Position numbers and translations under genes: made by a program. A DNA stretch of 63,258 bases, filler included, from Nemertoderma westbladi (Eukaryota > Animalia > Xenacoelomorpha), in assembly GCA_032718475.1 (NCBI GenBank). It is 4 parts of 4 records of this genome, joined end to end, with 100 filler letters (N's around TTAATTAATTAA, not from the genome) between each part and the next. Parts side by side here need not be neighbours in the genome. Positions count along the whole stretch, not along the records: positions 22,923 to 50,219 come from JAUCBJ010007577.1; 3 more parts are not named here. One strand, written 5' to 3'. This document shows positions 1-63,258 of the stretch, piece after piece; the first letter of the stretch is position 1, and the number at the start of each line of letters is the position of its first letter. The notes beneath the pieces are model-generated. The model did no database searches, was not told the DNA's origin, and saw only the letters and a list, made by a program, of their open reading frames with translations.

Positions 1-200
1 AACTACGTGTGACGCTCTCGACTGGGGACACGAGTACAACAATGTAGAAAACGACTGGAACCACGTTCCCGATAGAGCCACCGGACGATCAGGTTTGCGT
101 TCGGCCTCGGCCACCCCAGCCGGTAGCTATTACTCCCCCCTCGAACTTGGAGAGTAATCGTATTTCAAATAAGTTAAAATCGTTCTAAATCTAAATTTAC

Positions 201-632
201 TTATCGTACAATGAAAGAGACTTCCTATATTAATTAAGGTTATTTTTTATATAGAATTATCGTACAATGTAAGAGACTTCCTATATTAATTAAGGTTATT
301 TTTTATATAGAATTATCGTACAATGAAAGAGACTTCCTATATTAATTAAGACTTCCTATATTAATTAAGGTTATTTTTTATATAGAATTATCGTACAATG
401 AAAGAGACTTCCTATATTAATTAAGACTTCCTATATTAATTAAGGTTATTTTTTATATAGAATTATCGTACAATGAAAGAGACTTCCTATATTAATTAAG
501 ACTTCCTATATTAATTAAGGTTATTTTTTATATAGAATTATCGTACAATGAAAGAGACTTCCTATATTAATTAAGACTTCCTATATTAATTAAGGTTATT
601 TTTTATATAGAATTATCGTACAATGAAAGAGA
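201..632. repeat. AT-rich minisatellite, 56-bp and 75-bp units, upstream of LINE ORF2
   Basis: TATCGTACAATG recurs at 202, 258, 314, 389, 464, 539, 614. The 75-bp units carry an extra 19-bp GACTTCCTATATTAATTAA. Confidence 0.95.
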
Positions 633-1010
633 CCATATAATTATTAAGTTTAATTTTATTTAGAATTATCGTGCAACCATATAGATAATTCTAGAAAATA
701 CACTAATATCCACCGTTTATTACAAATGTCTTGTTACATCGTAAATTTATATATTGATAAGTTAGGGTCTACGCTAAACTAAATACATATATTTTTAAGT
801 TTTCCCCAAGCTGGCAAACGTTAGAATGTACACTGGTCTGTATTCAATTCTTTTGTGCTCCATTGATAGCCGCTGTAGTTTTAATTACTCACTCTAAGTA
901 AGAACACAACCTCAACCCCCCCCCCCCCCCCCTACCCCTTTTTTAACCTACCCTCCTAATATTCTACACTCATTCTCTAGCACTCTCCCTACACTAACCC
1001 TTCTAATACT

Positions 1011-4000
1011 ATGAATGACAGTAACTGCGATCTTTGCTTCTCAAAATTCATAATATCTGACCTAAAACTAAAATGCGACCTTTGCGATTTAACTTACCAC
1101 TTTCAATGTGGATCCTGTCTTACTCAGCAGGAGGCAAATCAATTTATAAATACATCCCATCCAAATAACATATGGTGCATTTATTGCTACATAAAATTAT
1201 TTCCATTTGCAAGCGTCAGTGATGACGATGATGATATCTTTGACTGTGAGTCTGCTAATCTTAATATTAACTTTGACAATGATTTAACTAATCCCGCATT
1301 TAATGATATCGATCCAGACATTCATTTAATTAATAATATAATTTCCCAAGATTATTACACTGCTGAAACATTTGATAAAAAATTTAGCAATTTCGATAAT
1401 GCCAAATCTCTCTCAGTTTTTCATGTTAATACCCAAAGTCTACCGGCTCATAAGGGCGAAATAACTGATTTTTTGGAAACTATGAATACTAAATTTGACG
1501 TGATTACATTCTCAGAAACCTTTTTATGTAGTAATTCTAATCTTTCAGAAACTCAATTTCCCGGTTATGAGCTGGTATCACAAGACACTCGGGAAACTAA
1601 ACGAGGAGGTACTGCAATTTTTATTAGAAAGAATTTGAATGTACTGGGCGGAATGACTTGAGAATACCCGGGCCAGAAAATTGTTGGGTGGAAGTTAAAC
1701 GACCTCACCCTAATAAGCCGCTAATAATTGGTTGTCTGTATGTTTCTCAGTCAATTGATCGCCATAATTTTATTGATAATCTTGAACACTTATTATCAAC
1801 GCTGGCTGATAGTGGTTATGATGTGATAATAACTGGTGATATGAATATCAACCTAATTTCAACGTGTAAATTAACCCACACTTACCTTCAAACTATAAAT
1901 TCCAACGGTTTTAAACAAATAATAACTAAGCCAACGCGTATTAAAAGTAAAAACCCAACCCTGTTGGATCACATCATAACCAATATCAACACTTCTATAT
2001 GTAATGAGGGTGTTTTTTTAACAGAAATTGCCGATCACTTACCTACATTTTTAATTTTAACCGATTATGCGAATTACTTTAGGCCTGATACTGCTAAATA
2101 TATTCATGACTATTCGAATTTTAATCGCACAACATTTTTGGCTGATCTTTTAAACGTAAACACATGGTCCTATGATAATTCGAATAATCGCCTGGTTGAT
2201 CGCTTTGATATTTTCTACTCTGACCTAAGTGCGGTATGTAAAAAACATGCTCCCCTCAAAAAGTGTTCAAAAAAATCAGTTCCACGTAAACCATGGCTAT
2301 CGGCTGCGCTGCTCAAATCCATTAATAAAAAAAATAAACTGTATGCAAAATATGTCAACAACCCAACCTTAATCAATCATAGTTTGTACAAGGCCTATAG
2401 AAATCGACTGACCACTACCCTGCGGGCCGCCGAACGGGAGTATTACACCTCCCAATTCCATAACAATAAATCAAACATGCGGAAAACTTGGCGCACAATA
2501 AATGATGCACTGGCCGGAATTCAAAAAATTGTATTCCACGTAAACTTTTTGTATCAATAAATAACAATGAGTCGATTATAACAGATCCTACATGTATGGC
2601 GGAATCATTTAACTCATTTTTTACATCCATAGGACCTTCTCTATCAAGTGATATCCCTACTTCTCCTCGTTGTCCATTACGCCACATTCAGCACAAAAAA
2701 TCAAATTCATTTGCACTCATTAATACTACTCCAGTTGAAGTACAATATTACTTATTACAAATAAATGAAGCTTCAGCGTCGAATGACAAATGTCCAACGA
2801 AACTTATAAAAACAGCTGCACATATATTATGTGGTCATATTTCGGAACTAATTAATCTAAGTATCAAACACGGTTTTTTCCCGAATTCTCTCAAGGTAGC
2901 AAAAGTAACCCCAGTTTTTAAATCTGGTGACCCATGTCTTAAGACTAATTATCGCCCTATTTCTTTACTGCCGGTATTGAGCAAAGTGTTTGAACGCATA
3001 ATATATGTCCAGCTGGCCTCTTACTTGGATAAATATTTAATATTAAATAGCTGTCAATTCGGATTTAGGAAAAAATATACTACATCATATGCTATTTTAG
3101 ACATAGCAGAAAAATTACGCGATTTTTTAGATAAAAAAATGTCGTCCTGCGCCATATTTATTGATCTTAAAAAAGCGTTTGATACGCTGGATCACGGTAT
3201 TCTCGTAAATAAACTGAACAGCTATGGTATCAGGGGGGCCCCCCTGCAGCTATTTTCCGATTATCTCTCCAACCGATCCCAATTTGTTACAATAGACAGA
3301 TGCAACTCGACCCTGCTCCCAATTATCTGCGGCGTTCCACAAGGTTCGATCCTTGGGCCGATCTTATTCCTCATATACATTAATGATCTTCCAAACGCAT
3401 CAAATTTCATGACAACCCTTTTCGCGGATGATACAAGTCTCTTAAAATCCATAAAAAATTTACCAACACTTATTAACTCTGTAAATCATGACATTATTGA
3501 TATTATTGAATGGCTGGATGATAATAAATTATCACTGAACCTAAAAAAAACTGAATATACCTTGTTCACAAACTCATCCCTGTCCCAGGAGGCTCTGCCA
3601 AAAGTGAAAATTAAAAATTCTGTAATAGAAAAAGTATCATATACAAAGTATTTGGGAGTTTTAATTGACAGTAAACTAAATTTTAAAGAACATATATCTT
3701 ATATATTGAGAAAGGTTTCTAAATCTTCAGGAATATTTTACAGGCTTCGCCACATTTTTCCGCCACACATCCTACGAATGCTATTTTTCGCACTTATATA
3801 TCCATATATCCAGTACGCCATTATTGTCTGGGGTAGTACTTCTCCGTCGTTACTGAAACCTCTAAGAGTCAAAGTAAACAAAGTACTTAGAGTTATCACC
3901 TTCAGCCATTGGCAGACCTCATCTCTTCCTATTTATCAACAACTCCATATACTCCCATTAGAACAATTATACAAATATCAGGTGTACAATATAATGTTTG

Positions 4001-4266
4001 ATATAAATAACAACATTTCATCCCCACTGGCTCCCCTATTTCATAGAGCTTCTTCAATCCATTCTTATAATACTCGCTTTTCAGCATCTGGATTATTTCA
4101 CCCTCCAAATATTCGACTAAGAGTTGCGGAACAATCTCTATCCTTCCAAGGGCCCCGATTATGGAACTCTTTACCCAATTCATATAGGGTAATTAAAAGT
4201 AAACCTATATTCTTAAAAAATATAAAAAATGGTCTTTTATTTAATCCTAATCAGTTCCAGGATTAA
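1011..4266 (+). pseudogene. CR1-group (CR1/L2/Crack-like) LINE ORF2: PHD finger, APE endonuclease and reverse transcriptase, broken by two frameshifts
   Basis: Three consecutive ORFs. N-terminal C4HC3 pattern (CDLC..CDLC..HFQC..WCIYC). APE motifs HVNTQS, FSET, GGTAIF, TGDMN, LLDH, ADHLP. RT motifs NYRPISLL, QFGFR, DLKKAFD, GVPQGSILGP, FADDT, KYLGV. C-terminal HSYNTR and GPRLWNSLP. Frame changes near 1650 and 2520-2560. Confidence 0.93.
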
Positions 4267-4322
4267 ATATCATATATATATATTAATACATATATATCTC
4301 TAGAATCTAAACCTTTTGAGAA

Positions 4323-5215
4323 CCCGGGCGCACCCGGGCACGTTGTCTCGCTCACTCATTGTGGGCCTTCATTAAATCTACCCGGGCGCGGGGTCACGCT
4401 CACTCCCTGTGGGCCTTTATTAAATCTACCCGGGCACGGGGTCACGCTCACTCCATGTGGGCCTTTTTTAAATCTACCCGGGCGCGGGGTCACGCTCACT
4501 CTTTGTGGGCTTTATAAAATGTACCCGGGCGCGGGGTCACGCTCACTCTTAGTGGGCCTATATTAAATCTACCCGGGCGCGGGGTCACGCTCGCTCTTGG
4601 TGGGCCTTTGTTGGATCTACCCGGGCGCGGGGTCACGCTCACTCTTAGTGGGCCTTTATTAAATCTACCCGGGCGCGGGGTCACGCTCACTCTTAGTGGG
4701 CCTTTATTAAATCTACCCGGGCGCGGGGTCACGCTCACTCTTAGTGGGCCTTTATTAAATCTACCCGGGCGCGGGGTCACGCACACTCTTAGTGGGCCTT
4801 TATTAAATCTACCGGGGCGCGGGGTCACGCTCACTCTTTGTGGGCCTTTATTAAATCTACCCGGGCGCGGGGTCACGCTCACTCTTTGTGGGCCTTTATT
4901 AAATCTACCCGGGCGCGGGGTCACGCTCACTCTTAGTGGGCCTTTATTAAATCTACCCGGGCGCGGGGTCACGCTCACTCTTAGTGGGCCTTTATTAAAT
5001 CTACCCGGGCGCGGGGTCACGCTCACTCTTAGTGGGCCTTTATTAAATCTACCCGGGCGCGGGGTCACGCTCACTCTTAGTGGGCCTTTATTAAATCTAC
5101 CCGGGCGCGGGGTCACGCTCACTCTTAGTGGACCTTTATTAAATCTACCCGGGCGCGGGGTCACGCTCACTCTTAGTGGGCCTTTATTAAAACTACACCG
5201 GGCGCGGGGTCACAC
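4323..5215. repeat. 48-bp GC-rich minisatellite (~18 copies) in the presumed LINE 3' UTR
   Basis: Unit CTCACTCTTAGTGGGCCTTTATTAAATCTACCCGGGCGCGGGGTCACG; period 48 (4761 to 4809). Confidence 0.97.
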
Positions 5216-6105
5216 TTCGAAGTAGTCATCATCAACATCACTGACTTGTCAAATGTTTAGTAAGTTATTATCCCCCAGTAAACCCATAAAAATACAGTTT
5301 ATAGTAATAAAAAATACCTAATATAAATAAAATTTATAAAATACAAATAAATAACAATATAAATTTATGTATAGATAATTAATTAATATATCAGATAATG
5401 CCAAAAATCGCAGTCGACCGCATTTGCTTTTTACTCATTCGGCACTTCTAACTCTTCCAAGAATATCCTATCCTACCTTACGCTATCCTCCTATCTACCC
5501 TATCCTATCCTATCTTACTCTATCCTACCCTATCATATGTCCTACTCTATCCACCTAACCTACCCAGCCTATCCTAACCCTATCCTATCTAACCCTATTA
5601 TAATCTAACTGTATCCTTGTCCCATTCCCTTCCTCTGAAATATCCATCCACCCTCCCTGGTGGGCAGCCGTCCACTAGCAATGCTACTAGGTTGCCCTCC
5701 TTTACCTATATATATATATATTATATTTATATATATACTGATATATATTACAATAATTATGTGTGCTTTAACTATTATGTTTATGTTTATATGGGTAAAA
5801 ATAAATAAATCAATCAAATCAAATCAAAAACCGGGACAGAGGTCTAAGTTTTAAGTTATCAACCCAATACTTTCTTTCTTCCTCATTACTCAAATTTATG
5901 CTTTTTTATTAGCGCATATAGTGGTGCAGCTCGTCCATGTGTCCGGTGAAGTTCACAGTACTTCTTATAACGTTCCGGATTTGTTGCTTTAAGCCAATCA
6001 TCCCGTTTTCTACCTGGTACTGGGGGCCCTGCAAATACTCTAAGAAGTTTTTCTCGAAAATTTATCACAAACTGCAGGGAAGGGTCGGCTGGTAATCTTT
6101 CATAT

Positions 6106-6560
6106 CAAGCAAGCAAAAGCAAACAGTCGGCCTAGCCGGAGGCGACCCGAAGGCTCCTCTTTCGATAGCTGCTACCCGAGGGTAGGGGTGGGCGCTACTC
6201 CTATCCCAAGATTTGCTCCCTATATATTTATATATAATTATGTAAAATGTTATATGATTATATCTGTTGGGAACATAAGTGAAAATGCCACATGTTAAGA
6301 TACATTGTTAATATAGTAGTGGTACGTACTTCGTACTTATCTGTTGTGCATAACTGTTGATATTTAATTGATTATTTAAGTTGAAAAGATCTTGTTAGTG
6401 TTCATGAGTACACAGCAGGGGTGTGGTCGGTACTCCTGTAATTTTCTGGAACTCATTTTATCGATCTCAGTGGATGAAAGGCTGAGTGGACCCTGGCGGG
6501 GCTGAACCTACAACCATTAGATTGCATGCCCAGCGCTCAACCAACTGAGCTACCCCCGCC
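6106..6560 (-). mobile_element. tRNA-derived SINE (degenerate)
   Basis: Minus strand reads GGCGGGGGTAGCTCAGTTGGTTGAGCGCTG (A box) then GGTTCAGCCCC (weak B box). Next comes CACTCAGCCTTTCATCC..GATCGATAAAATGAG, resembling a central domain common in metazoan SINEs. Ends in a (TTGC)n-like tail. Confidence 0.7.
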
Positions 6561-7099
6561 ATCTAGTGGTTCAGAAATAGTGGTTCATTCCTCAGTCTAG
6601 TTTCTTCATATTTTTTGGAATTAGGAACAAAAGCCCTTGTAATAATTGTATTAGTGTTATTAAATTGGCTATTGTAAGAAGTCACTACATATAATCTACT
6701 GATGGCGAGTTTAAGATATTGTTTCATTACGTTATCAACAATTGTTGTCATATTGGGAATACAAGATACAAAAGGTAAGTAAATCCCTTATTTCACATGG
6801 TTTCAGATAATAATAGATACAATACACTTACACGATACAATATACTTTCCTATATTAATTTTGTGGCACTGTGACACTTATAAGGTGAGGGTTCTCACAC
6901 AGTGTTCTAAATCCAGTTGTTACCAACTCTCGGATATTCGCATTATAACAATCAATTAAGAAAAACACAGAGTAATGTAATGCGTAATGACATGACCGTT
7001 AAATGAGTTAAATTTGAGTTAAATGAGACAAATTTGGTTCAGCATCAATGAAATCTTGTTGGCAAAAACGAACATAACCTGCATGATGACTTAGCATTT

Positions 7100-7840
7100 T
7101 CTGAATTGTCTATTTGAGAGAAGGTAGTGGACGATATCCTCATCCATACAACTGATTTCCATGAACACATAAACTCACTACTTTAAACTCTGCAGCATTA
7201 TCTCCCGAAGGGATTAGTCTAAATCAAGCCAAATTAAATTTGCCATTTCTGAAGTTAAATTTGTATGTAACAGAGTTGGATTGGACGCGATGGAATTAAA
7301 GCTGACGCAAGTCAACTCTGTTATTCGTGAGTTTCCCATACAACATTGTCTCTGTGAGCTCAGATCCTTCTTTGGTATAGTTAACAGGCGGGAATATTTT
7401 TCTAGGATATTAGTTTTACCATACCAGTTTTCCTGGAATCCCAATTACAAAGGTCAATGATGCCCTCTGTCCTCCAGTTGCTGTACTTAATTAAGCCATT
7501 CGACACCAATCTCCCATCTCTGTACCAATCTCCCATCCATTGATGCCTCTCGAACTATGGAACTTGGGTTCATTCTACTATTGAGACACTATGATATTTT
7601 TAATCTCATTCAATGAAGATCTAGATTTGTTTCCGACACGGAATTGAGATATGCGATTGTTGAATTGGAACTGCTGGGCTGGCCATCTTGTATGCAGTAC
7701 AGCAATGTTGGCAATAAATCAAGTTAAATAAACTTAAATTATTCAACTGATCATAAACCATAGATATCAATATTGAATGATAAATCAATATCATGAATTG
7801 ATAATCTGAGGTTGCTTAGAATGAAGTAAAAACTTATATC
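7100..7840 (+). pseudogene. Degenerate Ty3/Gypsy pol relic (RT end and RNase H)
   Basis: Manually translated fragments in the expected order: VDDILI (~7127), ELRSFFGIVN (~7356), DASRTMELGFIL (~7542), SRFVSDTELRYAIVELELLG (~7620), TDHKP (~7746). Many stops and frameshifts. Confidence 0.8.
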
Positions 7841-7859
7841 TACCAAGTCGTATGTGAAT

Positions 7860-8292
7860 GACAGAGTAATTGCCCCCCGGAGAATTGTCGTACGGAAAAT
7901 TCCCCCTGGACAATTGCACTCACTAACACTTACCTTCCCAACAATTAATCGCCCTCAAGGAAAATCCATTTTATATTTTAAAAAATTCATGTTTGCTATT
8001 TATGTGCTCAATAATTCCGATATCTTCCATACAAATTAAAAGTTTAGAAATGATGATCAAGGTTAATATTATAACTTGAATTTCATAAAACCATATAGGC
8101 AAACATTCAAAGGATTTCAAAATTTAAAAATATATTCTGTAATTAAGGTATCTGGGGGCAATTTTCCAGGGAGAAATTGTCCGAGGAGCAATTGGCCGGG
8201 GACAATTGTCTGTGGGGCAACTGTCCAGGGGGCAATTGTCAAGGGGGCAATTGTCCAGGGGGTAATTGTCCGGGGGGCAATTGTCCTAGATC
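7860..8292. mobile_element. MITE-like element with inverted arrays of a 15-bp GGGGCAATTGTCC-type motif
   Basis: AATTGCCCCCCGGAGAATTG-type repeats at the left end; GGGGCAATTGTCCAG-type repeats at 8155-8290. Confidence 0.6.
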
Positions 8293-9554
8293 CAGCTGAG
8301 GATAAGCTACAGCATCTCGGCTGTGCTAATAATATATTGGTGATTGGGCAATTGATCAATGGGCAACCGACCCTATTGGGTCTCGACCGTCCTGGTAGCT
8401 CAGTATACACACCCGGCTGGTGATAACCGGAAGTTTGAAACCTAGGTACCGGCTATCGTCCCCCAATAGGGTTGATATTTTTCGCTATGGAGAGCATTAT
8501 CATATTGTCCTATTACATTATATATTTAATTCACCGTCACTCATCCCACAACAATTCACTTATTAATATCAAAGAAGGAATTGTATCGATGTTACCAGTG
8601 CAAACCATGCACGTGTGAAAGCACTGAAGCTTGCTGTGGACTACTACCATAGAAATATCAATATGTGTAAGTTCTTGTTCAGACAGGGGAAAATCGATGC
8701 AAATAAAGCTCATTAGTCTAAAAAAAAGACTGCAACCTTTTCTATTGATTTTGTTTATTGTTTTATATGGAATAATATGTCACTATAACCTGCCCCTAAT
8801 TGTTCATTGTACATTGAGAGAGTTAGTAATTTGGTGAGATCTCGCGTCTATTTGTGTAGACTATAGTCTAATTATTTATTTTTAATATATTTGACTTTCC
8901 TCCTTGAATTCCAGTATACTAATGCTGTGGGGTGGTTCTTGGGTCAGCTACAATGAATGGTACAATTTACATTGTCAAGAAAATGCAAATTATTGGTAAT
9001 CTTCATTTATACCGGGTGTACCTGTAAAGGACCTATATCCTGTGATATGTCCTGTGGAGACTGTTGCATTATCACCCCACATAAAGCCTCAGAAATATAA
9101 AGTTCTAATGGTCTACCATACCCACCAAGATTCATAGTATTACAATTTTATAGTAAAATCCATTAACAATTTGTGAAATTGGTTAAATGAAAGCCATATT
9201 GATGATGATCAGGTCATGATCTTTCCATATTCGTCTTAATTGTGCAATAAGTGGGCAATAATGTCAACAACTTTGTTTAGGTAGACCACCTCAGCAGTAT
9301 TTCTGGAAGTGCAGTGATACAACCTGCCGTATTCTAAAACAAAGAAATCGGAAGAGCACAGTTAATCAGGTGGGCACACATTCATATTTTTAAACTATTC
9401 CTCATTAATATCTGTCACCATCCAAGAGCGAGATCAATGTGGTAAATGATAATGATTAATGATAATGATTAACTTTTCCATCTTCCAACTGAGATCAACT
9501 GCGCGAAATATTTAAGAAGCCAGTGAAAATACCAATGTAAAGGGTACAAAATAA

Positions 9555-9800
9555 CTGAGCCATGTGGGGCGAGCCACGAAGTGAGTGAGCCTTAGCGTAG
9601 TGGTACCATTAATCAACCTGTCGTTCTGTCGTTCTGTCGTTCTGTCGTTCTGTCGTTCTGTCGTTCTGTCGTGTTCAATTTTAAACGTTAATAACTCGGC
9701 CAATCTTTGATGAAATCTATCCAAACTTGGTACACATGTTGTTTGGCAAAAGTTTAGAAATTTTCCAAGTAGAATTTCCGTGTGACCTTCGAGAAGCTAA
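9555..9800 (+). mobile_element. Non-autonomous repeat with internal (CTGTCGTTCT)n microsatellite, DINE/Helentron-like
   Basis: 10-bp repeat at 9618-9672, followed by AATAACTCGG..CCAAACTTGGTAC. A related copy lies at ~49434-49545. Family assignment is inferred from architecture only. Confidence 0.5.
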
Positions 9801-11384
9801 GATAATAGCAGTTAATTAGTTAATTAAGTTGATTGCGGTGAAAACGCCATTTTCAACCTGCCTTTTAAAGGAAATTAATTGTTTTACAGTATAAGATTTA
9901 AATAATTATACTTAAAAATTATACAGATATAATCCCCATACGCCATTCTATTATAGTTTTTAATTAGTTTAAGTGATTTGCTTTAATAAATGTGTCTTTA
10001 ATTGATCTAAACGTAATTAAACCGCACAATTATTGAGTACAAATTTAATCCTTCCCATTATTGGTCAAGTCTCTGCTGGTGTGGAGCTAGCTGCTGGGAG
10101 TTGTGGCTGTAGACTAACCTGAGAGGAATTGTAATAGAGGCAACCAGTATTGCTATTCCAGCCCAATCACTGAATTGTGTTTATTATAGGCTGGACGGGC
10201 CGCATAACCGTTCGACTATTACTACTATTGCTATCTCAGTTAAATGACAGATATAATAACATAAATACAATCCATGGCATGGCTGTTGTAGGCTTCTGAA
10301 ATAGTTTATTCCACAATGTATATGTCTGGTTATTTTTTAATTGAATTTTTGCAAAGTAGTAAAATTAATGTTCTTAAAAATAATATTATTATTTTATATG
10401 TAACCTAGGAAATTAGCTACATTTTTTCGCTGCAGCTTTAAGAGTGTACATTGATTTAATATTATTTCAATACCCATATTACTACATCGGCATAAGATGC
10501 GTTGGCGTTGTATCACACATCTCCACATATCACACATCTCCACATAGATGTATCAACAGTTACTCGCACAGTTTCGAAACTTCGCATAGTTATAACTGTA
10601 TAAAGATCGTCAGTCTGCGTTTAGGAAAAATATTTTATGACAAAACAGGACAAGCGACGAGCGCAACGAGGCATATAATGAAGACGAGTACTGCGTTGAC
10701 TAAATTATTATATAAACCACCTGGCTTCACATATTGATCGCATCCCTAGTTATTATTATTATAAAGATCGTCCTAGCCTGCGTTTAAGAAATATATTTAA
10801 ATACAAAACAGGACGAACGCAAAGAGGCTTATAATGAAAACGAGTACTGCGTTTATTATATTCCTATAAACCACCTGCCTTTGCATATTTAACGTGCGAT
10901 TGGAAATAAGTTCGTGCTACCCTTCCGTGGGTGGTAGATGTCGCGGTTATGTTGTATTGGTGGTTGGGAAGGGTGGGGGGGGGGGGGGAGATTAAAAGGG
11001 GTGAACACGTACTGTCCACCTTTCTTTGATTGATTGGTGGTGTGGGTAAATTTCTCAAAACCTGATTTTGTGATACAGTCGCTGCATTTTAATTTGTATA
11101 TAATAACTAGGCCTCGTGCTGCGCGAAGTCCCCACGAACGTGTTTATTCTGCAGTATGTAGTTCCTTTGCATGAACTCTTTAGAATGGTATCCAAAAGGT
11201 AGTATTAGCCAGGATGTTTCTTCTAAGTGACAGCTTTCTATGCACTTTGCAAAACCAAGTAAGATTTTCTGAGACAGTATATCATATGTGTATAATAGTA
11301 CTTAATAATAATAATAATTGGTTATTTATATAGCGCTTTTCTACGCTTGGTATACTCTGAGCACTTCAGGTGCAATACATAAAA

Positions 11385-12120
11385 GGCCATATCTGAACGG
11401 AAAATTTGTGACAAGGGCGTCCAAACTAAACCCTGATAGTCCTAAAGAATGTGTTCGGAAATAGAAATATCTTGATTGGGCTGCCTCCAAAACCCTACAT
11501 GTATAATATATGAAAAGACACTATAAATAGAAATAGGAGACTTTACACCTGTCAAACTCCAGTAAAACATTACAAGCATGTCCATAATATGTCCAATAAA
11601 AAAGCGAGTGGGTAAGATGATATCCCTTGGAATGGAAAACAGGAGCACTGAAAAGACTTCCATTAGATGTTTGCAACCGGATGGAGATAGGAGAAAAGTC
11701 ACCACCAATTTGGACTAGAAGTAAATTAGGAGACATCGGTATACCAATAAACTATTGTGGAAGCAGTCTCATATTGCTTGATGCCAAAATATGGAGAAAA
11801 AAAAAGTACTATATAGAATTATACCTCATGTAGAGAAACTACTGTGTTAGAGCCAAAATGGATTTCGACCAAATAGATAGTAGAAGTTTGCATATGACGA
11901 AATCACTTGAAAAATTGATAGTTGTTACAAAAGAATGCTAAAAGGAAACACTAAACCATCAGCTGGAAAGAAAATATGACAAAAATCAGGCACAATGATA
12001 CAATACCACCTGTATCAACCACCCTATGTGATCGCAGACCATGATTCAGTGGACAATGCTGGAGAAATAAAGACATGGTCATACCAGATCTACTTTCTGG
12101 CAACCAACACCATAGGCATA
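11385..12120 (+). pseudogene. Degenerate RTE-clade LINE fragment, same family as the copy at 39-41.6 kb
   Basis: GDIGIPINYCGSSLILLDAKI and QNGFRPNR-like RT motifs. 12000-12115 aligns by eye with 41342-41456. Confidence 0.75.
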
Positions 12121-15100
12121 AGGGACGGGGGTGGTGGGAAAGGGGGGTCAATTGTCCTCCCAGCTAATTTCTAGGGGGCGAAATATTTGAGTATTAAAGC
12201 GCTTTCCTACAGTATTATATTACTGCAGAGGTGTAGCCACTGTTATAAACCGACCGTAATGAAAAAAACGTTAGTTTTATCAAGAATTAATTATATTGTT
12301 TAAAAAGTTTTATTTAAATATGCAAAATCTCAACATTGTTTAAAATATTTCCGCTCACTAGATTCTCACATTGTTTTCTTTGTTATGCACATTAACTTAT
12401 TTAATCAATATTCCTATTAAGAACTATATTAACATCCACCATTTCCTCTCGAATTCTAATACCTTCACCCCCTCCCCCTCCTTCATATTATCTACTTTCA
12501 TGTATACCATTTACCATTTATACATTTCACCCTCAACAGTTTATCCTACTCCTTGACCGAAACTTAAATGCATCGATGTTTATTTAACACGAGTCACTGT
12601 AACTAACAATAAAATAAACCGCTAAATGAAAAATAAAGTGATAGAAATTGCTCTAAGATATGGATGGGTATTTCATAGTGCAGTCATGCACTGTTGGCAT
12701 CAATCAGATCAAGCTGCCGTGGAATCAGTACTATTAAGTCTCTGACTAAGTTTTTCTATATGATCAATGATCATCACTGCGCGCCTGAAGAGTTGGCGGA
12801 TGTCTTGCTCTGAGCTCTGAGCAGTCTGTTGCTTGTAAGGGTAGATGCTGTGAAGAACAAATTCAAACAATTAGACTCCTCATTGACATGTTAATGACAA
12901 GAACCGCACTATATCCCTCCTCTTCATAGACTTTAATACAGCTGGCTATACTGTCTAGGAATGCACTAACCATATTGTAAATGCTATACATGGATTGTAC
13001 TCAAACGATCTGAGTTTAATATCATCTAACATTGTACATTCAATGGTTGGTGTTTTGTGCCCCTGGATGTGTTACCCCTTCACAATATTTATCGACCCAT
13101 TTTGATAAGGTTCTGAAATTTCCTATACTGGTTACACATTTTACTGCTAATGTATGATTCCATTATTTTAGCTACTACACGATGGAAATGCCTAGATAAA
13201 CTCTCAGTACTATAGCAATTCTGCAATTAATCAGGTATGGTATTAACAGGTTCAAAACAAAATGTATGTTAATTGGAAATGCTACTGCCACTGACCACCA
13301 TCCCTTACATGCCTATGCTATGGGCCGGGTTATTCTGAATATCCACTGATAGTCAACAATACTCATACCTACTCTTTCCTCTATATCTCTATATGGTGGC
13401 ATTGATGCAGCAGTTCCCTTTCATATAGCTGAAAAGCAGAAACATATTTCTCAATTCCATGGCTTTCTTATTCTTAGCAAGCATGCCAGCAGTCCATTGT
13501 ATTTGAAACTCAAACCTTTTCTTGCATGTTTGCTTACAGCAACCATGTACAGTTGTGAAACATTGATTGGCGCCAACCTTTCATCCACCAGCAGAATCTA
13601 CAATGAAGTATTAACAGACACACTTGGTATACGTCTGTGAACCTGTCTCTTCAATATTATCTAAGTTTCCATTATTTACATTGACTGATGGTATCAGATT
13701 AGTTCATTCTAAGACATACCAAACCAGATCCACTGACCCTGACCCGTAAATTTTACTCGTCCTAAAATGACTCTGAGCAATAGTTTCTTTTTCCCTTCAT
13801 GCCCTTACCTGGGAAATTGAATGTTCCCAGTAAATACATTACATAGACCAACCTGAAAGAAATACGTGAGTAAAGAGGAGAAACGAAACTGCAACAACTA
13901 TTAACAATCAGAAAGACTCTCATTTCCACTGTCCACGCTCACTCGACCTAGTATTGTTTAGTATTATATTATAACTACATTTAAGTTTAGTTTCCTTCTT
14001 ATAGTGTTGATCTTGCGCTAAATCTTATTTTAGGATGTAATTCAAAAAAGTACATTGAGAAATGCTGTCAGCTCTCCAGCATCAATCCAGAAGTTGTATA
14101 CAGAACCAAGTGTTGCTCAACTCCAATGCCAAATTAATGGAGATCCTTGTCACCCTTTGTGTGCAGCCAAACCCCTGAGCTGTTACTGGCCAGAACCAAG
14201 GCAGTAATGGGTATTGAAATGACAATACTCAAAAAATAAAAAATAATTTTTTTCCCCAATCACCTTGATACTTACACAAAAGTGGTCATTTGCAATGATA
14301 ATAATAACACATAAAAAAGCGTTTTTGAAAATATAGGGTGGGAGATGTTTCACAAGGGCCCTTAAATTTTCAATTCTGTCGACAATTTTCTATTATTTCC
14401 CACATAGTGATAAGATGACAAGTCATTGTAGTCATCGTGGAACATGATCTATTTGTATTTATAGTATTGATACTCTGTTTTTTTAATTTCTACATAGTTA
14501 TTCGGTTATCATGTGTCATCACATATGTATACAAAATTGTATATAATTTATTAATATAAAATAATATTGTGATGAGACAAATAATTTGAACTCGAATTGA
14601 TGATTGAAAACAAATTGTTATGCTAGGGCAAATCTGGAAACAGAGTTGGAAGCAGCGTTGCCGAATTTTGTATAATTCATATATACAAAGCTTCTTTCTA
14701 TATTTCAGATAGAACAATGAAGATACTTTCACTCATCATATCAGTTGGTGATAAGTAATTTGAAATCGCATTGGCGTTTGTCAAAAAACTTGATAAGCTC
14801 GGCAAAATGTGAAAGCAAATTTTGAATTGTGATGTCGAATTATTTGTTCTCCCTATACATAAAGCTCCTATTCATTATTTAGATTTGATTTTGTGCACTT
14901 TCATTATCAGTGATAAATACTTCCACTTATAACAGTTATTCGCAATAAGTAACATTAATAGTGAAAAATATTGATGTTCTAGAGCAAATCTGAAAACAGA
15001 TTTGGTATCAGCGTTGTCGAATTATGTATACTCCATATATAAAGTTCCTTCCCATGATTTAAATATATTTTGGGCTCTTTCCTTCTTATTGAAGCTTCTT

Positions 15101-15629
15101 ATATTTATCACAGGAATTTGCAATAATGGAATTTAAACTGGGATTGACCAAATTGGAGGTAAATCTAGCGATATATTAACCAAATTGGCTGAAATTTTGA
15201 CAGGGGGTTCCCAACCAATAAAAACTGGGGTAAAATGTGCTCGATTAATGGGTAATATGTGCTCGATTAATGGGTAATATGTGCTCGATTAATATGTATT
15301 ATTAGTACATAATGCTAGGCTATTGCGTTTTAGTCCCATTAATAGGCCTAATATCATAAATATTAAAAAATGACACATGATATCGAGACTATATAGAAAT
15401 TCATATTTGTTTGAAAAAGTAAAGTAGCATCGACCAATACTTCAAGTACCATGATCTTACTACAATGACTTCTAAAATTTAGAGCCCATTTGATTTTTCT
15501 TCCACTTTATATTTTCAAAAACTGTTTTTTAATATTAGGGATTGCAAAAATCGGAACAACGTTTTTGGCGTATTCATAATTATAATTATAAGGGTCATTC
15601 ACCACAGTTTTATAAAAACTAATCAGTTT

Positions 15630-15672
15630 CACCGTATGGCCATTTCACCCTTCATGGGTGTCTTCAGCGGTG
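15630..15672 (-). ncRNA. Minimal type I hammerhead ribozyme motif
   Basis: Minus strand: CACCG CUGAAGA c ACCC AUGAA GGGU GAAA UGGCCA UA CGGUG. This gives stem I, core CUGANGA, stem II, GAAA, a palindromic short stem III, cleavage triplet AUA, and stem I'. Confidence 0.8.
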
Positions 15673-18285
15673 TTATAATCAAATAAACAATCAAATAAAA
15701 TTTATTAAAAATATTTTAATTAATTAACCAGTGCTAATGATAAAGGGTCTATATTAAGAAATAGTGTGTAAATAACATTTAATTTACAAGTGCAAATCAG
15801 GCGGAAATATTATTTAAATTTAATTTACAGTTAATCAGTTTGTGCAGCTAACGGTACCAGCAGACTGGGTATGTGTCCCTGCCCCCGCATTACTGGGCGT
15901 GGTGCAGCGTATGTTCGGTAGTTAAGCAGTTAAGCATTATTATAATATGTCTCCATATGAATTCTACGTTGGTGGCTACGGAATTTCTGGAAGGAAGTGA
16001 TAAGCATTTCGTCAATTGAGCATCTGGAGAAATGTTGTAGGTTAATTGAGCATCCGGAGAAATGCTGTAGGAGGAGGATTTCAGGGTTGGATGGATCCTT
16101 TATTGAATTCTCTAACAGCGTGTCTGTGTTTGCTCAGGCATCCATGGAGGAACTGGCTTCAGCAGGTTTATGGTCCTTAAAGAGTAATAAAAATGTGTCC
16201 TGTCATAAATGTATTTGGGAAAAGATGGGTAAGTAAGTCCGGGTTTCTGATCACCAGTTCCCTGTTGATGCAACAAGTATGAACTTGGCCATTTTAGATT
16301 ACTTATTTTACTAATTTTAAGCTCAAAACACCATTTTTATTGATAAAGTTGGTTGCGGTACAATATCGACTATTTTCAGTTAAATTATGCTTTACTAAGG
16401 GTTTGACGCCATCTAGTGCCATTATCTGCATATCCAACTTTTATTATTGCCTCATTGGCTATGCTCCTTGCTCTCGATCAGCTGTATATAAATACGATTA
16501 GTTCTGTGGTTTATTCTCTTTTTTCTTGTTATTGTTGTACAGAAGAAGTCACATTGCCCATGCAGAGCCATTGATCTCCGGTCAGGTTTAAATGACTGGT
16601 GATTATTACAGGCCTAAGGTCTAAAGTCAAAGTGTTAATAATTGAATTATAATTATTTATCGTTATATTTGATATTCTACTGGTAAACTCAATTTGTTAT
16701 TATTATTTGCTTAATATATCGCCGATATTACAGAATCAAGGAAGTTTTACACGCGCCACAACCAGGTAGGTCACTACAACTAAGCATTAGTGATAATCTG
16801 GACAATTGTATCAAAATACATGTGTGCCGTCATACCTCTAACTTAATAAATAATTAATATATGGTGATATTTCAGACCATCACTGTAAGCAAAGGTCTTA
16901 TTATTAATTACGTCACGATTGAAATTAGTCACAAATTGAATACTGTAGTGATATCAATATAATTAGACCAGAGACTTGTCACAATACGTTTCCTCTAAGG
17001 GGAAACACAATCACCAGACTTGAGTCCTTACATATTAATTAGTCAGACATTTGCTTGTTATACTGTGTTGCCACACCCTCTCGGTACTGTATATCAGTTA
17101 AATATAATAGACGATCAAATACTGTATTAAACTAAGTGCAATATAGAGCAAATCAATACATAAAGGGGAGAAAGGGAAAATAAGCAGATACACTAGAGCG
17201 GCCTTCGTTGAAGGTACACTAGCGCCATTCCCGCTCGGTGTATCAGACCGGACATTTTGCTTCATTATTGCATGGTTTATTAAGTATCAGGAAGAAGTCA
17301 GAATATATGAAAATTGAGATTGAAAGAATGTCTTTTTTATCAAATGCGCTAACATTCCCGCAGTAGTGCATGGCACTTAACTCTAAAATGTGCAGTAGGG
17401 TCTTTGGTTAGCTTTTGATATGTTGATATGTCACTAAGTAGCCTAGAAATATCGTTATGTTTGTCTGTTGCATCGAGGACAATGATATTATTCGTTTTGT
17501 CTCCCTTAAGGAATGTCAGTTCCTTTTTTTAACAAGAGAACAGAGTGCCTGTAGTTGGGAAGTACTAATGTTGGGCAGATGCTGGTTGTTGAACCATTGG
17601 GTTTTATAGAGTCAGTTGTTCGGTGGAGGTTGTAGATGAGGAACTCAATACCCGGGTCATCGTCCGTTTCTATCAGGATCGTCACTCGGTTGAAGAAGGG
17701 ACTCCATGGTGGTATACCCGCAGTCGTAGCTGTGTTTGTAGTCGAGGCATTTGCAGGTTACAGAAACCTGACGGTCTTCTATAATTGATAACCAAAATCA
17801 CCCAGTACGGTGTTGGATCGTTTGCAAACCCTGTCAAAATGTTTAGTAAACAAGTGCTTTAGGTTGCATAGTCTTTTATACTTTTCGTTAATCTCAGTTC
17901 GTTGACTGAGAGACCGTTGTATAACTTGGGGTTAAACTTTAGAACTTGACTTAATCTTGGGACTATGAATTGGGGTGCGAAGTTGGATGCCTTTGCGGAC
18001 TTAATTCGATATGGTGGATAGTGCAGCACTGCGGTTTTATTTCAATATTTTTTACTGTCCACCTATATCAAAGTTTTAGTACCAGTCTGCCGGTACCGTT
18101 AGCTGCATAAACTGATTAACTGTAAATTAAATAATATTTCCGCCTGATTTGCACTTGTAAATTAAATGTTTTAAACACTATTTAAATTAAACACTATTTC
18201 TTAATATAGGCCCTTTATCATTAGCATTGGTTAATTAATTAAAATAATTTTAATAAATTTTATTTGATTGTTAATTTGATTATAA

Positions 18286-18318
18286 CACCGCTGAAGACGG
18301 AGAAATGGCCATATGGTG
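18286..18318 (+). ncRNA. Degenerate hammerhead copy (stem II deleted)
   Basis: CACCG CTGAAGA CGGA GAAA TGGCCA TA TGGTG in the inverted repeat. Confidence 0.6.
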
Positions 18319-18749
18319 AAACATTTTTTAATATGGTATTCACATTGCAAATGGCTACTTTTGTGTAAGTTTCATGATGATTGGGTGTAAGTTTCATTAA
18401 ATGTAAAATGTATATATGTTAGATGTGGTGATTGCAAATATATTAATTTGTATCTGAATGTAAGATGTATTGTATATATCTTTAGGAATGTTATAAATTT
18501 AATTATATTACTCGTATTATATTTCAAAATTATACTACTATATAATATAGTATAGTATAATAGTAGTCTCGCACAAACAGTGCGCACCGCCAGCCAAACT
18601 GGCTTTTAATATTTATATTAAAAGGTTTAAAACCGCACATGCTAATAAAATTAAATCCTTTTTTATAAAAAATAAAATATTAAAATCGTAGAAATTAAAT
18701 ATTTCAAAACTGATAGAGCAATGTAATTAAGTTATTATTGACTCAAGAT

Positions 18750-19673
18750 ACGCTTTCACTTTGTCCAACTTTGCTGTGAAGCTGACCAGTTCCGATCCAT
18801 AAATTGATTTGATTAATTCCAAATGACCCACCCAGTTCGATTGAATCCATTACGTTGGTACCAAGATCAGACAGGAGAGTACTCTTTTGATATTCATATT
18901 GTAGTAGGGACGAGAGCTGTAGTGGGACTGCATATTTTTTCGCGCATTTCCTTAATAATTGAACAAAGACCCAAATAGTGTTGCTGGTTGTTTAGGGTGC
19001 CAGTTGTCCGTGTTATTGATTGCAATAGTGTGTTAGGGGCTCTGATCAATCGCTGGACAGTTAGAATAGCTGATTGGTATATTTCTCGAATTAATTGATT
19101 GATTCCAAATAACCCATATAAAATGTTTGACGAAATTAATGTCCATCCCAGAGAGATGAAGCACTCCGCTAACGAATGAACAAGTCTAAGGCGCTCCTGA
19201 TATATGAACCGGTTATCTCGAGGGATTTTGTACCCGATGAAAGTGAGGTGTGTCATTGTTTGGGGGATGAGGTGATCACTTATGTGCAAAAAAAGATGCA
19301 ACTCAGCTGATCCTCTACCACTAAGGAAAATCCAAGCTGTCTTGTTAATATCGATCTGTAAGCCCACCTTTACAGCAGCAGGTACTTTACAGTTACGTTG
19401 TCTTCTAGCATAAAATTTCCAAAATTGCCCCGGCTTATTATGTAATTTGGCTGACTTTTCCTTTCTATCTTTACAGCTGTGTCTGCTAAGAAGTTGTCTA
19501 CCCAGTCTCTTGGAAAGTGTAGTAGACTCCTTATATGCTTCCTTAAAGTGGGCTTTTGACTGTCCTGAAGATGTCCTCCACAGATCCATAGACTAGATAG
19601 GTCTTCCGACGCTTGTTAATGTGGTAGAGCTTCTTGTTTCTTAAGCGGAGGTTCTTGCAACTCTTACACCATG
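18750..19673 (-). pseudogene. Old non-LTR retrotransposon ORF2 relic (post-endonuclease part)
   Basis: LHNKPGQFWKF motif. The sequence continues from 22036 (NRNP/WCK) once the TIR element is removed. Confidence 0.55.
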
Positions 19674-22031
19674 TCCTGGAATATAGTGTCGTTATTCAGG
19701 TACCTGCCCCCCCCCCCAAATTTTTCTACAAATCTTAATGAGATTGCATGAAATTTGAAACAGAGATAGTTTCACCTCCCTCTTCCTCAATGGGTGAGCC
19801 AGAATTTTTATTTTTGCTTTCAATCTTTAGCTACAAGTGTTTGAAAAAGGTGTCTCCGGCGATATTTCACAGGTCACAGTGCAATCATTCTTCAACCTTA
19901 TTGTGATTTGATGGCTACCCATGCAAGGATTCCAAATTTGTAAAAACATTTGAATTTGGTTGGGAAATAGCTGAGATGTGGGCATTCGAATGTTGCATGT
20001 TTTTGCTCCCCCTGCAGGCCATTTATTCTATTTAATAAATGTACCATAGTAGTAGTGAGCGATTTGCGGCTCGCTCCACCTTTCAATTAATTAATTCGTT
20101 AAAACGCCCCAACAGCCAGTAACGTGTACGTAAATAATGTAACAAGCAGTCAGTTCATTGTACTTAATAATGTCTTTCTACATGATTGAAACCAAAATAC
20201 ATACAGTAAGCCACCAAAATTTAAATATAAAAATGCACAAATTAATCAATCATAAATCAATATACAATGTAATACAATACTATTGTCAATAGTGCAGTAA
20301 GTGGAGGTAGTATCAAGATAAGTTCAAACAGAGGCAATGTCATACATAAGTGAAACCAAAATTATATTGAATTTAAACTAGTAAAGGCCAATAACATCAG
20401 AAATAAATTTACATACCACCTCAAGTTTATCGGTATTTTCATAGAAAATACTACTTAAAGACTTTAGGTTCAATTGTTTGCTATATTCACTACGGATACA
20501 CTCAGATAAAGGGCAACAAAGCAGTCAGTACGTGTTCCTCAGTCTGCACAGTCCCCTTATCACAAACACAAACACGATCTTGGGTGAGAGTTCTACTCCA
20601 TCTACCCTTTTCGATCTGCAGGCTGTGTGACATTAAGCGGACTCGAGTGAACCACACTCTGACATAATCGGGATTATGTAAATCATTACGAAAATATAAA
20701 TCGTGTGGTACCAAACCTAGAATCATTGTTTCTCTATACGTTATGAATTTTGTCGCAGTAGTGGGCTTGGATATGATTTTTTGCCTTAAAGATAGGAACG
20801 GATCAGTATCTCTGGTCAGGGACTCAGCCAGAATTTTATAACCTGGTGATTTTCATTCTTACAGAGCTCATAGATCTGGTGAAAGGGGATATCCATGTCA
20901 AATTCTTTTAATATTTTGGACAGGAAATTATTCCTGGCTGTACTAATTAATGAATCTAGTGGTTTAATACCTTCCTCAATTAAACACAAATCAATTGGAG
21001 TTCGGGTACGCACTGATAATAAAGCTCTAACCATACGACTATATACTTTTTGAACAACACTTAGTATTAGAGGTCAGCCAGCTATATAATAATAATATAC
21101 ATACTATACATAAATAATATACAAGAATATAATACCGATTCCAGTACAGCTGCCTCAAAAACTTTACGTTTCAAAGTAAAGGGCATAGAGGTTATTCCGT
21201 GCACAAAAAATTTAAAATTTATTTGCTGTCTCCGTACAGAATTTTTCATGTAATTTTAGCATCGTAGATACTTTCCCATCTTGTGTAAATATCGATCCTA
21301 GATAGACATAACTATCGCATGATTAAATTTTCTGAGCACCGATCACAATAGGTGTTTTATCAGCTTGGGTACCGTTAATTACAAAAAATAAGCTACCCAT
21401 GCAAGGATTCCAATTATGTAAAAACATTTGAATTTGGTTGAATTTGAATATGGGTATTCGAATGTTGCATGTATTTGCTTCCCCTGCAGGCCATTTATTA
21501 TATTTAATAAATGTACCATATTCTAGAACATTTTGTTTATTCCATACTTAGCTGGGCAACAATGCAATACCTCTTTAATTATACTATTATGTAGCTATTC
21601 ATAAATAAACAAAATGTTCTAGACTAGGGTACATTTATTAAATAGAATAAATGGCCTCAGGGGAAGCAAATACATGCAACATTCGAATGCCCATATCTCA
21701 GCTATTTACCAACCAAACTCAAATGTTTTTACATATTTGGAATCTATTGGAATCTATTATATATATATTTCTATTGGTACCATCAAATCACAATAAGGTT
21801 GAAGAATGATTGCACTGTGACCTGTGAAATATCGCCGGAGACACCTTTTTCAAACACTTGTAGCTAAATATTGAAAGCAAAAATAAAAATTCTGGCTCAC
21901 CCACGGAAGGAGGAGGGAGGTGAAACTATCTCTGTTTCAAATTTCATGCAATCTCATTAAGATTTGTAGAACAATTTTTTTTTTTGGGGGGGGGGGGGCA
22001 GGTACCTGAATAACGACACTATATTCCAGGA
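19674..22031. mobile_element. Non-autonomous DNA element with ~380-bp terminal inverted repeats and apparent CATG target duplication
   Basis: TCCTGGAATATAGTGTCGTTATTCAGGTACCTG... at 19674 is mirrored by ...CAGGTACCTGAATAACGACACTATATTCCAGGA ending at 22031. CATG flanks it at 19670-19673 and 22032-22035. Confidence 0.85.
20150..21390 (-). pseudogene. 5'-truncated LINE 3' fragment nested in the TIR element
   Basis: FTRVRLMSHSLQIEKGRWSR..RVCVC..QTEEHVL C-terminal motif. A YLGSIFT-like motif near 21300. Confidence 0.75.
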
Positions 22032-22035
22032 CATG

Positions 22036-22822
22036 GATTTCTGTTACATCGAATGTGACACTCACTTTCTTGAACAAGAAGATCATTTACCTTATTTGTG
22101 TATGAGTTCAAATCAATTATATTCCATGTTGCTATGGATACAGGCAAAGATGAGTTAAGTTCCTGCAATCGCCGAGTGACATTGTCAGCAAAAATTTTAT
22201 GCGGTTGTGTACCAGACCAATTAAACTTTTTGAGTTTCTTTATCTTTCTTTTTAAATGGATATTTGTCTCCTGGTCCTTATAAAATACATGATTTAGTGG
22301 TAGGCAAAGCTGTGTTTCTACAGGGCAATGGTCAGAGTAGTTATCCCTCTCATTAGGGTTCCACACGATTCCCCTTATTTACTTTACTCCATCAGTATTA
22401 GTTAGTAAATGATCTATATAATATTTGCTACCATTATGCCCATAAAAAGTATAAACTGGACCTGCGAAAGCCTTTGTGTATCCACTGCACTCAGATTGTT
22501 CGCAGAGATAAAACTGTGAAGAGGGTAGCCATTTCGGTTAGGTTTGTCTCTCGAGTATCTATCTGAATAATCGTAACATCGGAATAGTGTCCATATGATG
22601 TAACATCAAATTTTTAATCTTGAAAGGTAATTTGTATACTCTAAACGACCCTTCGATACATCCGGCGCATAACCATTGGCCAGTAAGACTGGTCGTGTAA
22701 GATTGTCTCCAGCATTAATTCGTAGTGCAATAATGTTCTTCGTACATGAAATTTTTACACATTCAAGAAAAAGAGCACTTCGAACAAAAATAGCTACACC
22801 TCCAGTTCCCCGTTTACAGTTT
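22036..22822 (-). pseudogene. APE endonuclease relic of the interrupted LINE
   Basis: Minus-strand TGGVAIFV, YTFYGHNGSKYIDHLL and NYSDHCPV motifs. Confidence 0.8.
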
Positions 22823-22922
22823 NNNNNNNNNNNNNNNNNNNNNNNNNNNNNNNNNNNNNNNNNNNNTTAATTAATTAANNNNNNNNNNNNNNNNNNNNNN
22901 NNNNNNNNNNNNNNNNNNNNNN
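22823..22922. other. Artificial contig linker
   Basis: N-run, TTAATTAATTAA (stops in all six frames), N-run; 100 bp; the same structure occurs three times. Confidence 0.95.
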
Positions 22923-25900
22923 TACTTACCTAAACAGCCCCATAAGGTGGACTTACTTACCTAAACAGCCCCATAAGGTGGACTTACTTACCTAAACAGC
23001 CCCATAAGGTGGACTTACTTACCTAAACAGCCCCATAAGGAGGACTTACTTACCTAAACAGCCCCATAAGGTGGACTTACTTACCTAAACAGCCCCATAA
23101 GGTGGACTTTCTTACCTAAACAGCCCCATAAGGTGGACTTTCTTACCTAAACAGCCCCATAAGGAGGACTTACTTACCTAAACAGCCCCATAAGGTGGAC
23201 TTTCTTACCTAAACAGCCCCATAAGGTGGACTTACTTACCTAAACAGCCTCATAAGGAGGACTTACTTACCTAAACAGCCTCATAAGGAGGACTTACTTA
23301 CCTAAACAGCCCCATAAGGAGGACTTACTTACCTAAACAGCCCCATAAGGTGGACTTACTTACCTAAACAGCCCCATAAGGTGGACTTACTTACCTAAAC
23401 AGCCCCATAAGGTGGACTTACTTACCTAAACAGCCCCATAAGGTGGACTTACTTACCTAAACAGCCCCATAAGGTGGACTTACTTACCTAAACAGCCCCA
23501 TAAGGAGGACTTACTTACCTAAACAGCCCCATAAGGTGGACTTACTTACCTAAACAGCCCCATAAGGTGGACTTACTTACCTAAACAGCCCCATAAGGAG
23601 GACTTACTTACCTAAACAGCCCCATAAGGAGGACTTACTTACCTAAACAGCCCCATAAGGAGGACTTACTTACCTAAACAGCCCCATAAGGAGGACTTAC
23701 TTACCTAAACAGCCCCATAAGGTGGACTTACTTACCTAAACAGCCCCATAAGGAGGACTTACTTACTTACCTAAACAGCCCCATAAGGAGGGCTTACTTA
23801 CCTAAACAGCCCCATAAGGAGGACTTACTTACCTAAACAGCCCCATAAGGTGGACTTTCTTACCTAAACAGCCCCATAAGGTGGACTTACTTACCTAAAC
23901 AGCCCCATAAGGAGGACTTACTTACCTAAACAGCCCCATAAGGTGGACTTACTTACCTAAACAGCCCCATAAGGTGGACTTACTTACCTAAACAGCCCCA
24001 TAAGGAGGACTTACTTACCTAAACAGCCCCATAAGGTGGACTTACTTACCTAAACAGCCCCATAAGGTGGACTTACTTACCTAAACAGCCCCATAAGGAG
24101 GACTTACTTACCTAAACAGCCCCATAAGGAGGACTTACTTACCTAAACAGCCCCATAAGGAGGACTTACTTACCTAAACAGCCCCATAAGGAGGACTTAC
24201 TTACCTAAACAGCCCCATAAGGTGGACTTACTTACCTAAACAGCCCCATAAGGAGGACTTACTTACTTACCTAAACAGCCCCATAAGGAGGGCTTACTTA
24301 CCTAAACAGCCCCATAAGGAGGGCTTACTTACCTAAACAGCCCCATAAGGAGGACTTACTTAAAACCTAAACAGCCCCATAAGGAGGGCTTACTTACCTA
24401 AACAGCCCCATAAGGTGGACTTACTTACCTAAACAGCCCCATAAGGAGGACTTACTTACCTAAACAGCCCCATAAGGTGGACTTACTTACCTAAACAGCC
24501 CCATAAGGTGGACTTTCTTACCTAAACAGCCCCATAAGGTGGACTTACTTACCTAAACAGCCCCATAAGGAGGACTTACTTACCTAAACAGCCCCATAAG
24601 GTGGACTTTCTTACCTAAACAGCCCCATAAGGTGGACTTACTTACCTAAACAGCCTCATAAGGAGGACTTACTTACCTAAACAGCCTCATAAGGAGGACT
24701 TACTTACCTAAACAGCCCCATAAGGTGGACTTACTTACCTAAACAGCCCCATAAGGTGGACTTACTTACATAAACAGCCCCATAAGGTGGACTTACTTAC
24801 CTAAACAGCCCCATAAGGAGGACTTACTTACCTAAACAGCCCCATAAGGTGGACTTACTTACCTAAACAGCCCCATAAGGTGGACTTTCTTACCTAAACA
24901 GCCCCATAAGGTGGACTTTCTTACCTAAACAGCCCCATAAGGTGGACTTACTTACCTAAACAGCCCCATAAGGTGGACTTACTTACCTAAACAGCCCCAT
25001 AAGGAGGACTTACTTACCTAAACAGCCCCATAAGGTGGACTTTCTTACCTAAACAGCCCCATAAGGTGGACTTACTTACCTAAACAGCCCCATAAGGAGG
25101 ACTTACTTACCTAAACAGCCCCATAAGGTGGACTTTCTTACCTAAACAGCCCCATAAGGTGGACTTACTTACCTAAACAGCCCCATAAGGAGGACTTACT
25201 TACCTAAACAGCCCCATAAGGTGGACTTTCTTACCTAATCAGCCCCATAAGGTGGACTTACTTACCTAAACAGCCTCATAAGGAGGACTTACTTACCTAA
25301 ACAGCCTCATAAGGAGGACTTACTTACCTAAACAGCCCCATAAGGAGGACTTACTTACCTAAACAGCCCCATAAGGAGGACTTACTTACTTACCTAAACA
25401 GCCCCATAAGGAGGGCTTACTTACCTAAACAGCCCCATAAGGAGGGCTTACTTACCTAAACAGCCCCATAAGGAGGACTTACTTAAAAACCTAAACAGCC
25501 CCATAAGGAGGGCTTACTTACCTAAACAGCCCCATAAGGAGGGCTTACTTACCTAAACAGCCCCATAAGGAGGACTTACTTACCTAAACAGCCCCATAAG
25601 GTGGACTTACTTACCTAAACAGCCCCATAAGGTGGACTTTCTTACCTAAACAGCCCCATAAGGTGGACTTACTTACCTAAACAGCCCCATGAGGAGGACT
25701 TACTTACCTAAACAGCCCCATAAGGTGGACTTACTTACCTAAACAGCCCCATAAGGTGGACTTACTTACCTAAACAGCCCCATAAGGTGGACTTTCTTAC
25801 CTAAACAGCCCCATAAGGTGGACTTACTTACCTAAACAGCCCCATAAGGAGGGCTTACTTACCTAAACAGCCCCATAAGGAGGACTTACTTAAAAACCTA

Positions 25901-28900
25901 AACAGCCCCATAAGGAGGGCTTACTTACCTAAACAGCCCCATAAGGTGGACTTACTTACCTAAACAGCCCCATAAGGAGGACTTACTTACCTAAACAGCC
26001 CCATAAGGTGGACTTTCTTACCTAAACAGCCCCATAAGGTGGACTTACTTACCTAAACAGCCCCATAAGGAGGACTTACTTACCTAAACAGCCCCATAAG
26101 GTGGACTTTCTTACCTAAACAGCCCCATAAGGTGGACTTACTTACCTAAACAGCCTCATAAGGAGGACTTACTTACCTAAACAGCCTCATAAGGAGGACT
26201 TACTTACCTAAACAGCCCCATAAGGTGGACTTACTTACCTAAACAGCCCCATAAGGTGGACTTACTTACCTAAACAGCCCCATAAGGTGGACTTACTTAC
26301 CTAAACAGCCCCATAAGGAGGACTTACTTACCTAAACAGCCCCATAAGGTGGACTTTCTTACCTAAACAGCCCCATAAGGTGGACTTACTTACCTAAACA
26401 GCCCCATAAGGAGGACTTACTTACCTAAACAGCCCCATAAGGTGGACTTTCTTACCTAAACAGCCCCATAAGGTGGACTTACTTACCTAAACAGCCTCAT
26501 AAGGAGGACTTACTTACCTAAACAGCCTCATAAGGAGGACTTACTTACCTAAACAGCCCCATAAGGTGGACTTACTTACCTAAACAGCCCCATAAGGTGG
26601 ACTTACTTACCTAAACAGCCCCATAAGGTGGACTTACTTACCTAAACAGCCCCATAAGGAGGACTTACTTACCTAAACAGCCCCATAAGGTGGACTTACT
26701 TACCTAAACAGCCCCATAAGGTGGACTTACTTACCTAAACAGCCCCATAAGGAGGACTTACTTACCTAAACAGCCCCATAAGGAGGACTTACTTACCTAA
26801 ACAGCCCCATAAGGTGGACTTTCTTACCTAAACAGCCCCATAAGGTGGACTTACTTACCTAAACAGCCCCATAAGGAGGACTTACTTACCTAAACAGCCC
26901 CATAAGGTGGACTTTCTTACCTAAACAGCCCCATAAGGTGGACTTACTTACCTAAACAGCCTCATAAGGAGGACTTACTTACCTAAACAGCCTCATAAGG
27001 AGGACTTACTTACCTAAACAGCCCCATAAGGTGGACTTACTTACCTAAACAGCCCCATAAGGTGGACTTACTTACCTAAACAGCCCCATAAGGTGGACTT
27101 ACTTACCTAAACAGCCCCATAAGGAGGACTTACTTACCTAAACAGCCCCATAAGGTGGACTTACTTACCTAAACAGCCCCATAAGGTGGACTTTCTTACC
27201 TAAACAGCCCCATAAGGTGGACTTTCTTACCTAAACAGCCCCATAAGGTGGACTTACTTACCTAAACAGCCCCATAAGGTGGACTTACTTACCTAAACAG
27301 CCCCATAAGGAGGACTTACTTACCTAAACAGCCCCATAAGGTGGACTTTCTTACCTAAACAGCCTCATAAGGAGGACTTACTTACCTAAACAGCCTCATA
27401 AGGAGGACTTACTTACCTAAACAGCCCCATAAGGTGGACTTTCTTACCTAAACAGCCCCATAAGGTGGACTTACTTACCTAAACAGCCTCATAAGGAGGA
27501 CTTACTTACCTAAACAGCCCCATAAGGAGGACTTACTTACCTAAACAGCCCCATAAGGTGGACTTACTTACCTAAACAGCCCCATAAGGTGGACTTACTT
27601 ACCTAAACAGCCCCATAAGGAGGACTTACTTACCTAAACAGCCCCATAAGGAGGACTTACTTACCTAAACAGCCCCATAAGGAGGACTTACTTACCTAAA
27701 CAGCCCCATAAGGAGGACTTACTTACCTAAACAGCCCCATAAGGTGGACTTACTTACCTAAACAGCCCCATAAGGAGGACTTACTTACTTACCTAAACAG
27801 CCCCATAAGGAGGGCTTACTTACCTAAACAGCCCCATAAGGAGGGCTTACTTACCTAAACAGCCCCATAAGGAGGACTTACTTAAAAACCTAAACAGCCC
27901 CATAAGGAGGGCTTACTTACCTAAACAGCCCCATAAGGTGGACTTACTTACCTAAACAGCCCCATAAGGAGGACTTACTTACCTAAACAGCCCCATAAGG
28001 TGGACTTTCTTACCTAAACAGCCCCATAAGGTGGACTTACTTACCTAAACAGCCCCATAAGGAGGACTTACTTACCTAAACAGCCCCATAAGGTGGACTT
28101 ACTTACCTAAACAGCCCCATAAGGTGGACTTACTTACCTAAACAGCCCCATAAGGTGGACTTTCTTACCTAAACAGCCCCATAAGGTGGACTTACTTACC
28201 TAAACAGCCCCATAAGGAGGGCTTACTTACCTAAACAGCCCCATAAGGTGGACTTACTTACCTAAACAGCCTCATAAGGAGGACTTACTTACCTAAACAG
28301 CCTCATAAGGAGGACTTACTTACCTAAACAGCCCCATAAGGTGGACTTACTTACCTAAACAGCCCCATAAGGTGGACTTACTTACCTAAACAGCCCCATA
28401 AGGAGGACTTACTTACCTAAACAGCCCCATAAGGTGGACTTACTTACCTAAACAGCCCCATAAGGTGGACTTTCTTACCTAAACAGCCCCATAAGGTGGA
28501 CTTACTTACCTAAACAGCCTCATAAGGAGGACTTACTTACCTAAACAGCCCCATAAGGAGGACTTACTTACCTAAACAGCCCCATAAGGTGGACTTACTT
28601 ACCTAAACAGCCCCATAAGGAGGACTTACTTACCTAAACAGCCCCATAAGGTGGACTTTCTTACCTAAACAGCCCCATAAGGTGGACTTACTTACCTAAA
28701 CAGCCCCATAAGGTGGACTTTCTTACCTAAACAGCCCCATAAGGTGGACTTACTTACCTAAACAGCCTCATAAGGAGGACTTACTTACCTAAACAGCCTC
28801 ATAAGGAGGACTTACTTACCTAAACAGCCCCATAAGGTGGACTTACTTACCTAAACAGCCCCATAAGGTGGACTTACTTACCTAAACAGCCCCATAAGGT

Positions 28901-31900
28901 GGACTTACTTACCTAAACAGCCCCATAAGGAGGACTTACTTACCTAAACAGCCCCATAAGGTGGACTTACTTACCTAAACAGCCCCATAAGGTGGACTTA
29001 CTTACCTAAACAGCCCCATAAGGAGGACTTACTTACCTAAACAGCCCCATAAGGAGGACTTACTTACCTAAACAGCCCCATAAGGTGGACTTTCTTACCT
29101 AAACAGCCCCATAAGGTGGACTTACTTACCTAAACAGCCCCATAAGGAGGACTTACTTACCTAAACAGCCCCATAAGGTGGACTTTCTTACCTAAACAGC
29201 CCCATAAGGTGGACTTACTTACCTAAACAGCCTCATAAGGAGGACTTACTTACCTAAACAGCCTCATAAGGAGGACTTACTTACCTAAACAGCCCCATAA
29301 GGTGGACTTACTTACCTAAACAGCCCCATAAGGTGGACTTACTTACCTAAACAGCCCCATAAGGAGGACTTACTTACCTAAACAGCCCCATAAGGTGGAC
29401 TTACTTACCTAAACAGCCCCATAAGGTGGACTTTCTTACCTAAACAGCCCCATAAGGTGGACTTTCTTACCTAAACAGCCCCATAAGGTGGACTTACTTA
29501 CCTAAACAGCCCCATAAGGTGGACTTACTTACCTAAACAGCCCCATAAGGAGGACTTACTTACCTAAACAGCCCCATAAGGTGGACTTTCTTACCTAAAC
29601 AGCCTCATAAGGAGGACTTACTTACCTAAACAGCCTCATAAGGAGGACTTACTTACCTAAACAGCCCCATAAGGTGGACTTTCTTACCTAAACAGCCCCA
29701 TAAGGTGGACTTACTTACCTAAACAGCCTCATAAGGAGGACTTACTTACCTAAACAGCCCCATAAGGAGGACTTACTTACCTAAACAGCCCCATAAGGTG
29801 GACTTACTTACCTAAACAGCCCCATAAGGTGGACTTACTTACCTAAACAGCCCCATAAGGAGGACTTACTTACCTAAACAGCCCCATAAGGAGGACTTAC
29901 TTACCTAAACAGCCCCATAAGGAGGACTTACTTACCTAAACAGCCCCATAAGGAGGACTTACTTACCTAAACAGCCCCATAAGGTGGACTTACTTACCTA
30001 AACAGCCCCATAAGGAGGACTTACTTACTTACCTAAACAGCCCCATAAGGAGGGCTTACTTACCTAAACAGCCCCATAAGGAGGGCTTACTTACCTAAAC
30101 AGCCCCATAAGGAGGACTTACTTAAAAACCTAAACAGCCCCATAAGGAGGGCTTACTTACCTAAACAGCCCCATAAGGTGGACTTACTTACCTAAACAGC
30201 CCCATAAGGAGGACTTACTTACCTAAACAGCCCCATAAGGTGGACTTTCTTACCTAAACAGCCCCATAAGGTGGACTTACTTACCTAAACAGCCCCATAA
30301 GGAGGACTTACTTACCTAAACAGCCCCATAAGGTGGACTTACTTACCTAAACAGCCCCATAAGGTGGACTTACTTACCTAAACAGCCCCATAAGGTGGAC
30401 TTTCTTACCTAAACAGCCCCATAAGGTGGACTTACTTACCTAAACAGCCCCATAAGGAGGGCTTACTTACCTAAACAGCCCCATAAGGAGGACTTACTTA
30501 AAACCTAAACAGCCCCATAAGGAGGGCTTACTTACCTAAACAGCCCCATAAGGTGGACTTACTTACCTAAACAGCCCCATAAGGTGGACTTTCTTACCTA
30601 AACAGCCCCATAAGGTGGACTTTCTTACCTAAACAGCCCCATAAGGTGGACTTACTTACCTAAACAGCCCCATAAGGTGGACTTACTTACCTAAACAGCC
30701 CCATAAGGAGGACTTACTTACCTAAACAGCCCCATAAGGTGGACTTTCTTACCTAAACAGCCCCATAATGTGGACTTACTTACCTAAACAGCCCCATAAG
30801 GAGGACTTACTTACCTAAACAGCCCCATAAGGTGGACTTACTTACCTAAACAGCCCCATAAGGTGGACTTACTTACCTAAACAGCCCCATAAGGTGGACT
30901 TACTTACCTAAACAGCCTCATAAGGAGGACTTACTTACCTAAACAGCCTCATAAGGAGGACTTACTTACCTAAACAGCCCCATAAGGTGGACTTACTTAC
31001 CTAAACAGCCCCATAAGGTGGACTTACTTACCTAAACAGCCCCATAAGGTGGACTTACTTACCTAAACAGCCCCATAAGGAGGACTTACTTACCTAAACA
31101 GCCCCATAAGGTGGACTTTCTTACCTAAACAGCCCCATAAGGTGGACTTACTTACCTAAACAGCCTCATAAGGAGGACTTACTTACCTAAACAGCCTCAT
31201 AAGGAGGACTTACTTACCTAAACAGCCCCATAAGGTGGACTTACTTACCTAAACAGCCCCATAAGGTGGACTTACTTACCTAAACAGCCCCATAAGGTGG
31301 ACTTACTTACCTAAACAGCCCCATAAGGAGGACTTACTTACCTAAACAGCCCCATAAGGTGGACTTACTTACCTAAACAGCCCCATAAGGTGGACTTTCT
31401 TACCTAAACAGCCCCATAAGGTGGACTTTCTTACCTAAACAGCCCCATAAGGTGGACTTACTTACCTAAACAGCCCCATAAGGTGGACTTACTTACCTAA
31501 ACAGCCCCATAAGGAGGACTTACTTACCTAAACAGCCCCATAAGGTGGACTTTCTTACCTAAACAGCCCCATAAGGTGGACTTACTTACCTAAACAGCCC
31601 CATAAGGAGGACTTACTTACCTAAACAGCCCCATAAGGTGGACTTACTTACCTAAACAGCCCCATAAGGTGGACTTACTTACCTAAACAGCCCCATAAGG
31701 TGGACTTACTTACCTAAACAGCCCCATAAGGTGGACTTACTTACCTAAACAGCCCCATAAGGTGGACTTACTTACCTAAACAGCCCCATAAGGAGGACTT
31801 ACTTACCTAAACAGCCCCATAAGGTGGACTTACTTACCTAAACAGCCCCATAAGGTGGACTTACTTACCTAAACAGCCCCATAAGGAGGACTTACTTACC

Positions 31901-34017
31901 TAAACAGCCCCATAAGGAGGACTTACTTACCTAAACAGCCCCATAAGGAGGACTTACTTACCTAAACAGCCCCATAAGGAGGACTTACTTACCTAAACAG
32001 CCCCATAAGGTGGACTTACTTACCTAAACAGCCCCATAAGGAGGACTTACTTACTTACCTAAACAGCCCCATAAGGAGGGCTTACTTACCTAAACAGCCC
32101 CATAAAGAGGGCTTACTTACCTAAACAGCCCCATAAGGAGGACTTACTTAAAAACCTAAACAGCCCCATAAGGAGGGCTTACTTACCTAAACAGCCCCAT
32201 AAGGTGGACTTACTTACCTAAACAGCCCCATAAGGAGGACTTACTTACCTAAACAGCCCCATAAGGTGGTTTTCTTACCTAAACAGCCCCATAAGGTGGA
32301 CTTACTTACCTAAACAGCCCCATAAGGAGGACTTACTTACCTAAACAGCCCCATAAGGTGGACTTACTTACCTAAACAGCCCCATAAGGTGGACTTACTT
32401 ACCTAAACAGCCCCATAAGGTGGACTTTCTTACCTAAACAGCCCCATAAGGTGGACTTACTTACCTAAACAGCCCCATAAGGAGGGCTTACTTACCTAAA
32501 CAGCCCCATAAGGAGGACTTACTTAAAAACCTAAACAGCCCCATAAGGAGGGCTTACTTACCTAAACAGCCCCATAAGGTGGACTTACTTACCTAAACAG
32601 CCCCATAAGGAGGACTTACTTACCTAAACAGCCCCATAAGGTGGACTTTCTTACCTAAACAGCCCCATAAGGTGGACTTACTTACCTAAACAGCCCCATA
32701 AGGAGGACTTACTTACCTAAACAGCCCCATAAGGTGGACTTAATTACCTAAACAGCCCCATAAGGAGGACTTACTTACCTAAACAGCCCCATAAGGAGGG
32801 CTTACTTACCTAAACAGCCCCATAAGGAGGGCTTACTTACCTAAACAGCCCCATAAGGAGGACTTACTTACCTAAACAGCCCCATAAGGAGGGCTTACTT
32901 ACCTAAACAGCCCCATAAGGTGGACTTACTTACCTAAACAGCCCCATAAGGTGGACTTACTTACCTAAACAGCCCCATAAGGAGGGCTTACTTACCTAAA
33001 CAGCCCCATAAGGTGGACTTACTTACCTAAACAGCCCCATAAGGAGGACTTACTTACCTAAACAGCCCCATAAGGAGGACTTACTTACCTAAACAGCCCC
33101 ATAAGGTGGACTTACTTACCTAAACAGCCCCATAAGGAGGACTTACTTACCTAAACAGCCCCATAAGGAGGACTTACTTACCTAAACAGCCCCATAAGGT
33201 GGACTTACTTACCTAAACAGCCCCATAAGGTGGACTTACTTACCTAAACAGCCCCATAAGGTGGACTTACTTACCTAAACAGCCCCATAATGTGGACTTA
33301 CTTACCTAAACAGCCCCATAAGGAGGACTTACTTACCTAAACAGCCCCATAAGGTGGACTTACTTACCTAAACAGCCCCATAAGGTGGACTTACTTACCT
33401 AAACAGCCCCATAAGGAGGACTTACTTACCTAAACAGCCCCATAAGGTGGACTTACTTACCTAAACAGCCCCATAAGGTGGACTTACTTACTTACCTAAA
33501 CAGCCCCATAAGGAGGGCTTACTTACCTAAACAGCCCCATAAGGTGGACTTACTTACCTAAACAGCCCCATAAGGTGGACTTACTTACCTAAACAGCCCC
33601 ATAAGGAGGACTTACTTACCTAAACAGCCCCATAATGTGGACTTACTTACCTAAACAGCCCCATAAGGAGGACTTACTTACCTAAACAGCCCCATAAGGA
33701 GGACTTACTTACCTAAACAGCCCCATAAGGAGGACTTACTTACTTACCTAAACAGCCCCATAAGGAGGGCTTACTTACCTAAACAGCCCCATAAGGTGGA
33801 CTTACTTACCTAAACAGCCCCATAAGGAGGACTTACTTACCTAAACAGCCCCATAAGGTGGACTTACTTACCTAAACAGCCCCATAAGGAGGGCTTACTT
33901 ACCTAAACAGCCCCATAAGGTGGACTTACTTACCTAAACAGCCCCATAAGGAGGGCTTACTTACCTAAACAGCCCCATAAGGTGGACTTACTTACCTAAA
34001 CAGCCCCATAAGGAGGA
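22923..34017. repeat. 31-bp satellite (~350 copies) derived from the V-ATPase exon/intron junction
   Basis: Plus-strand unit CTTACTTACCTAAACAGCCCCATAAGG(A/T)GGA, period 31. The last copy is the end of the coding exon itself. Confidence 0.98.
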
Positions 34018-35416
34018 TGATATATCGGCCTCCGAACAACATCAACCACATCTCGTTGGTGGATTTCTCCGCCAGGAATTTCTTCTCATTGATTACCATC
34101 CAGAGTGCGAACAGGAACATAATGGAGCCGTGGCCGCAGTCGCCGAACATAACGGCGAAGAGGAAGGGGAATGTGATGAGGGTGAATGGCGCGGGGTTGA
34201 TCTCGCGGTAGTCGGCCACCCCGTAGGCGTCGACGATGGCCTGGAAGCCGTTGGTGAACTTGTTGGTTCGGTGGTACGTGGGCGGGGTGCGTCGGGTCGC
34301 CATGGTGTTTATGATGGCGGGTATATCGGTCCCGCTCCGCTCGGTGCCGCGTCGAGCCGCCAGGTTCACTCGGTCCAACTCGCTCGACGGACACCAACCC
34401 TCCGCGATTATAGCCTTCTGCGTGTTACAGAGATTGAGCGTGTGGTAGACGGCCTTTATCTTCTTCACTTTACGGAACCACACCCGTATAGACCTCGCGG
34501 CGTTGCTGAGCAGCCTGGTCTGGTGCTCCGCGGTCTGGGACAGCACCGTCTGTATGTCCTCGATCCGGGTCATCACGCCCATGGACATCTCGCGCCGTTC
34601 CGCTTGGCTCTCCGGACACGGGTACATCGTCGCTTTATAACCCTCGCAGATCTTTCGAACTTTCGTCTTCAGCTGTTCCCCCTGGAAGAAAATGATGAAG
34701 ACGCATTTGGAGACCTCCTCGCCGGTGACGGGGTCCTCTAACGGGGTCTCTATTTCGGTCTGGCGGAGGAACACGTTCCCGCGACAAGCGCGCCACAACA
34801 TGCGTTCGAACGAGGGAACCCGTTCCCTCGCGATCACGCCTGCGATGAAGCCGAACTTGGGCGACTGTTGCGAGTCGCCGGAAGAACTTCCGATCGGCGC
34901 CTCCGCGCTCAGCAACGAGGTGCTCATCGACTCCTCCGAGCGGCTCGTCTGACCCAACGTCAACTGCGCTTCGTCGAAAAAGGTCTGCGTCTTACGGAGA
35001 ATGTGTTTCAACTCGGTCAACTCCAACTTGTTCTTCATCAACGTCTCCTTATTGGAATTAACTTCCTTCAACTCGTTCTCTAACTTCTCGAAGGTCAACT
35101 CGAGGTTGAACATCTCGCTGGGCATCGGCGTCTCCGGGTTTTCCCCGCTGTCCGGCGGCGACTGGTTTATACACTTGCGGCATTCCTTCTCGATGTAGCG
35201 GAGTTTCCGTTCCATCTCATCGCAGCGGCGCACCTCGTTGATGTACTTCCGTTGGAACTCGTTCACGTTCTCGTTTAGGTCCGAGAACTGCACGAGGCCA
35301 AGCTCTCCGAATTCCGACACACACGCGTACGCAGAGTCGTTCTGTAGAAACATCTGGATCCGCGTCATCTCCTCCGAACGGAAAGATATACCGACGTCTC
35401 GCTCTGAGATATTCAT
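33996..35416 (-). CDS. ATP6V0A: V-type proton ATPase V0 subunit a (116 kDa / Vph1 family), first coding exon, ending in phase 2
   Basis: [106 protein letters not shown]. Ends TTT AG|GTAAGT. The paralogue number cannot be assigned. Confidence 0.96.
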
Positions 35417-36890
35417 AGCTCGTTTTGTTAGTCTCAGTAGGCCAAAGTCCAGAAGTCTGAATATCAGTACAGCAGTACTGCAGTAAGTAGAGCATGTACA
35501 GAACTGCTGAACTACTGAACTACAGCAGTACCGGTAGAGGATGACCGTGACAGAGTGACTGGGTGTATGTCAGTATGTAGGCCTACCTGCCTACTGCTGC
35601 ACTGCTGTAGTATGGTGGCCGTTGCTGCCACTATAAAACTCTTGATAAAATATTTAAATAATAAATAAGTGGAAAAAATATCTTGAAGAAAAAATAATAA
35701 AAAAAAATATATCTTAAAAAAAATCAGTAAAATAAAATATCTTAAAAAAAATCAGTATAATATAATATCTTTAAAAAAATCTCAGTTTTAAATAATATCT
35801 TGAAAAAAAAGGTAAAAAAATACTCAGGAAAAATTTCCATAAAAAATAAATACTGTTAACATCCCACGTGGCCCAGGGCTGCCATCACCCCATAATCAGA
35901 TAACAGTTGGCCCATGCCCATGGCTGCCATTAAAAAAACTAACAGTAAAAAAAATAAAATACCCCCTCGTGGCCAAGGGAGGGTTGCCACTGCCCCCAGA
36001 ATCAGTAATAGTATTGGCCCATGGCTGCCATTCCATTAATACAACTAATAGTAAAAAAAAATAAAATACCACCTCGTGGCCCACCGCTGGAATTGGAATT
36101 GTTTTATTGACATCAAAGTATGAAAACGAAAGTAAATGTGGTAGAGTATAAACTAACACCGACATAAGAAACACATAATTTAAGACGGACTTGCACATGA
36201 GATACTACCGGTAGTTCGAGTTATACTAAAATATAAATGAAATATGATGTCGGGGATAGCCCCATGAGACAATGTCTTGTTTCCATGGGGGTCCCCTGGA
36301 AATACATGTCCAGTAGTTTAAAACTAAATGAAAGAACACATTAAAATATCACGCGGATTATTAAAATATTTTACTTAAAATTCCTACAGTATAAAGATTT
36401 ACTAAAATGAGTTAAATAAAAGGACATACATTAAAAGTATAACGATTTAATAAAAAGATTTGGTATAAAATAAGCATATACTGTAATATAATATAAATAA
36501 ATAGAAATCGGTAAAGAGGCAGATATTTTGGCGACACACATAATTTGGATTGTTTAAAATACATTAAAATAATTACCCGGGTTGAAGCATTAAAATATGA
36601 CGGACAATATGATGGACAGTATAGGTGGACAACTATATAGGCCACTTAAGTAAATTATTATTAAATATTAGTAATATTACTAAATATATTAAATTATATT
36701 ATATTATATTATATATATTATATTAAAAAGATATTAAATTATTAAAGAAAAAAATTATATTTAATAATAGTCAATAATCCAATCTTAATAATAACCAAAA
36801 AATAAAAAAGATCCTGCTACCACTATGGCAGTAATGTGGTACTTACTACCTGCATTTTGCAACGTTAGGCCTATTGCTGACCGAACGAAA

Positions 36891-36940
36891 ACTGCCCTGG
36901 TTCATGTGGGGATCGAACCCATGACATACGGGAGATGTGA
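36891..36940 (-). mobile_element. Partial tRNA-derived SINE head (inverted copy of 37260-37309)
   Basis: ACTGCCCTGGTTCATGTGGGGATCGAACCCATGACATACGGGAGATGTGA. Confidence 0.65.
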
Positions 36941-37231
36941 GATGATGTTCATTTCAATTATTCAATTATTTATTTCATATATTAACATATTTTAATATTT
37001 TTAATAATTAATATTTTAATATTAATTATAAATGCTAATTTTTACTCATTACTACATTTCACATTTGATTAAATTTACTTAGGTTAATTTACAATAAGTT
37101 GAGTAAATTACTGTATATTTATTGTAGGTATATTCTGTCTTCCGTGCCTCAGTGAGGCATAGTCTATGTCAGGTCTTAAATGGGAGTCTTACAAATTCGA
37201 ACGTCAACGAACAAATTCGAAGGTTACTGTT

Positions 37232-37310
37232 CCACCTTGGTGTAGTGGTTGCATTGAATTCACATCTCCCGTATGTCATGGGTTCGATCCCCGCATGAAC
37301 CAGGGCAGTG
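37232..37310 (+). mobile_element. tRNA-derived SINE head / pseudo-tRNA
   Basis: A box TGGTGTAGTGG (37238) and B box GGTTCGATCC (37281). No complete cloverleaf is evident. Confidence 0.65.
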
Positions 37311-37469
37311 GCATTTCGCCCTCTAGCGGCAGAATACTCTGTGACTCTGCAAAAGATACAGCTCATATTGTAATAGATGCCGATTGGGGGATCAAAATTA
37401 ATTAATAAGTCTAAAGACTAAATAAGTCTCAAACATCTTGCCTCATGGCTCGCCCCTTAGAACTCTTAA

Positions 37470-37981
37470 CCCTATCCATACCGGGGGGGGGGGGGGGGGG
37501 GGGGACTTTTGGAGACGCACTTTATTTGATTGCTTGGTTCAAAGCCAAACCACATTTATTGCAAGTGAAATTCCGTTACTTTTCCTAAAATTTATTATTC
37601 TTTATCTTAAAACAAAAACTAATTTTCGTATTATTATTTATGACCATGAAAATGACTCGTAAACTGACCTGTCTCTGAATCTGTCATATTATTGTTGAAC
37701 TATTGTAGGAGGGAAATTTAAAATTCAATTAATCAATTTAATATCAATTTAAAATCAATTTAAACATAATTATAGTATATAAATATTATATTTGAGCATT
37801 AGTGTGTGGCATATTTGGATAGAGGAATAAATTTTGTATCTAAAACCTTTTACTTTAAAGTAATATCATCACACCACACAAAGTTATATGCTTCCAAACT
37901 TTACGTCCCCAAAAGTCCCCCCCCCCCCCCCCCCCCCCCCCCGGTAGTTTGAGCGTCTAAAGTACCCCGGTATAGATAGGG
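37470..37981. mobile_element. TTAA-flanked MITE (piggyBac-like ends)
   Basis: TTAA|CCCTATCCATACCGGGG ... CCCCGGTATAGATAGGG|TTAA, with subterminal poly-G/GGGGACTTTT and AAAAGTCCCC/poly-C. Confidence 0.88.
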
Positions 37982-38644
37982 TTAAGCAATATAACTTTAT
38001 CGTTTTGCGGATTGTAAATAACAAAGCTAGAGAAGATGTTAATTTTCAAATAATACGCCCTCTAGCGGCAGACAGGGGAACTTCAGACTACTCTATGTCT
38101 CCGCAAAAGATATGGCCTTTGCCGTAGTAAATAGATGCCTACCGAGTTTAAACCTATTCGGAATGAAAATATCAAAATTCCAAGCCTTGATCTGTACACA
38201 AATTTATAGGTGTTTCATCAAAGGGGCTGCTAACAGAGGGGGCTGCTGATTTATTTGCCTTGGGGGTATACGTGTAGATTAAATGCAATAGAGACCGGGT
38301 CGTATCTACTTAATGAATAACGAGGGCAGAGGAGGGGGCCCGCTGTTGAGCGTAGTTGATAGTTGCCTCACTGAAATGTGGCGCGTGGGATGCGATAGAG
38401 TAATTAGTTGCCAGTAGGGAGCCGTATACCATAGACATTATAAACATAAATATAGACATTATGTCATAGTGATCTCATTGGTAATATAAAAACTAATTAA
38501 TCTAAAAATAGAAATCAATGTATAAAGTAAAAGTAATACAATTTATTAATTTAAAATAAAGTACAAATGAATAAATAAAGTAAAATAAAATGCAAATAAT
38601 TAATTAAAATTAAATACATATAAATAAGTATTAATAAATAAAAG

Positions 38645-41617
38645 AGCCGCGTTGTCACTTATGACACCCTCTTGGCCCTCTAGGCGATAGTTAGACAACA
38701 GTGACACCATTGCGTATCGGATTGATTAATTAGGATAATCAATTAAACCCTAATTAGGAGTCGTAAGACACCTATTGGGGTTTAATTGTACTAATTAATT
38801 GATGACACCTGTCAATTAGGGTCTAATTGGCCTATTTAGGAGGTGTCACCCAGACAGTCTGGCGCCAGTCAGTGGGGTCCAACTGTCGCTGAGCCGCCCA
38901 AGACCCTACTACTCCCGATAAACATAGCCTATTCATTACTTAGTTGATCAAGAGTGGGTTGGTTTAGCCCCGTCAACTAAATAAGTCATTGAGGGCTATA
39001 GCGCCTAGGGCACCATTGAAGGCAAAGGCTTGATGCGCATCTGCATTAGAGATGATACACGCCCCGCCCTGTCTATACTGGATGCTCTTCTACCAGTGTT
39101 AGGTAACCTAACCCAGGAGGCACACTTGGCTCAGGGTGTAACAAATGGACCCCAACTGTGTAACAAATCAACCAATGACTAGACATGCTGACAAGGTCGG
39201 CGGAAGGTAATCAACCAACGGCGACCTACTGCGAAGACGCTTGTAGGAGTTGCGACCCCAAGCGGTTTACTCCCGCAACTGAAAGATATGAGTATAAGAA
39301 CCCTCCAGGAGAAATACCGGCTCGGTCGTCGCCCGGGTCAACAAGGACCGCGTCCCTCAGTGGTACACCAGGCTGGGATCGATAAATTGGCTACTGGAAC
39401 GGAAGACAGAGAAGAAAGAAGAACCAACCTGTTGAAATGTAAAAAGACACTAAAGATTGCTAAAGATTGCTGATTGAACGCACGCACGCTGAAAACACAT
39501 ACCAAACAGGGTGACATGGTCGCTCTGGCAATGGAATATAACATCGACATCATCTGCATCCAAGAACATCGGATTTGTCATGAAGACACTGCCATGAAGT
39601 ACAATGCATTGGAAATGAATGGATGTTAGTAACAAGCTCAGCAGTAAGAAACTCGGCCAATGCATCAATTGGTGGAGTAGGAATTCTGCTAAGCCCATTT
39701 GCACTTAAGACCCTAAACAACATCGAATCTATAAATTCCAGGGTTATGATAGCAACATTTGATGCTACAGTCCAACCAATGCCTCAGAGACAGAACAAGC
39801 AGTCAAGTTTTATGAAGAACTGACTGGACTTATAAAGGACATTCCGAAACATAATGTTAAAGTCATTGCTGGTGACCTGAATGCGCAAATTGGCCCAGAA
39901 GACATCAAGGGTTACACCTATAACACCAGTTCTAACAGAAATGGGTACTTACTTTTCAACCTAATGGAAGAATGTGAATTGATACCAACAAACAACACAT
40001 TCGAAAAGAGTAAGGGGAAGCTATGGACCTTTCAATACCCCAATGGAACCAAAGCACAACTGGATTACATCCTTATAAACAAAAAGTGGAGAAACAGCAT
40101 GATCAACTGCGAGGCATACAGCTCGTTCAACCTAATTGGTTCGGACCACAGAATTGTGACTGCAGAGATCAGACTCTGTTTGAGAGCCAGCAAATCCAGG
40201 ACAAGCAAGCAAATCAAATATGACTGGGAGAAACTCAGAACTGACAATGCTGTAAAGGATGCTTATATAGTAGAAGTTCAAAACCGCTTTGAAGCACTTC
40301 AGTCAATGGATGAAGACCAATCCACCAATTCAATATACCAGAATATAATAACAGCCCACAAGGAAACAGCTAAGAGGCATATCCCCCAGAAACCTAAACG
40401 AAAACAGTATGTGCCATGGCAAAACTCTGAGGTTACTTGTAAGAGAGAAGATCTTAAGATAGCCTACAAAGTTAAAATCGAAAAACCAACAACCGAAAAC
40501 ATTAACAAGGTTGAGAAAGCTAAGGACGATCTTAAATTGGCCTACAACATCAGCCAGGAAAAGTTCATACAGGATAAAACTGAAGCAATTACAACTGCTC
40601 ACATACAGCAACAATCAAGACTTACCTGGCAAACTGTAAATGAGGTATCTGGTCGGAAAAGTTGTGCAAAGGGGCGCCTCAAAGCCGATAGTCCTGAAGA
40701 ACGTGTTGGGAAGTGGACAAATCACTTCAGCAACTTGGTGGGCAGCCACCAAACATCGAGGTCAGCCCTACAAGGAAAATATATGACAAGACACTACCTA
40801 TAGAAACAGGGGGTTTCACACCTGCCGAACTCCAAAGAAGCCTTAAAAGCATGTCCAATAATAAAGCGAGTGGATTAGATGAAATCCCAGCGGAGGTATG
40901 GAAAACCGGAGTTCTAAACAGACCATTATTGAATGTTTGCAACAGGTTGGATTGCATATAAATGCTACAAAGACCGAATTCATGACCTTTAATGTTGATG
41001 GAAACTTGACAACCATTGGTAATAATCAACTACGGAAGGTCGATGACTTCCAGTACCTTGGATCATGGATAGAGAGTAGCAAAAAGGACATAGAAGTTAG
41101 GAAAGCAAAGGCTTGGGTAGCTCTATCAAAAATGGATACCATCTGGAAATCAGATCTCTCCAGGCACCTGAAGACTAAGTTCTTTCGAGCCACAGTGGAA
41201 AGTGTATTTTTATACGGGGGTGAGACCTGGATATTGACTAAATCACTTGAACAACGAATTGATGGTTGCTACACAAGACTACTAAGGGCAGCCCTAAACA
41301 TCAGCTGGAGACAACACATGACAAACGCCGAGCTTTATGGTACAATACCTGCAGTATCAACCACCCTCCGTGAACGCAGATTAAGATTCAGTGGGCACTG
41401 CTGGCGAAGTAAAGACAAGGTCATACCAGATCTACTTCTCTGGCAACCAACTCATGGAAAGCGTAGTCGTGGACGACCGGCCATAACATATATAGATCAA
41501 CTTGAAAGGGATACTGAACTTGGGAGAAACGAAATTGCGACAACTATGGAGAATCGGGAAACCTGGAAGGATCTCATTTCCACTGTCCGAGTTCGCTCGA
41601 CCTAGTAGTAGTAGTAA
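38645..41617 (+). mobile_element. RTE-clade LINE with frameshifts and an internal deletion of the RT core; (TAG)n tail
   Basis: APE motifs NARTL, DIICIQEHR, GGVGILL, AGDLNAQIG, QLDYIL, GSDHRIV. KASGLDEIPAEVWK then jumps to VGLHINATKTE, FQYLGS, LRFSGHCWR, RGRP. TAGTAGTAGTAG at 41603. The 5' boundary is approximate. Confidence 0.9.
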
Positions 41618-42169
41618 TACTGTAATTATTTATTACTTGGGAATTTTATTTTTAAATTGGTACTTTTTCGTTGCTAAATTCTTTATAAAGATAACCGATT
41701 GTAGGCTAGGCTACTACTGTTTTACTCCTTATACTCAAAGTTAATTAAATAATTTAGTGTTCTCGGGTACTACTTATTATGTATAACTAGAGAGCCGCTT
41801 AAATACATAAAACCAATATTGGATATTGAGTTCCGTTTTGGAGTTCGTCTTGTAGTGTAGACACTAGTAAAGTTGCAATAACATTTACAAAAATGGCGTT
41901 CAATGTAGCAAGCTCTTTTAACACGTAATGAAATTCAAGTAGGCCTAATTCCACCCAAAATATTTTATTTTACTTATTTCGCCGGGAAAAAAGTAAAATC
42001 AATGCCATAGGGTTACTTTTTTCCCTATGGAAAAAAGTTATCTGTTTTTCCTCCCGATTTTGGGGTTCGAGCCCGATTCCCGATTCGAGCAAAAAAGTAA
42101 TAATTTAAGAATAAAATATTTTAAACTCAGAAAAGGGAAAAGTCTGACAATCACCACACCACCGTAATT

Positions 42170-42486
42170 AAAATAATGTTGTTTGTGTTAAAATAATGTT
42201 GTTTGTGTTAAAATAATGTTGTTTGTGTTAAAATAATGTTGTTTGTGTTAAAATAATGTTGTTTGTGTTAAAATAATGTTGTTTGTGTTAAAATAATGTT
42301 GTTTGTGTTAAAATAATGTTGTTTGTGTTAAAATAATGTTGTTTGTGTTAAAATAATGTTGTTTGTGTTAAAATAATGTTGTTTGTGTTAAAATAATGTT
42401 GTTTGTGTTAAAATAATGTTGTTTGTGTTAAAATAATGTTGTTTGTGTTAAAATAATGTTGTTTGTGTTAAAATAATGTTGTTTGT
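42170..42486. repeat. 20-bp minisatellite (AAAATAATGTTGTTTGTGTT)n, ~16 copies
   Basis: Perfect tandem repeats. Confidence 0.97.
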
Positions 42487-43078
42487 TGCAATAACTGGAA
42501 ATAACTGCAAATAAATTGTTGCAATAGTGAAGGAAGGGAGTTCCCGGAAGTGATCCTTACTTTCTACCATATATTTTGACAGACAAACTGACTGACGGAC
42601 ATTTTTTGTTAATTTTTACATTTTCTAGTGGGATCTGAATGACACTTGGTACTGAAAGGGTTAAACTTGATTTTCTCGAAAAACTATAATTTGGTGCCTT
42701 ACCAAATTTTCGGCACCATTTTCTGGGATGGGAATTAATGGAACAGTTCAAAAATTTGTCACATGGGACAGTTTTATATAAGGAGCCGATGACAGTTCCA
42801 GTTTTTTCTAAAAATCCTTGGATTGTTTTTTAAAATGTTTAATGAAAAGAAAACAGAAAAATTTCAATTTTTCATTTTTCGTGCCCATTTTGCACCCATG
42901 GAGAACCATGAAGCCAACTTTTCGAAAATCAAAAATGTCATTATGTTCCCAATGAAATTCTGATTCAGTAACCCAATTTTCGGGCCATGACTATTTTTTG
43001 TTAAATAATTAATGCTACCGAAAAAATCTCAAATTTTAACTTAAATCATTAAGGACATTATGAAGTGGACACCTCCAC

Positions 43079-43253
43079 TTAAAATAATGTTGTTTGTGTT
43101 AAAATAATGTTGTTTGTGTTAAAATAATGTTGTTTGTGTTAAAATAATGTTGTTTGTGTTAAAATAACGTTGTTTGTGTTAAAGTAATGTTGTTTGTGTT
43201 AAAATAATGTTGTTTGTGTTAAAATAATGTTGTTTGTGTTAAAATAATGTTGT
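43079..43253. repeat. Second block of the same 20-bp minisatellite, ~8-9 copies
   Basis: Same unit and orientation. Confidence 0.97.
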
Positions 43254-44806
43254 GTAAAAGCTTTTGTGGGATAACTGATACGTTTGCCTTTGCTGGCCAG
43301 TTCCCCCCCAGTCGCTAGAATACTCTCAAAGGGATTTATAACTAAAATAGTGCAAGCTACCAGCTTATTGGCTGATGTGCTGTGTGGAGATATCTGGGCT
43401 CAGTTTAATCGGCCAACTAGCTTAGAGAGGTTGCTTTAGCCTTGCTGTCCGTATCGGCCAATAGAATTTGAGTGGGCGTTAATTTCGACCTATCCCAGGG
43501 CTACTGAACTGAATTTCCTATCTCACTGCTCATCCTCTGTGTTGGACGGGAGCTTCGGGGAATAAGAGTTTTTGGTATACTCGTATAGTAGTAGTAGTCA
43601 TATGATTTTATATGATTCTGTTGTTGTGTTCCCATTTTCGCCATAACACCGGCTTTTTGGGAAGAACTCTAGTAAAACTGCTTAAATTATCGAAAGTATA
43701 AACTGTTACCGAACCTTAACGCATCTTAACATACTTACTTAATTTAACTGCATTAATCATATTGTTTGTACTGTTATTTTACTGTCAGTTATTAATTGTA
43801 CCTATTTGTTGATGGAAATATTGCTCTTTGGATAATACGGATAAATCACCCAAATTTCCCAATTTTCTTGATACACTACAGGTTAGAGAGGCGGGCTATA
43901 TATAACAATTGCGATTTATATTAATGTGGTGTGTATTGAATCTAATGTTATTTAGCAGACCCTACATGAGTCAATTACTGCTCTCTTTATGTGTGATCAA
44001 ATATACTGACGGTCGGCAGAATAGTGTGTATGATTGTGATTGGTAACAAAGTATTTCCTAAAGAATACGCTTTATACTTTAATCATAAGCGGTATCGTTG
44101 CGTTTTAGTATAAGTCTTAGTTCTGTTTAAATAGATAAAGCGCCACGTCCTAAAGGAACTGTTAATATTTCCCGAAAGCCAATAATATCTGTCAGAGATT
44201 AATTATTAACGATCTATCGAATAATACAGTAGGTATACACTGCAACCTTACACTGCAATAATACAATTTAAGCATCCGAATTCAGCCTCCCGGGTGTAGA
44301 TCCATCGGGTGAATGATCGCGCATGGGCTGACTTCGGCTAATGTTTTGCGTATTAGCATAAAATATTGTCGTATGCTAAAGTGGTTTTAATTAACTAAAA
44401 GACATATAAATTTTGGCAGGTTAAACTGCTAAAGGTCTTCAAAAGCGCGAACAGTAACAGTTTATAATCTTATTGCAGTAGGCAATAAGGTTGCAAAATA
44501 CCGTAGTGACTGGTAAAACTGAACCGGTACTTCTGTAGGTCAGTAGGCCTAACTGTCATCACCGGTACCGGTACTGCTGTACAAGTACATTAGTATTATT
44601 CGATTTTGATTATTGTATACCGGTAGGTCTTGGTACTTAATCAGGGAACGGCCGCCCTGATTTTTATTTGAGATTCTACTTATTTCTGTCGGTTTTATTT
44701 ACTAGTAGGCTAATATTGAGCAGAAGGCGTGTGACCCTGCTCAGATTGTTCAGATAATTGTAGGCTGAGCTGCTGTCTGACTGTTGTTGAGTTTGGAGAG
44801 ATTACG

Positions 44807-45268
44807 GCGTGTGTAGAGTTTGTCTGATAAAGTGCCGTTAGTAAGTTGGGGCAGCCATATGCTGTAAGGTCAATCCCCTCTTAAAGAATAAGTCGTACTA
44901 CCGTGTTAGAACGCATACTAACTAACAGTTTCAGAGTCTGCATATACTGTAGTTTATTTAGGCTTGATCGTAGTCTGCCAGTGTTTTGGCCTGTGTTTGT
45001 TTGTGTGGTCTGTTCAGGTACCGTAATAGTTATTACTCAGATATTTTGTAGGCTGGATTGTTGTCTAGCTACTTTTAGGTCTGAAGGGATTGCTGCGTGT
45101 GTAGAGTTGTCTGATAAAGTGCCGTTAGTAAGTTGGGGCAGCCATATGCGGTAAGGTCAATCCCCTCTTAAAGAATAAGTCGTACTACCGTGCTAGAACG
45201 CATACTAACTAACAGTTTCAGAATCTGCACATACTGTAGTTTGTTTAGGCTTGATAGTAGTCTGCCAG
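44807..45268. repeat. ~175-bp direct repeat, period ~288 bp, upstream of the gag ORF
   Basis: 44807-44981 matches 45095-45268. Confidence 0.9.
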
Positions 45269-46616
45269 CGTTTGGTTTGTATTCTGTTTGAGTATTCTGT
45301 ACGGGTAGCGTAATATTTATTATTCAGAGTTTATGCGGTTATTCGCAACATTCATGTCCCCAAGTTTATTCCTACAGTAATTGTGCTTGTTATACATACC
45401 GTTATAGTTAAACTAACCCCGGTACTACATTAGGGCTGCTTGGCGTAGGTAAAGACTGGAGATTTTGTGCTTCGGTCACTCCAGCAGATGCCGTGGTTCT
45501 TTTAACTGTTCAAGTATATTTAACTACTGATTATTTGTTATACCGGTACTTGTACCTAATTTAGGGTTTAGTGTACAGTGCTTTCCGAAGTAATTAGTGT
45601 AGGCAGTATATTTGTGTTGTAAAGTAGTTGATAGGCACATTCGTTAGCTCTATTAGCTTCTGGGTAGGAACAATCCGTGATACATAATGTAGTACCTATA
45701 GCGATACGGTTATAGGTCGTCAGGCGGTGGTATTTTCCTATCTGGACAGTACAGTATATTTACTACTACTTATTATTTCAAATACCGTAGTACCCTGTCC
45801 GTTGTAATAACCAGAATTCTAACCCTTTGTTAGGCTGGTTTGTAGACTTCCTGTAAAATTACCCTAAAAAATTTCGTACGTAATATTTTGTTGTGTTTAA
45901 TTAGAGAATTAATCTCACCAATATCGTAAGTAATTTGTAGTATTAAGTAACTTAGGTAAATTAGAATTATCAGTTTTAGTGTCAAATAAATAGCACTTCA
46001 CTGAGAGCGCACAGCTTCCGTGTAGTGACCCCCAGAAATAATAACATTTATTTCAAATATTGACAAAACCCCTTTTAAACGGGTATATATCTATTATAAA
46101 TCAACTCAAAAGATTTATAAATAGTAGGCCTGTCATACAACAACTAGGTCTCACTACCAGTTGGACTACTGCTTAAATAACGGTAATAAAGTACGTTAAA
46201 GTAACTAAGTAACCCTAAAATATTCAGGAATTCAATTATTCTAAAAATAATTGACATACCGGTACTTACTATAGGCTTATTATATTTATCTCTATAAATT
46301 TGAGCTGAAATCATACCGGTACTCTGTAATTAATTCTAGGTCATAATTATACTTATATATACTACTGTACTATAAGTGTAAACTGTATACCGGTATTCAC
46401 GATAGGCCTATTATATATTTATATATATCTGTGCTAAATTTATATACCGGTACTCTGTGACAAACCTAGTTCACAATACTTATATATATTATAAGTGCAT
46501 ACCGGTATTCTAATATACTGCAATAAATTACCGGTACTAGGCCAGTGGTTATACTGAATTACTAGACTTGCTTTAACTGTAACTATAGCAGTAAGCCTTC
46601 AACTGTATAGCTAAAC

Positions 46617-49244
46617 ATGTCTGACACTCAGCAAAACCTGTCAGACAGTCTGATCGATACAACTATCTGTGATTCAGATAGGAGTGTGGAGCGAATAAGA
46701 AAGGAGTTCGGCTCACCTCCTACTGTAAAAAAGGTCATCCCTCCAGTAGTATCAGACCCTAGGCTAGTCCACCATAGGTCCATCATAGGCACTCGGGCGC
46801 AGGTCAAACGGAACCAAGAGGCAGCTGTCCTATCGCAGCAACATCTTGGTCAAGAACCTACTTCCCAGCGATCCGATAGCTCCAGCAGTTCGGATACTGT
46901 AGAGCTGACCCCCGAAGGCGGAGTGCAGATGGCTGCTACAGTCTACTCGGACCCCCTTCTTACCCTTCCTGCTGCAGTGCTAACTACTATATTCATTGCG
47001 GTTGAAGAACATCAAGCCGACTGGGCGAGGAATAAGCGAGCGACCCAAGACAATTACGCGGGATACGCCAGGGAAGAATTGATATCTATTGTTGAATCAC
47101 AATGGAACTTTCCCGGACTCGGACTCCCGTTGGATCTGTCTGAGGCTACTTGGGAAGATATACACAGGATGGGAGTGGCTAAAGATACAATGGATCCAGC
47201 TGTTTGGAAGAGGTCAGCAGCAGGATATGTGCAGGGATTCTTCGGATCCTTGGATCGATTGGAAGAACAACTGTTTCGACAACCTCACGGACCTCAAGAG
47301 CAGGAAGAACTGCTATATCAAATACGCGAAAGAACCCTACGCATACGACTAATCCTCTCAGCCTTTGAGGAAACTTCCAAAAGAAGACAGGACACGTCGC
47401 TGCAGGTTGCTGTCAAAACTTGGCTACATCGAGTAGATCTCAAAGTACAGGAAACGGCCCAGTGGAAATCCCAGCTGGCTGAGAGATCAACCTATGAAGA
47501 ACCAACTGATGTCACCCTTGCTCAAGCGGAAAGCGAAGAGGCCGCCGAGAAACCGCGAACTAGAGACGCTATCGACATTTATTTGTCCGACTATCAGCGA
47601 TTCCTAGGAGACGAAGAGTTGAGGAGACGGCTGTCTGGACTTTCCCCTAATAGTGAAGGAACCAAGCTTGTGTTGGACTCAATCGATGCCGAAATGTTAG
47701 CTGCAAACCAAGCTGAATGTGATGAAAAACTCCGCCTCACTAGAGTCCGAGAAGAACAAATAAAGAAAAGAAGGATAGAGGAACAAAAGGCGGCGGCTAT
47801 GGCGGCGGCTATGGCAGAAGCAGAAGCAGAAAGAATAGCAGCAAGGGTAGCAGCGGCAGAAGCAGAAGCAAAAGGAAGGGCAGCGGCGGCAGAAGCAAAG
47901 GCAGAAAGGGCAGTGGCCGAAGCAGAACGGAGAGCCTCTGAGCAGACTACCCAACTGGAGTTGGAAAATCTGCAAGAGACACAAGACAGTATAAATAAAC
48001 AGTTTACTGCTAATCAAATGCAGATGATGAGAAAATCTACTCCCAAGCGCCAGGGATACACATCCTCGGAGGAAGGCGAGACCACCGATCCTGAAGGCGG
48101 AGGAAATAGATCTCATCTAAGTAGGCGTAGAAAAACATCTTACCGTCGCAAATTGCCTGATTTGCCCCCAGCTGTTAAAAGGCAGCTAACTAGCACAGAC
48201 TTAGGTCGTGCAGAACCCATAGAACAATTCATCCAGGTCAAAAGACTCCCTACTATAGTCGATGAACCTGAAATCATTAGGCCTGTTGTTCCCAAAGTCA
48301 CTTCTGTGCTAGAGACCCCTACACTTCTAGAGCTTAACTCTAAATTCCCTTTACATAGTACTACACTGCCTGTACCCGGTGGAACCGTCCATGCAAATAC
48401 CCCTGTCCAGACAGCAGAGAGAGAAATCAATAATTTGTCTCCCGTCGTCCCGCGTCAGCCCGCTACTATGTTGGCGACTCCCGCTTCGGCGGTTGAGTGG
48501 GTGGAAGAGGGACGGCGGGGGATGAATCTCCTGCTGGGACAGATGCAGGAGACTGTCCACCAACTTAAGGGAACAGTGAGGGAAGGTAGAGCAGAGTTGC
48601 AAGAGGTGCAGCAAAGTATCGCGCTAGAACGCGACAAATTAGTCAATATCAAAAAGGGCATACCAATACCCCCTGTAACATTGTGTCAACCTGTTAGGTC
48701 TGAAGTATTACATGCGCAAGGTGTGGAGCCTACACGCATCTATACTGCTAGTGAAGTTGAAACTCCTATAGCAAACCCTATTAAGGGTGATTATAGGCCT
48801 GTTATTAATGATATTCCCTATAGAACTGATAATGATCCGAGAAATTTATATACCGATAATTCGATATTAAATAACACGATGGCCCAAGAAAGCTTTACGC
48901 GTCAGATGGCTAGAACAGAAGCCCGCCAAGCTGTCAAAGTGGGAGAGATCGTCAAATTCAATGGAGATGAGATGAAATGGTTACCTTTCAACGAATATTA
49001 CAAAGATAGCATACAGAACTCTGTACTATCTAACGGAGAGAAACTTAGATTCCTCATCAAGTGTTTGGAAGGACCTCCCAAGTTAATGGCGTTAAAGTTT
49101 ATTGGACATCCAGAAGGATTAAGACAAGTTTGGGATACAGTGGTTCGCAGTGTCTCCATGGTCACGTTCATCTTCTCGCGGGTTTCTGCGAGACTCCAGG
49201 AGGAGCCGAAGATGTTTAACGATTTGGAGAAGCAATCGTTGTAG
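46617..49244 (+). CDS. BEL/Pao-like gag ORF, truncated at ~49140 and reading through into antisense V-ATPase exon sequence
   Basis: 875 aa open frame with an Ala/Glu coiled coil. C-terminal [28 protein letters not shown] fits the DUF1759-type gag pattern. No zinc knuckle or pol follows. Confidence 0.72.
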
Positions 49245-49262
49245 AGGAGGCCAGTGTAGACG
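49141..49262 (-). CDS. ATP6V0A: V-ATPase subunit a, next coding exon (apparently truncated)
   Basis: Acceptor ..TACATTACAG|C GTC TAC ACT GGC gives (S)[22 protein letters not shown]. This is the conserved continuation of LLMGLF, and the phase matches (AG+C = Ser). Confidence 0.9.
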
Positions 49263-49988
49263 CTGTAATGTATAAAGGTATCAATAAACCCATCAACACA
49301 TAAAGTAAAAATACATTTTCTTCGGTCGTGGCCAGGGATTACGCACAAAGTCTGACGACTTATTTACTGTGCCCAAATTCGAACACTCAAGTTAGTTACA
49401 ATTAATTTGTGGGACAAGCTACAAAGCAAGACAGCCTTAGCATATGGGTACCATTAACGAGTTGTCTGTCGTGGTCGTCTGTCGTGAATTTTTGAGAGCT
49501 AATAACTCGGTTATTACTTGATCAAATTAAACCAAACTTGGTACTGGTACGTACGTATGTAGTCCGTCAAAGGTTTAGAAAGAACCTGAAGGTTGGTGAA
49601 AAACGAACGAACGCAACGAGTTTTGCAGTGGACCATCTGCCATAAATCAGCAGTTACTCGCCCATATTGGAGATTTTGCATGGTTATAAAGGTCGTCAGT
49701 CTGCGTTTGGGAAATTTGAGTTTGACAACGTTTGACAAAACAGGACGAGTGCAACGAAGTTAATGAAGGAGGAGAAGATTATTGTAAAAATAAAAATGTC
49801 ATGCTTAACTTAAATAGCCATAGTTAGTAGTTTTACAAATGACAGTTAAAGTGTAAAAGGGAGAACTGAAATGGATCTCTGTTTTTTACAACCAGTTTAA
49901 CGCAAACTGAAAGCATCACTCAATATATTTTTGGAAAGACAGTTTTCAAATATCTAATAAAGACTGGTATACTTTCTTATATAGCCGG

Positions 49989-50219
49989 TTACCTAAACAA
50001 CCCCATAAGGAGGACTTACTTACCTAAACAGCCCCATAAGGAGGACTTACTTACCTAAACAGCCCCATAAGGAGGACTTACTTACCTAAACAGCCCCATA
50101 AGGAGGACTTACTTACCTAAACAGCCCCATAAGGTGGACTTTCTTACCTAAACAGCCCCATAAGGTGGACTTACTTACCTAAACAGCCTCATAAGGAGGA
50201 CTTACTTACCTAAACAGCC
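49989..50219. repeat. Same 31-bp splice-junction satellite, ~7 copies running into the contig end
   Basis: Same unit and orientation as 22923-34017, with a unique-sequence boundary at ~49989. Confidence 0.97.
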
Positions 50220-50319
50220 NNNNNNNNNNNNNNNNNNNNNNNNNNNNNNNNNNNNNNNNNNNNTTAATTAATTAANNNNNNNNNNNNNNNNNNNNNNNNN
50301 NNNNNNNNNNNNNNNNNNN
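50220..50319. other. Artificial contig linker
   Basis: N-TTAATTAATTAA-N. Confidence 0.95.
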
Positions 50320-50354
50320 TTTATGGGGTGTTGGCGGGATTGAATAAGCTAACA

Positions 50355-52404
50355 AAATAGACACCTAAGTTCTGTATATTGTGGTAATTAGATGCAGTGT
50401 AGTCTTGTGGTAAATAGACACTTGAGTTCTGTATACAGTATTGTGGTAATTGGACGCAGTATAGTGTTGTGGTAATTAGACACTTGTGTTCTGTATATTG
50501 TGGTAATTATACGCAGTATAGTGTTGTGGTAATTAGACACTTGCGTTCTGTATATTGTGGTAATTAGATTCAGTATAGTGTTGTGGTAAATAGACACCTA
50601 AGTTCTGTATATTGTGGTAATTAGACGCAGTATAGTGTTGTGGTAATTAGAGACTTGCGTTCTGTATAGTGTGGTAATTATACGCAGTATAGTGTTGTGG
50701 TAATTAGACACTTGCGTTCTGTATATTGTGGTAATTAGATGCAGTGTAGTCTTGTGGTAAATAGACACCTAAGTTCTGTATATTGTGGTAATTAGACGCA
50801 GTATAGTGTTGTGGTAATTAGACACTAGCGTTCTGTATGTTGTGGTAATTAGACGCAGTATAGTGTTGTGGTAATTAGAGACTTGCGTACTGTATAATTG
50901 TGGTAATTAGATGCCATTGTAAAATAATATTGTGGTAATTAGATGCAGTGTGTAGTCTTGTGGTAAATAGATTGTGGTAACTAGACTCAGTATATTGTTG
51001 TGGTAATTAGAGACTTGCGTTCTGTATAATTGTGGTAATTAGATGCCATTGTAAAATAATATTGTGGTAATTAGATGCAGTGTGTAGTCTTGTGGTAAAT
51101 AGATTGTGGTAACTAGACGCAGTATATTGTTGTGTGGTAATTAGAGACTTGCGTTCTGTATATTGTGGTAATTAGATGCCATTGTAAAATAATATTGTGG
51201 TAATTAGATGCAGTGTAGTCGTAGTCCTTATGGTAAATAGACACCTAAGTTATGTATATTGTGGTAATTAGACGCAGTATAGTGTTGTGGTAATTAGACA
51301 CTTGCGTTCTGTATATTGTGGTAATTAGACTCAGTATAGTGTTGTGGTAATTAGACACTTGCGTTCTGTATATTGTGGTAATTAGACGCAGTATAGTGTT
51401 GTGGTAATTAGACACTTGCGTTCTGTATATTGTGGTAATTAGACGCAGTATAGTGTTGTGGTTATTAGACACTTGCGTTCTGTATATTGTGGTAATTAGA
51501 CGCAGTAGTCTTGTGGTAAATAGACACCTAAGTTCTGTATATTGTGGTAATTAGACGCAGTATAGTGTTGTGGTAATTAGACACTTGCGTTCTGTATATT
51601 GTGGTAATTAGACGCAGTATAGTGTTGTGGTAATTAGACACTTGCGTTCTGTATATTGTGGTAATTAGACGCAGTATAGTGTTGTGGTAATTAGACACTT
51701 GCGTTCTGTATATTGTGGTAATTAGACGCAGTATAGTGTTGTGGTAATTAGACACTTGCGTTCTGTATATTGTGGTAATTAGACGCAGTATAGTGTTGTG
51801 GTAATTAGACACTTGCGTTCTGTATATTGTGGTAATTAGACGCAGTATAGTGTTGTGGTAATTAGACACTTGCGTTCTGTATATTGTGGTAATTAGACAC
51901 TTGCGTTCTGTATATTGTGGTAATTAGATGCAGAGTTAGTCTTGTGGAAAATATACACTTGAGTTCTGTATATTGTGGTAATTAGACGCAGTATAGTCTT
52001 GTGGTAATTAGACACGTTCTGTATATTGTGGTAATTAGATGCAGTGTAGTCTTGTGGTAAATAGACACTTGAGTTCTGTATATTGTGGCGTACAGTAATT
52101 CTAGACGCAGTATAGTGATGTGGTAATTAGACACTTGCGTTCTGGATGTGGTAAATACAGTAGATGCAGTGTAGTCTTGTGGTAAATAGACACCTAAGTT
52201 CTGTATATTGTGGTAATTAGATGCAGTTAGTCTTGTGGTAAATAGACACTTGAGTTCTGTATATTGTGGTAATTAGACGCAGTATAGTGTTGTGGTAATT
52301 AGACACTTGCGTTCTGTATACAGGTATAGGCCTATTGTGGTAATTAGACACTTGCGTTCTGTATATTGTGGTAATTAGATGCCATTGTAAAATAATATTG
52401 TGGT
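50355..52404. repeat. Complex satellite with TTGTGGTAATTAGA core (about 57-bp dimer unit)
   Basis: The core recurs every ~26-31 bp with a few alternating spacers. Confidence 0.95.
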
Positions 52405-53519
52405 AGGCCTAATTAATTATGCCTGTATCGAATTGTTGGGGTAGATTGCGGTAGATCGTGGTCGTTTTGTGGTAGGTTGGGGTGATTAGTAGGGCCGGTA
52501 TCTGACACCTGACAGCCTGATTGCAGATTATGATTACTGGATTACTGATCATGACAGGACAGATTGACAGCATGACATACTGACATAGCAACAAGGAAGT
52601 CAGTCTGTCATTGAATGTGACACTGACAGACTGACCAGCAGACCAGGCACCCTTGCTGCTTGCTCCATGCACAAGATGACATGACAAGGCCACAATCAGA
52701 TGACCCAGCTGCCCAGTGACCAGCCACCAGCATCCATACACCATACAAAGTCTGATAGTGATCAGGTGATAGCTGATAGCTTTGTACAGTTGTAGCTGCA
52801 TAGGCATATTTCAGTATTTACTGTACTGCAGTACTGCCAGACTGCTGTACCAGTGTTGCAGTGTACGTAATTGCATGAATTGTAATACAGTACACAGGCT
52901 GACAGGTACAGCAGTAATAATAGGCCTAGTACTGTAGTATTTTGCGGTTTTTTTTCTGTTTGTGGTCTTTTGCGGTAGGGCCTAATTCTGTAATTCGTCT
53001 TGCAGGATAGGCCTACCCAACTGCCCAACCCATGCCTTTCCACTTTCTAATCTTTTGCGGTCTTTTGCAGTCAGGCAGTCTTTTGCTGTTTTTTGTGGTA
53101 TTTTGCGGTCTTTTCTGCTTTTTCTGTCTTTTGTTGTATTTTACGGTCTTTTGCGGTACTTTAGGCCTATTTATTTATTTATTTATTCATTATCTAAATT
53201 CAACATACTGACATAGGCCTAGTAGGCTACTTCTGTAGTAGGCCTAAAATATTAAATTTGAAATAACGGGAGAAGTTATTGGTTAGGCCCTATCAGGCAA
53301 TAATAAATGCACTTAAGATAACCTACCGTACAGCCGTACATAATATTCACCCCAATCTGCCAATCTGCCAATACAGCAATAATATACCGGTAGATTTGGA
53401 GTACATAGGGTCCTACTAATTACCCCAACCTACCCCAACCTACCATAATCTACCCCAACCTACCACAATCTACCCCAATCTACCACAATCTACCGCAATC
53501 TACCCCAACAATTCGATAG

Positions 53520-54520
53520 AGGCATCTAATTACCACAATATTATTTTACATTGGTATCTAATTACCACAATATACAGAACTCAAGTGTCTATTTACCACA
53601 AGACTACACTACACTGCAACTAATTACCACAATGTTATTTTACATTCTCATCTAATTACCACAATATACAGAACTCAAGTGTATATTTACCGCAAGACTA
53701 CACTGCATCTAATTACCACAATATTATTTTACATTGGCATCTAATTACCACAATATACAGAACTCAAGTGTCTATTTACCACAAGACTACACTGCATCTA
53801 ATTACCACAATATTATTTTACATTGGCATCTAATTACCACAATATACAGAATGCAAGTGTCTATTTACCACAAGACTACACTGCATCTAATTACCACAAT
53901 ATTATTTTACAATGGCATCTAATTACCACAATATTATTTTTTATTTTACATTGGCATCTAATTACCACAATATATAGAACGCAAGTGTCTATTTACCACA
54001 AGACTACACTGCATCTAATTACCACAATATTATTTTACAATGGCGTCTAATTACCACAACATATAGAACGCAAGTGTCTATTTACCACAAGACTACACTG
54101 CATCTAATTACCACAATATTATTTTACAATGGCGTCTAATTACCACAATATACAGAACTCAAGTGTCTATTTACCACAAGACTAAACTGCATCTAATTAC
54201 CACAATATTATTTTACAATGGCGTCTAATTACCACAATATACAGAACTAAAGTGTCTATTTACCACAAGACTACACTACACTGCAACTAATTACCACAAT
54301 ATTATTTTACAATGGCGTCTAATTACCACAATATACAGAACTCAAGTGTCTATTTACCACAAGACTACACTCCATCTAATTACCACAATATTATTTTACA
54401 ATGGCGTCTAATTACCACAATATACAGTACGGTAGTAGTTATTAATACTCAGTGTCTAATTACCACAAGACTTCACTAATGTCTAATTACCACAATATAT
54501 ACAGAACGCAAGTGTCTAAT
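53520..54520. repeat. Same satellite in inverted orientation (TCTAATTACCACAA core)
   Basis: Reverse complement of the flanking arrays. Confidence 0.95.
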
Positions 54521-54914
54521 CCCAACAGTATTATTTTTTAGGTTTGACAAATATATTGGAATGACAAATCTAAACGCTCAACCGAAGTACGGATTCATTG
54601 ATGTGTCTCGATTATTTGTACGATTATTTTCTGAATGGGCATTGATCAGTAAGCTGGGCAGGGCTTGTAAATATAATCCAAGGGCAAGGGTTCTGTTGTG
54701 CTCTGGGATATGTGGGCACAGTTTACTGTAGGATGACAATTGGTGGTGGAGAATGATATTTATATCATAAGCAACATTTACAGTAGCAAATATGTGGAAG
54801 AATTATTTCAATCCATCATTATTCGTGGAAGAGTTTCAGCGACAAGAGTCAAAATTATGTGAACCTCATACTGTACAAATTTCAACAGAATGGACGTGAT
54901 TAATTACATTAAAT

Positions 54915-55665
54915 CGAAGGTGGCCCCGCACCCGTCGCACCGACTCGGCAGTTCCGGATCGCCAGCGCATCCCGGAACTCCATGGGGGAGAGATCAAGTT
55001 GGTGTTCGGCTATTGGGAGGGAAGAAATCCACCCACTGGAGCGGAAGTTGGCAGAGCGCTCGACCGTCCGACGGCGGGCCTGTGGGAACTCGTCCAGCAC
55101 AGCCTCCAAACTGGCCTTCTCCCTTCCGAGCTGTTGGTCCCATCCTTCTTTCCGCGCTCGCTGTAAACAGTTATGGTGGTCTGTGAGCGAGAACTGCCAA
55201 TCTCCCAATAGCGACTGCGCGATAGTCCGGGTTCCAGCTCGCGATATGTCGAACGAGTGGACCGCCTCGGACACCGGGTTCCGCAGTCCGAGACCTGCAG
55301 TGCGAGGGGAGAGGCTGAACAGACAATGCTCGTTTGGGGAGATCGGGCCGCCAAACACTGCGGGAAGGAAACGCTCAGTCAGCGCGTCCTCCAGCACCTG
55401 GTACTCGTCGTCACAGTCTGGGGTTACGTGCTGGAGGTAGGCCCACTCCCATTGGAGGGAGCCGGCCATGGCAGCGTACGTGGCTTGGGGTTGGGCCCCG
55501 GCCATCTCGGAGAGACGATCAACCGATGCGACCCACGCAGCAACTTTGGCCTGAACGTAACCCAATCGCTCTGCAGTTCCACCAAGATACGGTGACCCGA
55601 TACTATGTTTATCTCCTGGCCAGCGAAAACTCTACGAGCCTCCTCCTCGTACTGTGGAGGTACGA
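54915..55665 (-). pseudogene. CRE-clade non-LTR retrotransposon fragment (post-RT region)
   Basis: QPQATYAAM..LQWEWAYLQH, LSPRTAGLGLRNP and SSGWISSLP..LDLSPMEFRDALAIR. GC-rich island. Confidence 0.75.
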
Positions 55666-55679
55666 TATATATATTGTAT

Positions 55680-56172
55680 ATATATTGTGGTAATTAGACA
55701 TTAGTGAAGTCTTGTGGTAATTAGACACTGAGTATTACTAACTACCGTACTGTATATTGTGGTAATTAGATGCCATTGTAGAATAATATTGTGGTAATTA
55801 GTTGCAGTGTAGTTTAGTCTTGTGGTAAATAGACACTTGAGTTCTGTATATTGTGGTAATTAGACGCCATTGTAAAATAATATTGTGGTAATTAGATGCA
55901 GTGTAGTCTTGTGGTAAATAGACACTTGCGTTCTGTATATTGTGGGTAATTAGATGCCAATGTAAAATAATATTGTGGTAATTAGATGAAGTGTAGTCTT
56001 GTGGTAAATAGACACTTGCGTTCTGTATATTGTGGTAATTAGACGCCATTGTAAAATAATATTGTGGTAATTAGATGCAGTGTAGTCTTGTGGTAAATAG
56101 ACACTTGCGTTCTGTATATTGTGGTAATTAGATGCCAATAATGTAAAATAATATTGTGGTAATTAGATGCAG
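55680..56172. repeat. Same satellite, original orientation
   Basis: 55680-55760 mirrors 54420-54500. Confidence 0.95.
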
Positions 56173-56673
56173 TGGTCAGTAATGGTTGACCGATGCGCCT
56201 GTAAATAGCCTCTCGTCAACAAGTCAACCCCACCGACTAGCGGTACTGGCTGTTTTTGCTGACGGGGCTCTGTCGAACAACGCGTCCCTGATAGCAGTAA
56301 AGGGGGTCTCTTTATTGAGAGGCAGTATTATTATTGCCGCGGAACTGCCCCAACTCATCACCTCTCCCACTCTCGCTCTCCGACGAAAATGAACATAAAA
56401 TCAACATACACCAACCCACTACCCTACCCCACACCGCGACACCCACCCACACCTACGATCTGAAAGATTGTACCCAATACAAAAAAAAACAGGATAAGTT
56501 GAATCATACAACTAAAGCGGTAAGCTTGCAAGACGAATGCATGATTTACTGAGAATATCGGTCATAATCTCACTTAATGGAATACTGTACATATTGTTCA
56601 AAACTTTTACTAAATTAATTGCAATGCTCACCTATCATTTCGCGAGTGTCAATACATACTCTTACATACTCAT

Positions 56674-58446
56674 TAGGGTGGCACTTATTTTTCGAATTTT
56701 GAAATTCCATCGGGACGCCCCCGCAACCGGTTCCAATGAGCATAAAAACAACGTGTGTAAAAGGATTTTGAAAAATATTAATATTTAGAGGTGCCGCAAC
56801 GAGGTCAAAGTTTGCTTATTTTTTGCAAAAATGGAAATCTATTTTTACTTATTTATAAATGTTCCAAGTGTGAAATTTACAGTTTTAGGCTTCAACATAT
56901 TCATATTTAATATATATTCATATATAACATATCTAAATAACATATTTTGACTAACATTTTTGAGTCTATAGGTCCCCCTCTTCCCGAGTATTAGCCCCTC
57001 AATGTTAGTTTGCAGAGGTCACGGTGGACTTGCGGGCGTCCGGAAACTTCCGGCGGTGCTCCTCGACAACCTGAAGCAGGTACTGCCTTTGTGACTCGTC
57101 CTTAGTCAGGCAGAGATTGAATTCCTGCATCATGGCGACCCCGCGCTCCGCAAAGTCGTTCACAACTTTGAGGCGGCGAACGCGGCGGGCGCCGGCCAGG
57201 TAGACCTCGTCGGTGTGCCAATCCGCGGGGTCGCTGTCGAGGAACTCGCTGTCGAGGCCCATGGCGCGGAAGAGCTTCTTCGACGAGCTTGTTACAAAGT
57301 CGGCGAGGGACTTCTTGCCAACTCCATCGCTCGTCATGTCGACGTTGATGCGCCGCGCGGGATCGTCGCTGCCCTCCTCCTCCAATGCCTTCACCATGGC
57401 TCGCTTCGTCGCCAGCGACGTGCCGTCGTCGAAGAAGGCGAGGGCGACGAGCGACTCGCTGACATACCAGAGGTGGCGGGCGAAGACCTTGGCCGTCGCC
57501 TTCGCCAAAGCCTTGGCGTGGAACGCCACGAGGCTCTTGGCGAATGCCAAGTCGTTCGCTGGAGCGGACGCTGCGAGCGGCGCGACGAACCACGCGGGGA
57601 TGTAGGCCAGCACCGCGAACACCACGAAGCGCCGCAGTCCGTTCAGCTCCTTGGCTGTCAGCTTAAACTGGGCCCGAAACAAGTAGATCTTGAGCCCGTA
57701 GATCACTTTGGCCATCCACCGCGCATGGTGGAGGGCACCGGGGCGCTGGAAGCGCACGCCTCGTTTCGGGACACCGCCGAGGACGATGACGGCCAGCTCA
57801 AGCAGCTCGCGATAATCGTCGCGTGGCTGGGCGTTGTCGAGGTGGCGGCGGAAGGTGGCAATCAGGTCGTCGCGGCTGTCCAAGAGCGCCGGGGGCGCTT
57901 CGTCGTCGGCGCCGACTGCATCCCACGCCGCGATGTTGACGAAGGCCCAGTTCTCCTTGAAGCGCTTGAAGAGGAGCACGTCCGGACCGGATGTCCCTCC
58001 CATGCACTCCTCGTAGGCCTTGGCGGCCACCAGCTCGTAGATGTGCTTTGAGCCGTGGATGTCTTCCTCGACATGCCCCAGGAGGTATACTGCGGTCTTT
58101 GACCGTGTACGAGTAGCACTAGCCATCTGTGGGTCAGGTGGGAAACGCGTTATAGGTCAACTTGTATATTTTAATGTGTACAAAATGTGTTATTTAGTTC
58201 AAATGTAAACATATTAAAGCCTAAAAGGATATATTTCACACGTGGAAAATTTATAAATAAGTAAAAATAGATTTCCATTTTTGCAAAAAATAAGCAAACT
58301 TTGACCTCGTTGCGGCACCTCTAAATATTAATATTTTTCAAAATCCTTTTACACACGTTGTTTTTATGCTCATTGGAACCGGTTGCGGGGGCGTCCCGAT
58401 GGAATTTCGAAAAAAACACAAAAAATGTCAAATAAGTGCCACCCTA
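56674..58446 (-). mobile_element. hAT-superfamily (hATm-like) DNA transposon with long TIRs and 8-bp TSD
   Basis: ATACTCAT|TAGGGTGGCACTTATTT ... AAATAAGTGCCACCCTA|ATACTCAT. Inverted identity extends over ~200 bp. Confidence 0.9.
57005..58126 (-). CDS. Internally deleted hAT-type transposase, 373 aa
   Basis: PRDDYRELLEL, PGALHHARWMAKVIYGLK, RHLWYVSE, LKVVNDFAERGV and LLQVVEEHRR. Confidence 0.85.
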   Translation of the reverse strand: MASATRTRSKTAVYLLGHVEEDIHGSKHIYELVAAKAYEECMGGTSGPDVLLFKRFKENWAFVNIAAWDAVGADDEAPPALLDSRDDLIATFRRHLDNAQPRDDYRELLELAVIVLGGVPKRGVRFQRPGALHHARWMAKVIYGLKIYLFRAQFKLTAKELNGLRRFVVFAVLAYIPAWFVAPLAASAPANDLAFAKSLVAFHAKALAKATAKVFARHLWYVSESLVALAFFDDGTSLATKRAMVKALEEEGSDDPARRINVDMTSDGVGKKSLADFVTSSSKKLFRAMGLDSEFLDSDPADWHTDEVYLAGARRVRRLKVVNDFAERGVAMMQEFNLCLTKDESQRQYLLQVVEEHRRKFPDARKSTVTSAN

Positions 58447-59293
58447 ATACTCATGCCATGTTAAAAATTAAGGTATAATTGGTACTGTACAAATCTGACA
58501 AATACTGGGATTGTAATTCATCTAGCATGATATAAACTAACGAACAAATTGGCAATTAATATGGCTGATATTTACTTCTTTTTCATGTATATTTTTCAGA
58601 AATATTTCAATTGCATTAATTTACAGATTTCCAGGCCCTTTCACCCCATTTTACCAAATTTTTTACTTTCAGGGATTTTCATTTCCATGCGGTATAGGGT
58701 TCCGCAACTTTTAGTGGCAACACTAGAGACATCTAACCCAGGGTAGGGTATTCCTTAAATACCCCCTGTAGGTGTTGGGCTGGGCACCTATGGGTAAGAT
58801 ACAGCATAGCGCACTACCCCAACTAACAAATTTCCAACTAAATCTTCCACTTTTTTTCTCTAAAACGCTCAAACTACCGTCCCAACTTCAGAAAAACAGA
58901 ATAAAATTGGATTAGTTAGTAATAAATACTATTACTATTTAATAAAGGTTCTATACCTATAATGATAACGCACAATATCTCTCCTAAATACACAACAAAA
59001 CAATCCATCTAAACACTATTCCCCTACCAATTAACAGATTACCAATACATCTCACTATACCACATCAAAAATCAATGTCACACCCACCACTGCCTTTTCA
59101 TTACATTTATAATGATATCAACAACACCCAAAGATACCCCATTTGCTATCATCTTATTGATAAAGCGCGATTTTATCTACCTCTGTTATAAGATAGAATT
59201 ATGGAGATAAATTTATACCCCTGTTATATTGAATATTCACCAAGAACAAACCAACAACATCTATGGGAAATTTTTTAAAACGAATAATCATGT

Positions 59294-59393
59294 NNNNNNN
59301 NNNNNNNNNNNNNNNNNNNNNNNNNNNNNNNNNNNNNTTAATTAATTAANNNNNNNNNNNNNNNNNNNNNNNNNNNNNNNNNNNNNNNNNNNN
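59294..59393. other. Artificial contig linker
   Basis: N-TTAATTAATTAA-N. Confidence 0.95.
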
Positions 59394-59429
59394 GACTGCT
59401 TACTATGTGAGATCATATATATTGAATCT

Positions 59430-59610
59430 ATAACTGAAACTTTAACTGAATTTTATCACGATCAAAACTGTAACTGAAACTGAAATGCTCAATTTTATAA
59501 TACTGAAACTGTAACTGTAACTGAAATGTTACACTTTGTAACACTGAAACTGTAACTGTAACTGAAATGCAAAACTTTGAATACTGAAACTGTAACTGTA
59601 ACTGAAATTA
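59430..59610. repeat. (AACTGA/AACTGT)n hexamer cluster
   Basis: Repeated AACTGTAACTGAAA motifs; possibly a MITE subterminal region. Confidence 0.6.
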
Positions 59611-59638
59611 GTCAAAATTGATTCAGTTCTCAACACTA

Positions 59639-61546
59639 ATACACAGTACGTGTACAATGTATGTATACACAGTACGTGTACAATGTATGTATACACAGTA
59701 CGTGTACAATGTATACACAGTACGTGTACAATATATGTATACACAGTACGTGTACAATGTATGTATACACAGTACGTGTACAATGTATGTATACACAGTA
59801 CGTGTACAATGTATACACAGTACGTGTACAATGTATGTATACACAGTGCGTGTACAATGTATACACAGTACGTGTACAATGTATGTATACACAGTACGTG
59901 TACAATGTATGTATACACAGTACGTGTACAATGTATACACAGTACGTGTACAATGTATACACAGTACGTGTACAATGTATACACAGTACGTGTACAATGT
60001 ATGTATACACAGTGCGTGTACAATGTATGTATACACAGTGCGTGTACAATGTATGTATACACAGTACGTGTACAATGTATACACAGTACGTGTACAATGT
60101 ATACACAGTACGTGTACAATGTATGTATACACAGTACATGTACAATGTATACACAGTACGTGTACAATGTATGTATACACAGTATGTGTACAATGTATGT
60201 ATACACAGTACGTGTACAATGTATGTATACACAGTACGTGTACAATGTATGTATACACAGTACGTGTACAATGTATGTATACACAGTACGTGTACAATGT
60301 ATGTATACACAGTACGTGTACAATGTATGTATACACAGTACGTGTACAATGTATGTATACACAGTACGTGTACAATGTATACACAGTACGTGTACAATGT
60401 ATGTATACACAGTACGTGTACAATGTATGTATACACAGTACGTGTACAATGTATACACAGTACGTGTACAATATATGTATACACAGTACGTGTACAATGT
60501 ATGTATACACAGTACGTGTACAATGTATACACAGTACGTGTACAATATATGTATACACAGTACGTGTACAATGTATGTATACACAGTACGTGTACAATAT
60601 ATGTATACACAGTACGTGTACAATGTATGTATACACAGTACGTGTACAATGTATGTATACACAGTATGTGTACAATGTATGTATACACAGTACGTGTACA
60701 ATGTATGTATACACAGTACGTGTACAATGTATGTATACACAGTACGTGTACAATGTATACACAGTACGTGTACAATGTATGTATACACAGTACGTGTACA
60801 ATGTATGTATACACAGTACGTGTACAATGTATGTATACACAGTACGTGTACAATGTATGTATACACAGTACGTGTACAATGTATGTATACACAGTACGTG
60901 TACAATGTATGTATACACAGTACGTGTACAATGTATGTATACACAGTACGTGTACAATGTATACACAGTACGTGTACAATATATGTATACACAGTACGTG
61001 TACAATGTATGTATACACAGTACGTGTACAATGTATGTATACACAGTACGTGTACAATGTATGTATACACAGTACGTGTACAATGTATGTATACACAGTA
61101 CGTGTACAATGTATGTATACACAGTACGTGTACAATGTATACACACACACAGTACGTGTACAATGTATGTATACACAGTACGTGTACAATGTATGTATAC
61201 ACAGTACGTGTACAATGTATACACAGTACGTGTACAATATATGTATACACAGTACGTGTACAATGTATGTATACACAGTACGTGTACAATGTATGTATAC
61301 ACAGTACGTGTACAATGTATACACAGTACGTGTACAATGTATGTATACACAGTGCGTGTACAATGTATACACAGTACGTGTACAATGTATGTATACACAG
61401 TACGTGTATAATGTATGTATACACAGTACGTGTACAATGTATACACAGTACGTGTACAATGTATGTATACACAGTACGTGTACAATGTATACACAGTACG
61501 TGTACAATGTATGTATACACAGTACGTGTACAATGTATGTATACAC
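59639..61546. repeat. 22/26-bp satellite GTATACACAGTACGTGTACAAT(GTAT)
   Basis: Tandem units with or without a 4-bp GTAT. Confidence 0.98.
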
Positions 61547-62156
61547 TACTACTAGGATCGGCATGCTGCATTGCAGCTGCATTTTTAAGAATGCTGTGCC
61601 GGCTTGTCAACAAAATTGCACCGCCACAACTCCCTATCACCCATGACATTTGCTAGATCATCCGCATCTTTAAGGCCAGTGTCCTTTAAGATGCGTCTCA
61701 AGAAAGTCATGGGCTGTCCACCATGCTTATTCACTCCATGAGGCTGCCAAAGTACAAGATTATGCACAGGCTGGTCCTCACGGCGAAAGCAATGTCCTGC
61801 AAAGCGGAGGCGATTTTGTTCTAGTGTCAAGCTTAGGGGAACCAATGAGACACCTCCAATGTTATATAGTGTCTGGTTGGAGATGTGTGCATTGTACTTG
61901 ACACAATGTACCCGGCGTAGCATTCTTGTGAATGTGCCATCCAGAGATTTGGTGTCCTCAGCAGTTAGAGCCCAGCATGGACTCCCGTAGAGGAGTACTG
62001 GAACTACTGCTGCTCTAAATAATCGGACCTTAAGTTTCCGATTAATTCTAGGTGACTTCCAAATCCTGGAAAGCCTATTCAAGGCTGCCCATGCCTTTCC
62101 CTTACGTATTCGAAGGTCCTCACCTGACTTCCGGATCCATGATCCCAGGTAACAGA
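61547..62156 (-). mobile_element. 5'-truncated RTE-clade LINE inserted in the satellite
   Basis: YLGSWI..RKGKAWAAL..IWKS..LLYGS..LRFAGHCFR, with a (TAG)n tail at 61547-61554. Confidence 0.9.
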
Positions 62157-63258
62157 TATGTATACACAGTACGTGTACAATGTATGTATACACAGTACGT
62201 GTACAATGTATGTATACACAGTGCGTGTACAATGTATACACAGTACGTGTACAATGTATGTATACACAGTACGTGTACAATGTATACACAGTACGTGTAC
62301 AATGTATGTATACACAGTACGTGTACAATGTATGTATACACAGTACGTGTACAATGTATACACAGTACGTGTACAATGTATGTATACACAGTACGTGTAC
62401 AATGTATGTATACACAGTACGTGTACAATGTATGTATACACAGTACGTGTAAAATGTATACACAGTACGTGTACAATGTATGTATACACAGTACGTGTAC
62501 AATGTATGTATACACAGTACGTGTACAATGTATACACAGTACGTGTACAATGTATGTATACACAGAACGTGTACAATGTATACACAGTACGTGTACAATA
62601 TATGTATACACAGTACGTGTACAATGTATACACAGTACGTGTACAATGTATGTATACACAGAACGTGTACAATGTATACACAGTACGTGTACAATATATG
62701 TATACACAGTACGTGTACAATGTATGTATACACAGAACGTGTACAATGTATGTATACACAGTACGTGTACAATGTATACACAGTACGTGTACAATGTATG
62801 TATACACAGTACGTGTACAATGTATACACAGTACGTGTACAATGTATACACAGTACGTGTACAATGTATGTATACACAGTACGTGTACAATGTATGTATA
62901 CACAGTACGTGTACAATGTATACACAGTACGTGTACAATGTATACACAATACGTGTACAAAGTATGTATACACAGTACGTGTACAATGTATGTATACACA
63001 GTACGTGCACAATGTATGTATACACAGTACGTGTACAATGTATACACAGTACGTGTACAATGTATACACAATACGTGTACAAAGTATGTATACACAGTAC
63101 GTGTACAATGTATGTATACACAGTACGTGTACAATGTATGTATACACAGTACGTGTACAATGTATACACAGTACGTGTACAATGTATGTATACACAGTAC
63201 GTGTACAATGTATGTATACACAGTACGTGTACAATGTATGTATACACAGTACGTGTAC
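62157..63258. repeat. 22/26-bp satellite, continued to the window end
   Basis: Same unit. Confidence 0.98.

Follow-up and report, generated by a model that had tools for sequence, protein, structure and literature searches.

A very large 31-bp minisatellite on an exon-intron junction of a V-ATPase subunit a gene in Nemertoderma westbladi

The gene for subunit a of the V-ATPase in N. westbladi carries a 31-bp minisatellite of at least 356 units on the junction between its first coding exon and the following intron, and this array is a very large member of the known class of junction-spanning minisatellites. It lies in a stretch of 63,258 nucleotides, filler included (hereafter the window), in which four parts of four records of assembly GCA_032718475.1 are joined; the gene and the array are on the contig at 22923-50219 (JAUCBJ010007577.1). 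The array is probably a selectively neutral, length-variable minisatellite that is tolerated through use of the first donor. The repeat would have arisen on the exon 1/intron junction, and the array would have grown from there by slippage and unequal exchange. The spliceosome would pick the first donor by oriented, upstream-first selection, as in the human F7 gene, with slight leakage to the second or third donor being likely, as in CBS, 6-16 and ABCA7.

Coding exon 1 (1,421 nt) is located on the minus strand at 33996-35416, with its ATG at 35416, and ends at a phase 2 donor at 33996|33995. The Pfam V_ATPase_I match divides between two exons, with positions 2-445 in exon 1 and positions 445-488 at the start of exon 2. 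The first 123 nt of exon 2 (49140-49262, minus strand) are spanned by the latter part of the match, and exon 2 is broken at 49140. The non-array 3' part of the intron measures 726 nt (49263-49988, minus strand) and has its acceptor AG at 49264-49263. When donor 33996|33995 is joined to acceptor 49263|49262, the frame remains open and reads LMGLFSVYTG; a serine follows this phenylalanine in 36 of the 43 homologues that fit the pattern, while 77 of the 120 homologues did not fit it. The intron is at least 12 kb long, provided that it is a single intron that holds both array ends. Among the 7,987 candidates scored, none was a close relative of the protein; the best were 61-67% identical and came from a hemichordate, a tick, a mollusc, amphioxus, insects and a coral. 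The window lacks the C-terminal half of the gene, as judged by tblastn using 5 of the 120 homologues, and neither the array nor the remaining gene was found in the flanking contigs of the window by TRF and tblastn.

The array was delimited by TRF at 22923-34017 (minus strand), with a period of 31, 355.9 copies and 95% matches. The figure of 356 units is a minimum, because the array ends at a gap (22823-22922; 44 N, a 12-nt linker and 44 N) that interrupts it at its low end. A further 7.5 units, on the minus strand at 49989-50219, form the far (3') end of the array, which abuts a gap of the same 44 N/12-nt linker/44 N form (50220-50319) at the other end of the contig. Read on the gene strand, the unit consists of 22 exon bases and 9 intron bases, and unit 1 (34017-33987) is the real exon/intron junction of the gene. 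When the array is split on the gene strand, 338 of the 356 units are 31 nt long, 14 are 35 nt, two are 34 nt, one is 30 nt and one, shortened by the gap, is 29 nt. The donor AG|GTAAGT is present in 300 of the 356 units and AG|GTAAGA in 46, together 346; the 10 off-type units have T runs after GT (8 units), GTAATT (1 unit) or a lost AG (1 unit). A second donor-like site inside the unit reads GTAAGT in 267 units and GTAAGC in 32, and a variant internal unit of the form GTAAGAAAG occurs in 46 copies. A 21-mer taken from the unit matches the window 363 times, versus 0.01 times in shuffles. The array also contains higher-order blocks: a block of 38 identical units is repeated 72 units apart, and this longest repeated block compares with at most 13 units in 500 shuffles. 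Such a recurrence is as expected from unequal exchange. Tandem repeat makes up 21% of the window outside the 31-bp array, and a repeat on a junction therefore needs no special cause. An earlier, sequence-only reading of this DNA had described an 11-kb array of about 350 copies, built from the last 22 coding nucleotides and the first 9 intron nucleotides, with hundreds of near-identical consensus donors and with a second GTAAGT 4 nt on in many copies. TRF, the unit split and the donor counts agree with that description, which did not extend to the far array end or to the broken exon 2 fused to a retroelement on the same contig. Its identification of unit 1 as the real junction is likewise borne out, by the Pfam split at 445, by the open spliced frame and by a joined contig at 33996.

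That contig belongs to one of four sequencing runs in which the gene was followed, termed X1 to X4. X2 and X4 represent one sample (S2) and X3 a third sample, while X1 is possibly the source DNA of the window; X1 and X2 may both be its source, in which case they are not independent of it. The X3 contig (record 17; 3,229 nt) shows 0 differences to 33996-35556, and its loose end equals window positions 49233-49262 exactly, i.e., the start of exon 2. Exon 1 is therefore joined at the first donor directly to exon 2, without an added unit. Run X3 is recorded as 'DNA?'; we infer that it is RNA, and its contig an mRNA, because the contig starts at 35556, 140 nt before the ATG, where the X1 and X2 contigs continue, and because its ratio of repeat depth to gene depth, at 2.9, is far below the 1.1e4-4.8e4 of X1, X2 and X4. 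The upstream-most donor is thus the sole joined form seen, in one contig of one run from a third sample that is not tied to the ~500-unit allele described below, and since assembled contigs drop rare isoforms, minor use of later donors would escape this observation. No X3 contig falls in the array bin 33926-33982, and the uncovered part carries no weight as evidence; read-through of the whole array at 0.1% was computed to give an X3 word depth near 30. Past the junction the X3 contig extends for 1,665 nt, which equals the exon 2 length in the X4 genomic contig (123 + 1,542 nt). Roughly 1,131 nt after the junction would suffice for the rest of the protein, fewer than the 1,665 nt present; the coding sequence is therefore likely interrupted by no other intron, with exon 2 apparently the last.

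Words from the array reach high depth in three of the runs (X1, X2 and X4). Four X1 array contigs with different unit variants have depths, relative to exon 1 depth, of 1.32-1.44 times the word counts of the window. This ratio argues that the array is not over-assembled relative to X1, and its evenness across unit variants argues that the unit mix of the window is faithful; as the window may itself derive from X1, the depth of X1 tests the assembly and does not represent a second individual. Word depth gives ~480-525 units per exon in X1, a rough value, as contig depth is no copy number. Sample S2 yields, again roughly, ~35 units in X2 (per exon 1 depth) and 72-92 in X4 (per exon 2 contig depth), two estimates that use different denominators, may be affected by library bias and likewise rest on contig depth, which is no copy number. 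The length of the array thus likely varies between samples, with ~500 units in one and far fewer in another. X4 contains 0.86 of the words, yet is without an exon 1 contig.

The layout of the window contig is unusual in that exon 2 is placed upstream of exon 1 and both contig ends lie in the array. Exon 2 breaks after 123 nt and is joined at 49139|49140, without microhomology, to part of a very high-copy element (45400-49139, plus strand), which we take to be Bel/Pao-like. This element contains a gag-like ORF from 46611 on and is cut at 49139; the ORF has a weak DUF1759 match (E 0.0012, below the cut-off), and none of 236 candidates was a homologue at E<=0.001. Contigs of X1, X2 and X4 have 0 differences over 49140-49358 and then run on for 748, 1,534 and 1,542 nt of sequence unlike the window, so that an intact exon 2 exists. 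Among the 32 matches listed (63,847 more exist), no contig bridges 49139|49140. The depths of exon 1 and of the exon 2 contig are 7.67 versus 7.14 in X1 and 38.3 versus 24.7 in X2. The two array ends of the contig overlap inexactly, and the contig therefore does not close into a clean circle. The arrangement represents, at roughly even odds, either a tandem duplication ending in exon 2 or a chimeric or circularised molecule; if it is a tandem duplication, the exon 1 of the window would be the downstream, intact copy. The broken exon 2 bears on the status of this copy of the gene.

It is very unlikely that assembly produced most of the array or of this gene copy, or that either is a dead duplicate, with the X3 contig being an intronless DNA copy or an array-free allele. 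A contig that begins and ends in array, the blunt join of exon 2 to the retroelement, the passage of the X1, X2 and X4 contigs beyond 49140 along an intact exon 2, the label 'DNA?' of X3 and the far lower number of units in sample S2 would all fit such an origin. Against it, the runs X1, X2 and X4 all contain array words at high depth, with the proportions of the window preserved in X1. The X1 exon 1 contig ends at 33988, inside the intron letters of unit 1, the frame of exon 1 is intact with 0 differences to the X3 contig, and X3 looks like RNA.

Later donors of the array would be costly to use. Retention of 4, 31 or 35 nt leads to a stop at codon 475, as computed here in agreement with the earlier expectation of an in-frame TAA upon later-donor use. 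For junction-dependent nonsense-mediated decay (NMD), the stop usually has to precede the last junction by more than 50-55 nt. The distance from the stop to the last junction would be 27 nt with donor 2 and at least 58 nt from donor 3 on, so that only the latter donors would place the stop far enough away for NMD. Truncated or degraded products that arise from a leak to later donors would likely be a cost rather than a device. The donors are neither spared nor purged among units, at weak power: the 9 donor positions account for 3 of the 11 substitution types, versus 3.2 expected, with indels left out. RNA folding predicts donor 1 to be unpaired at 0.55, versus 0.48-0.58 for donors generally, and hence gives it no special exposure. 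Sequestration of U1, which had been proposed from the sequence, would require nascent sites in numbers well beyond a few thousand. U1 is present at about 10^6 per mammalian cell, and titration by one locus is implausible against such numbers.

It is also unlikely, if less so than an assembly product, that a long allele reduces the output of V-ATPase a, whether through leakage to later donors (with the stop at codon 475, and with NMD for donor 3 and beyond) or through splicing that is slower or less complete. This proposal retains the NMD idea of the sequence-only reading, either as a side effect or as control. The strong donors in 346 of the 356 units, their about equal predicted exposure (0.48-0.58), the stop retained by later donors and the apparently large difference in array length between samples are consistent with it, whereas the use of donor 1 in the joined X3 contig and the lack of sparing of donors among units argue against it.

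Similar arrays in human genes bear on the same question, and are summarized here from the available parts of the respective reports. Intron 7 of F7 (IVS7) contains a 37-bp VNTR of 5-9 units, of which the upstream donor alone is used; splicing was unchanged by adding units up to 12, which speaks against an effect of length, and only downstream sites of perfect consensus competed (PMC1557585). Two later sites are also used in 6-16 and in CBS (IVS13), and the LMNB2 and PDGF minisatellites are of the same class (PMC1557585). Like the array described here, that of F7 has a first unit spanning the exon-intron boundary, a donor repeated into the intron and use of the upstream donor. As far as these parts of the report go, the F7-class human genes have 5-25 copies versus at least 356 here, and the donor in N. 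westbladi (TAG|GTAAGT) is one base from consensus and stronger than that of F7 (scores 74). The N. westbladi case further differs from F7 in belonging to an invertebrate-type animal gene and in that each later donor keeps an immediate in-frame stop. The nearness of this donor to the consensus, and the perfect downstream sites that did compete in the F7 experiments described, count against tolerance through first-donor use.

Intron 18 of ABCA7 contains a 25-bp VNTR with alleles of up to 10,678 bp, or about 427 units (PMC5954066). Together with the F7 class, it provides precedent for both the kind and the size of the array. The tandem unit of ABCA7, as here, holds the donor of the exon, and retention of one unit leads to a premature stop; in contrast to the present unit, with 22 exon bases and the whole donor including AG copied, the ABCA7 unit as described starts at GT and has no exon bases. 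In the lymphoblastoid lines studied, array length made no difference to the use of the second donor of ABCA7 (one-unit retention, ~2%), and the part of the report available gives no link between array size and NMD efficiency, both of which speak against a dosage effect, although expression was lower with longer alleles (PMC5954066). A length effect is possible in N. westbladi as well, because long alleles of ABCA7 go with lower expression. The length effect presented there for ABCA7 acts on skipping of the exon that follows; such skipping is unlikely here, exon 2 being apparently the last. NMD-coupled dosage control and the other splicing consequences proposed from the sequence, including a truncated protein, thus find no support, as the sole joined form uses donor 1 and the F7 and ABCA7 results point the same way. 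The available part of PMC10078293 contains no direct case of such a junction array, and no invertebrate array of such size was found in literature searches that were not aimed at invertebrates.

Since the whole donor including its AG has been copied, every unit can also be read as an acceptor-donor pair, and splicing of donor 1 to an internal AG, whichever it is, would restore that donor sequence. A ratchet chain of this type, by which the intron would be removed stepwise and expansion would be cheap, is improbable, more so than an effect of length on output. TTTAG stands directly before GTAAGT, with AG|GT juxtaposed in nearly all units; the units have 10-11 pyrimidines at -20 to -4 (17 positions) versus 10 in the real acceptor, and the intron of at least 12 kb is long. 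The arrangement fits the definition of a recursive splice site, an acceptor and a donor juxtaposed around AG|GT in a long intron (PMC6110457, available part). A GGGG run within the would-be pyrimidine tract and the unspared motif (the same 3/11 against 3.2 expected, at low power) speak against the chain. Segments of fly recursive introns are nearly all longer than 1 kb with conserved sites, and the known recursive sites presented in that part of the report occur singly, are conserved and mostly lie over 1 kb from each other, whereas here they would be a by-product of repeat copying (PMC6110457). Ratchet and direct splicing give an identical final mRNA, between which the X3 contig cannot discriminate. 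The ratchet chain is compatible with a neutral array tolerated through first-donor use, and both may coexist.

Tandem AGGT duplication in ATP2A1 led to intron gain, and the duplicated AGGT is spliced (PMC3265369, available part), which lends the ratchet some plausibility. The array resembles that duplication in consisting of donor-acceptor pairs whose removal restores the sequence. Unlike the introns described there, the present one has its own unique 3' part of 726 nt with an acceptor, and the array enlarged an existing intron. Intron gain by AGGT duplication was considered for the array itself and rejected, as the acceptor used (49263) is in unique sequence, 726 nt past the array. The most far-reaching combination, in which every unit would be a working ratchet point in a 12-16 kb satellite intron that grows at nearly no cost, and in which allele length (tens to ~500 units) would tune the output of the proton pump, is as improbable as the ratchet chain itself.

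With the probably neutral and length-variable minisatellite described here, an oddity known from human genes is now seen in a non-vertebrate-type animal, at a size near the top of the known range. Its hundreds of near-consensus donors make it a convenient natural setting in which to test upstream-first donor choice, and its unit variants allow the donor or internal acceptor that is used to be read from a junction. Recursive splicing of the array, or a setting of V-ATPase dosage by its length, would be of greater importance if true.

The three gap spacers (22823-22922, 50220-50319 and 59294-59393) are identical, each consisting of 44 N, TTAATTAATTAA and a further 44 N. The contigs on either side of them are short, repeat-rich and without gene content in common. 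Unplaced contigs may have been strung together in this record, and adjacency across the gaps is therefore not to be trusted. Further tandem arrays have units of 48 bp (18 copies, 4332-5213) and 20 bp (16 copies, 42168-42486; 9 copies, 43079-43253), while a 57/89-bp family in both orientations occupies 50358-56174 and a 26/48/74-bp array runs from 59639 to the window end (63258). Frameshifted endonuclease/reverse-transcriptase-like ORFs of the non-LTR retrotransposon type are present at 981-4266 and 39763-41605, the latter with a weak Exo_endo_phos_2 match. A GC-rich ORF of 383 aa on the minus strand (57005-58156) had no match to Pfam at 0.001 and is flanked by 248-bp inverted repeats of 90% identity; the segment 56672-58448 looks like a DNA transposon.

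At 49139|49140, exon 2 of the V-ATPase subunit a gene abuts a cut high-copy retroelement-like sequence in a blunt join, and in the window this exon lies upstream of exon 1. Together, the join and the exon order may reflect a tandem duplication or a chimeric contig. In exon 1, at about 34430, the protein lacks three residues between N and T that are present in 120 of the 120 listed homologues. Contigs from sequencing runs X1 and X2 and from X3 (labelled 'DNA?', inferred to be RNA) are free of indels relative to the window at this position, so the absence is not an assembly error. No contigs matching exon 1 across 34040-35407 were found in run X4, though 0.86 of the searched words are present there, and this is probably a filter effect. 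The coding sequence (33996-35416 and 49140-49262) seems to contain only one intron. Vertebrate V-ATPase a genes have about 20 introns, and among those of animals a single intron is unusual; this copy is possibly a retro-derived paralog, or the lineage may be intron-poor.

Follow-up and report, generated by a model that had tools for sequence, protein, structure and literature searches.

How the downstream exon of a gene came to stand before its upstream exon was the question raised by one contig of Nemertoderma westbladi, which occupies positions 22923-50219, between N-linkers, of the stretch analysed here (63,258 nucleotides, referred to as the window). The window was built from short leftover contigs. 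The features of the contig were located as follows.

22923..33995, minus strand: long arm of the satellite, about 357 units of 31 bp with 345 AG|GTAAG motifs
33996..35416, minus strand: exon 1 coding sequence of V-ATPase subunit a, 1,421 nt (473 codons plus 2 nt, phase 2) with no intron, matching PF01496 positions 2-445
35417..35556, minus strand: 5' untranslated part of exon 1, its extent given by the reach of the X4 contig described below
39763..41605, plus strand: open reading frames of a decayed non-LTR retrotransposon, an endonuclease piece and a C-terminal piece (PF14529, E 2.9e-4, below the cut-off)
46617..49139, plus strand: gag-like ORF of a high-copy element (PF03564), cut inside a DUF1759-like domain
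49139..49140, no strand: head-to-tail junction, direct orientation with reversed order, apparently blunt and with no inserted bases
49140..49262, minus strand: first 123 nt of exon 2, cut by the junction, matching PF01496 positions 445-488; the loose end of the X4 contig equals 49233-49262
49263..49988, minus strand: 3' portion of the intron outside the satellite, 726 nt, with the acceptor at its end
49989..50219, minus strand: short arm of the satellite, 7.5 units, the true downstream end of the same array

On the minus strand, the order was therefore satellite end, intron, exon 2 (from 49262), junction 49139|49140, gag-like ORF, LINE, exon 1 (35416-33996) and satellite. The coordinates and the PF01496 matches bore out the original prediction that the downstream exon precedes the upstream one, and both contig ends were found, as it had stated, in one 31-bp array in the same orientation. 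Its claim that joining the ends restores the gene stood in part: exon 1, array, intron and the start of exon 2 followed one another with the splice in frame, but no whole gene resulted, exon 2 (full length about 1,665 bases) being cut after 123 nt. The match of exon 1 to PF01496 reached E 4.5e-165 and 551 bits; that of exon 2, which begins at 49262 behind a CAG acceptor, reached E 3.4e-11 and 42 bits, and both lay above the cut-off of 30.7, placing the gene in this family. The closest protein relatives were 61-67% identical and all listed with PF01496, and none exceeded 67% identity among the 120 best matches listed per search; the animal is a metazoan on a long branch.

Sequencing runs X1 to X5, none of them known to be the assembled individual, were compared as assembled contigs; X5 held next to nothing matching exon 1 and was dropped. 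Exon 1 showed no differences from the X3 and X4 contigs and one from the X1 contig. Record 17 of X4 (3,229 nt) matched 33996-35556 with no differences and then passed into 49233-49262. This contig splices exon 1 to exon 2, and the two exons therefore belong to one gene. X4, although labelled 'DNA?', was read as RNA on the evidence of its spliced contig, a longest record of 11.6 kb and empty intron bins.

The sequence on the other side of the junction belongs to a mobile element. The gag-like ORF matched positions 1-43 of the 148 of PF03564 (E 0.001, 19.5 bits, below the cut-off of 25.4), the domain being cut at profile position 43. It matched thousands of contigs in X1-X3, and the search for protein relatives returned none, with a single low-complexity match. 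A DUF1759-like gag is presumably that of a BEL/Pao LTR retrotransposon, and we take the non-LTR element at 39763..41605 to be RTE-like. A crude CA..TGG scan of 43201-46620 for a 5' LTR with primer-binding site gave 3 matches, none of them recognisable; the pol of the gag-bearing element would lie beyond the junction. DUF1759 is given as a gag domain in the available text of PMC5933816.

The two sequences that meet at the junction were found unbroken elsewhere. Behind 49139, 13 gag contigs of X2 and 7 of X3 leave the window sequence, and gag was intact beyond the junction position in other copies of the element. The original prediction had proposed searching for the intact gene, and an unbroken exon 2 was indeed recovered: contigs of X1, X2 and X3 matched 49140-49358/9 with no differences and continued for 1,534, 1,542 and 748 further bases absent from the window, of which the 1,542 bases equal the transcript length after exon 1 minus 123. 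Three of the four runs (two samples) thus passed unbroken through 49140 into other sequence, and among the 32 listed of 34,351 pieces no contig of X1, X2, X3 or X4 crossed the junction. Logan contigs are simplified by Minia3, according to the available part of PMC12424806, and a weak branch beside high-copy gag may be lost.

The two sides of the join shared no sequence, and the contig extended 1.08 kb from the junction in one direction and 26.2 kb in the other. Read on through the junction, the spliced product would stop at codon 562, in antisense gag. No length errors were found in 325 G4 runs and 354 T3 runs of the contig, and self-comparison revealed no near-100% inverted duplicate outside simple repeats. 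We infer that the permuted order did not arise by chance, because a random join would almost never fall 14 kb upstream of exon 1 of the same gene. The junction is real in the contig and ordinary in kind.

The contig ends were then compared with each other. Their terminal overlap was limited to a trivial 17-nt in-register match, and they abutted in the higher-order pattern of the array with 14 bases missing. Joined with this 14-nt gap, they reproduced a context (242 nt upstream and 134 nt downstream) that occurs at two other places in the array. Equal abutment was obtained in 2.0-2.9% of 10,273 random cuts, in 4.3-7.3% in unit-level nulls and in 37-48% of 325 true joins, the score being modestly selective (9 for a four-unit gap versus 11). 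These results give a modest hint that the contig is one turn of 27,311 bases. Flye reportedly loses tens of bases in closing circular contigs (PMC6966772, available text).

In X1, the contig depth was 38.3 over exon 1 and 24.7 over exon 2, which is the direction of a heterozygous duplication, but contig depth is not copy number. In X3 the depth was level (7.67 and 7.14, likewise contig depth and not copy number). The X1 ratio proves nothing, because X3 is level and depth does not give copy number.

Our tentative reading is that the contig may well be one turn of a roughly 27.3-kb head-to-tail tandem duplication private to the assembled individual. A break in the upstream gag and another in exon 2 would have been joined without homology, as in non-homologous end joining. 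The resulting order would be flank, two copies of a unit consisting of gag end, LINE, promoter, exon 1, satellite intron and exon 2 start, and then the rest of exon 2. An assembler would break such a duplication within the 11-kb satellite and emit the junction path as a separate contig. The upstream copy would encode a protein truncated to 561 residues, without the C-terminal membrane half, while the last copy would stay whole and leave the number of working genes unchanged. Gene amplification for dosage was considered and rejected: about 1,540 nt of exon 2 are missing from the unit, and with no complete gene in it dosage does not rise. The variant is likely neutral or mildly harmful, and if a duplication, it would be an ordinary private structural variant with no working gene copy gained.

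In line with this reading, the junction connects, in direct orientation, a downstream position with an upstream one of the same locus, and intact versions of both broken sequences exist (exon 2 in X1-X3, gag in other copies). The accuracy of the contig, the absence of fold-back duplicates outside simple repeats in the self-comparison and the register of the abutting ends also speak for it. Direct orientation, reversed order, one locus and a blunt join are what a tandem duplication with a non-homologous junction shows among structural variants in general. A typical one would also present a second copy and raised depth, whereas the present join is seen as a leftover contig. Against it, the junction was crossed by none of the contigs listed for X1 to X4, the exon 2 contigs passed 49140 unbroken, no flanking sequence linking two chromosomal copies was seen, and the lopsided reach and abutting ends are predicted more simply by a circle cut once.

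The original prediction had offered a duplication, an extrachromosomal circle or an assembly loop; this was the right set and an intact locus does exist, but the junction appeared in no listed contig, the unit holds no complete gene and a misjoin is unlikely. A 27,311-bp circle that left the locus by excision, was closed in vivo by blunt ligation and was cut once in the satellite during shearing is possible and on the unlikely side. About 14 bases would then have been lost at end repair, the contig would derive from one or a few reads, and the circle, carrying promoter, exon 1 and a cut exon 2, would be a by-product that amplifies no working gene. The abutment with a 14-nt gap, rare in random cuts (2-7%) and commoner in true joins (37-48%), speaks for it, as do the blunt join, the lopsided reach and the absence of the junction from the listed contigs of other samples; the abutment test is however modest, and an assembler loop yields the same picture. 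The contig is also without homopolymer errors, which is seldom so for a raw 27-kb read; read correction could account for the clean sequence. That circles can form when broken ends are ligated is described in the available part of PMC9578701, and the accessible text of PMC11850965 reports the EPSPS eccDNA of Amaranthus palmeri (about 400 kb), with one 395-kb circle present as a contig in a long-read assembly. Like these eccDNAs (PMC9578701, PMC11850965), our contig has an end-to-start junction and a length fitting one turn, and circles can surface as long-read contigs; unlike the A. palmeri circle, it is 27 kb long compared with about 400 kb, carries a gene that is truncated instead of whole, and was absent from the listed contigs of other samples. 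The open-access literature yielded nothing closer than these papers on circles as singleton contigs in animal assemblies. A wider version, that the contig is a full natural 27,311-bp circle from a housekeeping gene in a healthy animal, that the 11-kb array makes the locus fragile so that circles or duplications recur, and that leftover contigs already hold such circles, findable by permuted order and abutting ends, is improbable. If it is a circle, leftover contigs can be whole eccDNA from normal tissue and would offer a cheap survey of large circles in non-model animals.

A join made in the tube, by ligation of a fragment into a circle that was later amplified or re-cut, or by a template switch in whole-genome amplification, is unlikely, although the junction was not seen in independent samples and the window consists of short leftover contigs. 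In the available text of Lasken and Stockwell 2007 (PMC1855051), MDA chimeras are mostly shorter than 10 kb, 85% inverted and mostly with 2-21 nt of complementarity, and the present join is not of this common type. Reversed order does occur there, and complementarity, absent here, is found in only 27.6% of the direct joins spanning more than 10 kb (PMC1855051). Such direct joins are intermolecular and unrelated to map distance, which makes a landing in the same locus improbable; unlike the chimeras of that source, this join is blunt, keeps direct orientation and bridges at least 27 kb inside a single locus (PMC1855051). The window also contained no fold-back duplicates, and MDA HiFi data show low chimera rates in the accessible portion of PMC11660948, which is not decisive here. 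That the assembler alone misjoined the sequence, with no underlying molecule, is very unlikely: the join has a very high-copy element on one side and the contig ends are both satellite, but unique exon sequence meets gag without shared bases. Overlap and graph misjoins need shared sequence, and a pure misjoin is unlikely because the join has none. Least credible is a deletion between adjacent paralogues, with exon 1 from one gene copy and exon 2 from another, for which an identical junction geometry is expected. In X4 these two exons are spliced together, one contig per run covered exon 1 in X1, X3 and X4 with no second variant among the contigs listed, and the same unit variants occurred in both satellite arms. 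This reading is largely refuted, and the diverged paralogue that the original prediction had named as a possible refuter is excluded by the X4 spliced contig.

The intron with its donor array is a real feature common to all readings of the contig. The array of about 365 units (11.3 kb) makes up the bulk of a roughly 12-kb intron, its unit variants are common to both arms, and its higher-order repeats are up to 38 units long. The 31-bp unit consists of the final 22 nt of exon 1 followed by the first 9 nt of the donor and so spans the exon-intron boundary of its own gene. The satellite is thus a 'mirage' repeat of a known kind, with about 365 copies of the splice donor of exon 1. The repeat donors were near-consensus (8 of 9 matches to the consensus). 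The X4 contig exits the window at 33996 into exon 2, which is splicing at the authentic, first donor (one contig of one run, from which rare forms would be missing). Intron birth by tandem duplication (the Rogers model, as in the available part of PMC3087553) was rejected, because 726 nt of ordinary intron follow the last unit and exon 2 does not start with GT.

Mirage minisatellites are reported from Adh3, BflGb6 and BflGb9 of amphioxus, with 3-6 units in BflGb6 (PMC3087553, available text), and the 37-bp VNTR in IVS7 of human F7 has 5-9 donors (PMC1557585, available text). As in both systems, the unit lies across an exon-intron boundary, the repeated donors stay silent and splicing takes the one farthest upstream (PMC3087553, PMC1557585). 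Unlike F7 and BflGb6, the present array runs to about 365 units, spans 11.3 kb and has higher-order repeats, and no larger donor array was found in the open-access literature beyond these cases. The assembled transcript takes the first donor, as the F7 scanning rule has it, in an array with about 40 times as many copies, and about 365 donors in a row offer a natural setting in which to test how 5' splice sites are chosen and whether splicing is recursive at AG|GT points. The depth in bin 33950-34046 was 1,301 in X1 and 3,930 in X3, values from which the unit count is not derivable and which indicated that the array was present in both samples.

Contig 2 (JAUCBJ010007577.1; 22923-50219, 27,297 nt) carried a permuted V-ATPase subunit a gene with the following layout.

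22923-33995 and 49989-50219: 31-bp array, both arms in the same orientation
35416 to 33996, minus strand: exon 1 coding sequence (PF01496 profile positions 2-445, E 4.5e-165)
from 49262, minus strand: start of exon 2, after a CAG acceptor (PF01496 positions 445-488, E 3.4e-11)
46617-49139, plus strand: gag-like ORF (DUF1759 positions 1-43 of 148, E 0.001, below cut-off)

Exon 1 comprised 1,421 nt without an intron and ended in phase 2; its splice to exon 2 was in frame and read through. The exons were separated by the gag-like ORF, repeats and a decayed LINE. The closest protein relatives were 61-67% identical, and those named among the best matches listed were animal, plant or fungal PF01496 proteins. 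The PF01496 matches and coordinates bore out the original prediction that exon 2 lies ahead of exon 1 and that both contig ends fall within one array in the same orientation, so its observation was confirmed; its interpretation was partly supported. GC3 over the first 473 codons (33996-35416), which are intron-free, was 0.80, the window as a whole being about 39% G+C. Two coding exons seem to be all the gene has; animal orthologues usually have many.

Of the seven sequencing runs listed, four came from organism A (shares 0.27-0.69). One run (X4) was read as RNA, though labelled 'DNA?', on the basis of the splice, a longest record of 11.6 kb and empty intron bins. Its 3,229-nt contig matched 33996-35556 with 0 differences and left the window at 33996, where its next letters equalled 49233-49262, the start of exon 2. 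In each of X1, X3 and X4 a single contig spanned exon 1 (1, 0 and 0 differences; 31 rows shown, 458 further). Exon 1 and exon 2 belong to one gene, and since the X4 contig splices them together, an exon 2 from a diverged paralogue was excluded.

Region 46600-49980 was compared in four runs, X1 and X2 being one sample and X3 another study. A search for an intact gene with a complete exon 2 had been proposed, and unbroken exon 2 was seen in three of the four: contigs of X1, X2 and X3 had 0 differences over 49140-49358/9 and ran on outside the window for 1,534, 1,542 and 748 bases, respectively. The X4 transcript continued for 1,665 nt after exon 1, which, less the 123 nt in the window, gives 1,542, the run-on of X2. 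Judged by these lengths, exon 2 is likely undivided and about 1.67 kb long, with 123 nt kept in contig 2. An intact gene exists. About 362 residues were expected past exon 1 by homology with the protein P0009, and splicing of the permuted unit would give a product that ends at codon 562, within antisense gag sequence, ahead of the region holding the conserved LRLWALSLAH motif in P0009; the arginine of this motif is essential for proton transport.

At the junction 49139/49140, contigs of other gag copies left the window behind 49139 (13 in X2, 7 in X3), their next letter differing from the window, and exon 2 contigs began at 49140, with neither overlap nor gap between the two alignments. The join is blunt, provided that alignments were carried as far as the bases still match and that the gag copy here was like the others. 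No junction-crossing piece occurred among those listed (32 of 34,351 pieces, 24 of 662 loose ends). Graph simplification by Minia3 could have pruned a weak branch next to gag, whose depth is thousands-fold. The stronger point was that exon 2 contigs were unbroken at 49140 in X1, X2 and X3: Logan contigs, which come from Minia3, a graph-simplifying assembler, are described as holding each 31-mer once with graph links kept (PMC12424806), so a retained junction branch should have cut them. Exon 1 and exon 2 contig depths were 38.3 versus 24.7 (X1) and 7.67 versus 7.14 (X3), an ambiguous result, depth being no copy number. The junction is probably, though not provenly, absent from these samples; it represents a known kind of head-to-tail join, either private or rare.

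Unlike the junction, the array was common to the X1 and X3 samples: its bin depth was 1,301 and 3,930, compared with exon depths of 38 and 7.7, making the satellite a shared feature. Each unit joined 22 nt from the end of exon 1 to 9 nt of donor, and the intron therefore begins with 345 + 7 copies of AG/GTAAG. Beyond the last unit the sequence opened with a GT start of a different form and continued as 726 nt of ordinary intron. Reading past exon 1 into the array met an immediate stop, and the assembled X4 transcript used the first donor (one contig). The array is of the type known as 'mirage' minisatellites in amphioxus (PMC3087553) and as the F7 IVS7 minisatellite, in which, out of 5-9 donors, splicing uses only the one furthest upstream (PMC1557585). 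This array is larger than the mirage arrays described there, and no larger donor array was found in open-access literature. About 365 tandem donor copies with higher-order repeats were counted (22923-33995 and 49989-50219).

The contig ends overlapped by only a trivial 17 nt. Variant units formed higher-order patterns (longest repeat 38 units), which made a register test of the ends possible. The short arm (49989-50219) starts with 134 nt that recurred seven times in the long arm (22923-33995), and with 14 nt missing, the long-arm end equalled the sequence preceding two of these copies over 242 nt; the remaining in-register gaps reached at best 17, 118 and 118 nt. Random cuts did as well at 2.9% of 10,273 positions (2.0% allowing only lost bases), unit-level nulls gave 7.3% of 327 and 4.3% of 1,488, and at unit level a four-unit gap scored 9 versus 11 for the 14-nt gap. 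True joins cut out of the array passed in 37-48% of 325 cases. The likelihood ratio was roughly 5 to 20 in favour of the contig being one turn of 27,311 bp, in which the intron would measure 12,044 nt. A circle cut once would account for this, and an assembler loop would do so just as well; when Flye, which may not be the assembler used here, closes a circular contig, tens of bases are often lost (PMC6966772). Homopolymer runs of the array had length errors in 0 of 679, which favoured a consensus or corrected read.

The order, the breakpoints, the single gene, the truncated exon 2 and the intact allele elsewhere were all observed. This arrangement would follow if two breaks, separated by at least 27 kb, had been joined end to start with no homology involved; on the chromosome it would be a tandem duplication with the first copy truncated and the last whole. 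We tentatively place tandem duplication foremost, at somewhat under an even chance. Excision of the piece and closure into a circle is a less probable, rather doubtful course, and a library product is unlikely. Inverted joins make up 85% of MDA chimeras, and the direct joins that span over 10 kb ignore map distance (PMC1855051); near-identical fold-backs were not found in the window, where long inverted satellite arms were 74-95% alike. A misjoin with no molecule behind it is very improbable, as no sequence was common to both sides of the join. Of the predicted choice among duplication, circle and assembly loop, the order and the intact allele stood; a pure misjoin lacked shared sequence, and the unit holds no complete gene. 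No version of the explanation yields an extra working gene, which sets this case apart from the EPSPS circle in Amaranthus palmeri (PMC11850965).

Other elements were located in the window.

981-4266: LINE-like element with reverse transcriptase (PF00078, E 1.8e-27)
4332-5213: 48-bp tandem array, next after this LINE-like element
36891-37309: MITE-like element, 50-nt inverted ends
37483-37938: MITE-like element, 35-nt inverted ends, G/C homopolymer arms
42168-42486 and 43079-43253: one 20-bp tandem repeat, two blocks 98-100% alike, about 590 nt of other sequence between
44750-45328: 287-nt tandem duplicate upstream of the gag-like ORF
50358-56174: satellite blocks of alternating orientation, 74-95% alike
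54909-55631: G+C-rich ORF fragment between satellite blocks, without match in a Pfam search
57005-58156, minus strand: G+C-rich ORF, without match in a Pfam search, inside 56697-58413, between 223-nt inverted repeats 93% alike

The 287-nt duplicate possibly lies within the 5' region of the gag-like element, and 56697-58413 is likely a DNA transposon.
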